A stretch of 64,000 bases of DNA from the NCBI RefSeq assembly GCF_006345805.1, contig NW_021836305.1, positions 1 through 64,000 of the forward strand. The letters run 5' to 3'. Shown here in pieces: positions 1 through 64,000 of this stretch; positions within the stretch are counted from its first letter, which is position 1, and every line of letters starts with the position of its first letter. The notes under the pieces are model-generated. The model was not told where the DNA came from. It saw only the letters and a list, made by a program, of their open reading frames with translations, and did not search any database. Source of the DNA: Octopus sinensis. Lineage: Eukaryota. Both the position numbers and the translations under genes were made by a program.

Positions 1-644
1 CACATACATAAAACACAACACACACAACACACAAATATAACATATATTTATATATAATATACGCACATATAACACACACACACAACACACACACACACAA
101 CACACACACACACACATAACACACACACACACATAACACACACACACACAACAGGATGTCCTTTTGAAATACTTGAAATATTTGAAGTTGTTTTCTTTCT
201 CAGACCAGACAACACAATCAAATCCATTTGTAAGTTGAAGGACAATGTAAATGATACACACACACACACTTCTTAACTGTAAATTTAATTTGTATTTGAT
301 TGCATTACAAAAGGCATGTGATTTTTTTTACTTTTTAAGTGTCCTAGGTTAATGCAATTCTGAGCTTGACATAAACCTGCTTATTACTGGAAGCTGATAG
401 ATTATGTCTCAAATATATATACAAAGTATGGGGCTTTAGTTCACAGGTAATCTAAACGATTAGGTATGCTAGGTAAGTGCTGTAATGGATTACTAGGGCT
501 CTAAGGTTATAGCTGAGAGGGTAGTTAGGGAGCCATTGCAGATTTCCGATGCAGTGGATATATAATTGTTAAACAGGACAGGAAACATTAAAGCAAGACA
601 AACATCTCAAGACGTATACAATATTATTATTCGTTTCATTTATT

Positions 645-1022
645 CATTTACTTGTTTCAGTCATTTGACTGCGGCCATGCTGGAGCACCACCTTTAGTTG
701 AGGAAATCGACCCCAGGACTTATTCTTTGTAAGCCTAGTACTTATTCTATCGGTCTCTTTTACCAAACCGCTAAGTTACGGGGACGTAAACACATCATCA
801 TCGGTTGTCAAGCGATGTTGGGGGAGGGGGCAAACACAACACACAACATACACATATATACGACGGGCTTCTTTCAGTTTCCATCTACCAAATCCACTCA
901 TAAGGCTTTGGTCGGCCTGAGGCTATAGCAGACGACACTTGCCCAAGGTACTATGCAGTGGGACTGAACCCGGAAACATGTGGTTCATAAGCAAGCTATT
1001 TACCACACAGCTACTCCTACGC
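645..1022 (-). mobile_element. tRNA-derived composite SINE (family A, internal CA/TA microsatellite)
   Basis: The same sequence (tttacttgtttcagtcatttgactg...aagacacttgcccaagg...ggactgaacccggaa) recurs at ~19985, 31250, 31830, 35400, 36640, 52175, 53397 and 62383. Confidence 0.8.
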
Positions 1023-1650
1023 CTATTATAGGAACAAATTCAAAATCTTACAGCTCTTTCATGGATATATGCAGGATTGCACCTAAGAACTTACACTCAT
1101 GGATCTGCATGGGATTGCACGTACAGACTCATGCTCAGGCTTCTATAAATTCGGGAAGTTGAACTATGAACTTTTATGCTTCTTTTTTCTTTTTTCTTTC
1201 CATCTTGTTATTCTTTTACCCCTTTCTCTATATTGTCATCTATATATAATATATATACCATTCTCATTTTCCCTATTTGTCTCTGATGACAGAATATTCC
1301 ATATTCAGGGATGTCTCAGAAACAGCTGTAAGATTTTGAATTTCTTCCTATAATAATATTGTATATGACTTGAGATGTTTGCCTTGCCTTTATGTTAGCT
1401 GTCCTGTTTAACAATTATATACTCTTTTACTTGTTTCAGTCATTTATATATATATATATATATATATACTTACAAAGGTATGCTGAAAATTTCTTGGCTT
1501 TAAGGGTATCGCAAAAGGCCTGGCTGGAAGCCCAACTTCCTGAGTTCCTTTACAAGGTTGGAAAAACTGAAGGACTGCTGAATAAGTGTGTGAATCTGAG
1601 ATGAGAGTGTGTTGAATAAAATCATAATTAACTGATACTCCTTTATTTTA

Positions 1651-2538
1651 AATAATAATGATAATGAAATTATTGTATACAGTGCTCAGGTGCACCACAA
1701 CTTGTCAAAAGTGTGTATAAAGCATATTCAGTTATGTATGAATGTCTGGAAAGCGAACAGTGTATGAGTCAGACACATGCTTGCGTGTGTATGGAGGAGA
1801 AAAAATCAGGTGTAGTGTTGGCGAATCTCAGGAAGCATGGAAGTTTTGAAGGATGCAGTGCTCCAACAACTAACAACTGATGCCGGCAGTTGTTCCATAC
1901 TTCAGCAAATCTTAGTGTGAAAAAATGTTTCCGAAAGTTATGGGAGCTGTGCTGTTTTCTGACTTTGTAAACATGTCCACAGGTGTTAGACAGGTGGAGG
2001 TTGAAAAGATGCTCAGAGTTATTGTTTGTAAGATGGTTAGTAATTTTATGGGTGTGTGCCAAGTCATCAGCCAGACGTTGGTGTTTCAATGTATCCATGC
2101 CCAGGGAAGTAAGGCGTTCAAAATATGGCAAATGCCTAATGGATGGTATTCTCTTGGTTGCACGTTGCTGAATGGTTTCCAGAAGATTCATATCCTGGGC
2201 AAGATAGGGGTTCCAGACCGGTGAGGCAAATTCCAGGTGAGGCCGCATCATAGCTATATAAAGCCGCAGATAGATAGCCGGAGAGTGGCTCACAAAGGAC
2301 TTGGTGAGTGATGCCAAGACACCCTCAGCCTTTTTGGTAATTTTAGCAATGTGTTTTGTCCAACGCAAATCGCTGTTGGCAATAATGCCAAGGTCACATT
2401 CAAAAGAAGACTTTTTGAGATTAGCGGGAGTAAGTAGACGCTGGGTTTTTCCTCCCAAAATGCATGGTGGTACATTTGTCCACAGCCAGCTTGAGTTGCC
2501 AGTCCATGATCCACTGCTGCATAGTGTCCAGGTCTGAT
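1651..2538 (-). mobile_element. CR1-like LINE, 5'-truncated 3' end
   Basis: Minus ORF 1769-2458 has CR1 C-terminal motifs (RPHLEFASPVWNP, LETIQQRATKRIP, RKHFFTLR..EVWN); 3' UTR ends in an (ATT)n-like tail; homologous to 33350-34125. Confidence 0.9.
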
Positions 2539-4426
2539 TTCAAAGCCAGAAACTTTTCAGCCCCACCCCTTGTGTATACACACACACACATGCACACACA
2601 CATACACACAAGACATTTCCATGCCAAAAACTGTAAGTTATTCCGCCTTTGTAAAATGTATGTATTCTGATATTTCGTTATAGAAATTTACCACTGGCAA
2701 TAATAATTGGGATTCCCCTTGTCACCGTTCTGTATCTTCTGACGAATGTCTCATATCTGGCTGTTATGACAAAACGGGAGCTCTTACGGTCAGCTACAGT
2801 TGGTGGGGTACGTTGTTCTTTGCTTTCCTATCAAACTAAATATTGAATGTATTGACATTGAGGATAAATGCATTTACACCATGCATTTCATTTTAAGTTT
2901 CTCTGCCTCCACAGTCAAAGATGTGTGGCACCTTACATACACACACACACACACACTCACATACCAAGCATATATACTCCTGCTTAAATTTTTCTTTCCT
3001 CCATCTGACTTTGTGATAAAGAGTGTAAGCTCAAAATATTAAAGACACTTTACTTTTCTTATCTCTCATTCTGTGCCAAACTAATTATCATTACATTCTG
3101 TTTTCACTTTGTCTTGTCATTGTTCTCATCAATAATATTCAACAGTCCTTTGCTCAGTAAACTTGTGGGGACTGAGGAAGCTGGAAGTAAATGAATGGCT
3201 TGTGAAAGCTGTACAAACCATGTACAGGGGTATTGACAAGAGGGTGAAAGTTAGCAACAGTGAAAGCACGTGGCATAGTGGTAAGAGTGTTGCATGCATG
3301 ATTGCCAGATTACAGGTTCAGTTCCTGGAACAGGTGACATGTGTTCTTGAGAAAAACACTTCAAGTTTCTCTAGTGCTATGTGGAGACTGGCATGTAAAA
3401 AAGTATTTCCATATTCTCATATTGACTGGCATGTGAAAGAGCATCTATATTTCCTCTGCATGTCATAAAAGGTGACTAAAAGAGGTTGAGGTAGTATTTG
3501 AACACTGGGGTTGTTTAATTGACTAAGAGGGTAGTGAAATCAGTACTTGATCTATTTGAGGGCTTACTAGAAACTGATGAAGAAATTTAAAGACCTGTAC
3601 CATGTTAAGCCATTGACTAGCAATGAAATGTAGATTGGGGAAGTGGAGACACTCATAATATCAAAATAATTTCGAACATCAAAACACAATGAAAAAATGT
3701 AATGCAGTGCTTGGCACCTGATACCCAGATCAGGATGAACAAATTACATAGAACTCTCTTACCTTTGGGGCACTGTTTCACATGGGTTGCCATTTCAGAG
3801 CAGTAAATGTTGGTTTTAATGTTGGGCAGTTACCTTTTGGTATTGGTGACATAGCCATTGATTGTACAGTAGTTAAAAACTGTTATCTAGTAACTCAATA
3901 TGATACAATCTAAATAATAGTCTGCTTGTTTGTTTGACCATTAGACTTTAGTTAGTTAGAGAGGTGGAGTAAAAGTGAGAGGGGACAGGAGAAGAAATGT
4001 GAGTAGAGAAGAAAGAAGAGAGGAGTATAATAATACACTAAGGCCAAATGCATCACATGGTTAGTTGAAGGGAGAGGTGAAGAGTGAGAGAAAAAGATGA
4101 GAGAAAAGTGGGAGAGAGAAGTGGTAATGATGTACTGTAGGGTGGGGAAGGAAAGGTGAAGAGAAAGAGAGAAATGTTATGAAGAGGGGAATTACATGGT
4201 TAAAAAGTTTGTTGAAGAAGAGAGGAATAGAAATTTGAAGTTCTTAGCAGAGGGAAGTTTTAAAATCATATAATGTATTATTGGGACAGGAAGTGAAATA
4301 ATTTGGTAAAATAAAATTAAAAATCATCCTTTCTTTCTTAAATAGCTTCTCTTATCTTTTTTTGTTCTGTGGAATTTCCACAGATCCCAATAGTATAATA
4401 CATAATATAACATTTGATTGAGGAAA

Positions 4427-4640
4427 GGCGGTGAGCTGGCAGAAACATTAGTACGCTGGACGAAATGCTTAGTGGTATTTCATCTGTCTTTACATTCTGA
4501 GTTCAAATTGCACCAAGGTTGACTTTGCCTTTGGTTCTTTTTGAGTCAATAAATTAAGTATCAGTTGCGTACTGGGGTCGATCTAATCTGCTGGCCCCCA
4601 CCCCAAAAGTTTCGAGCCTTTTGCCTAGAGTAGAAAAGAA
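4427..4640 (+). mobile_element. tRNA-derived SINE (family B)
   Basis: ggcggtgagctggcagaaac...gttcaaatt...gactttgcctt...aaattaagta; further copies at 19688-19900 (+) and 60663-60806 (-). Confidence 0.75.
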
Positions 4641-5375
4641 TATTTCATGAAACACTTCAAGGTAGTGAGCAGCATGGCCCGAGTCCAATAACTGAAATAA
4701 CTAAAGAGTGAATAGGTATTTCTGTTCATCAGACCACCTGTCTCTATTTGTTTACCTCTATCTCTATACAGGATGGCTCAAAAGTAGGTTTACAGTTATT
4801 CAAATATCTCTTTCACATTTATATATTAAAAGTTTAGATCTTTATTAAGAAAAAAATATGAAACCATTATTCTTTGCTAATTTAGTTAATTGTAAGATAG
4901 AAATATAAATGTAATAAAATGTTTTAAAAGAAATTTAAAGTGCCCGTGTGATTAACTGTAAATCTATACACTGTATATCTGGTTATTTTCATCTATCTCT
5001 ATCTGTCTGTCAATCCGCCTGTCTGTCTCTGTCTATCAGCTTCTCTCTCTGTGTCTATCTGTCATTCTATCTCTCTCTGTCTATCAGTCACTCTCTCTAT
5101 CCATCTCTGTCTATCTATCAATTTATCCCTGTTCCTCTATCTACTGTTGTCTGTCTTTTTCCGTAATAAATTTTTTAAAATGTACACAGTTACAAATTTA
5201 TATTTATTTACATGACATTCAGGTCTGATAGTTCCTGCACCCCACCACAAGGTTTGGATATGATCTATGTTGTTTTTGTTCTTCTTTTTAATTAATCAGT
5301 CAAACACAAAACAAAAAACAAATAAAACAAATTCTTCAAGATGCAAATTTCTAAAGAATACTTATTTTTTTCCAG

Positions 5376-5479
5376 TTATGGGCTGATCGAGTTCTTGGGG
5401 TTGCTGCCATTATAATACCAATTTCTGTGGCCATGTCAACGTTTGGCGCAACAAATGGAATTTGTTTCACAAGTGGGCG
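5376..5479 (+). CDS. SLC7A9: b(0,+)AT/SLC7A9-like amino-acid transporter, gene 1, internal exon (104 bp)
   Basis: ccag/GTGAGT splice sites; translates LWADRVLGVAAIIIPISVAMSTFGATNGICFTSG(R), matching SLC7A9 TFGDRVL...STIGAANGTCFTAGR; phase fits the next exon. The symbol denotes family likeness, not proven orthology. Confidence 0.92.
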
Positions 5480-5699
5480 GTGAGTATAAGTTTCCAGCCC
5501 ATATTTTGTTTCATCTTAATAATAGTAACGATGTTTATGATGATGGTTATATTAATGAAGATGGAGGTGGGGAGGATGAGAAAGTGACGATGGTGGTGTT
5601 GAAGATGATGTCAATGATGACGGTAATGGCAGTGAAGTTTATTACATGATTATCAAAATATTTTCCTATTTTCTGCATGTAGGTTCTTGCATTTTATTT

Positions 5700-5989
5700 G
5701 GAGCGATGTAGTTTGTCCACCGATGCGACGAAGACCATCTAGTCATCCTGGGGTGGGGGTGGGCTTGTTTTGTGAGTCTGCAGATGGCTAGTGAGGCCAA
5801 TCTGGGCCCATTCTTCCTGGCTTATCTGCGGTCTTCTGCAACAGCGATCCTATTGGTCTCGCATGTGTTGGCACCCTTGTCGACAGCTGATATGGGTCTC
5901 AAATTCTGATACAACGCCAGCAATGTTATGTACTGGAGTCAATCTGATCAGTTATACCTGTTCTCCAAAATGTGAGGCCTTGGGAAACA
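5700..5989 (-). mobile_element. RTE-clade LINE 3' end remnant
   Basis: Minus strand encodes ...QIGLTSHLQTH, the C-terminal His motif typical of RTE ORFs, followed by a short 3' UTR. Confidence 0.55.
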
Positions 5990-6700
5990 TTATCATATGG
6001 GAAGGATCTAGATAGAATATTCCATTTCATATAAATTTGTTTATTATAAAGGTAGTGAAGAAAGGAAGAGAAGAGAGAAAATTACTTCTGGTTCTGATGT
6101 CTTGTTTACATAGGTAGTTCATCGTCTCACTTGTTGAAAAGAATATCTAACAATTACTCTACATTAAGACATATCAAGAAACACAAAAATACTGGGATTA
6201 ATAAATTAATTTGGTCACTAAAGGAACATAATAAACAAATTGATATGAAATGGAATATTCTATCTAGATCCTTCCCATATGATAAAGGTAAATCTTTTTG
6301 TCCGCTCTGTAATGACGAACAATTTCTCATCCTGCTCTCAAAGAATTTTCTTGTTTAAAGAATGCATTTATCATTATAAACATTGGCAAAAACATACCTT
6401 TAGTTCCTATAAGTAATTTCTACCAATCTATAAAATTTGACCTTTAACTACCTTCTTACATTTCATTTCCACTGCATATATCTATTTCCATGCTTTTAAG
6501 CTTTATTCCAATTCATCTATCACGCTATATTTCTCCACTCTTGATTTTCTGTTAATTTCTTTCTTTCTCCTTTTTCCCTTTCACCAAATTGCCTTTGACA
6601 TTAAATCTATTAACATCTAAGAAGAAATTGCTTAATGAAAGACGTGTGAGCGTTCTATCTTGTACACACTATTCTAAATATGTGTTTAGAAAATTTTATT
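5990..6700 (+). mobile_element. Penelope-like element remnant (GIY-YIG C-terminus) with inverted upstream piece
   Basis: ORF 6131-6358 KLIWSLKEHNKQIDMKWNILSRSFPYDKGKSFCPLCNDE resembles the GIY-YIG tail at 57598-57921; 5990-6032 is the reverse complement of 6243-6285. Confidence 0.65.
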
Positions 6701-6904
6701 AAGTGTCTATATTTGTACTCATATGTATCCATTTATATGTGTACATGTATATGTATATACGAATAATCATATATTTGAGTATATGCATATATATATATTT
6801 GTATACATGGGTACATGTTGTTTGTATTTATCTGATGCTATTTATAGCTTGTTTTGCATATGTTTGTGCATATATATATGTATATATATATGTGTGTGTG
6901 TGTG

Positions 6905-6940
<36 letters not shown>

Positions 6941-7205
6941 GTGTGTGTGTGTGTATTTGTATGTGTATATGCATGTATATGTACATGTACAAGTATATCT
7001 ATTGAAGTCTCTATATTCATATGTATGTATATATATGTGTGAGGGGAGGGTATTTGTATGTGTTTTGAATAAGTGCATATATGTGTGTGTGTGTGTATAT
7101 ATGTATATGTGTGTGTATGTATATGTATGAATGTGTATACATATATATACGTGCGTGTGTGTGTGTGTGTGTGTGGTGTGTGTGTGTGTGTGTGTATATG
7201 TATAT
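6700..7205. repeat. Compound (TA)n/(TG)n microsatellite tract
   Basis: Directly visible low-complexity dinucleotide runs. Confidence 0.85.
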
Positions 7206-7719
7206 CTGTAAGATTTATCATCTTAATCTATATTATTCTACTGGATTTGGAAAATTGTTGGCAGATTAATTCAGAATTTGATCTTTTTAATGCTATTCTC
7301 GTATACTTGTAGTTACTGTTATATACATCATTATATTAGAATTAATATTAATTACATATCACAAATAAGATGTTTTCATTATACTAAATAAATAAATGTA
7401 TTAATACTTCCATTTCATTTATTAATTAATTGATGATAATTATAATAACGATAACAATTATAATAGATAATTAGTTTTATTTCACTTAATAAATAAATTT
7501 AATAACCAAAATATTATAGTATTGTATAGTTTATACGTTATATTATTATTACAACAATATTATTTTGTTAATTCTCAAAGAATTATAAAATTTGTACATA
7601 TACTATTTATAGTCACTTAATTCAAAAATAACAATATTAGTTATTTTTATTGTGAGAAATCCTTAATACTTGTTTTGTTATGTTACTTAATTTACTTATC
7701 TATAGTGTTCTCCCTTCCG

Positions 7720-7769
<50 letters not shown>

Positions 7770-7771
7770 TA

Positions 7772-8337
7772 TTGGGTTGTCCGGAAAGTTCGTGCTGATT
7801 TTTAAAGGAAAGAAAAAGGTCAATAAATACTTGCCATTGCATTTTTAATCAACTAAATACGAACCATTTTGTTGTACAATGCGTCTCAATCTTTCCTTTG
7901 ACTTGAAAATACCCTCTTCCCAGAATTGAGGGGGTTTCATGTCAAAGAATTCATCGAGGTATCTTTTTACGTCATCCAAGGAATTGAAATTTTTACCATT
8001 AAGACTATTCTTCAGAGACCTGAATAAGTGGAAATCCGAAGGAGCAATATCTGGTGAATATGGGGGGTGGGGTAACACATCCCAGCCGAGCGGCAGCAAT
8101 TTTTGTCTGGTTCCCAAAGCATCGAGTGCCAAAAATGAACTTTCTTATCTTCCATCTTAAAGGGTTACAGAATTAACACAGGTTATAGGAACATAAGCCT
8201 TCTTCCACGAAAAGATAGCTTAAACTGTGCTCTAAATGGAGGTGTAGTCAAATCCTATTTTATGAACTCAACCATGTTCTAAAATAAGTCGAAAGGTAAG
8301 CTACTATAAAACGGCACAAACTTTCCGGACGACCCAA
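7772..8337 (-). mobile_element. Internally deleted mariner transposon
   Basis: ~28-bp TIRs TTGGGTTGTCCGGAAAGTTCGTGC / GCACAAACTTTCCGGACGACCCAA with TA on both sides; minus ORF 7845-8132 carries HPPYSPDIAPSDFHLF. Confidence 0.92.
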
Positions 8338-8420
8338 TATATATAAACATTTGTGATATTGTATGTGTTGTTGTTACTGTATTTACTGTTACAATAAATG
8401 TCTCATCTTGTAATCTTTAG

Positions 8421-8517
8421 ATTGACTTACGCTGCAGCCAGAGAGGGTCATCTCCCACAGGTTCTCTCCTATCTTCACATCAGGAAGAAAACTCCTGTCA
8501 TCTCCCTTATATTCTTA
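8421..8517 (+). CDS. SLC7A9: SLC7A9-like gene 1, internal exon (97 bp)
   Basis: tttag/GTAAGT; (R)LTYAAAREGHLPQVLSYLHIRKKTPVISLIFL matches SLC7A9 [25 protein letters not shown]. Confidence 0.93.
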
Positions 8518-9127
8518 GTAAGTCAAGTATATGATACCTCTGTATTCTCAGATGTTCATTCTATTGTGTTGTTAAATTATGTGTGTATATGCATACATAT
8601 ATACATGCATACATATGCGTGTGAGTGAGTGACTAAATGTATGTACAATATATATATATATATATAGCGAGAGAGAGAAAGAGGGTAGTGAAAATAAAGA
8701 AATTCCTGGGCGCTGGAAGGCTGAGAACACAGCTTAGAAAATCAGGTAAATGCCCTTAGAAGTGACCAGCAAGGCTCCAATTGGTATTTGCTGCCTTGTA
8801 AAGGTGTTGATTCAATTTTCTAAGCTGTCTTCACAATCTTCCTGCATTCACAAATTCTTTTATATTCTATAAAATATCAACACACTTGGGGCTTATAAAT
8901 TTGTTTACAATGTATGTGTGTATGTATGCATGCGTATGGTAAAGCTTTAACATGTAGAAAAACACTTGATCAGTGAAGTGATTAAAGATAATCTTTAAAA
9001 AAAATCCCCACAAATCTTGTAATTACAGCTACCCAGGGAGAAATAATAATTTATCAATAATGAGACCTATTGAGTCAAGTACGTCAACATCAGCATCAAA
9101 ATAAAAATCAAATGGAAATTGTAGTTA

Positions 9128-9452
9128 TGATACCCGTGCCGGTGGAACGCAAATAGCACCATGCAAACGTGGCTGATGCCAGCGCTGCCTGACTGACGTC
9201 CATGTCAGTGATATATAAAAAGCACCAACCGATCGTAGCTGTTTGCCAGCCTACCCTGGCCCCTGTGCCAGTGGCACATAAAAAGCACCCACTACACTCA
9301 CGGAGTGGTTGGTGTTAGGAAGGGCATCCAGCTGTAGAAACACTGCCAGATCAGACTAGAGCCTGGCGCAGCCTCCTGGCTTCCCAGACCCCAGTCGAAC
9401 TGTCCAACCCATGCTAGCATGGAAAACCAACGTTAAACTATGATGATGATGA
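9128..9452 (+). mobile_element. RTE 3'-UTR-derived short repeat ending in (GAT)n
   Basis: ccaacccatgctagcatggaaa...gttaaa-(gat)n tail identical in pattern to the 3' end of the RTE LINEs at 25870 and 29548; further copies at 16205 (-), 21115, 23810, 30120, 35900 and 37195 (-). Confidence 0.8.
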
Positions 9453-9984
9453 ATTCATTCCACTACTTATTAATATGAAAACAAGACCGTTTGTCAGTTT
9501 GAGTAAAAAACAATTAAACGAGAGACAATTGAAAAGAAGACAAGAAAGAAAGCCCCAAGAAAGATAACCAATGTTACACTAATTCAATGTCAAACAGACG
9601 TAAACCAGTTGTCAATAGTTTACTATGTGTCCGGTGGACTACCTTTAAATTCCGACAAGATGTGTCCTGAAATACGGGCATACCAGAAAAATCTCGTTCC
9701 TTGAACTTATGTATTTGGTTGGAAGTTTTCAAGCTTTTTAATAGATTCAATTTTTCAATAGAACACACAGAAGGTTTTTTAGACCCTGTTAATATAGGGT
9801 TTGGATTTGTATCGAAATTGATCCTTTCGTCTTTAAGTTTCCAGATTAAAATCGAAAGGGTTATTGAATCCCTCTTATCACGGTATATAAAGTTTGAAAG
9901 ATAAATGTAGGTAGAAGGTCCTTGCACTTAGTAGATATCCACTTTCCTAGCACCCTTTTAAAGCCTAGCCGGGCTCATGGGCCT

Positions 9985-10178
9985 GGTTTCAATGGCGTAT
10001 GTGTTCTTCAGTTGGACGGGACACCATTCCATCGCAGCGTTACTCATTTTTGCCAGCTGAGTGGACTGGAGCAACATGAAATGAAGTGTTTTGCTCAAGT
10101 ACACAATGCGTCGCCCGGTCCAGGAATCGAAACCACAATCTTACGATCAAGATGCTTGACACTCTAACCACTAGAACC
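9985..10178 (-). mobile_element. tRNA-derived SINE (family C)
   Basis: Reverse complement of the tRNA-like head plus core at 15078-15250 (gtggttaag...gttcgattcctgg...ttgctccagtccactcagctggcaa); another copy at ~29555. Confidence 0.65.
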
Positions 10179-10634
10179 CATAGACACAGTAAAATCTTTA
10201 ACAGACACACAATAAAAGTTTCTTTTTTATGTCCTGTTAATGCCAAGTCGTATATCAATAAGTAACAGATGACTCAAACCTGCCCTGGCTGAACATGTAA
10301 AGACAAATCTCAATTACCTCTTGGACAGGACTATGATACATCTTCCGTTGTTTACGAAGTTTGGCTTGTTGTATGTCTCCACTGTCCTGCTTTTGTTACC
10401 AACTTTGACCCTCCACAAATCCCAAATTTTATTTTGGTTCACGGGAGCAACTGCCTTTCGAAGCCTCATATTGTTGTTAATTGCTCGAAATGAGGAGTTG
10501 ATGGACAGCCAACAACTGATGAAGGGTTGTTCTTTATGTTACTTGTCTTGTTTACCATTTGTTCCTCTCGTTGTTCACATAGCCAAGTTCGTCTGCGTAT
10601 TTCATGTTGTTTACGTTTTTTTACGTCCTATACC

Positions 10635-10665
<31 letters not shown>

Positions 10666-10775
10666 ATATATGTACGTATATGTATGCATATATGCATGTG
10701 TGTGTGTATATATATATATATTTCAAGAGTAGTGTTCACAAATTTCAGGAAGCATGGAGTTTTTGAAGGATGGAT

Positions 10776-11390
10776 TGTCCTGACCGAGAACACCGGAGGT
10801 CTCAACTATCACAGGCTCGATCATAAACCTGTCGGAGAGTGACCTATACTTTGACAGTTTGTTTTTCTTAGCTTGACGAACAACAGAGCCTGGGCTGGTA
10901 GCTGACAACACAGGGGAAGGTGTCACAGCTTGTGGCATCCCAGATGAGGGACCTACCAACACGAAACGGGAAAATTGTCATACCATCCAGCCTTTTACCA
11001 TCCCCTCAGTCTTGCCCTGCAGATTCGAGCTGGAAAGGGAAGCCTGTGGCATTTAGGCCCTGATTTATGATCTTGTTAAGGGTGGCATAGAAAGTGGTCA
11101 GCACTATGACGGCAGGACAGTGGAGTGAGGCTGAAAGAATCCACTGTGGATCCGAAGTAGCATCCATGAGGCTCTCAGATCTGGAGACCAAACCTCAAGG
11201 AAATGCCAATGCACTGGTAGTCATTATCAAGCTGAGTGCCAGTTGCAAGTGATGGCACCGCATTGAGCCAAGCTCTGCTGTGAGGCTTGAAAGCTGAATG
11301 GAAATAAGCTGGATGGTTCTGGTCAGGTCTTGAATAAACCATTGCACCTTATATATACAAAGGTATGGCGATGGAAACAAGGAAAATAGA
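10776..11390 (-). mobile_element. CRE-like non-LTR retrotransposon, restriction-like endonuclease (RLE) region, decayed
   Basis: Minus-strand translation [40 protein letters not shown]...[32 protein letters not shown] matches the KRPDG...K..KY...P.AVET.G RLE signature of CRE-clade elements. Confidence 0.72.
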
Positions 11391-11849
11391 ACTCAAAATA
11401 TAAGTATATGTGTATTTTTATTAATATTTAGCAGAAGTAACAGAGTGACTCAAGTGCCGAAAGTTTTGTGGCTGATCAGTGCCAACACATGAAATTCTTG
11501 GTCCCTGAGTCATTCTGTTCCCTCTGCTAAATATCAATATATATAAGTAATGATTTACCATTCAGGTACACACCTTGTAGTGTGCTGTTCAAAGCCTCAA
11601 AGCCCCTTCACAGTTCCTTGTATAAATGTGCAGCACACGACAACTTCTAAAATGGATTGATATGTAAATAAGTGAAACAGCAAATAAAGAATTATATACC
11701 TTGTGACAAGTTATATGAGATGACACATATGTACCTATGATGCACCACAACTGTTTGCACGGGATCTCACCTGTAAGGTACCAGTGCACGGAGTGAGTAG
11801 ACAAACGTAAGAAAGGCACCCACCATGGCAAGGGACGACTATCAGAAGC

Positions 11850-11913
<64 letters not shown>

Positions 11914-12640
11914 TATATATATAAAGGGAAATAAAACAAAAGACGAAGGCAGGTGGAGTACAAACAAACAAATGTATTAGTATAGCGCTCAGGAATAGAA
12001 ATAGAAAAGTCTTATGTATGTATAAAGAAGTGTCATGGGTGGTCATAGAGGCGATACATCAGAGTCACCTATGCTGCTAAGCACTTTATAGGTACGAAAC
12101 CAATGGTCACTTTATGACCAGCCCCGTAACATTTAACTTCTTACAAAATATATTTCTGCTATAATGCTTTAGAATGTGCCTCATTTTCAGATATATGAAC
12201 GACTGATTATATAAAGAGGGAGAGAGAGAATGTGTATGTGTGTAACATATGATGTACATACTGTACACTTTTTGCTCCCCAAACATGCAAATCTATCAAA
12301 ATTGCAAGCGTTTAGTGAATTATCTTACCCAGTTTTATTGAATGATTGTATTTCATGTTTTAGTTCTGTTTGCTGAAATTTGTGATGCCATATCCAGGCC
12401 CTGTTTTGGAACCAATGAGGGAGCCTCATGTCTCCTCCAAATCTCAAATCTCTCTCTAATGACCTTTAAATAAAATCTGTATCAGAAAAAATATATTAAC
12501 TGGTAAAAGAAATAAAAGAAACAAAATTGAACAGCTTCGTCATGGATGGAGCTCCTTTGTTTCCATGTCTGTTCCAAACAATTATAACATCCTATTGTAC
12601 TAGAACTGTCCTAATACTGAATTCTTTGCTTTATCTGCAG

Positions 12641-12790
12641 GCAATAATTGCTTTGATCATGATAATACCAGGAGAAATATCTTCACTAATTGATTTCTTC
12701 AGTTTTACTGCCTGGCTTTTCTATGGACTGGCTTTCTTATCGCTTATAGTAATGAGGTTTACAAAGAAAGATGAGCCCAGACCTTTCAAG
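12641..12790 (+). CDS. SLC7A9: SLC7A9-like gene 1, internal exon (150 bp)
   Basis: ctgcag/GTAAGT; [50 protein letters not shown] matches [23 protein letters not shown]...RPIK. Confidence 0.95.
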
Positions 12791-12802
12791 GTAAGTAGAC
12801 AA

Positions 12803-12861
<59 letters not shown>

Positions 12862-13328
12862 CACATGCACACGTGGATATATTTCTTGTTACCAATCCTC
12901 ACCTGTTTTTGAAGCAAGATAATATTTCCCTATGGGCAGATATATTTCCACGGAACATTAGGAATAAATAACACTGCTTGGATGACAGGGATGCTCATTT
13001 ACAAATATCATGTTATTGAGACGAGGAGACACACACACACATGCATATGAAATCGATGAGAGTATTTACATACATTGGTGCAGTGAGTAAAGTCAGAATA
13101 ACAAAAGAGTACTTCTGTAGACTATGGGAAATATGGAACTCAGAGCTGTCTGCATTTAACAAAACCATATCTCATAATGCTTTTGTAGTACCAGTGCTAG
13201 TGCCAATATTTGGAACATGAAAGCCAGAAAAGTACTGACTACCAGTACTTTGAATGTTGTACCATTCAAAACGTTTTATTCTTTACAAACAATACACAAT
13301 GCTTCAAGCGATCTACAATACTCTCCTA

Positions 13329-13680
13329 TACATACATACATACGTACATACACACATACATACATACATACATACATACATACATACATACACACATACA
13401 TACATACACACATACATACATACACACATACATACATACATACATACATACATACATACCTGCATACATACATACATACATGCATGCATACATACATACA
13501 TACATACATACATACATACATACATACATACATACATACATACACATACATACATACAACATACATACATACATACATACATACACACATACATACATAC
13601 ATACATACATACATACATACTACATACATACATACATACATGCATGCATACATACATACATACATACATACATACATACA

Positions 13681-13712
<32 letters not shown>
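13329..13712. repeat. (TACA)n tetranucleotide array, ~380 bp
   Basis: Directly visible. Confidence 0.95.
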
Positions 13713-13713
<1 letters not shown>

Positions 13714-14204
13714 GTATATATTTATATATATATAAATATATTAGGTTTGGAGATGATGTACAGGTATTTTATATTAGAAGAAATGAGGTACTCAGAAATT
13801 CGAATGGTTTTATATTTACAGATATTTATTTGTATATTACATGTTTTTATACATCATATAACTTATATCATATATCATATATTAGCGCTTTCTGCCATTC
13901 TAGTGGGGTTTTCAAATCGAACTATATATATATATATAAATATATATACACACACTCACACACATACCCACGAATGAGTAGATAAACGAAAGAAAGGCAC
14001 TCAACACATTTACTGGAAGTTATGAAGCTGGTTGCAGCAAGCTGCTGGTGTCTATCGACCTTTGTCACACCTGTCCGCCAGGCGTTGCCCTCTTATGTGA
14101 GATGAAGTGATGGTGGCAGAGGCAGAAGGTCAGTGAAAACAGCCTTTGAATGTCGCATTGCATCATTTAGACAATACCTGCTGATCAGTAAAGAAGGAAC
14201 TGAG

Positions 14205-14857
14205 CACATACATACAAATATATACATACATACAAATATATACTTACATACAAATATATACATCAGTAGTTTTCAACCAGGGTTCCGCGGAACCTTAGGG
14301 TTCTGCCAGTACAGTCCAGGGGTTCCGCAAGAAGTTACAAAACTGCTAAAATCGGCAGTAATTTTTAATTCTCCTGTGCAGATATGTGTGCATAAGACTA
14401 TTAAATTATTGCACAGGGGTTCCTCGAGCCAGTGGAATCTTTTCTTGGGGTTCCGCTCCAGCAAAATGTTTGAAAAGCACTGATATACATACATACAAAT
14501 ATACATACATACAAATATATACATACATACAGATATAAACATACATACAGATATAAACATACATACAAATATATACATACATACAAATATATACATACAA
14601 ATATATACATACATATAAATATATACATACAAATATAAACATACAGATATAAACATACATACAAATATATACATACATACAAATATATACATACATACAA
14701 ATATATACATACATACAAATATAAACATACATACAAATATATACATACATACAAATATATACATACATACAAATATATACATACATACAAATATATACAT
14801 ACATACAGATATAAACATACATACAAATATATACATACATACAAATATATACATACA
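14205..14857. repeat. 18-bp minisatellite (ACATACATACAAATATAT)n interrupted by a hAT MITE
   Basis: Directly visible units on both sides of 14264-14482. Confidence 0.85.
14264..14482. mobile_element. hAT (Charlie-like) MITE
   Basis: Ends CAGTAGTTTTCAA / TTGAAAAGCACTG with a perfect 8-bp TSD ATATACAT (14256-14263 and 14483-14490). Confidence 0.85.
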
Positions 14858-15077
14858 TGAAGAGCTTCTTTCAGATTCTGATTGAACTTGGTAAAACTCA
14901 CAAGGATTTGGTCATCCTGGATTGGCAGTAGAAGATATGTTCCTTGAATGCCATGCAATGGGATTGAACCTGAAACCACGTTTGTTGAGAAGTTTCTTAA
15001 CCAGACAGCCATGTCTGTGCCTCATAGTTACAAATCGAACTTCTTAATCGTTAAATCATGTTGTGTCCCTGTGTAGG

Positions 15078-15400
15078 AACGTGGTTTAGTGGTTAAGGTA
15101 TTTGGCTCACAATCGTAAGGTTGTAAGTTCGATTCCTGGCAGCGCTATGTGTCCTTAAGCAAGACCCTTTATTTCACATTGCTCCAGTCCACTCAGCTGG
15201 CAAGAAATAAGTAATACCTGTATTTCAAAGGGGCCAGCCTTGTCACATTACTTTGTTATGCTGAATCGCTCTGAGAACTATGTTAAGGGTACACATGTCT
15301 GTGGTGTACTCATCCACTTGCACGTGCAATTTCACGTGCAGCCTCTTCCATTGATTGGATCAACTGGAACACTCACCATCATAACCGATGGAGCAACGGT
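15078..15400 (+). mobile_element. tRNA-derived SINE (family C)
   Basis: tRNA-like A/B box head (gtggtttagtggttaagg...gttcgattcc) followed by the shared core. Confidence 0.65.
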
Positions 15401-15983
15401 AAGCAAGCTGTGTCTCTGCGTGTCGTTGCTTTTCTGTTTATAGATTGCATTTTCAGAACACATGTTAGACATCTTTTTATTTAAGTTTTTCTGTAGTGGA
15501 TTTTGTTATTAGACGTGGCCATGCTGGGGCACTGCCTTGAAGAATTTTTAGTTCAATGAATTGATCTTAGAACTTGTTTTGCTTTCGAAACCTGATACTT
15601 ATTCTATGAATCTCTTTTTCTAAACTGATAACTTATGGGAATGGAAGCACGAACACCAGTTGTCAAGCAGGGGGGGGGGGCAAACAGAGGCACGAAGATA
15701 TACACTTGACAACCAGTGTTGGTGTGCTTACATCCATGTAACATTGGCAAAATTTACTGATAGAATAAGGCCCAGGCTTAAGAAAATAAGCACAGAGGTT
15801 GCGTCATTGAACTAAAGTTCTCTCAGGCAGTGCCCCATCATGGCCACAGTCTAATGATTAAAACAAATACACGATAAAAGATAAAGCATTACAATTCTCA
15901 TCAAATTTTTCAGCTGCTAATCCCTTTTGTTTTCAATGAAACCAAGATTAATTTTTAAAATTTCTCCTTTATCTTCTTTTAAG

Positions 15984-16152
15984 GTTTTCATCCTTGTACC
16001 AGTTGTAATGCTCATCATCTCCGTATATCTGGTGGTAGCACCAATTGTACAAAATCCCGATTTGGGTTTTCTCTACGCCTTCCTTTTAATCATCGGAGGA
16101 CTTATCTTCTATTTCATTTTTCTCCACTTCAAAGTCCAGTTGCCATGCATGG
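15984..16152 (+). CDS. SLC7A9: SLC7A9-like gene 1, penultimate coding exon (169 bp)
   Basis: ttttaag/GTAAGT; VFILVPVVMLIISVYLVVAPIVQNPDLGFLYAFLLIIGGLIFYFIFLHFKVQLPCM. Confidence 0.93.
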
Positions 16153-16204
16153 GTAAGTGTGCCTTTTTTTTTACCTATCTTTTCTCATTCTTTTTCTTGT
16201 TTCT

Positions 16205-16470
16205 GTCATTTGGCTGTGGCCATCTTGGGCCACCACCTTTGACTGAGGCCTGGCAAACCAGATGGCTGCACCAGACTCCAATCTGATCTGGCAGAGTTTC
16301 TACAGCTGAATGTCCTCCCTAGCGCCAACCACTCTGAGAGTGTAGTGGGTGCTTTTACGTGCCACCGGCATGAGGGCCAGTCAGGCGGTACTGGCAACGG
16401 CCACGCTCAAATGGTGCTTCTTATGTGCCACCTGCACAGGAGCCAGTCCAGTGGCACTGGCAACGACCTT
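16205..16470 (-). mobile_element. RTE 3'-UTR-derived repeat, antisense, in last intron
   Basis: Reverse complement of the 9128-9452 family sequence. Confidence 0.75.
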
Positions 16471-16936
16471 GCTTAAGTATAATACATAGATGGCTATTTT
16501 TACTAAATACTGCCTCAATTATATATACCGGTTTTTTAATCACCGTGAGATCTTAGAATGCTGAACCTTACAAAGGAGGTGACAGAGGACTGGGATATGT
16601 GGTGCATTTCTATACTCGAGAAGATACACCCACCACAGCAGAAATGAGATACTAAAACCAATGTATCAGCATTGGTGTGGATGCTGGTGACACGTAAAAA
16701 ACACCCTATACACTCTGTGTTAGTAGGCTTACAAAGAATAAGCTCTGGGGTCGATTTGCTCGACTATAAAGGCGGTACTCCGGCATGGCCGCAGTCAGCT
16801 GACTGAAACAAGTAAAAGTGTAAAGAGAGTATTACTTAATCTGTGTGTGTGTGTGTGTGTGTTGTGTGTGTGTGTGTAATATATATACAAGTGTACATCT
16901 ATACTCATCCTATGTACTTATTTTTCTATATTTCAG

Positions 16937-17025
16937 AAGCCTTTACTGAATTTATTCAAAAGTTTGCGTGTGTTGCTCCATCAAAATATAAGCCACCTGA
17001 CCATTCCAAAGACAACAAGCTTTAA
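16937..17025 (+). CDS. SLC7A9: SLC7A9-like gene 1, terminal coding exon
   Basis: tttcag acceptor; phase-1 G+AA gives (E)AFTEFIQKFACVAPSKYKPPDHSKDNKL*, comparable to SLC7A9 ITMHLQMLMEVVPP. Confidence 0.88.
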
Positions 17026-17181
17026 GCATCAAAATTGGTAAAAACAAATATTCTGCCATTTGGAATTAAATTTTAATTCCATGAAAGTTTCAGGAAGAAA
17101 AAAAGGGAAAAAGAAAAAGCAAATACTCAACAATATGAAAATGAAATGAATTTCTCTGGATAACTCTGTGTGTGTGTGTGT

Positions 17182-17214
<33 letters not shown>

Positions 17215-18446
17215 TGAGTGTTTGTGTGTGTGTGCGTGTGTTTAATCTTTTTACTGGAATTTTCTTGGAGATATTATATACTGAACCAAATCTCAACGTT
17301 GGACTCTTTAGCCTGAGTGTAAAATGTTGAGCAGCTATGGTTTATTTTCAACTGAAAAGTGGAGGCAAAAAATGAGGCAAAAAAGCCTAAACATAACGAT
17401 ATACTTGTTCTGCAGTAAAATTGAATGAACAATATTTTTCAGTGAAAGAATCTTCTGAACAACTTGAAACATGGCATAATTTCATTAACTAATATTAACA
17501 CTTCACCCTATCATCTATACTCATACATTTTTCCTTGCTCGAATATCAACTCACTGGGATTTCATTCTCAGCACATGAACTTACAATTGTACGAATGATA
17601 AGAGCATTCATATTGAGTTCACTGGTCATTGAGGGCTTGCAAAGCTTATAAAGCCAAACACTTTCTTCTGACAAAAACAGTGAAAAGAAAACAAACTTAT
17701 TTTGCTCATAAAAAAAAAGGAAAGACACCAGATCAAATCTTCACCAATTCTTTTCTTACCATATTTCTATTGAAATATATTGTCTTTGGTTTGGTTATTT
17801 TTGAAAATATTGAAAACTTTTAACCAAAATAACTTTTTTAATTTTGTTGTATCTTGGAAGAGTTGTTATGCCAATCATAATAACACATACACTGGGTCAA
17901 TTCCACTTCTTTCTTGTTAGTCATTTTGTTGAATATGTAACCATCTAACTAATCAAGCTTTTGTTTAATGTGCTCGTCAAACAATTGATTGGCTGTTTGT
18001 TAGAGTTCTTTCGTTGCTGGTCACCACCTTTTCAGTGACTTGGTGATTTCCTCTCTCACTCTGAGGTCTGTAAGGTCTGCCCTTGTTATTATTATTGCTA
18101 TTATTATTGGTGTAACCACTCTCCCAACACACAACAAAATTTGTTTCAACACACAAATTCACATCAAGAATCTTGCAAAACAAATACAACTTCGTCATTA
18201 TTGTTTTGGTTGAAGCAAAAGCTAACATGGAATCTTGATGGAAGATTTTAATTTAGTTCACTTTAGTACAGAAAGATTGTGTCATAAAATCAGGGGTGAT
18301 CTCAGATATGTCGTTATCCAAAGGATTAATTTAATTAAAACCTTAATTTTTTTTAAATTGAAAAAAAAATGTTTTTTAAATTTTTAAATATTATTATTAT
18401 TATTATTATTACTAGTATTGTTATACATACATACATACAAGCATAC

Positions 18447-18486
<40 letters not shown>

Positions 18487-20229
18487 GTGGATGTAAACAC
18501 ATGAACAAAAGAATAAACAAAAGCAAATTACACAAACTTATATAAACAGAAGATACAAATATTACAGGCACTCCCCCCACACACACACTAACTAAACATA
18601 GACGCACATAGAGATATACGCATGCGCAAAGGAAGACACATACAATAGAAATACAAAATGGCTGACGGTTAGTAAGGAGAGACACACAAATAAGAAAGAA
18701 GAAAGCAAAGGACCACTGATGCTGTCACAGGAATGTGACGAAAGAACTCTGGCCGAAATAAGATTAAGTTTAATGTAAAAAATAAATAACACTGAAGCAA
18801 AGTAACACCAAATATATAGTGCGTGTGTTTTTATTGGCTAAACTGGCAAAATGAACATTCCGAAATACAACAACAACTTCATTATAAAGTTGAGCAAAAA
18901 AATTTTGATGAACGAAATTAAATATTGATTGATTTTTTAAAATCCAAATTGTGACCTACCCTCATTGAAGAACTTATCAGACAATAGATTTGTTGATGGT
19001 TTTAAGTGATGAAAGCGACACAGTAACTACTTAAAATAAAATGTCTTTCTGGATTATTTTTTTTTCCTGCTACTTTCCAGTAAAAGAAAAACGAATCCTG
19101 CAAGGAATACACTAAATATCATTTACTAACATGTCTAATATGACCGGATTAAAAGGAAAAATTATTTTATGAATACACATACATCAAATGTCTGATAAAT
19201 GCTATGTCTAACTAATTAGTATTTTTACCTGAAAAAGTGTTTTCACATTTTGGACAAACATCTTTTAAAAAACAATTTTTACAAAAAAAAAAGCAATAAA
19301 AAAAAAGATGAGAAAATTCTTCAAATATTGACTTTTAAAATTATCAGTGCAATTTTTGTCTTTTGGAGTCTAAAAGGCATTTCATAAACAATATTCTGCA
19401 AGTGGGAAATGTGACATTTCCATACTTGCCATCTCTGAAGAGCACAAGTATTAGATAACCATTCAGTTTGCTAATATTCAGTGCAAAACTAATTGATGAA
19501 ATCGGCCGTAAGGGATCTATAATACTGAATACTTTGATTAATATATAATTGTTGATACATTGTAAGCTTCTCACAGAGTGTTATGTTGTTGTTCCTTTAT
19601 CATGCAATAAATACACGATTACAATAACTAACACAAATCTAAACAACAACAACAAACATATTTTTTTGTAATAAATCATTATATTAAGGCGGTGAGCTAG
19701 CAGAAACGTTAGCATGCCGGGCGAAATGCTTAGCAGTATTTCATCTGTCTTTACGTTCTGAGTTCAAATTCTGCCAAGGTCGACTTTGCCTTTCATCCTT
19801 TTGGGGTCAATAAATTAAGTACCAGCTGCGTACTGAGGTTAATCTAATCAACTGGCCCCCTCCAACAAAATTTCGGGCTTTGTGCCTTGAGTAGAAAAGA
19901 ATAAATCATTATATTTGTAAAAGAAATTTTATTTTATATAATATCTTTATTGAAGTTTAGTATCAAAATATTTCATTCATTTTTTATTTGTTTCAGTAAT
20001 TTGACTGTGGCCATGCTGGGGCAGTACCTTTTCAGTTTAACAGACTGGCCCCAGTACTTATGTATGTTTTTCTTTTTTAGCCTGGTACTTATTCTACAAG
20101 TCTTTTCTACCAAGCCCCTAAGGTATGAGGATGTAAACAAACCAACGTAGCTTATCAAGCACCCACACATACCAGAATGGCAAATAGATATTAAATGATG
20201 ATGACAATGAATTCCAGTTTGGTTCTAAG

Positions 20230-20930
20230 CTTGGAATTTACTTTATAAAGTGATGGATTGCTTCATTGATGATATATTTAAAAATCCGTTCCTATCCCTA
20301 AAATTTATATAAACATTAACAAGGAGAATGGAGTGAGTAACTTGTTTGACTTCATGATTGAAGAATTGTTTCATCGATACTCAAACTTCTGGTAGAGCAT
20401 TGAGGGATCCAAGTTGCTCGCTCTGTTCTCCATGTTGACAGGCTTCCATAGAATTTCTGTGTACCAAGTTCACTCGCATAAACGGAGAAATTCCAACATA
20501 TATTCTGAAACAATCCTATTTCTCCATCAGATGACAACACACGTGCTCTGGTCTTCTCGTAGGTCTTTGCAAAGGCAAGAAATAGTTCTTCTGGATTGTC
20601 ACATGCTCAAGAGAATCTTCAACATTTTGTAACGATGAATGCTATCAAATGCTTCCCTGAAATCCATGAAGCTTATAATGACAGGTAGCTGTTTCGATTC
20701 AACTCCTATGATACACATCAGGGCTAACATCTGAGATGTTGTGGTCTAAATCCATTTTGATTTGGTCTCAGATGGTTATCAAGTGCCTGGTGAGGATCAT
20801 CCGGTTGATGACTTTGGGCAAGATGTTGGACAGTGAAATTCCTATGTACTTAGTTTCATTGTTGAGGTTTCCTGACTTTGGGATTAGTATCAAGTTAATA
20901 TCGGATCAGTTTTCAATGCCTCACTGAAAT
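20230..20930 (-). mobile_element. Highly decayed LINE reverse-transcriptase remnant
   Basis: Minus strand reads LIPKSGNLNNETKYIGISLSNILPKVINRMIL, like RT domain 1 (LIPK..D....NYRGISL.....K..NRMIL), with many stops downstream. Confidence 0.5.
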
Positions 20931-21202
20931 AACAAAGTTTACAATGGCAAGCATTGCTCAGTCATACGTTGGAAGAAGGAATTTGAACTGGAGACAATAA
21001 ACTTTTCTTTTATTAATCTCTTTATCTGTCTTTATACACACACACACACACTCCCAGTTACATTTTTAGGAGTGCTCCGTTGTTTTTGTTTGTCTGTCAT
21101 TCCAGCTTGTCAGCCCTTGCTCAAACCATCCAACCCATGCCAGCATGGACAATGGACGTTAAACAATGATACCGACGATGATTATTTATATATATATATG
21201 TA

Positions 21203-22330
21203 CAGAGGTTAGACAAAATAATAGAAGCACCTTAAAATTTCAAACAAATTTATTTTAATATGGGATAGGACCACCTTTAGGTGTAATCACAGCTTGAATT
21301 CTTCAAGGTATGGACTCGTACAAAGTTTGAATTGTTTCCAAAGCAATTTTTGTCCATTCTTCAGCTAAAACAGCCTCCAGTTCTTGTAGTGGTGATAGTG
21401 GAGGATATTAACTCCTTACTTGTTTTTCTAAAATGCACCATAAATGTTCAATAATAATGAGATCTGGGGACTGTGGTGGCCAAATAAGGTGTTCAACTTC
21501 ACCAGAATGTTCCTCGTGCCATTCAGTAACAACTTCAGCGGTGTGAATTTGTGCATTATCATCCTGAAAGATTGCGTTTCCCTCCGGAAACAGTTCCACA
21601 ACCATAGGATGAATTTGATCAGATAAAATGCTTAAATAGTCTCGACTATTAATTCTGCTATGAAGGAAAACCATTGGGCAGACGGATTTCCAAGATATAG
21701 CCCCACACCCCAATCATCACAAATCCCCCTCCATGTTTAACAGTCTGGGTCAAATGCTTCTTTTGGCTGTCTCCACACGTATACTCGGCCGGTGGTCAGA
21801 AATAAGGTAATATCATTCTTCCACTGCTCTAGAGACCAATTCTTTAGGTTTTACTCCACTCTAAATGCTTTGCGACGTTCGTTTTTGAAAGTAGTGGTTT
21901 TCTGATTGCAGCCCTCCAGTGAAACCTGGCTTTGTGTAGTTCCCAGCAAACAGTTTTTGTGGAAACTGGGTTCTCGAGGTGGTCATTAATCCCTGCAGTA
22001 ATTTTGGGAGCTGTAGTCTTGTGAGCCTTTCTAACAAGTTGCGTAAGAGTCCGACAGTCCCTATCTGAAAGTTTTGGTTTTCTTCCGGAATTTTGTTTCA
22101 ACGAGGAGGTTTTTCCCACTTTCTCAAAGGCTGTCATTACTTTCGAGACAGTACTTCTTGATGCATCAAACATTTCAGGTGTTTTCATAACGCTAGTGCT
22201 TGCCATACGAGCACCAACAATTTAACCTCGTTGAAAGTCCGATAGATCTGTCATTTTAATGAATTTTAATTACCTTTTTCTGATGATATCTGAAAAGAAA
22301 CACCAATTTTAGCAAAACATATTAAGCAAC
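21203..22330 (-). mobile_element. Tc1-family transposon, decayed
   Basis: Minus ORFs 21844-22206 (HTH; SGRKPKLSDRD) and 21408-21713 (FQDDNA..H, WPPQSPDL..IEHLW); one end TA-CAGAGG at 21201; the other TIR was not found. Confidence 0.88.
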
Positions 22331-22731
22331 ACTAATAATAAATAAAAAAACATCCCCGCCAACAATACATAGAAAAACAGTACCAGAACAAGTGCTTGTG
22401 TTGCAAATACCAAGAACTTTATTGCCATCAAGGAGATGGCAATGCCCAAAATGTCTGAAGGGATTCTGTGCAGTGAACCCAGCATAAACAATGGGTAAAC
22501 TACAAGAGTTGAAGTGAGATCACAAGTAGGCTGAGAGAGAAGACAGACTTTGTATGCAGCAGAATGTGTAATGCCAGTATGTATGAGTAACAGAACATGT
22601 GCTGAGGGAAAGAATTAGGTACGAAAGTAATTTGATGTGATGTGGTGGAGAGATTATATAATGAACTCATTGTATACGGTGCTCTGGTGCACAACTCATG
22701 AGAAACAGTACCGAAAACTGCAGGAACAGTA

Positions 22732-23235
22732 CCGTAAATCTTCGAGTATAGTCTGCCCTTGAGTATAATACGCAAGAGATTTTTAGGGGGCTGTGCTTCT
22801 GAAAAACCTAAACCTTGTGTATAATACACACCTCTTCTCTAATCTGAGTCACGCATAATTAAGCCAGCAGCACCTAGTCGAACAAACACTTCCGTGCATG
22901 CGTAATACAATAATGGTGGTGTTCTTAACTGTTATATGGGAATGTAAATGTTTGCAAATTGTGTTTGTTACATGTTATTCTATGTTCTGAATACTTTTAT
23001 TTTAATAAATGTTGCTTACTGCAAGTTATGGATGATTCTTTTATGACTTCATTGCTTTCAGGCTTAACTTGATGTATTTTCGCGTCCGACATCACAAAAT
23101 GCGTCGGAATAAGCATTGAGGCTCGGACATTGCTGAGAAAATATTTTTCACTTTTAACCTCGTATGTAGTACACACTGGTGATTTTGACCCTTAAATTTT
23201 GGGGGAAAATGCGGATTATACTCGAGGATTTACGG
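22732..23235. mobile_element. pogo/Tc2-type MITE
   Basis: TIRs CCGTAAATCTTCGAGTATA / TATACTCGAGGATTTACGG, each flanked by TA; a solo right end also sits at ~31562-31611. Confidence 0.75.
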
Positions 23236-24210
23236 TACATAGAATATGCACAGGAAGTGAACAGTGAAAAAGTCTTTAAAAGAAAAGGGAGGTAAGGGTC
23301 ATCAGGTGTAGAATACTGAGCTTGTAGAGATATGTGATACATTTAGGGATGATGGATGGGAGTAAATTAGTAGCAAAAGGATCCAAACAGAAGAAGTACG
23401 CAAAACAGAGGAAGACTAAGGAAGACATGGGACGAAATGGAGAAGGATGATCTCAGGAGGTTGAACGTCTGAAGGTCATGAAGGAAGTAGAAAAAGTTGC
23501 AGCAAGTGGCACGTAATAAACTGTACTTGGCCAACAATAAGGATAGCAGAGGGGTGTAACTAGGTGGGTACAGATAGGAGATGTACACAACTTACTAGTT
23601 CAAGGGTGGCATGAAGTATTGTGGTAGTGGTAGACAAGACAAAGAAAGTATAAGCATGGGAAAATGGACATAAAATAATTATATACACACACACATACAT
23701 ACATATATATGAAATAGATATATGCGTGTTTGTGTGTGTGTGTGTGTATATGTATATATATATATATGACATGATAAGATATATATATATATATATATAT
23801 AACACCATTTAAGCATGGCCGTTGCCTGTACTGCCTGACTGGCCCTTGTGCCGGTGGCATGTAAAAGCACCCACTACACTCTCGGAGTGGTTGGCGTTAG
23901 GAATGGCATCCAGCAGTAGAAACTCTGCCAGATCAAGACTGGAGCCTGGTGCAACCATCTGGTTTGCCAGTCCTCAGTCAAATCGTCCAACCCATGCTAG
24001 CATGGAAAGTGGACATTAAACAATGATGATGATGATAATGATATGTTCATAAATGAGTCCAACCCATGCCAGCATGGAAAGCGGACATTAAATGATGATG
24101 ATCAGACAGATATTCTCCCTATAGAATACACTTCATAGTGCTCAAGAGGTTTAAATTTGAGCAGTAAATATAAGGGTAAGCAAGTTAGTCAAGTCAGTAT
24201 ACAAAATATA

Positions 24211-24587
24211 TTAAATACATTTAATACAAAAAAAAAGGTTCATATGTTTACATATAAAAAGGTCCAACTTACACAGAACAGAAATGATAGGAATTAAAGG
24301 GGTCGAATAAGAGTTTTACAACTCAAACAGCTGTTTCTGGGGGCTTGATGGTCCAAAATAATGATTGTAAATTGATTCCATCATTGGATAATACCAGCCT
24401 CTGTCTTCAGGGAAGAATTTTACATATGAGGTGTTTACAGAAAGGAGATTAAAGAATCTTTATCCAATGATAAAGAATCTATCATCTGATGATGGAATCA
24501 ATTTAATTCCTGATATCATTTTCATTGTGTAAGTTTGAACTTTTTATATATAAACATATGTACATTTTTTATATTAAATGTATTTAA
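24211..24587. repeat. Foldback / long inverted-repeat element
   Basis: 24211-24298 is an imperfect reverse complement of 24501-24587; inner arm AATTGATTCCATCAT also pairs. Confidence 0.65.
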
Positions 24588-24631
24588 GGAGTAACCTGCC
24601 TATCTTTACATTTACTCCTTATATACATACA

Positions 24632-24676
<45 letters not shown>

Positions 24677-24677
<1 letters not shown>

Positions 24678-25737
24678 ACCAAAGCATTCTATAGGGGATT
24701 AGTGGAGGGGAGGTACGACGATGAGCTCGGGGCGAACCTGGACATCGACGAGGAATACCTGACCTGCCTGTTCGGGATGACTTTCGGGCCAGGGCCCATG
24801 GACAACTTTCAGAGATCCCTGGCCTGGCAGTGCTACCGAGAAGCGCTACCCGTTCGGGATAAGCTCTACAGACACGGCTCGAGAAACACGGGGCCGACCT
24901 GCCCGAGATGCGGTCAGAGTGACGAAACCGTTCTGCACGCACTCGTGCTGTGTCCAACAATTTCCGACCTGTGGGCTTATGTTGAACAACTGCTGTCACG
25001 TGTGGGACGAGTCGGTTTATCAGCTGAGTCTATCGTCAATATTGTCACGCCTCCTTCCTTCAAACGGGAAGGAAGAGCTGTTTTCATCATCCTTGTGGCT
25101 ATGGCGAAAGAATGTATCTGGTGGACGCATCTGAAAGGATTGGAGACAAACACTTTCTTCTCTGGTCAAACTCTCATCAACTTCTTCAAGTACCACTTGA
25201 AAAGGAAAGTGAGAGTAGAGAGGCAAGTTTTGTCTAGCGAATGTTTTAAAAAAAGATGGGTGAATGTAGCAAGGATGGCACGTATGAATGACGAAGCCAC
25301 CTTGAGCATAATCCTATGAACCCAGAAATTGAAAACAGAGGGTTACCCACTTGCAAACCAATGTGGTAACATATAACAATATTGACCAAGGTTACCGTGG
25401 TCTTTTTCGTAGGCTTTTCTTCCCACGGATAAACCTTACTTGCTTTCCCCTTTACACCATACATCATGACACTGTGATACACGATCCCTATTGATCGTTT
25501 TTTTTTCCTCTCCCCCTTTTTTCCTCTTTTTTCTTCTTTTTTCATTTTTCTTTTCTTTTTTTTCCCTTTTTTCTTTTCCTTTTTTCTTTTTTTCTTTTTT
25601 TTTGTTCTTTTTTCCCTTTTACGATCCCTTTTGATCGAAAACCTACGCCACCTTTTTTTTTTTCTCCCCCAAAAGAAAAGCTCTACCTTGTAACTTGTCC
25701 CATCTGTGTGCAGCCCTGTGTGGCCAATAAAGAAACT
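24677..25737 (+). mobile_element. Tx1/L1-clade LINE, 5'-truncated, within an (ATCT)n microsatellite
   Basis: Uninterrupted ORF 24702-25319 with the C-terminal zinc-knuckle CPRCGQSDETVLHALVLC and LAWQCYREALPVRDKL; T-rich 3' UTR, AATAAA at ~25726; (ATCT)n on both flanks. Confidence 0.8.
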
Positions 25738-25759
25738 TATCTATCTATCTATCTATCTA

Positions 25760-25797
<38 letters not shown>

Positions 25798-25869
25798 ATT
25801 ACTTTTTAAAGTTATCTCTACAGTACTGACTTATAAGCCTTTAATATACTTTGATACTTTGCAGTATAT

Positions 25870-27540
25870 TCATCATCATCATCATCATCATCATTTAACG
25901 TCCGCTTTCCATGCTAGCATGGATTGGACGGTTCAACTGGGATCTGGGAAGCCAGAAGGCTTCACCAGGGCCAGTCTGATCTGGCAGTGTTTCTATGGCT
26001 GGATGCCCTTCCTAACGCCAACCACTCCATGAGTGTAGTTGGTGCTTTTTATGTGCCACTGACACAGGTGCCAGACAAGGCTGGCAACAGCCATAATCGG
26101 ATGGTGCTTTTTACGTGCCACCGGCATGGCGGCCAGATTAGGTGGCGCTGGCAACGGTCACGTTCAGATGGTTCTCTTACGTGCCACCGACACTGGTATC
26201 ACAACTACAGTTTCCATTGATGTTGATCGATTTCGATTTTCACTTGCCTCAACAGGTCTTCACAAGTAGAGTTTTGTGTCCCAAGAAGGAAAGGTATGCA
26301 TAAGTGGACTGGCTACATCCCAGGTAGAGGCCACGGGTTATGGTCTCACTTGTCCTGCCGGGTCTTCTCATGCACAGCATACTTCCAAAGTTCTCGGTTA
26401 CTAGTCATTTCCTTGGTGAGACCCAATGTTCGAAGGTCGTGCTTCACCACCTCATCCCAGGTTTTCCTGGGTCTACCTTTCCACAGGTTCCCTCAACCTC
26501 TAGGATGTGGCACTTTTTCCCACAACTATCTTCAGCCATTCTCGTCACATGACCATACCAGCGCAAACGTCTCTTTTGCACACCACAACTGAGGCTTCTT
26601 AGGTTCAACTTTTCTCTCAAGGTACTTACACTCTGTCGAGTATGAACACTGACATTACACATCCATCGGAGCATACTGGCTTCATTTCTTGTGAGCTTAC
26701 GCATATCCTCAGCAGTCACGGCTCATGTTTCACTGCCATGTAGCATGGCTGTTCGTACACATGCATCATACAGTCTGCCTTTTACTCTGAGCGAGAGGCC
26801 TTTTGTCACCAGCAGAGGTAAGAGCTTTCTGAACTTTGCCCAGGCTATTCTTACTCTAGCAGTTACACTTTCAGCAAACCTGCCCCCGCTACTGACTTGG
26901 TCACCTAGGTAACGGAAGCTATCAAGTATTTCTAGTTTTTCTCCCTGGAATGTGGTGGAAGTTGGTCTCTGTGCATTTTCAGTGTTTATTGCTCCTGAGC
27001 ATCTGCCACATACAAAAACTATCTTCCCAGTTAGCCTTCCTTTGACATTGCTGTACCTCTTATGTGTCCATAGCTTACACTTTGTGTATCTTATAGAGTT
27101 TCTACCTACGCCTTTTCTACAGATTGAGCAGGGCATCAACCTGAAGGTGTTTGTGATTTGTCTACCTTCCTACTTATTAGGACTTTGGTTTTAGTTAGGT
27201 TGACTCTAAGGCCCTTCGATTCTAATACTTGCTTCTACACCTGAAACTTCTCCTCCAGCAATTAGAGCAAGGTCATCAGCATAGAGGAGCTCCCAGGGGC
27301 ATCCTGTCTTGAATTCCTCCGTTATTGCCTGGAGGACTATGATAAATAGGGGGATTGAGGACTGAACCTTGGTGGACCCCTACCTCTACCTAGAATTCTT
27401 CACTGTACTCGTTGCCAACCCTCACCTTACTAACAGCGTCCCTGTACATGGCTTGCACAGCTCTCATTAACCATTCATCTATCCCTAGTTTCCTCATTGA
27501 TCACCAGATAAGGGATCGGGGGACCCTGTCAAAGGCTTCC
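25870..27540 (-). mobile_element. RTE-clade LINE, 5'-truncated
   Basis: PWELLYADDL near 27270-27300, Cys-rich insert and YLG...RIAWAKF (26723-27139), RRLRWYGHV (26444-26719), 3' UTR and (GAT)n tail. Confidence 0.9.
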
Positions 27541-27935
27541 ATCATCATCATCATTGCTTAGCATCTATCTTCAAAATATGTAAATTTTGGAGACTAATGG
27601 GTCAATTAGTGTGTTAAGTAAAACACATTCATAGTTTAGTGTCATCCATGGTTGGAGTATGTTTCCACTGGAATTCCGCAGTGTTAGTTGAGATAATAAT
27701 AATTAATGAAGGAAAGAGAAGATAGACTTAGCACTAGTCTTTATTCAGTACAACAATCATTTCAACGCATCCTGCAACTGTCTATTATAGGTAGAATTTT
27801 GTGCATGTAGCTGTGCTGCATCAATCTGCACAGTTTGTGTCACATCAGGTACATACATAAAGAAGCGGGTGTCTCATTAGATATACTGAGATGTCCTAGG
27901 CATATTGCTCATGCCTGCTGTATTTTGGTTATATA

Positions 27936-28180
27936 TATGAGGTGAAGTCAGAAATTATCAACATATCTTTATTATTGTGACACTGCCTTCTGCACATGCA
28001 TGCTTATAGTTGGTCATGTGATCGAAGTTTGAGCCTGATTGTGCCATTTTTCTTTCTGGCTTTACAGTTTAAATGTGGCCACTCCACTAGCAATGTGCAC
28101 CAAAGAAGAACAAAAAGCAGTGATCCAATTTCTCTGGAAAAGGAGTGTACGATCAACAGTGGAAGATACAGTGCTTTGCT
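27936..28180 (+). mobile_element. mariner 5'-end remnant
   Basis: TA-TGAGGTGAAGTCAGAAATTATC start and decayed transposase N-terminus. Confidence 0.45.
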
Positions 28181-28184
28181 GGCT

Positions 28185-29548
28185 AACAAACTGAATGGAA
28201 GCAAGGTCTAGAATCAAAGGGCCTTAGAGTTAGCCTAGAAAAAACCAAAGCCTTAGTAAGTAGGAAGGCAGAAAAACCACAAATTCCTTCAAGTAGATGG
28301 CCCTGCACAATCTGTAGAAAAGGTGTAGGTAGAAACTCCATAAGATGCACCCATAAAAGGTGAAGTAATATCAGAGGAAGGTTAACAGGGAAACTAACTT
28401 TTGTATGTGGAAGGTGCACAGGTACAATAAATGCCAAAAATGTGTAGAAAATATACTCTGTCAACTGCCAGTGGGGCAAGCTAGAGGTAGTAGATAGCTT
28501 CTGTTATCTAGGTGACCAAGTTAGTAGTGAAAGTGGATGCTCCGAGAGCATAGCCGTGAGAATAAGATTAGGCTGGGCAAAGTTCAGAGAGCTCTAACCT
28601 CTGCTGGAAACAAAGGGCTTCCCTTTCAGAGTGAAAGGCAAATTGTTTGATCTCTGTGTGTGAACTGCTATGCAGCATAGCAGTGAAACATGGACTATAA
28701 CAGCTGTGGGGATGCGTAGGCTTTACTGGATGTGCAATGTCAGTGTGCATGTTCTATAGAGTGTAAGCATCTTGAGAGAAAATTTAGGCATAAGAAGCAT
28801 CAGATGTGGTGTGCAAGAGAGATAACTGTGCTGGTATGGTCATGTGATGTGTATGGATGAGAACAGCTGTGAAGAGAAGTGCTGATCTCTAACTTTGGAG
28901 GGAACCTGTGGTAGAGGTAGACCCAGGAAGACATGAGACGAGGTAGTGACACATGATCTTTGAACTTTGAGCTTCACAGGTGCAATGAGTAGTGACTGAG
29001 ACCTTTGGTGATGTGCTGTGCTTGAGAGGACCTGTCAAGCTAAGTGCACCCATGCTGGTGGCATGCAAAGAACATCTTTTGAATGTTGGGCCTTACAGAA
29101 GCAAAGTGGCTGAGTTCCTTTTGAGTGTTGGGCTCACGGAGGCAAGCTAGCTGAGTTCCTTTCGAGTGTTGGGCCTAACGGAGGCAAAGTGGCTGAGTTC
29201 CTTTTGAGTGTTGGGCCTTAGGGAGGCAATGACTTAGACCTTTGGCATTATGTCATGCTTGAGAAGAAGACCCATCAAGACGAGCAAAATTACAGTTGTG
29301 GAAGATACTGGTGTCACACAAATTGGCACCCGTGTCAGTGGTGCATAAACGCACCCTGGTATCATGCAAATGGAGTGGTTCGTGTTAGGAAGGGCATCCA
29401 GCTATAGAAAACCATCCAGCCGTAAAAGAACCATTCAGCTGTAGAAAACCACATCAGGCTGGAGTCTGGCGTAGCCTTCCAGCATGCCAGCCCAGTCAGA
29501 CTGTACAACCCATGCCAGCATGGACAACGGACGTTAAATGATGATGAT
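28185..29548 (+). mobile_element. RTE-clade LINE, 5'-truncated, decayed
   Basis: Same family as 25870-27540 in the opposite orientation; contains a 42-bp tandem repeat (x~3.5) at 29085-29240; ends in (GAT)n. Confidence 0.85.
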
Positions 29549-30119
29549 CTGAAGGTTCATGGCCTAGTAGTTAGGATTTTAAGCTATTGATCATAGGTTG
29601 TTGGTTCAATTTCTAGGCCAAGTAACATGTTATTATACCCTTGAGCAATGCATTTCATTTCATGTTGCTCCAGTGCCTACTGTGTGTTGGTATAGCCCGC
29701 CATCTCTGTGGCGGTCACCGCTTCTTTGATCCAATGAATTTAAAGAAGAATGTGCTGAGAATGTCTGTGTCTGCTGTTATGATTGTGCAGTTGTCACAAA
29801 CAATTAGTGAAAGAATCATACAAGTTATTAGGTCATAATCACTTGTGTGGAAAGCCTATGGTTATTATATATATAATATATGTGTGTTTATGTGTGTATG
29901 TATGTATACATAAATATATGTACATATATATATGTGTGTGAGTGTCTGATTGTGTGCATTTGTGAAAGACATATGACACAACACTAAGATGTATATAACT
30001 GATTTTCTTTACACGTCATATATATCCATAAAAGCTTGGTATCAGCTGTCTTGATCAGGAAATGCTAAGCACTGTGTATGTATGGCTGGATGATGTGGTT
30101 GCATGTGTGTGCTAATGTA

Positions 30120-30518
30120 CGTTCGTGGCTGTTGCCAGCCTCGCCTGGCCCCCGTGCAAAAAGCACCATCCATTCATGGCCGTGGCCAGCGCCGCCCCGA
30201 CTGGCCTCCGTGCCGGTGGCACGTAAAAGCACCATCCGTTCGTGTCCGTTGCCAGCCTCGCCTGGCCCCTGTGCCGGTGGCACATAAAAGCACCATCCGT
30301 TCGTGGCCGTTTGCCAGCTCCGTCTGGCACCTGTGTGGGTGGCACGTAAAAAGCACCCACTATACTCGCGGAGTGGTTGGCATTAGGAAGGGCATCCAGC
30401 CGTAGAAACACTGCCAGATCAGACTGGGCCTGATCCAGCCTTCTGGCTTCCCAGACCCCAGTTGAACCATCCAACCCATGCTAGCATGGAAAGCGGATGC
30501 TAAATGATGATGATGATA
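30120..30518 (+). mobile_element. RTE 3'-UTR repeat with ~58-bp internal tandem units
   Basis: About four copies of gccagcctcgcctggcccc-gtgccggtggcacgtaaaagcaccatcc, then the family tail. Confidence 0.75.
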
Positions 30519-30569
30519 TATGCATTACAATATCAGTAAAAATCACCACCACCTCCAACATCACCTCTA

Positions 30570-31230
30570 CCATCATCATCATCATCATCATCATCATTTC
30601 TATGTCCAAGTTTCCCTGCTTGCATTAGTTGGACATGTTGCCTCTTGCAAAACGTTTCTTTGTTAGCTATTGTCCCTTGTTGTCAACTCCCACATGAGAT
30701 CAGCTTTCACCACTTTCACCCATATCTTCTTCGGCAATCTTCTTCTGTAGGTTCCTTCCATCCGGATTTCTTGGCCCTTCTTTACCCAGTTGTCATCTTC
30801 CACATGCGTCACATGTCTGTACCAGTAGAGTCTCCTTTCTTGCACTTAACATTGGATTCCTCATACACCAAGTCTTTTTCTCAGCTCGTTTCTGCTCTGT
30901 CATTCACGCACACTAACATTACACATTCTGCAGAGCATGGTTTCCTTATTTCTTTCCATCTTTCATGTATCTTCTGCATATAATGCCATTCTTTCATTCC
31001 TATGTAACATTGCACTTTATGCATAAACATTATACAGTCTATCATAAAATGGAAAGAGAAACCTCTTGTTGCCTGCTGTGCTAATAGCTCTCTGAACTTT
31101 GCCCACCACGGTTACTATATTTTCAGGACACTCAGCCCCTCTGTTAATAAGTCATCTTAATTATCAGCTAGAGTCACCAAATACAGCTGTTTGAGCATTT
31201 GGAAGACATTTTCCCACTGGTGATCTAACT
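30570..31230 (-). mobile_element. RTE LINE remnant
   Basis: Minus ORF 30663-30845 MQERRLYWYRHV...GTYRRRLPKKIW resembles the RTE C-terminus. Confidence 0.6.
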
Positions 31231-31249
31231 GTTAATTACTCCTGTATTC

Positions 31250-31692
31250 TTTGTAAGCCTAGCACTCATTCTATCGATCTCTTTTGCCAAACTGCTAAGT
31301 TACAGGGATGTAAACACACCAGCATCAGTTGTCAAGCGATGTTGGGGGGACAGACACAGACACACAAACACAAACACACATATAGACATGTACATATATA
31401 TGACGGGCTTCTTTCAGTTTCCATCTACCAAATCCACTCACAAGGCTTTGGTCGGCCTAAGGCTATAGCAGAAGACACTTACCCAAGATGCCACGCAGTG
31501 GAACTGAACCCGGAACCAAGTGGTTGATAAGCAAGCTACTTACCACACAGCCACTCCTACGCCTATAAATTTTGGGAAAAAAGTGCAGATTATACTCGAG
31601 GATTTACAGTAAACAGATATATGGGAAAGGAAACTGTCGATGGAGGTAGAGTAACATGTGTATGTTTGCCTGTGTGTTTGTGTGTATGGATG

Positions 31693-31723
<31 letters not shown>

Positions 31724-32000
31724 TGTGAAGTGTGTGTGTGTGAGTATTCAGAAAAAAAGAATGCCAAGGAACAAAAAGAGCAAAGGAAGTTAGTCAGAAA
31801 ATATGAGTATGAGTATGGATAAATAAGTGGCTGTGAGGTATGTAGCTTGCTTACCAACCACATGGTTCCGGGTTCAGTCCCACGGCGTGGCACCTTGGGC
31901 AAGTGTCTTCTACTATAGCCTCGGACCGACCAAAGCCTTGTGAGTGGATTTGGTAGAGGGAAACTGAAAGAAGCCCATCGTATATATGTATGTGTGTGTG

Positions 32001-32033
<33 letters not shown>

Positions 32034-32215
32034 TCGCCCCAACATCGTATGACAACTGATGCTGGTGTGTTTATGTCCCCGTAACTTAGCGGTTCGGCAA
32101 AAGAGACCGATAGAATAAGTACTAGGGGTAAAAGGAACAAGTCCTGAGGTTGATTTGCTCGACTAAAGGTGTTGCTCCAGCATGGCCACGGTCAAATGAT
32201 TGAAACAATTAAAAC
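31250..32215. mobile_element. Two family-A SINEs head-to-head (31250-31562 minus; 31830-32215 plus)
   Basis: The two copies are mutual reverse complements, ~270 bp apart. Confidence 0.75.
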
Positions 32216-32509
32216 AATGATAAATAAATAAATAAATAAATAAATAGATGAATATAATAAATAAATAAATAAATAAATAGATTAATATAATAATTATAAA
32301 TATGACTTGTAAGGCAGAGACAAAACAATAAAAATACTGAACACAGGCAAAATGGTAGATGTGAAAAAAAAAAAAAGAAGCAGTTACAAAATCAAAAAAG
32401 AAATATGTAAATGAAGACAGGAAAAATTTTTTTTAATAAAAAAGGAAAAAAAACAGAAACCAAAAAATAAAGAAGAACAAAAGTGGAGGGGGGAGCAAAA
32501 AAGGAGATG

Positions 32510-34125
32510 ATTGTTGTCTTGAGAACAGGTTTATGTGTAACTCAGTCTCTCTCACACCGGACACTATATCTACTAGGAAATTTACACCAGCAATGCTACA
32601 ATGCCACCTTAAGAATGAACGCAACTATGCCTCTCCTGGTCTTGACAGTGTTACATACCTACTTCTCAAACGCGGTGGGTACTTTCTTCTAAACCAACTT
32701 TCACTATTCTTCCAATTCTGTCTTGACAATGATGTTACTCCAGAGCAGTGGAAAACTGCCAGTGTTATCCCTCTGTTCAAAAAGCGTGACCGCACATTGC
32801 CTGTCAACTATCGCCCCATTAGTCTTACTACCTGCATTGCCAAACTGATGGAATCCTATGTCAAGGAAACCCTCTGGAACTTCTGGAAGTCTCACAGCCT
32901 CATCCAGCCGTCACAATTTGGATTTATTCCTAACTCCAGCTGCTGTAATCAACTCATCGAGTTTCTTGAGGACATTACCCAAATCACTGATCGCGGATCC
33001 TGGGTGGATGTTGTTTACCTGGACTTTGCTAAGCCTTTTAACTCTGTGCCACACAAATGACTTATGGTGAAACTCTCTGCGTTGGGTGTAAGAGACGATC
33101 TCTATAACTGGTAGAAGTCCTTTATCGGCCAAAAAGAGGTTGTCACAGTTCTAGGACAGCACTCTTCACCCTATGAGATGACATCTGGTGTACCACAGGG
33201 ATCTGTTCTTGGCCCCCTTTTATTTGTTGCATATGTTAATGACATAGATGCCAACTTAAAGAATGCCACAGTGCTGAAATCTGCAGATGACATCAAGCTG
33301 TACCTCGAAATAAAGAGGTCAGATCCTGAACACTATAGATCTCTATTGCAATCAGACCTGGACACAATGCAGCAGTGGATCATGGACTGGCAACTCAAGC
33401 TGGCTGTGGACAAATGTACCACCATGCATTTTGGGAGGAAAAACCCAGCGTCTACTTACTCCCTTCACAACACTAATCTCAAAAAGTCTTCGTGTGAACG
33501 TGACCTGGGCGTTATTGTCGACAGCGATTTGCATTGGACAAAACACATTGCTAAAATTGCCAAGAAGGCTTGAGAGTGTCTTGGCATCACTCACCAAGTC
33601 CTTTGTGAGCCACTCTCCGGCTATCTATCAGTGGCTTTATATAGCTATGGTGCGACCTCACCTGGAATTTGCATCACCGGTCTGGAACCCCTATCTTGCC
33701 AAGGATATTTGCCATATTCTGAACGCCTTACTTCCCTGGGCATGGACACATTGAAACGCCGACGTCTGGCAGCTGACTTGGCAGACACCCATAACATTTT
33801 TAACCATCTTACAAACCATAACTCTGAGCACCTTTTCAAACTCCACCTGTTAAACACCCATGGACATGTTTACAAAGTCAGAAAACAGCACAGCTCCCAT
33901 GACTTTCGGAAACATTTTTTCATGCTAAGAGTTGCTGAAGCATGGAACAAACTGCCAGCATTAGTTGTTAGTTGTCAGAGCACTGCATCCTTCAAAACTT
34001 CCATGCTTCCTGAGATTCGCCAACACTACACCTGATTTTCTCCCCTCCATACACACGCAAGCATGTATCTGACTCATACACTGTTCGCTTTCCAGACATT
34101 TGTACATTACTGTATGTAATTGGTA
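32510..34125 (+). mobile_element. CR1-like LINE (RT domain to 3' UTR), pseudogenised
   Basis: ORF pieces 32533-33060 (NYRPISLT, VVYLDFAKPF), 33178-33573 (GVPQGSVLGPLLF, SADD) and 33631-34035; stops and frameshifts present. Confidence 0.93.
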
Positions 34126-34504
34126 TGCACAACAGAGAAAGCGGGTGAGTGGGAGGTAGGGTGTGTCTGATTTAAATATCAGGCTGACTGCATATTTTAC
34201 CTGTGTGTAGTTGGATATTATTTTGATGTTGAACGGATATTTTGTGTGTCCTCTGTAGAAAAAGAGGTAGGTAAAGATATCTTTTTGGTTGGGATGGTGG
34301 TGTTCATAGGGTTATGATACCCGGATGCTATTATATATATATATATATACACACACTTGTACATTTATGCAATATGTATGTATGCGTATGTCTATCCTTC
34401 TGTCTCTCAATATGTTCATACTGTTGCATGTTAGGCATGTATCTACATATATCTTTATATACATATATATATATATGTATGTATATATATAATATATATG
34501 TATA

Positions 34505-34538
<34 letters not shown>

Positions 34539-34564
34539 GTATGTATATATATAATATATATATA

Positions 34565-34701
34565 TATGTGACCATGTAGAAGCTCCATTTTTATTTTTAC
34601 ACATGTGTGTGTAATAGTTTGTCAGTATGCATGTATGCATGTATTTGTGTTGCTGTTTATGTGTGTGTGTCTGTGTGTGTGCATGTGTGTGAGTGTGTGA
34701 G

Positions 34702-34750
<49 letters not shown>

Positions 34751-34752
34751 AG

Positions 34753-34830
<78 letters not shown>

Positions 34831-34966
34831 CTCACCACACTCACACATGCACACACACAGACACACACACATAAACAGCAACACAAATACATGCATACAT
34901 GCATACTGACAAACTATTGCACACACATGTGTAAAAATAAAAATGGAGCTTCTACATGGTCACATA
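34565..34966. repeat. ~140-bp-arm palindrome around (TA)n, present only in duplication copy 1
   Basis: 34565-34708 is the reverse complement of 34824-34966; copy 2 (~51590-51742) has only the right arm. Confidence 0.85.
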
Positions 34967-36400
34967 ATGTGTTAAAAAATGCAGCCAAACCTCCCTCTAA
35001 CGTTGTCCTAGATACGTTATTCCTGAGAGCAACTCTTTCAATTACAGATCTAATCAATCAGTACTGACCTAGGGTTGTACAATAACAGATACGCTCAGAT
35101 ATGGGAGTAGATGGACCCTGAACAAAAGTACCCTATGATAGTGTTCTGCATGTTAAATACTTTTCCAGCCGTGTCTCTCACACAAGTGTAAAATAGAGAG
35201 TAAGAAAAACTTTGAATAAGTAAGATAATCACTCACTTTTTCTCTCTACCTAATGTCAAAGATATGTAGTACATTTCTGTTATAATCTGAGTCCAGACTA
35301 AAAATTTTCGGTTCATCTTTGGTGTTACAAGAAGTTTGTTGGTCTCTCGGTCAACTGTACCCCACAATAATCAAGAGAATTGCAGAGTTAGGTGATCAGA
35401 TGTTAGGGGTGACGTGGTTCCAGAAATTGTCCGACAGTGTGTGTATATGTTTGTGTGTCTGTGTTTGTCCCCCCAACATCACTTCACAACTGATGCTGGT
35501 GTGTTTAGGTCTCCGTAACTTAGCGGGTCAGCATAAGAGACCGATAGAATAAGTACTAGGCTTACAAAGAATAAGTCCTGGGGTCAATTGCTTGACTAAA
35601 GGCGGTGCTCCAGTATGGCCACAGTCAAATGACTGAAACAAGTAAAAGAGAGTAAAGAGTATACACACATATATACATAGATGGTTGTATGTGAGTGTGT
35701 GTCTGTGTGTCTTTGTGTTTGTTTCCCTCCTTGTTCAGCATAACAAGTGAGGCAATTTCTTTGACTAAACCCTTCAAGGCAGTGTCCAAGTAAGGCTGTT
35801 GTCCGATGACTGGAGCAAGTAACAAGTTAAAAAATACAAGATCCATCGATATAATTGCATTCTCTTTATTAGTGTCTTTAATTGCCAATCCATTATAATT
35901 TTTCAAACCAGTTATGCTGATGCTGATAGCATGTAAAAAGCATCCAGTCAACCTGTATACTCTGTAAAGTGGCTGGCATTAGGAAGGGCATCAAGCTGTG
36001 GAAACCAAACCAAAACAGACTATGAAAGCTGGTGTGGCCCCTGGCCTTGCAAGCTCCTGTCAAGCCGTCCAACCCATGCCAGCTTGGAAAATGGAATTCA
36101 AATGATGATGATGCTGATGATGCTGATGATGATGATGATGATGATGGTGATGATGATTCAGTCGTTTTGAAGTTTGACTTCATCTATCTTTATCAGTTTC
36201 ATCTCGAGAGCTACGGCCATGCTGGGGCACTGCCATTAATTCTTTGTTTTTGTATAGTATTATATGATAAATTCAAACCTTGTATTCCTATCCACTGATG
36301 AAAAATAGTTGCTTTTGTTTCTGACAAACTAGTAATCATTATTTACATTATTTACATTATTTACATTTGACGGATATTTGTCCTCATCTTGTTTGTTGTT

Positions 36401-36446
36401 AACACAACATTTCGGCTGATATACCCTCCAGCCTTCATCAGGTGTT
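36401..36446 (-). ncRNA. Minimal type-I hammerhead-ribozyme motif in a Penelope-like LTR fragment
   Basis: Minus strand AACAC-CTGATGA-A-GGCTG(10 nt)CAGCC-GAAA-T-GTT-GTGTT: stem I, core, stem II, GAAA, GUU triplet. Confidence 0.65.
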
Positions 36447-36720
36447 TTGGGGAAATGTCGACCCTGGGTTCTCATTCATAAGGGTTTTTTTGAAAGCTTA
36501 GTAAACTAGTAATCATTATTATTCTTTCCAAATTATTCTACAAGTTGTCATTTTCTACAAAGTTCTAAAGCCTTATCTTTAATTTCATTCTAATAAGATT
36601 GCCAAAAAGGTATTCACTTATTCTTTTATTCATTTAAACACACCAGCATCAGTTGTCAGCGATGTTGGGTGGGGTGGGGAAACAAAGACACACAAACATA
36701 TACACACACATACACACACA

Positions 36721-36806
<86 letters not shown>

Positions 36807-37191
36807 TACGGGGCTTCTCTCAGCTTCTGTCTACGAAATCCACTCACAAGGCTTTGGTTGGTCCAAGGCTATAGTAGAAGACACTTGCCCAAACTGCCAC
36901 GCAGTGGGACTGAACCCAGAACCATGTGGTTGGTAAGCAACCTACTTACCACACAGCCACTCCTACACCTCTGTGATAATATATTAGGAATGACAGATGT
37001 GTTGATTGGATTCTTGCTGTTCTGCTTGCACTCCATGAAGTATACTTAATTTTATTATATAAAATGATATGTTCCCTAAAATAAGGAATTCTTTCATCTG
37101 TATGTAGTAAGGAGGCCCTATTGGAGTGGGGGATAACCTCTTAATAGAGAATTTCAGGGAAAGTTGGTCAAAACAATCATCATCCTCATCA

Positions 37192-37222
<31 letters not shown>

Positions 37223-38038
37223 CTGTCTGTTTGCCATGTTGGTATGGGTTGGATGGCTTGATAGTAACTGGTAAGCCAAAGGGCTGCACCAGGTTCCGTA
37301 GCCTGTTTTGGCTTGAATTTTAAAACTGGATGCCCTTCATAATGTCAACCCAGCTTTTTATGTACTGGATGCTTTTCATGTAGCACCATCACCAATGTTT
37401 TTTTTTTAAGTGGCACCAGCACCCCAACCAATGCTTTTTACATGGCACCCTGGTTTTAGGATGGAAATTCTTAAACCTCATTTATGATATATAATGGACT
37501 TAACATCGAGAAACCTAAAGAGAGGAAGCATTACACATTTGTACAGCAAAACAATTGAAGAAGCTTTTTCAACTTTTAATATATGACTTGTAGTTCTTTC
37601 AAGGAGTATTTTTTGAAGCATCCTATGACTTTTCTTATATATACATTGTTACTTGATACTTTTGTATGTGTAGCAGATCAAAAGTGGAGAGGGATTACAG
37701 GTAATTAGATCGGGAGAGTAGCAGAATGTTTTGATTCCATAGACACAGTTTTCAGTGCATTAGGTACATAAACCACACACACGCATACACATGGTTGTTG
37801 TTAATAAAAAGAACAAGTAATTGAAGACCAGTGATGTGAAAAATCACTACAATTCAATGTGTGACCTGAAGAAAATTGACCTGCTATTTCTAGCAGACTA
37901 AGTAACCACACACAATCTATTTTCTTAGTGGAGGGAAATAAAAACATGTCACAGGAAAAATAGTGAAAGTATAATATTTTATGTTTATGTATTTGTTTTG
38001 CAAGACTCTTGATGGGAAATCATGTGTTGAAACAGATA

Positions 38039-38151
38039 CAAGATCTGATTAATAAGTATACGGACTGTTGCCATAGTAACGAAACTAAAGAGTAAAGATG
38101 TTTGGCAAAGATTGAGCTTGTACTCTGCTGTGCATGCACACTAAGTTTTAA
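38039..38151 (+). mobile_element. mariner 5' end truncated by the rDNA junction
   Basis: Identical to 54755-54867, where the element continues uninterrupted into transposase sequence. Confidence 0.7.
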
Positions 38152-41100
38152 ATCGAAAGCACGAAACTAATCGGGCGGTGTCGGCCACGTACGCGCGGAC
38201 CTAGCCGCGACCGATGCTGCGAGGTACAGGCGTTCGATACGGCGACGTGGTCCGTCTCGTAAATTCCCGAAAGATGACAAACTGCGGCCGGTGCCGGTAC
38301 CGGCGGGCCTGCGCCCGCGCCTTCGCCCGCGCCTCCGGCGCGCTACCGCGAGGCTGAATTGGGGGCTTCAGCGAAGCTTGCGCTCTCGCCCACGTACACG
38401 TGGACGTAGGCGCGATCGATGCCGTCAGTCGCCGGGAGTGCGTGGCGACATGCACCGGGTAAAAACAGCGACGCGGTCCGACCCGTGAGTTATGGAGGTG
38501 CTCGGACCGTAAGCAAACGGATCGGCCCCGGCTGGATAGTCACGCCTCTAGGTGACCGTCGCACCCCGAGGGGGTCAAGACTATATTGAGGGCTTGCAGT
38601 CGGCAGGTTTCATGCCTCGGGGACCGTTCGGCAGGACGCCAGAGACGTCAGCCTGCGACGCCGCCAGCCCGGCGGGCGGCCGCCGCCTTCGCGCCGCCTC
38701 GCTTTCTCCCGTTCGTCCGCGAGCCGCGGGGCCGTTAGCGGCAGGGCCGCGCCGGTCGCCCGTTCCTCCGCCGCGCTACCGTGCCCGAAACCGAAAGAAC
38801 GAACCCACGCTCGCGGTACGGCCCACGGACGCGTGGACGTAGCCGCCACCGATGTTGGAAGGGCGTTCACGAGATGCACGCCGTCGATACGGCGACGCGG
38901 TCCGTCCCGTAAAAACCCGAAAGATGGCAAACTGCGGCTAGCACGGTCGCCCGTTGCTCCGCCGCGCTACCGTGCCCGAAATCGAAAGAACGAACCCAAG
39001 CTCGCGTCATGGCCCACGTACGCGTGGACGTAGCCGCCAGCGATGCCGGAAGGCGTTCACGAGATGAACGCGCTCGATACGGCGACGCGGTCCGTCCCGT
39101 AAAATCCCGAAAGATGACGAAAACTGCGGCTAGCGCGATGTAGCGGCAGGCCTGCGCAAGGCCTGCGCCGGTCGCCCGCGTCTCCGCCGCCGAACCGTGC
39201 GTGGAATCGAAAGCACGAAACTAAGCGGGCGGTGTCGGCCACGTACGCGTGGACCTAGCCGCGACCGATGTTGCGAGGTACGGGCGTTCGATACGGCGAC
39301 GTGGTCCGTCTCGTAAATTCCCGAAAGATGACAAACTGCGGCCGGAGCCGGTAGCGGCGGGCCTTCGCCCGCGCCTTCGCCCGCGCCTTCGCCCGCGCCT
39401 CCGCCCGCGCCTCCGCCCGCGCCTCCGCCGCGCTACCGCGAGGCCGAAGCGGAGCTTGAGCGAAGCTGGCGCTCTCGCCCACGTACACGTGGAGGTAGGC
39501 GCGATCGATGCCGTCAGTCGCCGGGAGTGCGTGGCGATATGCACCGGGTAAAAACAGCGACGTGGTCCGACCCGTGAGTTCAGGAGGTGCTCGGACCGTA
39601 AGCAAACGGATCGGCCCCGGCTGGATAGTCACGCCTCTAGGTGACCGTCGCACCCCAAGGGGGTCAAGACTATATTGAGGGCTTGCAGTCGGCAGGTTTC
39701 ATGCCTCGGGGACCGTTCGGCAGGACGCCAGAGACGTCAGCCTGCGATGCCGTCAGCCCGGCGGGCGGCCGCCGCCTTCGCGCCGCCTCGCTTTCTCCCG
39801 TTCGTCCGCGAGCCGCGGGGCCGTTAGCGGCAGGCCCGCGCCGGTCGCCCGTTCCTCCGCCGCGCGACCGTGCCCGAAACCGAAAGAACGAACCCACGCT
39901 CGCGGTACGGCCCACGGACGCGTGGACGTAGCCGCCACCGATGTTGGAAGGGCGTTCACGAGATGCACGCCGTCGATACGGCGACGCGGTCCGTCCCGTA
40001 AAAACCCGAAAGATGGCAAACTGCGGCTAGCACGGTCGCCCGTTGCTCCGCCGCCCTAGCGTGCCCGAAATCGAAAGAACGAACTTGAGCGTGCGGTCTC
40101 GCCCACGTACGCGTGGACGTAGCCGCGACCGATGCCGGAAGGCGTTCACGAGATGCACGCCGTCGATACGGCGACGTGCTGCGTCCCGTGAAAACACGAA
40201 AGATGGCAAAACTGCGTCTAGCATGGTCGCCCGTTGCTCCGCCGCCCAGACGTGACCGAAATCGAAAGAACGAACCTAAGCTCGCGGTGCGACCCCCGTA
40301 CGCGTGGACGTAGCCGCCACCGGTGCCGGAAGGCGTTCACGAGATACCGGCGCTCGATAGGAGTACGTGGTCCGTCCCGTAATAATCCCGAAAGATGACG
40401 AACTGCGGCTAGCACGAGGTAGCGGCGGAAGGCGTGCTCCGGTCGCCCGCGTCTCCGCCGCCCTACCGTGCGTGAAATCGAAAGCACGAACTTGAGCGTG
40501 CGGTCTCGCCCGCGTACGCGTGGACGTAGCCGCGACCGATGTCGCGACGTGCGGGCGTTCGATGCGGCGACGCGGTCCGTCCCGTAAATTTCCGAAAGAT
40601 GACAAAGTGCGGCCGGTGCAGGCAACGGCCGATTGCGGCGGGCATGCGCCGCCTTCTACCGCCTTCGCCCGCAGCTCCGCCGCGCTACCGCGACGCTCTA
40701 GTGGGACTTGAGCGAAACTCGCGCTCTCGCCCGCGTACACGTGGACGTAGGCGCGATCGATGCCGTCAGTCGCCGGGAGTGCGTGGCGATATGCACCGGG
40801 TAAAGACAGCGACGTGGTCCGACCCGTGAGTTAAGGAGGTGCTCGGACCGTAAGCAAACGGATCGGCCCCGGCTGGATAGCCACGCCTCTAGGTGACCGT
40901 CGCACCCCAAGGGGGTCAAGACTATATTGAGGGCTTGCAGTCGGCAGGTTTCATGCCTCGGGGACCGTTCGGCAGGACGCCAGAGACGTCAGCCCGCGAC
41001 GCCGTCAGCCCGGCGGGCGGCCGCCGCCTTCGCGCCGCCTCGCTTTCTCCCGTTCGTCCGCGAGCCGCGGGGCCGTTAGCGGCAGGGCCGCGCCGGTCGC

Positions 41101-41870
41101 CCGTTCCTCCGCCGCGCGACCGTGCCCGAAACCGAAAGAACGAACCCACGCTCGCGGTACGGCCCACGGACGCTTGGACGTAGCCGCCACCGATGCCGGA
41201 AGGCGTTCACGAGATGCACGCCGTCGATACGGCGACGCGGTCCGTCCCGTAAAAACACGAAAGATGGCAAACTGCGGCAAGCACGGTCGCCCGTTGCTCC
41301 ACCGCCCTGACGTGCCCGAAATCGAAAGAACGAAGCTAAGCTCGCGGTGCGACCCCCGAACGCGTGGACGTAGCCGCCACCGATGCCGGAAGGCGTTCAC
41401 GAGATGCACGCCGTCGATACGGCGACGTGGTGCGTCCCGTGAAAACACGAAAGATGGCAAACTGCGGCTAGCACGGTCGCCCGTTGCTCCGACGTGCGGG
41501 CGTTCGATGCGGCGACGCGGTCCGTCCCGTAAATTCTCGAAAGATGACAAAGTGAGGCCGGTGCAGGCAACGGCCGATTGCGGCGGGCATTCGCCCGCTT
41601 TCTACCGCCTTCGCCCGCAGCTCCGCCGCGCTACCGCGAGGCTCGATTGGGACTTGAGCGAAACTCGCGCTCTCGCCCGCGTACACGTGGATGTAGGCGC
41701 GATCGATGCCGTCAGTCGCCGGGAGTGCGTGGCGATATGCACCGGGTAAAAACAGCGACGTGGTCCGACCCGTGAACAAGGAGGTGCTCGGACCGTAAGC
41801 AAACGGATCGGCCCCGGCTGGATAGTCACGCCTCTAGGTGACCGTCGCACCCCAAGGGGGTCCAGACTAA
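38151..41870 (+). repeat. rDNA intergenic spacer: ~190-bp subrepeats arranged in ~0.95-1.25-kb units each ending in a promoter-like block
   Basis: GAAA(T/C)CGAAAG anchors at 38787, 38978, 39204, 39876, 40067, 40258, 40474, 41128 and 41318; CCTCTAGGTGACCGTCGCACCCC at 38545, 39634, 40886 and 41831; GC/CpG rich and directly upstream of ETS-18S. Confidence 0.85.
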
Positions 41871-41885
41871 TATGTAGGGTTGTGG
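41700..41885 (+). promoter_or_regulatory. Putative RNA polymerase I gene promoter; candidate start near TATGTAGGG (41871-41879)
   Basis: Last copy of the repeated ~170-bp block; homology to the spacer copies stops at GACTA(A)TAT...AGGG, which resembles TATA(R)GG-type Pol I start sites of plants and insects. Confidence 0.55.
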
Positions 41886-43435
41886 TTGATCGGCATAGGT
41901 TAGCGTCTCGGAAGGATGTCCTCGTAGCTCCTTTTCTGATGACGGTTAGCTCCCCGTTTTCCGGTGCAAGATCGATTCTACACGGCCGGCGCGTCCTCGA
42001 ATTTCCGCCGCCGAACCGCCCGCCTTTCAGACGCTGCGTTCGCCCGCCCGTTGACGCCCGCGTTTGCCCGCCTTTTGAAGCTCGCCTTCGTCCGCCTTCG
42101 CCCGCCTCTGGACGTCCGCTTCTTCACGCCCGCCTACTAGACGCTGCGTTCTACCCGCATCTTTCGACGCACGCCTTCGCCCGCCTTTTAGACGCCGCTG
42201 CGTTCGCCCGACCCTTTCGACGCACGCGTTTGCCTGCCCGCCCGCCTTCCTTCCTTCCTTCCTTCGCTCGCCCGCCGGCAACCGCCGCACAAGCGCTATT
42301 TACGTAGGGTCGCGGCCGAACGGCATAGGTGGACCGCCTGGAAGGGATGTTGTCGGCGCTCCTTTCTGCCAACGGTTGGCTCCCTTATTGCCGGTGCAAG
42401 GTCGACTCTACACGGCTGGCGCGTCCTCGAATGTCTGCCGCCGCCGCCGCCACACCGCCCGCCTTTTAGACGCGCTGCCTCGACGCCCGCGTCTGCCCGC
42501 CTCTTCACGCTCGCAATCGGTTCGTCCTCCCGCAATCGAACCGCTTCTCGTTACCGCGTTTTCTTTTTTTCTTTTCTTTTCTTCCTTCCGACCCCCGGCC
42601 TCGTCTTCGCCGCCGAGGACCCGGTCAGGTTACGCCGCTGACCTCGTGTCGCGTCGCCGCCGGCGCGGCGGACGGGCTAGCCGTCGCTTCCCGTTCCGCC
42701 ACAGGCGACGCGGCGTCTCCGAAAGAGAGCGGTGCCGTGTCCGTCCCTTCTTCCTTGGACGGAACCGTGGCTTCAACTCCGGGTTTCGCTGCCTCGTAGC
42801 GTTTCTGCAGCTTTTTCTTTCCCTTCCCGGCATCACCCCGCCTTGGCGCGCGTCGTTTTCGTGGCGACCACCGTCATGGCACTCGCTCGTTGACCGCAGT
42901 CCGGACGCAGTTCGTCGTAGCCGTTTCGAAAGGATCGGGTGGAGGAAGCGACGACGACGACCACCGACGCGTAGGGCGCCGGGCGAGTCTAAAAGCTGCA
43001 GCGGGCCCGCGCCAATCGCCGCTGCCCCTCTCGTCTGCCGACCTAGTCGCTGGCCTTCTTCGCCTTCTCCTCTTCCCTCTTCTTCCGCCCGGAACCGGCC
43101 CCCGCTTCGTATCGACCCGCACAGGAGCCCGTCCGCAGCGGCCCCGGTGTGCGGCAGTCGGATCGCAAACCGTTTCTTGTATCGCGAACGCTTCTTCGCG
43201 CGTCGACCCGTGTCGTTTCCGCCTCTTCTCCTCCTCCTCCGGGACGACGACGAGGAGGAAGAGCAGCTGGCGCGCGCGTATACGAACGGCGGCCGAACTC
43301 GCGAGCGCCCTCGCGCCTCTCTGTCTTCGGCCATTCCGATTCCTTTCGTTCTCGTTTCCGATCGTCGGCGGCTGCTACCCGAGCTTCCGCCGCCGCCGCC
43401 GCGCGCTTCGTTCTCTCGAAACGTAACGTCGGTGA
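41876..43435 (+). other. 5' external transcribed spacer (putative, ~1.56 kb)
   Basis: GC-rich sequence between the candidate Pol I start and the 18S 5' end. Confidence 0.6.
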
Positions 43436-45442
43436 TACCTGGTTGATCCTGCCAGTAGTCATATGCTTGTCTCAAAGCTTAAGCCATGCAAGTGTAAGTT
43501 CATGCCGTAAACGAATGGTGAAACCGCGAATGGCTCAGGAACCGGACCTAATCCTCGGGACCGTATTCTTCCACCGCGAGGAGAGTGGATAACTGTGGCA
43601 ATTCTAGAGCTAATACATGCAACCGAAGCCGCGATCGCAGGTCGCACCCGGGCGTCGGGCTCGAAAACGGCGTTCGGCAGCCGTCGCGTTTTGCGCGGCG
43701 TCGCCGTCGTTCGCCGCCGGCGTCCGCTCGGCCGGATCTGGGGCGGCGCATCCGCGCCCGTCCCTCCCGGTCGCGACGATACGGTCGGCCTTCCGCATTG
43801 GTCGCGGCGCAAATATTAGACTGAGACCGACGCGTACGGGCCGTCGCAGCAGCCGCCGCGCCTTCCGCGCGCGGGTCTTAGGCGTGCGGCGGCTTCACGC
43901 CCTTCGATTTTGGTGACTCTGGATAACTGTCAGTACGATCGCACGGGCTAGTATCGCACTAGCCTTCGCGCGACGGGTCCCCCGCGAGTCCGCCCTATCA
44001 ACTGTCGACGGCCCGGTCAGTGCCGACCGTGGTGGCAACGGGTAACGGGGAATCAGGGTTCGATTCCGGAGAGGGAGCATGCGAAACGGCTACCACATCC
44101 AAGGAAGGCAGCAGGCGCGCAAATTACCCACTCCCGGCACGGGGAGGTAGTGACGAAAAATAACGACGCGGGACTCTGTCGAGGCCCCGCGATCGGAATG
44201 AGTACACTTCAAATCCGTTAACGAGGATCGACCGGAGGGCAAGTCTGGTGCCAGCAGCCGCGGTAATTCCAGCTCCGGTAGCGTATATTAAAATTGTTGC
44301 GTTTGAAAAGCTCGTAGTCGGAATTCGGGTCTCGAAAACGTACCCCAGCACGTTCGGGGCGACGGCGCCGTCGCAGGCGCGCTTCTGGCGCGTCCGCTTC
44401 GGTCGTCCGTTCGCACTCCCGGCCCTATTCGCCGGTGCGTGCGCGGTCGGGCCGCGGAGCTCTGCTCGCGTCGCCGCCGCGACTCGGCACCCCGTCCAGC
44501 GCTCGTCTTCGCCCGCGTCGCGTCGTCGCGTCGCGTCCGGTTTCACGCCTGCGCCTTCAACGGCGCGGGTCGGTCAGGCGTGCTGCGCGCGGGAGCCACG
44601 AGGCGGGTGCGCTATTGGGCGTCGTCGCCGTTCGCGTTCTAGCGGTAGTAGCGCGTCCACCTCCCGGTCGTTTCGGCCCGCACGGTTCCTCCGAGGGTGC
44701 TCTTCGCCGAGTGTCCGAGGCGGCCGGTACGTTCACTGTGAAAAAATTAGAGTGCTCAGAGCGGCTTAATTTGACTCAACACGGGAAAACTCACCCGGTC
44801 CGGACACCGGTAGGATTGACAGATCGATAGCTCTTTCTCGATTCGGTGGGTGGTGGTGCATGGCCGTTCTTAGTTGGTGGAGCGATCCGTCTGGTTGATT
44901 CCGATAACGAACGAGACTCCGGCCTGCTAACTAGCGCGTCGATTAGTGCTTTTCCGGTAGCGCGGCGGCGCCGAAGCCTTCGTCGGTAGCTCCGCGCGCG
45001 GCCCGGGCTTGCCGTTGCCGCCGCTCTCCTTCGCGTCCGGCGCTGCGGCCGCGTCCGGCTGCCGTCCCCCGTTCGCGGGGGTTCGGTCGCGGCGTGGTTG
45101 CGGCGTTGGTTGCGGAGCGGCGGCGGTGACCCGGTCGGCTCGGCCCGCGCGAGCCCGGCGGCGGCACGCCGTCGCGTCCGGGCCAGTCGGTTGGCGAACG
45201 CAGCGCTTCTTAGAGGGACGGGCGGCAGAAAGCCGCACGAGGCGGAGCGATAACAGGTCTGTGATGCCCTTAGATGTCCGGGGCCGCACGCGCGCTACAC
45301 TGGAGGTATCAGCGGGCGCGTCTCCCCCGGCCCGAGAGGGTCGGAAACCTCTGAACCACCTCCCGTGATAGGGATCGGGGCCTGGAACCAACCCCGTGAA
45401 CGAGGAATTCCGGTAGGCGCGGGTCATCAGCCCGCGTCGATC

Positions 45443-45485
<43 letters not shown>

Positions 45486-45604
45486 CGAACGGTCCGGTGA
45501 GGTCCTCGGATCTGGCCGACGAGTCCGCTTACGCGCGGCGGCGTTACGCGCCGTCGTCGGCGCGTTCTCTGATGGCCCGGAGAAGACGACCGAACCCGAT
45601 CGCT

Positions 45605-45662
<58 letters not shown>
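43436..45662 (+). rRNA. 18S rRNA gene with long expansions and a ~400-nt internal deletion (likely non-functional)
   Basis: Begins TACCTGGTTGATCCTGCCAG and ends GAACCTGCGGAAGGATCATTA; conserved GTGCCAGCAGCCGCGGTAA and TTGTACACACCGCCC are present; AGAGTGCTCAGA is joined directly to GCGGCTTAATTTGACTCAAC at 44760/44761. Confidence 0.95.
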
Positions 45663-46837
45663 GCGCCGTGTTCTCGAATTAGAGAAGAAGAAGAAGGAAA
45701 TAAACATTCGCGATCCGCCCGATAAGTCGCGGCCGGGCCCCCTCGCCCGAGTACCACCGAATGCTCTTGATTCGGCCCTCTAACAGCGCAGCAGTAGCGG
45801 TCGCGCGGCAGCCCGCCGTCACACGCCGCGACTCTCTGCTGCCGACCGCGCAACCACCCTGCCGGCGTCGGCCCGCCCTCATGGCGCTCGGACGACGGGG
45901 CTTGCACGCTTTGCGAGCTCCATGACCGTTTCTCTCTTCCTTCCTGCCTCGCCGACCGCGCGATTCGGCCTAGGCCGTGGGCGCCGCCCGGCGCCTTCCG
46001 ATGACCACCGTAACGCGCGGCCGTCTTTTTTATTTCCTCGCCTCCTAGCGCGCAGTCTCTTTTCGGAGACTTGCCGAGCCAAAAGTCGCGGCCGGGCCCC
46101 CTCGCCCGAGTACCACCGAATGCTCTTGATTCGGCCCTCTAACAGCGCAGCAGTAGCAGTCGCGGCAGCCCGCCGTCGCACGCCGCGACTCTCTGCTGCC
46201 GACCGCGCAACCACCCTGCCGGCGTCGGCCCGCCCTCATGGCGCTCGGACGACGGGGCTTGCACGCTTTGCGAGCTCCATGACCATTTCTCTCTTCCTTC
46301 CTACCTCGCCGACCGCGCGATTCGGCCTAGGCCGTGGGCGCCGCCCGGCGCCTTCCGATGACCACCGTAACGCGCGGCCGTCTTTTTTTTTTTCCTCGCC
46401 TCCTAGCGCGCAGTCTCTTTTCGGAGACTTGCCGAGCCAAAAGTCGCGGCCGGGCCCCCTCGCCCGAGTACCACCGAATGCTCTTGATTCGGCCCTCTAA
46501 CAGCGCAGCAGTAGCCGTCGCCGCAGCCCGCCGTCACACGCCGCGACTCTCTGCTGCCGACCGCGCAGCCACCCTGCCGGCGTCGGCCCGCCCTCATGGC
46601 GCTCGGACGACGGGGCTTGCACGCTTTGCGAGCTCCATGACCATTTCTCTCTTCCTTCCTGCCTCGCCGTCGGCGTCGGCAGTGGCGCGCTTCGTTCCGC
46701 TGTCGACGCCTTCGAATCTCATTTTATTTTTTTTCCGTCGCGCGGCGCCGGCCTCCTGTCGGGGGCCGCTGCCGCTTTCCTTTTTTTTTTTTTTCCTTTC
46801 CGTACGTCTAGCGCGTAGTAGTAGCAAATATTACCGA
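45663..46837 (+). other. ITS1 containing ~2.6 tandem copies of a 359-bp unit
   Basis: Units start AAGTCGCGGCCGGG at 45724, 46083 and 46441. Confidence 0.85.
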
Positions 46838-47000
46838 AACCCTGGACGGGGGATCACTCGGCTCGTCCGTCGATGAAGAGCGCGGCTATCCGCGTGAACT
46901 GATGCGAATTGCAGGACTCAGTGAACATCGACACCTCGAACGCACATTGCGGCCCCGGGATCCTATCGTCCCGGGGCCCCGTCCGGTCGAGAGGCGGTCA
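46838..47000 (+). rRNA. 5.8S rRNA
   Basis: GGATCACTCGGCTCG, GATGAAGAGCGC, GAATTGCAGGAC and CGAACGCACATTGCGGCCCCGGG conserved blocks. Confidence 0.93.
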
Positions 47001-47455
47001 AGACACGAAAACGCAGTCCGCCGCGGCCGTTGGCTGCGGCGGGGAGTCGGGAGTCGCAGGAAAGGGCGGCGCTCGCCGCGAGGCCCGCAAGTTATCTCGC
47101 GCGCGAGCCGCCGCCGCTCGATCGTCCGTCTCCCGTAATGCCAGACCGTCATCGTTGCGAAGCGCTGTTGCGGAGGAGGGAGCCCGCCGAAGTGCGGAAG
47201 CAGTGGAGTAAGGGATCAGTAGCAGGAACGACACGGCGAGGCCCCTCGTCGCGTCCGCGTCTTCCTCTGCGTTCCTCTCCGAGCGACCGCCGCCCTCCGT
47301 CGCTGCCGCCGCAGCCGCCGCCGTCTCGTCTTTCGGCGTTCGCTCTGTGGGAATATCTCTTTCGTGCGAGCGTTCGTGCCGATCTACAGCGGTGGTGTGC
47401 GCGCCGTAGTAGCAAGCAGCAGCCGTCTCATTTGCAGCGTCTCCTTTTTTTCACG
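47001..47455 (+). other. ITS2
   Basis: GC-rich spacer between 5.8S and the 28S 5' conserved block. Confidence 0.8.
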
Positions 47456-50340
47456 CTGCCCTCGACTCGGACGCGATTACCCGCCGAACTTAAGCATATC
47501 GCTAAGCGGAGGAAAAGAAACCAACCGGGATTCCCTAAGTAACGGCGAGTGAACCGGGAGAAGCCCAACGCCGAATCTCGTCGGCCGCGCCGGTCGTCGA
47601 GAGCTGTGGCGCAAGGGTCGTACACGGTCGATCGTTTCGCCCGGCTAGGTTCGGAGTCCCCTCGATCGGGGCTGCCCAGAGCGGGTGCCAGGCCCATTGG
47701 GAGCCGGCGGCGATCGGCGGTGTTCATCGGCCCGAGAGTCGGGTTGCTTGGGAACGCAGCCCAAAGCGGGTGGTAAGCTCCATCCAAGGTTAAATACGGG
47801 GACGAGTCCGATAGCCGACAAGTACCGCGAGGGAAAGTTGAAAAGAACTTTGGAGAGAGAGTTCAAGAGACCGTGAAACCGCCCAGGGGTAAACGGGTAG
47901 GACCGCTCACCGCGATCGCGAGGGGACTCAGTCCGCTGCTTCACGCCGAGGCGCCGTCGTCGTCGACGAACGCGCCGGTGGCGGGCGGTCGTCTGCCGCC
48001 TCGTCGGCGTTCGATTCCCGGGGCGCCGGCATCGGACGCACTTCCCCTCCGATCCGTCGTCGCGACCCGTCTCCCGTCGGGCCGGTAGGCGCGCGGCGTC
48101 CGCAGGTCGCAGACGAGAGCCCCGTCGCCGCCGCGCAAGCGGCGGTCGGTGGGATCCACGCGCTCTTCTCGACCGGGCCCGTCGCTCCACGTAAAGCGCA
48201 GGCACGGCTAACCGACGGAGACGGGCAAACGCACCTCGCCCTTAGCACGAACGACGCAGCGAGTCGCGCGCGGCCTCTTCGCGGAGGTCGCGAGCGACGC
48301 GGCCGCCCGCGCGCCGCGACTGCGCGGAAACCCTCGCAAGGGGGGCGACGCGCGTTGCGGTCGCGGGACACCTTCCGCCCGAAAAGCCGCCCGCTGCCGC
48401 CGGTCAGCGACGAGCATCGGCAACCTACCCGACCCGTCTTGAAACACGGACCGAGGAGTCCCAGTCGACTGCGAGTCGTTGGAGCCTTTCACTTCGCGAA
48501 CTCCGACGGCACAGCGAAAGCGAGAACGTGACACGACGTCGCCGTCTCGCTTCTGGCGGGACGGCGCTTCGAAGCATCGTTCCCGGGTCGGGTCCGCGCG
48601 TTCGCCGCGACGTTCGCGTCCGGCGTTCCCGCTCCGACTCAGGTGTAGCAGGCGGCCGGGGACCCGAAAGATGGCGATCCACGCCCGGTCATAACGAAGC
48701 CAGAGGAAACTCTGGTGGAAGTCCGAAGCGCCTCTGACGTGCAAATCGATCGTCAGAACCGGGTGTAGGGGCGAAAGACCAATCGAGCCGTCTAGTAGCT
48801 GGTTCTCTCCGAAGTTTCCCTCAGGATAGCTGGCGCCAGCGGGAGAACGACACGCAATTCCGTCCGGTAAAGCGAACGACTGGAGGCTCCGGGGACGTTG
48901 ACGGCCTCGATCTACTCTCGAACTCGGAACGGGCGAAACGGGCCGCTCCTCTCCCGATCGGAGGCGGCCGCCGTTATGCGACGACGAATGCACGGTGCCA
49001 AGTGGGCCACTTTTGGTAAGCAGAACTGTGATGTGGGATGAACCGAACGTCCGGCTAAGGTGCCCTACGCTTCGCCCATTAGATCCCCGAAAGGGTGTCG
49101 GTCGATATAGACAGCAGGACGGTGGCCACGGAAGTCGGAATCCGCTCAGGAGTGTGTAACAACTTACCTGCCGAATCGACCGGCCCCGAAAATGGATGGC
49201 GCTGGAGCGAGCGACCGATGCCGGACCGGCCGGGCGACAGGTTGCGCGATCGCCGGCGAGGCGACTTTCCGATGCCCGGTCGAGTAGGAGGGCGCCGCGG
49301 CGTGCATGGAAGCCGCGGGCGCGAGCCCGGGTGAAGCCGACCGCGGGTGCAGATCTCGGTGGTAGTAGCAAATATTCGAACGAGACCTTCGAAGACCGAA
49401 GTGGAGAAGGGTTCCGTGCCAACGGCGGTCGAGCACGGGTCAGTCGGTCCTAAGAAGCGGGCGAAAGCTTCCACGAAAGGCGCCGGATCCGTCGTTTAGA
49501 AAGAAGAAAAGAACTGCTCTCGCGCGGTTCTTCGATATCGATTTACGCGGCCGGCCTCGCATCGAAAGGGAATCGGGTTAATATTCCCGAACCCGAACTC
49601 GGAGAGTGCCCGTCCGTCGGCGGGAACGCGGCGTGCTCTTCCTAGCAGCGCGTCCGTCGTCGAAGCCGGCGGCCGGGCGAAGCAGCGGCAACGCAAGCGA
49701 GCCCGGAGACGTTGCCGGGAGCCCCGGGAAGAGTTCTCTCTTCTTCGTAAAGGACCGCGTCCGTGGAATCGGCTCGTCCGGAGATACGGATATGGTACCT
49801 GTAGAGCGCCGCGTCTCGGGCGGCGTCCGGTGCGCTCTCGGCGGCCCTGGAAAATCCGGGTCCGTAACGAATCGCAGCTCTCGAGTCGGTCCGTACCCAC
49901 CATCCGCAGCAGGTCTCCAAGGTGTACAGCCTCTCGTCGATAGCGCCAATGTAGGTAAGGGAAGTCGGCAAAATGGATCCGTACCTTCGGAAGAAGGATT
50001 GGCTCCGAGGACCGGGTCGGTCGGGCCGTGTGTGTCGCCTCGCTCCCGCGCGGCCGCGTCGCCGTTCGCTCGGCGTCGCGCCGCCGGGCGCCGGAACACG
50101 TCTTCACGCGAAGCGGCGGACCGGTACGGGGCTGTAGCGTTGGCGTCGGACTCGGCATCCGGTGCGCCCCATTTTTCCGGCGGTCGTCGCAGCGTCGCAG
50201 CGTCGGCGGGCAACCCGCCACGCGCCGGTGCGCGGTCGCGCCTTCGGTCAACGCGGGTCGGCTTCTACGCGCGCGTTCTTTCCTTCCGCTGCGCTGCGTT
50301 CCGTCGCGTGCCGCCGCCTACGGACCTCCCGGTCCGAAAA
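47456..50340 (+). rRNA. 28S rRNA, 5' part only, truncated at the end of expansion segment D8
   Basis: ACCCGCCGAACTTAAGCATAT, GACCCGTCTTGAAACACGGACC, GACCCGAAAGATGG and GTAGGTAAGGGAAGTCGGC; the A-rich D7a (hidden-break region) is at ~49455-49570; sequence switches abruptly to CR1 at 50339-50341, so the peptidyl-transferase domain is absent. Confidence 0.95.
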
Positions 50341-51120
50341 GCTGGCTGTGGACAAATGTACCACCATGCATTTTGGGAGGAAAAACCCAGCGTCTACTTA
50401 CTCCCTTCACAACACTAATCTCAAAAAGTCTTCGTGTGAACGTGACCTGGGCGTTATTGTCGACAGCGATTTGCATTGGACAAAACACATTGCTAAAATT
50501 GCCAAGACGGCTTGAGAGTGTCTTGGCATCACTCACCAAGTCCTTTGTGAGCCACTCTCCGGCTATCTATTAGTGGCTTTATATAGCTATGGTACAACCT
50601 CACCTGGAATTTGCATCACCGGTCTGGAACCCCTATCTTGCCAAGGATATTAATCGTCTGGAAGCCGTTCAGCGACGTGCAACCAAGAGAATACCCTCCA
50701 TCAGGCATTTGCCATATTCTGAACGCCTTACTTCCCTGGGCATGGACACATTGAAACACCGACGTCTGGCAGCTGACTTGGCAGACACCCATAACATTTT
50801 TAACCATCTTACAAACCATAACTCTGAGCACCTTTTCAAACTCCACCTGTTAAACACCCATGGACATGTTTACAAAGTCAGAAAACAGCACAGCTCCCAT
50901 GACTTTCGGAAACATTTTTTCATGCTAAGAGTTGCTGAAGCATGGAACAAACTGCCAGCATCAGTTGTTAGTTGTCAGAGCACTGCATCCTTCAAAACTT
51001 CCATGCTTCCTGAGATTCGCCAACACTACACCTGATTTTCTCCCCTCCATACACACGCAAGCATGTATCTGACTCATACACTGTTCGCTTTCCAGACATT
51101 TGTACATTACTGTATGTAAT
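50339..51120 (+). mobile_element. CR1-like LINE 3' part, 5'-truncated at the rDNA junction
   Basis: ORF 50589-51035 PHLEFASPVWNPYLAKDINRLEAVQRRATK...; duplicate of 33397-34125. Confidence 0.92.
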
Positions 51121-51485
51121 TGATATGCACAACAGAGAAAGCGGGTGAGTGGGAGGTAGGGTGTGTCTGATTTAAATATCAGGCTGACTGCATATTTTAC
51201 CTGTGTGTAGTTGGATATTATTTTGATGTTGAACGGATATTTTGTGTGTCCTCTGTAGAAAAAGAGGTAAGTAAAGATATCTTTTTGGTTGGGATGGTGG
51301 TGTTCATAGGGTTATGATACCCGGATGCTATTATATATATATATACATATATACACACACTTGTACATTTATGCAATATGTATGTATGCGTATGTCTATC
51401 CTTCTGTCTCTCAATATGTTCATACTGTTGCATGTTAGGCATGTATCTACATATATCTTTATATACATATATATATATATGTATG

Positions 51486-51531
<46 letters not shown>

Positions 51532-51542
51532 ATATATATATA

Positions 51543-51579
<37 letters not shown>

Positions 51580-53160
51580 ATATATATATATATATATAAA
51601 ATACTCACACACACTCACACACATGCACACACACAGACACACACACATAAACAGCAACACAAATACATGCATACATGCATAGTGACAAACTATTACACAC
51701 ACATGTGTAGAAATAAAAATGGAGCTTCTACATGGTCACATAATGTGTTAAAAAATGCAGCCAAACCTCCCTCTAACGTTGTCCTAGATACGTTATTCCT
51801 GAGAGCAACTCTTTCAATTACAGATCTAATCAATCAGTACTGACCTAGGGTTGTACAATAACAGATACGCTCAGATATGGGAGTAGATGGACCCTGAACA
51901 AAAGTACCCTATGATAGTGTTCTGCATGTTAAATACTTTTCCAGCCGTGTCTCACACAAGTGTAAAATAGAGAGTAAGAAAAACTTTGAATAAGTAAGAT
52001 AATCACTCACTTTTTCTCTCTACCTAATGTCAAAGATATGTAGTACATTTCTGTTATAATCTGAGTCCAGACTAAAAATTTTCGGTTCATCTTTGGTGTT
52101 ACAAGAAGTTTTGTTGGTCTCTCGGTCAACTGTACCCCACACAATAATCAAGAGAATTGCAGAGTTAGGTGATCAGATGTTAGGGGTGACGTGGTTCCAG
52201 AAATTGTCCGACAGTGTGTGTATATGTTTGTGTGTCTGTGTTTGTCCCCCCAACATCACTTCACAACTGATGCTGGTGTGTTTAGGTCTCCGTAACTTAG
52301 CGGGTCAGCATAAGAGACCGATAGAATAAGTACTAGGCTTACAAAGAATAAGTCCTGGGGTCAACTTGCTTGACTAAAGGCGGTGCTCCAGTATGGCCAC
52401 AGTCAAATGACTGAAACAAGTAAAAGAGAGTAAAGAGTATATACACATATATACATAGATGGTTGTATGTGAGTGTGTGTCTGTGTGTCTTTGTGTTTGT
52501 TTACCTCCTTGTTCAGCATAACAAGTGAGGCAATTTCTTTGACTAAACCCTTCAAGGCAGTGTCCAAGTAAGGCTGTTGTCCGATGACTGGAGCAAGTAA
52601 CAAGTTAAAAAATACAAGATCCATCGATATAATTGCATTCTCTTTATTAGTGTCTTTAATTGCCAATCCATTATAATTTTTCAAACCAGTTATGCTGATG
52701 CTGATAGCATGTAAAAAGCATCCAGTCAACCTGTATACTCTGTAAAGTGGCTGGCATTAGGAAGGGCATCAAGCTGTGGAAACCAAACCAAAACAGACTA
52801 TGAAAGCTGGTGTGGCCCCTGGCCTTGCAAGCTCCTGTCAAGCCGTCCAACCCATGCCAGCTTGGAAAATGGAATTCAAATGATGATGATGCTGATGATG
52901 ATGATGATGATGATGGTGATGATGATTCAGTCGTTTTGAAGTTTGACTTCATCTATCTTTATCAGTTTCATCTCGAGAGCTACGGCCATGCTGGGGCACT
53001 GCCATTAATTCTTTGTTTTTGTATAGTATTATATGATAAATTCAAACCTTGTATTCCTATCCACTGATGAAAAATAACTGCTTTTGTTTCTAACGAACTA
53101 GTAATCATTATTTACATTATTTACATTTGATGGATATTTGTCCTCATCTTGTTTGTTGTT

Positions 53161-53206
53161 AACACAACATTTCGGCTGATATACCCTCCAGCCTTCATCA
53201 GGTGTT
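53161..53206 (-). ncRNA. Hammerhead motif, duplicate of 36401-36446
   Basis: Identical sequence within duplication copy 2. Confidence 0.65.
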
Positions 53207-54754
53207 TTGGGGAAATGTCGACCCTGGGTTCTCATTCATAAGGGTTTTTTTGAAAGCTTAGTAAACTAGTAATCATTATTATTCTTTCCAAATTATTCTA
53301 CAAGTTGTCATTTTCTACAAAGTTCTAAAGCCTTATCTTTAATTTCATTCTAATAAGATTGCCAAAAAGGTATTCACTTATTCTTTTATTCATTTAAACA
53401 CACCAGCATCAGTTGTCAAGCGATGTTGGGTGGGGTGGGGAAACAAAGACACACAAACATATACACACACATACACACACACCTATATATATATATATAA
53501 TATATATATATATATACATATATACGATGGGCTTCTCTCAGCTTCTGTCTACGAAATCCACTCACAAGGCTTTGGTTGGTCCAAGGCTATAGTAGAAGAC
53601 ACTTGCCCAAACTGCCACGCAGTGGGACTGAACCCAGAACCATGTGGTTGGTAAGCAACCTACGTACCACACAGCCACTCCTACACCTCTGTGATAATAT
53701 ATTAGGAATGACAAGATGTGTTGATTGGATTCTTGCTGTTCTGCTTGCACTCCATGAAGTATACTTAATTTTATTATATAAAATGATATGTTCCCTAAAA
53801 TAAGGAATTCTTTCATCTGTATGTAGTAAGGAGGCCCTATTGGAGTGGGGGATAACCTCTTAATAGAGAATTTCAGGGAAAGTTGGTCAAAACAATCATC
53901 ATCCTCATCACCATCATCATCATCATCATCATCATCAACTGTCTGTTTGCCATGTTGGTATGGGTTGGATGGCTTGATAGTAACTGGTAAGCCAAAGGGC
54001 TGCACCAGGTTCCGTAGCCTGTTTTGGCTTGAATTTTAAAACTGGATGCCCTTCATAATGTCAACCCAGCTTTTTATGTACTGGATGCTTTTCATGTAGC
54101 ACCATCACCAATGTTTTTTTTTAAGTGGCACCAGCACCCCAACCAATGCTTTTTACATGGCACCCTGGTTTTAGGATGGAAATTCTTAAACCTCATTTAT
54201 GATATATAATGGACTTAACATCGTGAAACCTAAAGAGAGGAAGCATTACACATTTGTACAGCAAAACAATTGAAGAAGCTTTTTCAACTTTTAATATATG
54301 ACTTGTAGTTCTTTCAAGGAGTATTTTTTGAAGCTTTCCTATGACTTTTCTTATATATGACATTGTTACTTGATACTTTTGTATGTGTAGCAGATCAAAA
54401 GTGGAGAGGGATTACAGGTAATTAGATCGGAGGAGCAGAATGTTTTGATACCATAGACACAGTTTTCAGTGCATTAGGTACATAAACCCACACACACGCA
54501 TACACATGGTTGTTGTTAATAAAAAGAACAAGCAATTGAAGACCAGTGATGTGAAAAATCACTACAATTTCAATGTGTGACCTGAAGAAAATTGACCTGC
54601 TATTTCTAGCAGACTAAGTAACCACACACAATCTATTTCTTAAGTGGAGGGAAATAAAAACATGTCACAGGAAAAATAGTGAAAGTATAATATTTTATGT
54701 TTATGTATTTGTTTTGCAAGACTCTTGATGGGAAATCATGTGTTGAAACAGATA

Positions 54755-55545
54755 CAAGATCTGATTAATAAGTATACGGACTGTTGCCATAGTAACGAAA
54801 CTAAAGAGTAAAGATGTTTGGCAAAGATTGAGCTTGTACTCTGCTGTGCATGCACACTAAGTTTTAATGTTCTAGCTCACTTCCACTGTTTATAGCAGTG
54901 CTTGGAAGGAAGGTGTGTAGTGTATGATTTGTTGCATAGACTTGCTCAGAGGCCTTTACAAGGTTGCAGAAAGTGTATGGAAAGGAGTGTATGAGCTACA
55001 CACAAGTGTACGAGTGGTTCAGACATTTCCAAGATGGTCAGTAAAACGTCAATATTGACGAACGTTCTGGGAGACCAGCAACCAGCAGAACTGAGAAAAA
55101 CATCACAGATGTGCATGCAGCTGTGAGGGGAAATTGTCAAATCACCATCTGTGAGTTATCAGAGGACGTGCACATTAGTTACGGTTCAGTTCAGTTCATT
55201 TGCACTGAAGATTTGGGTATGAGACACATGTCTGCCAAGTTTGTGCCAAAAACTGCTTTCAACTGATCCAAAACACATTCAGGTTTCAGTTGCACAAGAT
55301 CTTGATTGTGTCGAGAACGGTGAAAACTTTTTGTAAACTTTGCATAGGCCTCTGAGCATGTATCGTCAAGCTTTTGGCAGAATTTCATGCAGATTCTCGG
55401 CTAAACTTTCTCTGTCATGGTCAATCCGACGATCACACACTATACACATTTTTTCCAAGCACTGCTGTAAACAGTGGAAGTGAGTTAGAATGTTACAACT
55501 TCGTGCAGATACACAACAAGGTTCAAGGTCAATCTGTGCATTTGT
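54755..55545 (+). mobile_element. mariner derivative with inverted duplication of its 5' region (foldback)
   Basis: TA-CAAGATCTGATTAATAAGTA start; internal VYEWFRHF...DERSGRP...MSAKFVPK transposase N-terminus; ~55315-55545 is an inverted copy of the 5' segment (minus ORF MKFCQKLDDTCSEAY). Confidence 0.75.
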
Positions 55546-55575
55546 GTCCCATTATAACTAAACATAAAACACACA

Positions 55576-55639
<64 letters not shown>

Positions 55640-55679
55640 ATATAATATATATATATATACATACACACATATGTATATT

Positions 55680-56160
55680 AGTGTATGTAGATTGTTAGTG
55701 ATTTTTTCCTCCGTCTTAATTTTTTTTGGACTACCCTCTGTTTCATGTTTCTAAAGAAGAGCTTTGCTCGAAACGTTAAGCACCCCTCTGTTCCTTTTGC
55801 TCCAAACCAAAGACAGTAAACGCCAGAGGATGACCCTACGTATATCACAGATTGAAATACAGAAAAATAGCATTTAGCAAACATCGACATTTGTGCCATT
55901 AACGAACAACCCAACTTCAGAATTTTCCCCTCTATAAATTCAGGGACAATTCAACCTATAATCAGCGCATTAGCAAAGAATCATATTTTATCGCAAGATA
56001 TAAATCCCTTTTCAATGCTTCCACCACAGATGACACTACTACAAGGCTCTTAGAATAATACCCACACAAATATTGAAAACGATATATTTAGAACAGTCAC
56101 TGCCCATGAACTTATTCAGAACAATTCCAATCACTACTGCTATAACCACAACATGTCACT
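55680..56160 (+). mobile_element. Penelope-like element remnant with degenerate hammerhead motif
   Basis: Encodes ...CAINEQPNFRIFP...KESYFIARY, homologous to the GIY-YIG tail at 58700-58915 (-); GTTT-CTAAAGA-A-GAGCtttGCTC-GAAAC-GTT-AAGC at 55747-55781. Confidence 0.55.
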
Positions 56161-56518
56161 TTTAGGTCACTTGACCATTCAAGAGGACTTTACGAACAGC
56201 CTACTGCAGTCATACCACTCCCGTCTTTTTCTTCTTCTTTCTCTTCTTTTCTCCCCTTCGTCATCCTCCTCCTCTTTGTTCTTCGCCGTCTCCTTCCTTA
56301 GCTACTGCTACTTAAACAGTCAAAATCCAGAACCAACACCCCCCATATTAAATACTTCAATTGTTTTTCATACTTTACTCTACGTTGAAGAAGTCGAAAC
56401 AGCTGAGCCCGGTACTAAAATGTTCTTCATGATAAAATTATTTTAGCATTTTCTACCTTATTTCCCTTATAATATGAACTTGTGTGTTACTTTTCAACCT
56501 TCTACACACACACACACA

Positions 56519-58268
<1,750 letters not shown>

Positions 58269-58339
58269 ATATATATATATATAGTATAAATATGTTCCAA
58301 AAAGAAAATATAAAATATAAAATACACGTGGAAATGTAA

Positions 58340-59539
58340 GGGGAAAATAAGAAAAATCAACGAAAATGCACATTGTACATAAAAAAAGAAAAGGCTTTTT
58401 ATGAAAGGTAACGACAGATATATACATTTAGATGGACTGAAGTAGTAATAAATGTTATAAAAGTCATTATTATGAGATGATTAAAAAGTCAGAAAGAAAA
58501 GCATACCATGGTTTCGTCCTAACCTATTCATTGCCTTGAATAAACACCGGCTAATGAACGGTGTCAGGACTAATAGTTCCTGAGTAAAAAGATTATTTGT
58601 AAGGGAGGTAAGTAGTTCTGGATTTCCTGCAGCTGTGTTAGATATAGAATTGTAATGTGAATGGTGTAGGGAGTATATAGGGGTTAGTAGTGTTCATTGA
58701 AGGGTTAGTGGTGCTCTGTATTAAGTTGTGTGATCATATTTAATTGGGAAAGATATTTATTGATGAAAATTGCCTCTTTATTCAACCTTTGTTGCATTGC
58801 GGTGTTCTGTGAACATTGATAGAAGGGGAAGATTTGGAAATTAGTATCAAGATTCATAGCACACCTTTCTATGTGTTCACTAACCTGTAACTGTCTGTAT
58901 TGTGTTTGGCGGATTTATTCTTTGTGGATGGTAGTTCTTCGACGGAGTGATATTCCTGTCTGTCCAATATAGTGGTTACCACATCCTAAGCATGTCATGA
59001 CATAGATTAGATTTTCCGAGGCCCAGGTGAAATTTGATTTGATCTTAAATATTTTTCCTTGTTTGAAGTGAAATTCTGAACCCTCCAAAAGTTGGGGGCA
59101 TGTTCCATAGTTAGGATGACCACATTTTTTCACTTTTGGCTATGTTGTTAGTGGATAAAGTCTTGCGCTGATTAATATTTTTTTCAGTGACTTCGGTTGC
59201 TTTTTGCTTTTTATAATTTTGTATGAGCTTAAAATTTCGTTCATTGTTTTGTCTGCTGTGAGGACGGGAAGATTTTGGGTGATAATGTTGAAGGCTTCGT
59301 TGTTTCTAGGGTTATGTGTGGAAATGTACGGGAGTATTTTTAAGTCTGGTTTAGTATTTCGGGTGGCTTGACTTAATATTTGTATATCTATTTCCTTAGC
59401 TCTTAATGACTTTTATGACTTTTATGACTTTTATTACTACCTCAGTCCATCTAAATGTATATATCTGTCGTTACATTTCATAAAAAGTCTATTCTTTTTT
59501 TATTTACTATGTGAATTTTCGTTGATTTTTCTTATTTCC

Positions 59540-59540
<1 letters not shown>
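58340..59540 (-). mobile_element. Penelope-like element (GIY-YIG), 5'-truncated with inverted repeat
   Basis: ORF 58915-59133 SENLIYVMTCLGCGNHYIGQTGISLRRR; 58340-58480 is inverted relative to 59400-59540. Confidence 0.8.
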
Positions 59541-59577
<37 letters not shown>

Positions 59578-59614
59578 ATGTACATATATATAAACACACA
59601 CACACACGTATATT

Positions 59615-59685
<71 letters not shown>

Positions 59686-61523
59686 TATATATATATATAC
59701 ACACACGACAAATATGATTATTAAGATTATGAGACAAGGAAGAGACAAACGAACAATACATGATATTTAAAAAGCAAAGTAAAGCGAACGCTGAAACAGC
59801 TTAAGAATATGAAATGAAATAATTACAGTGGAAGAACGTGTACATTGAAAATACGCTAATGAAAGAAGCAGAAGCGAATTTGATATTTCGGGTAATACTC
59901 TTTATCAAAGTGGAGAGAAAGGAATAAGAAATGTACGAGATAATACAAATATAAACGAATTACATGGTAGGCTTGGTGTAAAGTGATAGGTGGAGTGTGG
60001 GATACTAGGACCAGAAATGGCGCCACAATTTGGTTGACAGTGAAAGAATGAGAAAAAAAATAAGTGGGGAGAGAGTGGGAGAAAGGTGAGGAAGAGAGAT
60101 AGATGAAAGGTGATGAGTGTTGTGTGAGTGTATGAGAGAGAGAGAAGAACCACAAGAAAAGAAATGAGAAAACAAATCTTCAAACATGAAGCTGAAATTC
60201 AAGTCTTTTCATTCCATTTCTAAAGGGTTAGAAGACTACCAATGGTTTCAGTTTGCTATCTCTGCTTGCGTTGTCACTAAACATTGAAATTAGTCGATCT
60301 TTCGAAACTTTAAATACAGACATTGACGATTCTTGGTGGTATTTTTTTTAATCTCCAAAAGAATCCTTCCCCATCCACATTGAAAACTTGCCTTGACATG
60401 TAATTTCCTTCTCCAGTAATTTTTTCTTAAATTTTGTGCACAAAATTTTACTGCTTCATCCTCTGTGATTCTTTATATTGTGCCAACCTGCTCTCTTCTA
60501 GCGCCCAAACCATCCACGGTTTACAGTAAGGTGGGTTTTTTTTAACACAGCGCCCATAGTCCTTTTTTAGGACCAGAAGGACAATACATCATACTTCTGC
60601 AATACCTGTATTTTTTCGAGATACCTTAAGTTAGTCATCAAGACTGGAGTGTCTTTCAAATATTCTTTTCTACTCAAGGCACAAGGCCCGAAATTTTGGG
60701 GAAGGAGGCCAGTCGATTAGATTGACCCCAATACGCCACTGGTACTTAATTTATCGACCCCAAAAGGATGAAAGACAAAGTAGACCTCGGCAGAATTTGA
60801 ACTCTTTCAAATATTGTAACAAAATGTTTTTATATATTTAGTATCAGATAAAGTTGTATAAAAAAGTTTTTAGATAATAAATCAAATAAAACAATTTGTG
60901 GACTAAAGTGTTAATGGTATTTCCGGCATGGTACTACCTTATAATACCATACATTTTCCCCCAAAGTTATGGTTCCTTCTAGTTTCTTATTTAATGTTCC
61001 AGTTAGTGTACTAATGTATTTTGGTATGTTAAAAAAAAGGATGCCCAATATTCTAAAAGAAAGACAGAGAACGGAGCAGTCAGGGAAAGTATTCTAAGAT
61101 GTCTCGGAAACATTCACTTGTTAATAAAAAAAATGGCGTATTTTAATTGCAGCAAATACGATGGTGCACAGCAAAGGAGAATGGGAGTTGCTGGCTCTCG
61201 CCGACATAATTTGGCCTTTAGCTTAGCTGATAAATGCATTCATTGCTTTCAGACAGCCCACATTGAATTATAATCAAATTTTAAAAAAATATATTGCTTT
61301 TTATTTTTGCCGCTGAAAATTCTCATAGAGCTGTAAAGTTGTGAAAAACAAACGCTGAGAGTGAGAACTACCTGTGTATAATTGTATATTTTCATACAAA
61401 CACTCATATACGTAATTTGAACATTAACCACAGTATTATGAATTTTTTTTTTTTACCAGGGAGGTATCTGAGACTATATACAGAAGTGGCAATAAAAGAG
61501 AGCAAAAGAAATAGAAACCGAAG

Positions 61524-61602
61524 ATGACAGCGGATACTGTACCGCCAGAGAGGAAGTTGGGGTTACTAAAGGGAATTTCTATGATAGTCGGCATCATGAT
61601 TG
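61524..61602 (+). CDS. SLC7A9: SLC7A9-like gene 2, first coding exon
   Basis: Acceptor at 61460; in-frame upstream TAG then ATG; MTADTVPPERKLGLLKGISMIVGIMI(G) matches LGLISGISIIVGTIIG; GTAAGT donor at 61603. Confidence 0.88.
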
Positions 61603-61674
61603 GTAAGTAAAATATTTTGATATTCAAGTCCTTCTCTCAGCAATTAGAATATTAGTCGAGGTCTTCGTTTAAAG

Positions 61675-61998
61675 CAATGATTTTCAACCATTTTGTTTTT
61701 ACCTGTGGACTCCTTTGATCACTATTCTATTCTAGCGGGCCCCGAAAGCCATCTGATGTTTAAATACTAGTTTTATAGACGCTTCTTTCAAAATACGTAT
61801 TTTGTTCTTCACACATCAACCAGTTTAGGTTGAACTACGTAAAATGTTAAAGAAAGAAATCAAGTTGTTCCTTGCAATAAATACATCTATATGAACGTTG
61901 TTTCATGAGCCCTTAAAATACTACTGTGGATCCTTAATTTACTATTTTACTTGCGTGGACTCCAAATTTCTTATAAGGACCCCATTTGAGAACCACTG
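61675..61998. mobile_element. hAT (Charlie-like) MITE, decayed
   Basis: CAATGATTTTCAA / TTGAGAACCACTG ends; similar 8-mers GTTTAAAG and GTTTAAGC on the flanks. Confidence 0.6.
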
Positions 61999-62382
61999 GT
62001 TTAAGCAACCTTGTAATATTTTTTACATTGTCTTTTCGATTTTCAGAATTATTTAATAGTTTGTTCAACTTCTTCTTGGTTGCTTCTGACTAGTTCTGAA
62101 CTACAACAGGCATAGGCAACCTTTTATGAGAAGCAGGCTGCATGAAACATGACTTGTCATCAGGTGGGTCGCACTACTGAAAATAAAAGTAATTTTCTTT
62201 GGCGTGCTATTCGGAAAAATCCGCGGATTGCAGGTTGTCCAATGACTGATCTAGAACAATACAACTGAAAGTGGTGGTCGCGAACCGGTACCAGCCCGCG
62301 AGCCATTAGCTGCTGGTACACGGCGAGTTTCCAGAAAAGAAAGAAACATCACAAAATGCTTATATAATATATATTTATTTAC

Positions 62383-62745
62383 TCTTTTACTTGTTTCAGT
62401 CATTTGACTGCAGCCATGCTGGAGCACCGCCTTTAGTCAAGCAAATTGCCCCCAGGACTTATTCTTTGTAAGCCCAGTACTTATTCTATCGGTCTAATTT
62501 GCCGACCCGCTAAATTACGGGGACGTAACACAACAGCATCGGTTTTCAAGCTATGTTGGGGGGACTAACATAGACACACAAACATAGACACACATAAGCA
62601 CACACACACACATATATATATATGTATACGACGGGCATCTTTCAGTTTCCCTCTACCAAATCCACTCACAAGGCATTGGTCGGCCCGAGGCTATAGTAGA
62701 AGACACTTGCCCAAGGTGCAACACAGTGGGACTGAACCCGGAGCC
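62383..62745 (-). mobile_element. Family-A SINE in intron of gene 2
   Basis: Near-colinear with 645-1022. Confidence 0.8.
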
Positions 62746-63408
62746 ACAAAATAAATATAAGATAAAAAAATGGTCAACTCTTATTATATTCATTATATGT
62801 ATTGTTTCCGGTATAAATTAATATTACTAAGAAATATCACTGGTCCCTGGCACATTGGATGAAAAACACCCTGGTGGTATGCCCCATCAGATAGTTTGAG
62901 AAGCCTTTGTCTAGAGGATACTCATTGTTGATATGTATGACATAATGCAACAATGCATGGAATAGCGTGGTCAGTTGTTACACCGTTGTGATGTTGCAGA
63001 CTATAGATATGCGATGTGAAGTAAGGATGTCCAATATTCTAAAAGAAAGACAGAGAATGGAGCAGTCAAGGAAAGTATTCTAAGATGTCTCGTTAACATT
63101 CACTTGTTAATAGTAAAAATTTCGTTTAAATATAAATATTTTTTAAAGAAAGAGTGGTCTTAGGTAGATTAATATCAAAAGGATTTAGTAGCAGCCTCCC
63201 TAAATTCATTCACCTATTTCAAATTCTAGATCCTAAGTCTGAAAGAACATGCAAATTAGCTAGACCAGCCTTGTTACTGCTTCCCTCCTCAATATCTGAA
63301 ATGTGTGTGTGTGTGTGTGTAGGGTCAGGTTTTAGCCAGGCCCATTGATCCACAAACTCAGGAAACAAACAAGTTTCATTTCCTTGTAATCCATTTTCTC
63401 TATTTTAG

Positions 63409-63510
63409 GATCTGGCATTTTCATTTCGCCGAAGGGCGTTCTTGAAGCGAGCAAGTCTGTTGGATTGACCATGATTGTATGGCTTGGATGTGGTGTCATT
63501 ACCATGCTCT
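63409..63510 (+). CDS. SLC7A9: SLC7A9-like gene 2, second coding exon (102 bp)
   Basis: ttttag/GTGAGT; (G)[33 protein letters not shown] carries the SLC7 GSGIF.SPKGVL signature; phase matches the previous exon. Confidence 0.93.
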
Positions 63511-64000
63511 GTGAGTACTTGCTTTATTTTTTTCTTTGTTCTCTGTTTTTCTCTCGTTCTCTCTCTTTCAATCTCTCTCTCACTCTATCTTACTCTTTAA
63601 TCTATTTCCAGCATTCTAAATTCTTCAGTAATACACAATTTTATCATAGTGTGTGTGTTAACTAAAGTACTGAGAAAATAGGAGAGTGAGAAATTGCTTT
63701 AAATGTTTACACCTAATAAACCTAGATCTAGTCACACTCTTTTTTTGCCCTTTGCTACTTGGGCAGTTGGGTATTAAAAGCTGCAGAGAACTGCTGCAAT
63801 CAAACACTTGTCTGACGATGCTGAAAAGAGCTCAATGTAGATATAGGCGAAGAAACATGACCAGTAGACCTAGTTATGGATTCCATTGGTTATTTACGGG
63901 AATATAAGAAAAGAATTGGGTCCTTCTTCGGTCAGAATGGCCTAGTGGGCTGAAACTCACACCTGGGAACACGGGTTCACAAAAAGAACGACCCAGGTTC

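What the first reader, a model, noticed from the sequence alone, without database searches (positions are those of the whole stretch)
33397..54867. Orphan 45S rDNA unit inserted between two transporter genes with a ~4.6-kb target duplication
Seen: host segment A (33397-38151), then 12.2 kb of rDNA from mid-IGS to 28S D8, then A again (50339-54867), with no gap. The CR1 LINE runs intact across the left edge of copy 1 but starts abruptly in copy 2. The mariner 5' end is cut off in copy 1 but continues after copy 2. Deleting one A plus the rDNA therefore restores both elements. Inference: a DNA-level event (replication template switching out to rDNA and back 4.7 kb upstream, or integration of an A+rDNA circle), not ordinary retrotransposition, whose TSDs are only ~2-20 bp. 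The insert is still CpG-rich, suggesting it is young.
Basis: partly seen in the sequence, partly recalled or inferred. Interest (0 to 1): 0.8.

Follow-up and report, generated by a model that had tools for sequence, protein, structure and literature searches.

The report
Decayed rDNA fragment flanked by duplication
An octopus genome carries a broken, mutated 12-kb copy of its ribosomal RNA gene unit between two amino-acid transporter genes, bracketed by two copies of 4.6 kb of host DNA. This is a clear but ordinary example of a stray rDNA pseudogene left by a copy-and-paste DNA repair accident, and it is not a young or working gene.

Summary
A1 (33397-38151) and A2 (50339-54867) are direct repeats, 0.77% diverged. 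They bracket 12,187 bp of rDNA running from the IGS subrepeats to about nt 2,902 of a 4,907-nt 28S. There is no gap.

The organism is Octopus sinensis. The flanking genes are tandem SLC7A9-like transporters.

A LINE reverse-transcriptase domain crosses A1's left edge and is cut in A2. A 719-bp mariner-like element with 108-nt inverted ends is whole after A2, but A1 keeps only its first 47 nt.

O. vulgaris has 9.9 kb between the same anchors. That fits one A and no rDNA.

The new result is that the insert is a decayed pseudogene. I compared it with rDNA contigs from six independent sequencing runs. Against these:
- the 18S lacks 412 bp of core sequence;
- the coding parts differ by 0.3-0.9%, with changes at invariant sites;
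- changes are GC>AT biased and deletions dominate.

This decay matches the A1/A2 divergence, so a single event likely made both. The junctions carry 4 bp (AAGC) and 1-2 bp of microhomology.

Best reading (about 0.7): a real germline "cycle of templated insertion", meaning a template switch or end-joining event that used rDNA as filler. It happened after the split from O. vulgaris. "Young" is not supported. An assembly artefact (about 0.15) cannot be excluded without reads. Known kind; modest interest.

The parts
2679..17022 (+). Last six coding exons of the left SLC7A9-like (b(0,+)-type amino acid transporter) gene. Exons at 2679-2807, 5376-5480, 8419-8517, 12623-12793, 15975-16151 and 16936-17022.
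   Evidence: tblastn of O. sinensis and O. vulgaris proteins P0001, P0002, P0003 and P0008.
32440..34115 (+). CR1-like LINE remnant. The RT domain spans 32440-33570 and homology to other copies ends at 34115. It runs unbroken across the left edge of A1 at 33397.
   Evidence: Pfam RVT_1 on two ORF pieces. Alignment to the copy at 1726-2543 continues 51 bp upstream of 33397.
33397..38151 (+). Host segment A, copy 1 (4,755 bp). It carries copy-specific derived changes: a 58-bp deletion inside the LINE, about 10-16 unique substitutions and 9 unique deletions in the 2.8 kb that can be polarised. It ends 47 nt into the left inverted end of the mariner-like element.
38152..41823 (+). rDNA intergenic spacer. 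It holds about 190-bp subrepeats within about 1.1-1.3-kb higher-order repeats. The insert starts inside a subrepeat. Paralogous subrepeats read ...G(G/A)A|ATCGAAAG, which gives 1-2 bp of microhomology with the host ...TTTTAA.
41824..43435 (+). Promoter-proximal spacer and 5' ETS. Colinear with reference rDNA contigs L006 and L007. 32 substitutions (2.1%) and 13 indels.
43436..45662 (+). 18S rRNA pseudogene. It has a 412-bp internal deletion at 44763|44764 that removes conserved core, plus 6 substitutions and four 1-2-bp deletions. The reference 18S is 2,645 nt.
   Evidence: Rfam 884 bits here against 1,339 bits for L006. Alignment.
45663..46837 (+). ITS1, containing a 358-bp tandem repeat (2.6 copies, 45724-46669).
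46838..46996 (+). 5.8S rRNA, identical to the reference.
46997..47456 (+). ITS2. 9 substitutions and 5 deletions against the reference.
47457..50338 (+). 5' 59% of the 28S (about nt 1-2,902 of 4,907). It is truncated in the expansion segment after Rfam column 1888 (D8/ES27 by position). It has 17-27 substitutions, including C>T at 47790 and 48806 and a 1-nt G deletion at 49027/49028, all in invariant core, plus 8 indels.
50339..54867 (+). Host segment A, copy 2 (4,529 bp). It begins abruptly inside the LINE RT domain. The first 4 nt (AAGC... read as AGC plus the preceding A) are shared with the 28S donor, giving AAGC microhomology. It is nearly identical to the same segment in assembly GCA_006345805.1 (L003).
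54821..55539 (+). Internally deleted mariner-like element, 719 bp, with 108-nt inverted ends at 54821-54928 and 55432-55539. It spans the right edge of A2 intact.
   Evidence: Inverted repeat. Colinearity with L002 and L003. The transposase-like motif was read. Pfam gave no support.
61524..63509 (+). Exons 1 (61524-61607) and 2 (63399-63509) of the right SLC7A9-like gene. It is the ortholog of the O. vulgaris P0003 gene and the allele of the L003 gene.

Best explanation
This is a real germline rearrangement in the Octopus sinensis lineage. It arose after the split from O. vulgaris.

Inferred mechanism: a broken or stalled DNA end at host position 38151, inside a mariner-like element, was extended on, or joined to, an rDNA template. 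Entry was in an IGS subrepeat through 1-2 bp of microhomology. About 12.7 kb of rDNA were copied or captured: spacer repeats, promoter, ETS, 18S, ITS1, 5.8S, ITS2 and the first 59% of the 28S. The strand then returned to the home locus through a 4-bp microhomology (AAGC), landing 4.75 kb behind the departure point, inside a LINE.

Segment A was therefore replicated twice and now flanks the rDNA. In the vocabulary used for cancer genomes, this is a one-template 'cycle of templated insertion'. It is equivalent to a FoSTeS/MMBIR-type tandem duplication with filler DNA.

Cut off from the rDNA array's homogenisation, the copy then decayed as a neutral pseudogene. It is an rDNA orphon and does nothing.

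Shown: the structure, the empty ancestral arrangement, the microhomologies, the decay, and the matching divergence of insert and duplication.

Inferred: that the event was replicative rather than end-joining of a free rDNA fragment or homologous integration of an A+rDNA circle, and that the assembly is correct.
For: 1. Structure. Direct repeats bracket co-oriented rDNA of less than one unit, with no gap.

2. Ancestral state. The LINE RT domain crosses A1's left edge. The TIR-bounded element crosses A2's right edge.

3. Empty site in the sister species. In O. vulgaris OX597830.1 the anchors that match window 26553 and 35307/52081 lie 9,890 bp apart. The window distance is 8,754 bp through A1 and 25,528 bp through A2.

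4. The reference rDNA is homogeneous. 28S contigs from four runs are 100% identical over 3-5 kb. Two ETS-18S contigs from two further runs have no mismatches between them.

5. The window copy differs from that reference along its whole comparable length:
- 18S: 412-bp deletion, 6 substitutions and 4 small deletions.
- ETS: 2.1% substitutions.
- 28S: 0.6-0.9% substitutions, including invariant sites.
- Direction: GC>AT 47 of 78 substitutions.
- Indels: 21 deletions against 7 insertions.
. This is not what a collapsed array consensus, or a random functional unit picked up by a chimeric read, would look like.

6. Clock agreement. One-lineage divergence of the rRNA-coding parts is 0.44-0.63%. Two-lineage divergence of A1 and A2 is 0.765%, or about 0.38% per lineage. 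Both are about a quarter of the O. sinensis-O. vulgaris divergence at this locus, which is 80 of about 2,744 sites, or 2.9%.

7. Microhomology. The return junction shares 4 bp: reference 28S ...GGAAAGC|GCGC against host ...CTCAAGC|TGGC. The exit junction shares 1-2 bp. This is typical of in-vivo template switching or alt-EJ.

8. [quoted passage not shown]
Against: - I had no reads. Both junctions rest on a single assembly, and I could not identify which assembly the window comes from.
- The A1/A2 divergence (0.77%) is within the allelic range for this group. O. vulgaris heterozygosity is reported as 1.22%, so A1 and A2 could be two haplotypes.
- A1 has an unusually high ratio of indels to substitutions: 12 indels against 16 substitutions. 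On the O. vulgaris branch the figures are 7 against 80. An unpolished false copy could look like this.
- In the older assembly GCA_006345805.1, the scaffold ends only 7.4 kb upstream of the point matching window 51526. Something at this locus defeated that assembly, and I could not read what.
- 9.3 kb of the O. vulgaris intergenic region was never seen. Its emptiness is inferred from length alone.
- The species of the SRR91056xx runs is not stated by the tool. 'Same or sister species' is inferred from about 98% identity in the ETS and ITS.
- The donor unit may already have been a diverged variant. That would weaken the clock argument.
Confidence: 0.7

Rival explanations
1. Assembly artefact. 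A is single-copy. A1 and A2 are the two haplotypes of one heterozygous animal, and the assembler strung them in tandem through an rDNA contig or chimeric reads. This would be a false haplotypic duplication.
For: - The A1/A2 divergence of 0.77% is below the 1.22% heterozygosity reported for the sister species.
- A1 carries eight unique 1-bp deletions in 2.8 kb. A2 agrees with both L003 and O. vulgaris at those sites, as expected if one copy escaped polishing.
- rDNA is abundant and often takes part in chimeras.
- The older assembly breaks close to this site.
Against: - It needs two independent false joins within the same 4.75 kb. Both must be to rDNA, co-oriented, and together give a colinear stretch of less than one unit.
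- The rDNA is a decayed copy along its whole comparable length. Contigs from six runs show the real array to be uniform, so a consensus or random array unit would match the reference.
- Most of the insert's differences are substitutions with GC>AT bias, plus a 412-bp deletion. This is not long-read noise.
- The 4-bp microhomology at the 28S|A2 junction is not expected from in-vitro ligation chimeras.
- The decay of the insert matches the A1/A2 divergence. Under this rival that would be a coincidence.
- There is no gap or run of N.
Confidence: 0.15
2. Edge of a real rDNA array. In O. sinensis a whole nucleolus-organiser array sits between A1 and A2. The window shows only its two degenerate boundary units, which the assembler merged into one apparent partial unit.
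For: - Units at array boundaries escape homogenisation and decay (general knowledge).
- A chromosome-scale scaffold of the older assembly terminates about 6 kb into where this rDNA should lie. This is expected if an unassemblable array follows.
- The window holds less than one unit, which is what a maximal collapse would give.
Against: - Decay is spread evenly over ETS, 18S, ITS2 and 28S, with no visible seam.
- No second copy of any rDNA part is present in the window.
- The sister species has no rDNA here, so an array would have had to move recently.
- A 12-kb rDNA-like stretch is enough by itself to break a noisy long-read assembly.
Confidence: 0.08
3. RNA-mediated origin. The LINE's reverse transcriptase copied a read-through transcript of the LINE plus 3.7 kb of downstream flank, then jumped onto pre-rRNA. 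This would make a chimeric retrocopy (28S joined to a 5'-truncated LINE) inserted next to its source.
For: - The 28S and the 5'-truncated LINE are joined head-to-tail in the same sense orientation. That is the geometry of known RT template-switch chimeras such as U6-L1 (general knowledge).
- There is microhomology at that junction.
Against: - The insert contains 3.7 kb of spacer subrepeats upstream of the promoter, plus unprocessed ETS, ITS1 and ITS2. This is not rRNA or normal pre-rRNA.
- It would need more than 17 kb of continuous reverse transcription.
- There is no poly(A) or LINE 3' tail at the 3' end of the copy, which ends inside a transposon's inverted end.
- There is no short target-site duplication.
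Confidence: 0.02

Closest known systems
rDNA orphons, or dispersed rDNA pseudogenes (term from Childs et al. 1981, from my own knowledge; human examples in PMC5381670)
   Same: A stretch colinear with the rDNA unit, including both transcribed region and IGS. It lies outside the array among ordinary genes, has escaped concerted evolution and is degraded.
   Different: This copy is only mildly degraded (0.3-2%). Both insertion junctions are preserved at base resolution, as are a flanking 4.6-kb duplication and an empty site in the sister species. The mode of origin can therefore be read. The host is a cephalopod.
Cycle of templated insertion (PCAWG classification, PMC7025897) and FoSTeS/MMBIR duplication-insertion rearrangements (germline examples in PMC5120786, listed but not read)
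   Same: A copy of a distant template is inserted, and the string returns to the host chromosome behind its departure point. A host segment is therefore re-replicated in direct orientation on both sides. There are two junctions with 1-4 bp of microhomology.
   Different: Those events are somatic (tumours) or de novo pathogenic in humans. This one is a germline event persisting in a wild invertebrate, with rDNA as the template, and old enough to have decayed. Whether it was replicative or an end-joining capture cannot be told from the sequence.
False haplotypic duplications in long-read assemblies (general knowledge)
   Same: Two adjacent near-identical copies that differ at about the level of heterozygosity.
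   Different: False duplications normally abut a gap or contig end, or sit directly in tandem. Here the copies are separated by 12.2 kb of a specifically decayed rDNA copy, with microhomology junctions and no gap.
NUMT-like filler-DNA capture at double-strand breaks (general knowledge)
   Same: Abundant non-chromosomal or repetitive DNA used as a patch during break repair, with little or no junction homology.
   Different: Simple capture does not duplicate kilobases of the target. The 4.75-kb duplication needs staggered breaks on sister chromatids, a template switch, or integration of a circle.

Membership tests
rDNA orphon / dispersed rDNA pseudogene | The sequence derives from, and is colinear with, the nuclear rDNA unit. 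| tested here: met
   Rfam finds SSU, 5.8S and LSU in order on one strand. The copy is colinear with independent rDNA contigs L006-L011 over 41824-45750 and 46640-50342.
rDNA orphon / dispersed rDNA pseudogene | It lies outside the tandem array, with non-rDNA sequence on both sides. | tested here: met
   Both junctions to host DNA lie in the window at 38151|38152 and 50338|50339, between two SLC7A9-like genes. This holds if the assembly is right.
rDNA orphon / dispersed rDNA pseudogene | It has escaped concerted evolution and diverged from the homogeneous array. | tested here: met
   Reference contigs agree across runs: four 28S contigs are 100% identical and two ETS-18S contigs have no mismatches. 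The window copy has the 412-bp deletion in the 18S, about 78 substitutions and 28 indels.
rDNA orphon / dispersed rDNA pseudogene | It is a single or partial unit, not an array. | tested here: inconclusive
   The window holds 12.2 kb, less than one unit, and no part is repeated. A collapsed array between two decayed edge units cannot be excluded without reads.
Cycle of templated insertion / MMBIR-FoSTeS duplication with insertion | A host segment is re-replicated in direct orientation on both sides of the insert. | tested here: met
   A1 and A2 are direct repeats of 4.5-4.75 kb.
Cycle of templated insertion / MMBIR-FoSTeS duplication with insertion | The insert is a copy of a template that still exists elsewhere. 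| tested here: met
   Intact rDNA with a full 18S (2,645 nt) and 28S (4,907 nt) is present in six sequencing runs.
Cycle of templated insertion / MMBIR-FoSTeS duplication with insertion | The junctions show short microhomology and no long homology. | tested here: met
   AAGC (4 bp) at the return junction. A or AA (1-2 bp) at the exit junction, inferred from paralogous IGS subrepeats.
Cycle of templated insertion / MMBIR-FoSTeS duplication with insertion | The ancestral locus had one copy of the host segment and no insert. | tested here: met
   Both transposons are restored by removing one A plus the rDNA. The O. vulgaris spacing of 9.9 kb fits one A. 9.3 kb of that interval was not read.
Cycle of templated insertion / MMBIR-FoSTeS duplication with insertion | It was made by replicative template switching rather than by ligation of fragments. 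| not testable with these tools
   The final sequence is the same for a template switch, for sister-chromatid end-joining with filler, and for homologous integration of an A+rDNA circle.
LINE-mediated retrotransposition / RT chimeric retrocopy | An RNA-derived insert with a 3' tail and a short (about 2-20 bp) target-site duplication. | tested here: not met
   The insert includes non-transcribed spacer repeats, ETS and ITS. There is no tail, and the duplication is 4.6 kb.
False haplotypic duplication (assembly artefact) | The copies differ at the allelic level. | tested here: met
   0.765%, against 1.22% heterozygosity in the sister species.
False haplotypic duplication (assembly artefact) | The copies abut a gap or contig end, or sit directly in tandem. 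Depth over each copy is half that of the flanks. | tested here: inconclusive
   There is no N in the window, and the copies are separated by a decayed rDNA copy with microhomology junctions. That argues against the artefact. Read depth could not be tested.

The most novel reading that the evidence does not exclude
The 12.2 kb may be only the two decayed edges of a nucleolus-organiser array that was seeded at this site in O. sinensis after its split from O. vulgaris. The event that left the 4.75-kb flanking duplication would then record, at base resolution, how an rDNA locus moves to a new chromosomal position.
Probability: 0.07. Interest if true: 0.6.

Novelty: new member of a known kind. Interest (0 to 1): 0.3.

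Why it matters
- Most stray rDNA copies are too degraded for their origin to be read. This one keeps both junctions, the donor sequence, the empty site in a sister species, and an internal clock in which the insert's decay matches the duplication's divergence. It is a clean natural example of a germline duplication with a long templated insertion.
- It is a practical warning for annotation. The locus scores as full-length 18S, 5.8S and partial 28S in Rfam, yet it is a dead copy. It should not be counted as an rRNA gene or used as a phylogenetic marker.
- It shows that CpG richness is not a reliable age indicator for rDNA-derived inserts in this genome.
- It does not change how rDNA or repair is understood.

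Tried and rejected
- Collapsed functional array or pristine young copy. Rejected once same-species references were found. The low Rfam 18S score (884 bits) turned out to be a 412-bp deletion and not lineage oddity.
- Exact-product look-ups that found nothing: the 404-aa and 251-aa antisense 28S ORFs and the A2 LINE ORF. The 131-aa ORF did work.
- Junction-spanning ORFs were not searched. In k=31 graph assemblies of short reads, the 169 bp shared by A1 and A2 after the junction forces a contig break there, so a negative result would mean nothing.
- Pfam on the 'mariner' pieces gave nothing, even at E<=10. The element is defined by its 108-nt inverted ends instead.
- I checked whether the window is simply part of GCA_006345805.1. 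It is not identical to either locus fetched from that assembly: L003 differs by 0.24% on the right side and 0.83% on the left, and L004 is about 98% identical. The window's own assembly remains unidentified.
- The 9.3 kb between O. vulgaris loci L001 and L002, and the last 7.4 kb of scaffold CM016875.1, could not be fetched. No gene is called there, and flanks are capped at 10 kb.
- A literature search for the SRR91056xx runs and for octopus rDNA mapping gave nothing usable.
- The RT-chimera idea was considered because of the 28S to 5'-truncated-LINE geometry. It was rejected on the content of the insert.

Full report
**What is in the window**

Self-comparison shows two direct copies of a host segment: A1 (33397-38151) and A2 (50339-54867). 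They differ by 42 substitutions and 21 indels. Outside simple repeats and gap neighbourhoods the difference is 26/3,400 = 0.765%.

Between the copies lie 12,187 bp at 65% G+C. Rfam reads them as 18S (43436-45662), 5.8S (46838-46996) and the 5' part of the 28S (from 47457), all on the + strand. They are preceded by IGS subrepeats (38152-41882) and a 5' ETS.

**Organism and neighbourhood**

The exons on the left (2679-17022) and on the right (61524-61607 and 63399-63509) encode b(0,+)-type (SLC7A9-like) amino-acid transporters. They are 99-100% identical to Octopus sinensis proteins and 97% identical to O. vulgaris proteins.

These genes form a tandem array in both species, with a period of about 67-73 kb. 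The paralogs show mosaic identity, from 0.1% to 3% per kb, which suggests gene conversion. The right-hand gene is the allele of the gene in locus L003 (GCA_006345805.1), with 30 substitutions in 12.5 kb. It is the ortholog of the O. vulgaris P0003 gene (L002).

**The two edges of A cut transposons**

- Left edge: a LINE reverse-transcriptase domain (Pfam RVT_1) runs across 33397. Another copy of the same LINE family, at 1726-2543, stays aligned for 51 bp upstream of 33397 in A1. In A2 that upstream sequence is 28S.
- Right edge: a 719-bp element (54821-55539) has 108-nt inverted ends and a transposase remnant that resembles mariner by motif. Pfam does not confirm the mariner label. The break at 54867|54868 lies 47 nt into the left end, and A1 retains only those 47 nt.
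- Both L003 and O. vulgaris L002 run colinear across this point.

**Empty site in the sister species**

In O. vulgaris OX597830.1, the end of L001 matches window 26553 and L002 position 618 matches window 35307 (A1) or 52081 (A2). These anchors lie 9,890 bp apart in O. vulgaris. In the window they are 8,754 bp apart through A1 and 25,528 bp apart through A2. O. vulgaris therefore has room for one A and no rDNA. The middle 9.3 kb of that interval could not be fetched, so this is a length argument.

**The insert is a decayed pseudogene (main new result)**

I used spurious ORFs inside the rDNA as handles to recover independent rDNA contigs from Logan assemblies of six runs:

| Loci | Runs | Coverage |
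|---|---|---|
| L006, L007 | SRR9105617, SRR9105615 | ETS to start of ITS1 |
| L008-L011 | SRR9105621, 24, 20, 31 | ITS1 to end of 28S |

The four 28S contigs are 100% identical to each other over 3-5 kb. The two ETS-18S contigs have no mismatches between them. They give an 18S of 2,645 nt (1,339 Rfam bits) and a 28S of 4,907 nt (2,189 bits).

Against these references the window copy shows the following:

| Region | Substitutions | Indels |
|---|---|---|
| 18S | 6 | 412-bp deletion at 44763\|44764, plus four 1-2-bp deletions |
| 5' ETS | 32 (2.1%) | 13 |
| 5.8S | 0 | 0 |
| ITS2 | 9 | 5 deletions |
| 28S | 17-27 | 8 |

- The 412-bp deletion removes universally conserved core sequence. It explains the low 884-bit score of the window's 18S.
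- The 28S changes include C>T at 47790 (GGCTAAATAC) and at 48806 (GGTTCCCTCC), and loss of a G at 49027/49028. All three lie in invariant core. The Rfam alignments and a related octopod 28S (L005) confirm this.
- Overall, 47 of 78 substitutions are GC>AT, and deletions outnumber insertions 21 to 7.

This is the signature of a copy evolving without constraint in an AT-rich genome. It is not a collapsed consensus of the array, and not a typical functional unit carried in by a chimeric read.

**Age**

CpG o/e of the insert is 1.43. The reference rDNA is at 1.43-1.47, and the flanking host DNA is at 0.33-0.44 on the left side and in A1 and A2, and 0.72 to the right of A2. Substitutions are not enriched at CpG: 20 of 78 (26%) fall there, against 30% of bases. 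CpG richness therefore says nothing about age here.

The rRNA-coding parts, where the array itself is essentially frozen, have diverged 0.44-0.63% on one lineage. A1 and A2 differ by 0.765% across two lineages. A four-way alignment with L003 and O. vulgaris gives:
- 80 differences unique to O. vulgaris (2.9% of about 2,744 sites);
- 16 unique to A1;
- 6 derived states shared by A2 and L003;
- 1 unique to A2.

The insert and the duplication are therefore about equally old, roughly a quarter of the species divergence. This fits a single event and an empty site in O. vulgaris.

**Junctions**

- Return junction: the reference 28S reads ...GGTCCGGAAAGC|GCGCGC and the host reads ...GGCAACTCAAGC|TGGCTG. 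The join therefore shares AAGC (4 bp).
- Exit junction: the host ...AAGTTTTAA meets ATCGAAAGCACG. Paralogous IGS subrepeats show that motif preceded by GA or AA, giving 1-2 bp of microhomology.
- The 28S breakpoint is at about nt 2,902 of 4,907, in the expansion after Rfam column 1888. That assignment is my inference.

**Mechanism**

The architecture is a host segment re-replicated on both sides of a copy of a distant template, with two microhomology junctions. PCAWG defines exactly this as a 'cycle' of templated insertion (PMC7025897). Germline studies ascribe it to FoSTeS/MMBIR (general knowledge; PMC5120786 was listed but not read).

I commit to this class of event: a 3' end lost at 38151 was extended on rDNA for about 12.7 kb and returned 4.75 kb upstream.

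Two other routes give the same final sequence and cannot be separated from it here. One is end-joining between staggered sister-chromatid breaks with an rDNA fragment as filler. The other is homologous integration of an A+rDNA circle.

An RT-mediated chimera was considered because of the sense-to-sense 28S to truncated-LINE join. It was rejected because the insert carries spacer repeats, ETS and ITS, and has no tail or short TSD.

**Could it be an artefact?**

Arguments for an artefact:
- The A1/A2 divergence lies within octopus heterozygosity (1.22% in O. vulgaris).
- A1 has an odd excess of 1-bp deletions.
- The older assembly's scaffold ends 7.4 kb upstream of the point matching window 51526.

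Arguments against:
- It would need two co-oriented false joins to rDNA within 4.75 kb.
- The insert is decayed along its whole comparable length, while the real array is uniform.
- The junction carries 4 bp of microhomology.
- The insert's decay agrees with the duplication's divergence.

My estimates are:

| Reading | Probability |
|---|---|
| Real orphan | about 0.7 |
| Artefact | about 0.15 |
| Decayed edges of a real array merged by the assembler | about 0.08 |
| Other | remainder |

Only reads can settle this.

**Comparison and verdict**

Dispersed, degraded, near-full-length rDNA copies are known, for example in human (PMC5381670). The classical term is 'orphon'. Duplication-plus-templated-insertion events are also known.

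This is a well-preserved new member of both categories, in a cephalopod. The DNA-level interpretation is supported, and 'young' is not. Interest is modest.

Noticed in passing
L006 1626-4270; L008 702-5608 (minus strand): The functional octopus rRNAs are very long and GC-rich: 18S is 2,645 nt and 28S is 4,907 nt, at 64% G+C and CpG o/e of about 1.45. Normally invariant stretches are rewritten (for example GGCTCAGGAACCGGACC where most eukaryotes have GGCTCATTAAATCAGTT). Generic Rfam scores are low even for the intact genes.
   Followed up: partly
window 1-27016 and 51526-64000; L001-L004: The SLC7A9-like transporter genes form a tandem array with a period of about 67-73 kb in both O. sinensis and O. 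vulgaris. The 3' halves and downstream regions of neighbouring paralogs are far more alike (down to 0.1% per kb) than the 5' halves, in a mosaic pattern that suggests gene conversion. A further paralog (L004, protein P0001) lies at 43.4 Mb on the same O. sinensis scaffold.
   Followed up: partly
L003 (CM016875.1:59284358-59349064, reversed): In assembly GCA_006345805.1 the chromosome-scale scaffold ends only 7.4 kb upstream of the base matching window 51526. If the structure is the same there, that end lies about 6 kb inside this rDNA. The window matches none of the loci I could fetch from that assembly exactly.
   Followed up: no
window 45724-46669: ITS1 contains a 358-bp tandem repeat (2.6 copies, 97% matches).
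   Followed up: no
window 41874-42085 vs 42301-42473: The sequence around the putative promoter and start of the ETS recurs about 430 bp downstream at about 77-79% identity. This looks like a duplicated promoter-like block inside the ETS, and it is also present in the reference contigs.
   Followed up: no
window 34565-34966 (A1) vs 51486-51742 (A2): A (TA)n/(TG)n-rich block forms a near-perfect 400-bp palindrome in A1 (95.6% self-complementary). A2 lacks 219 bp of it. This is the largest length difference between the two copies.
   Followed up: no
window 33706|33707 vs 50649-50706: A1 has a 58-bp deletion inside the LINE, relative to A2 and to the LINE copy at 1726-2543. A1 is the more derived copy.
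   Followed up: yes
window 13328-13738 and 14483-14858: Two minisatellite arrays with short periods (about 8-18 bp offsets, 90-95% identity) lie in an intron of the left transporter gene.
   Followed up: no
window 21411-22221 (minus strand); 24588-25316: A Tc1-like transposase remnant (Pfam HTH_Tnp_Tc3_2 and DDE_3) and a separate zf-RVT ORF lie in the intergenic region downstream of the left gene.
   Followed up: no
L005 (ENA ERZ23499442, scaffold_5710): A metagenome assembly contains a 3.7-kb octopod rDNA contig, about 95% identical in the 28S and unalignable in the ITS. It presumably comes from host or prey DNA of another octopod species.
   Followed up: no
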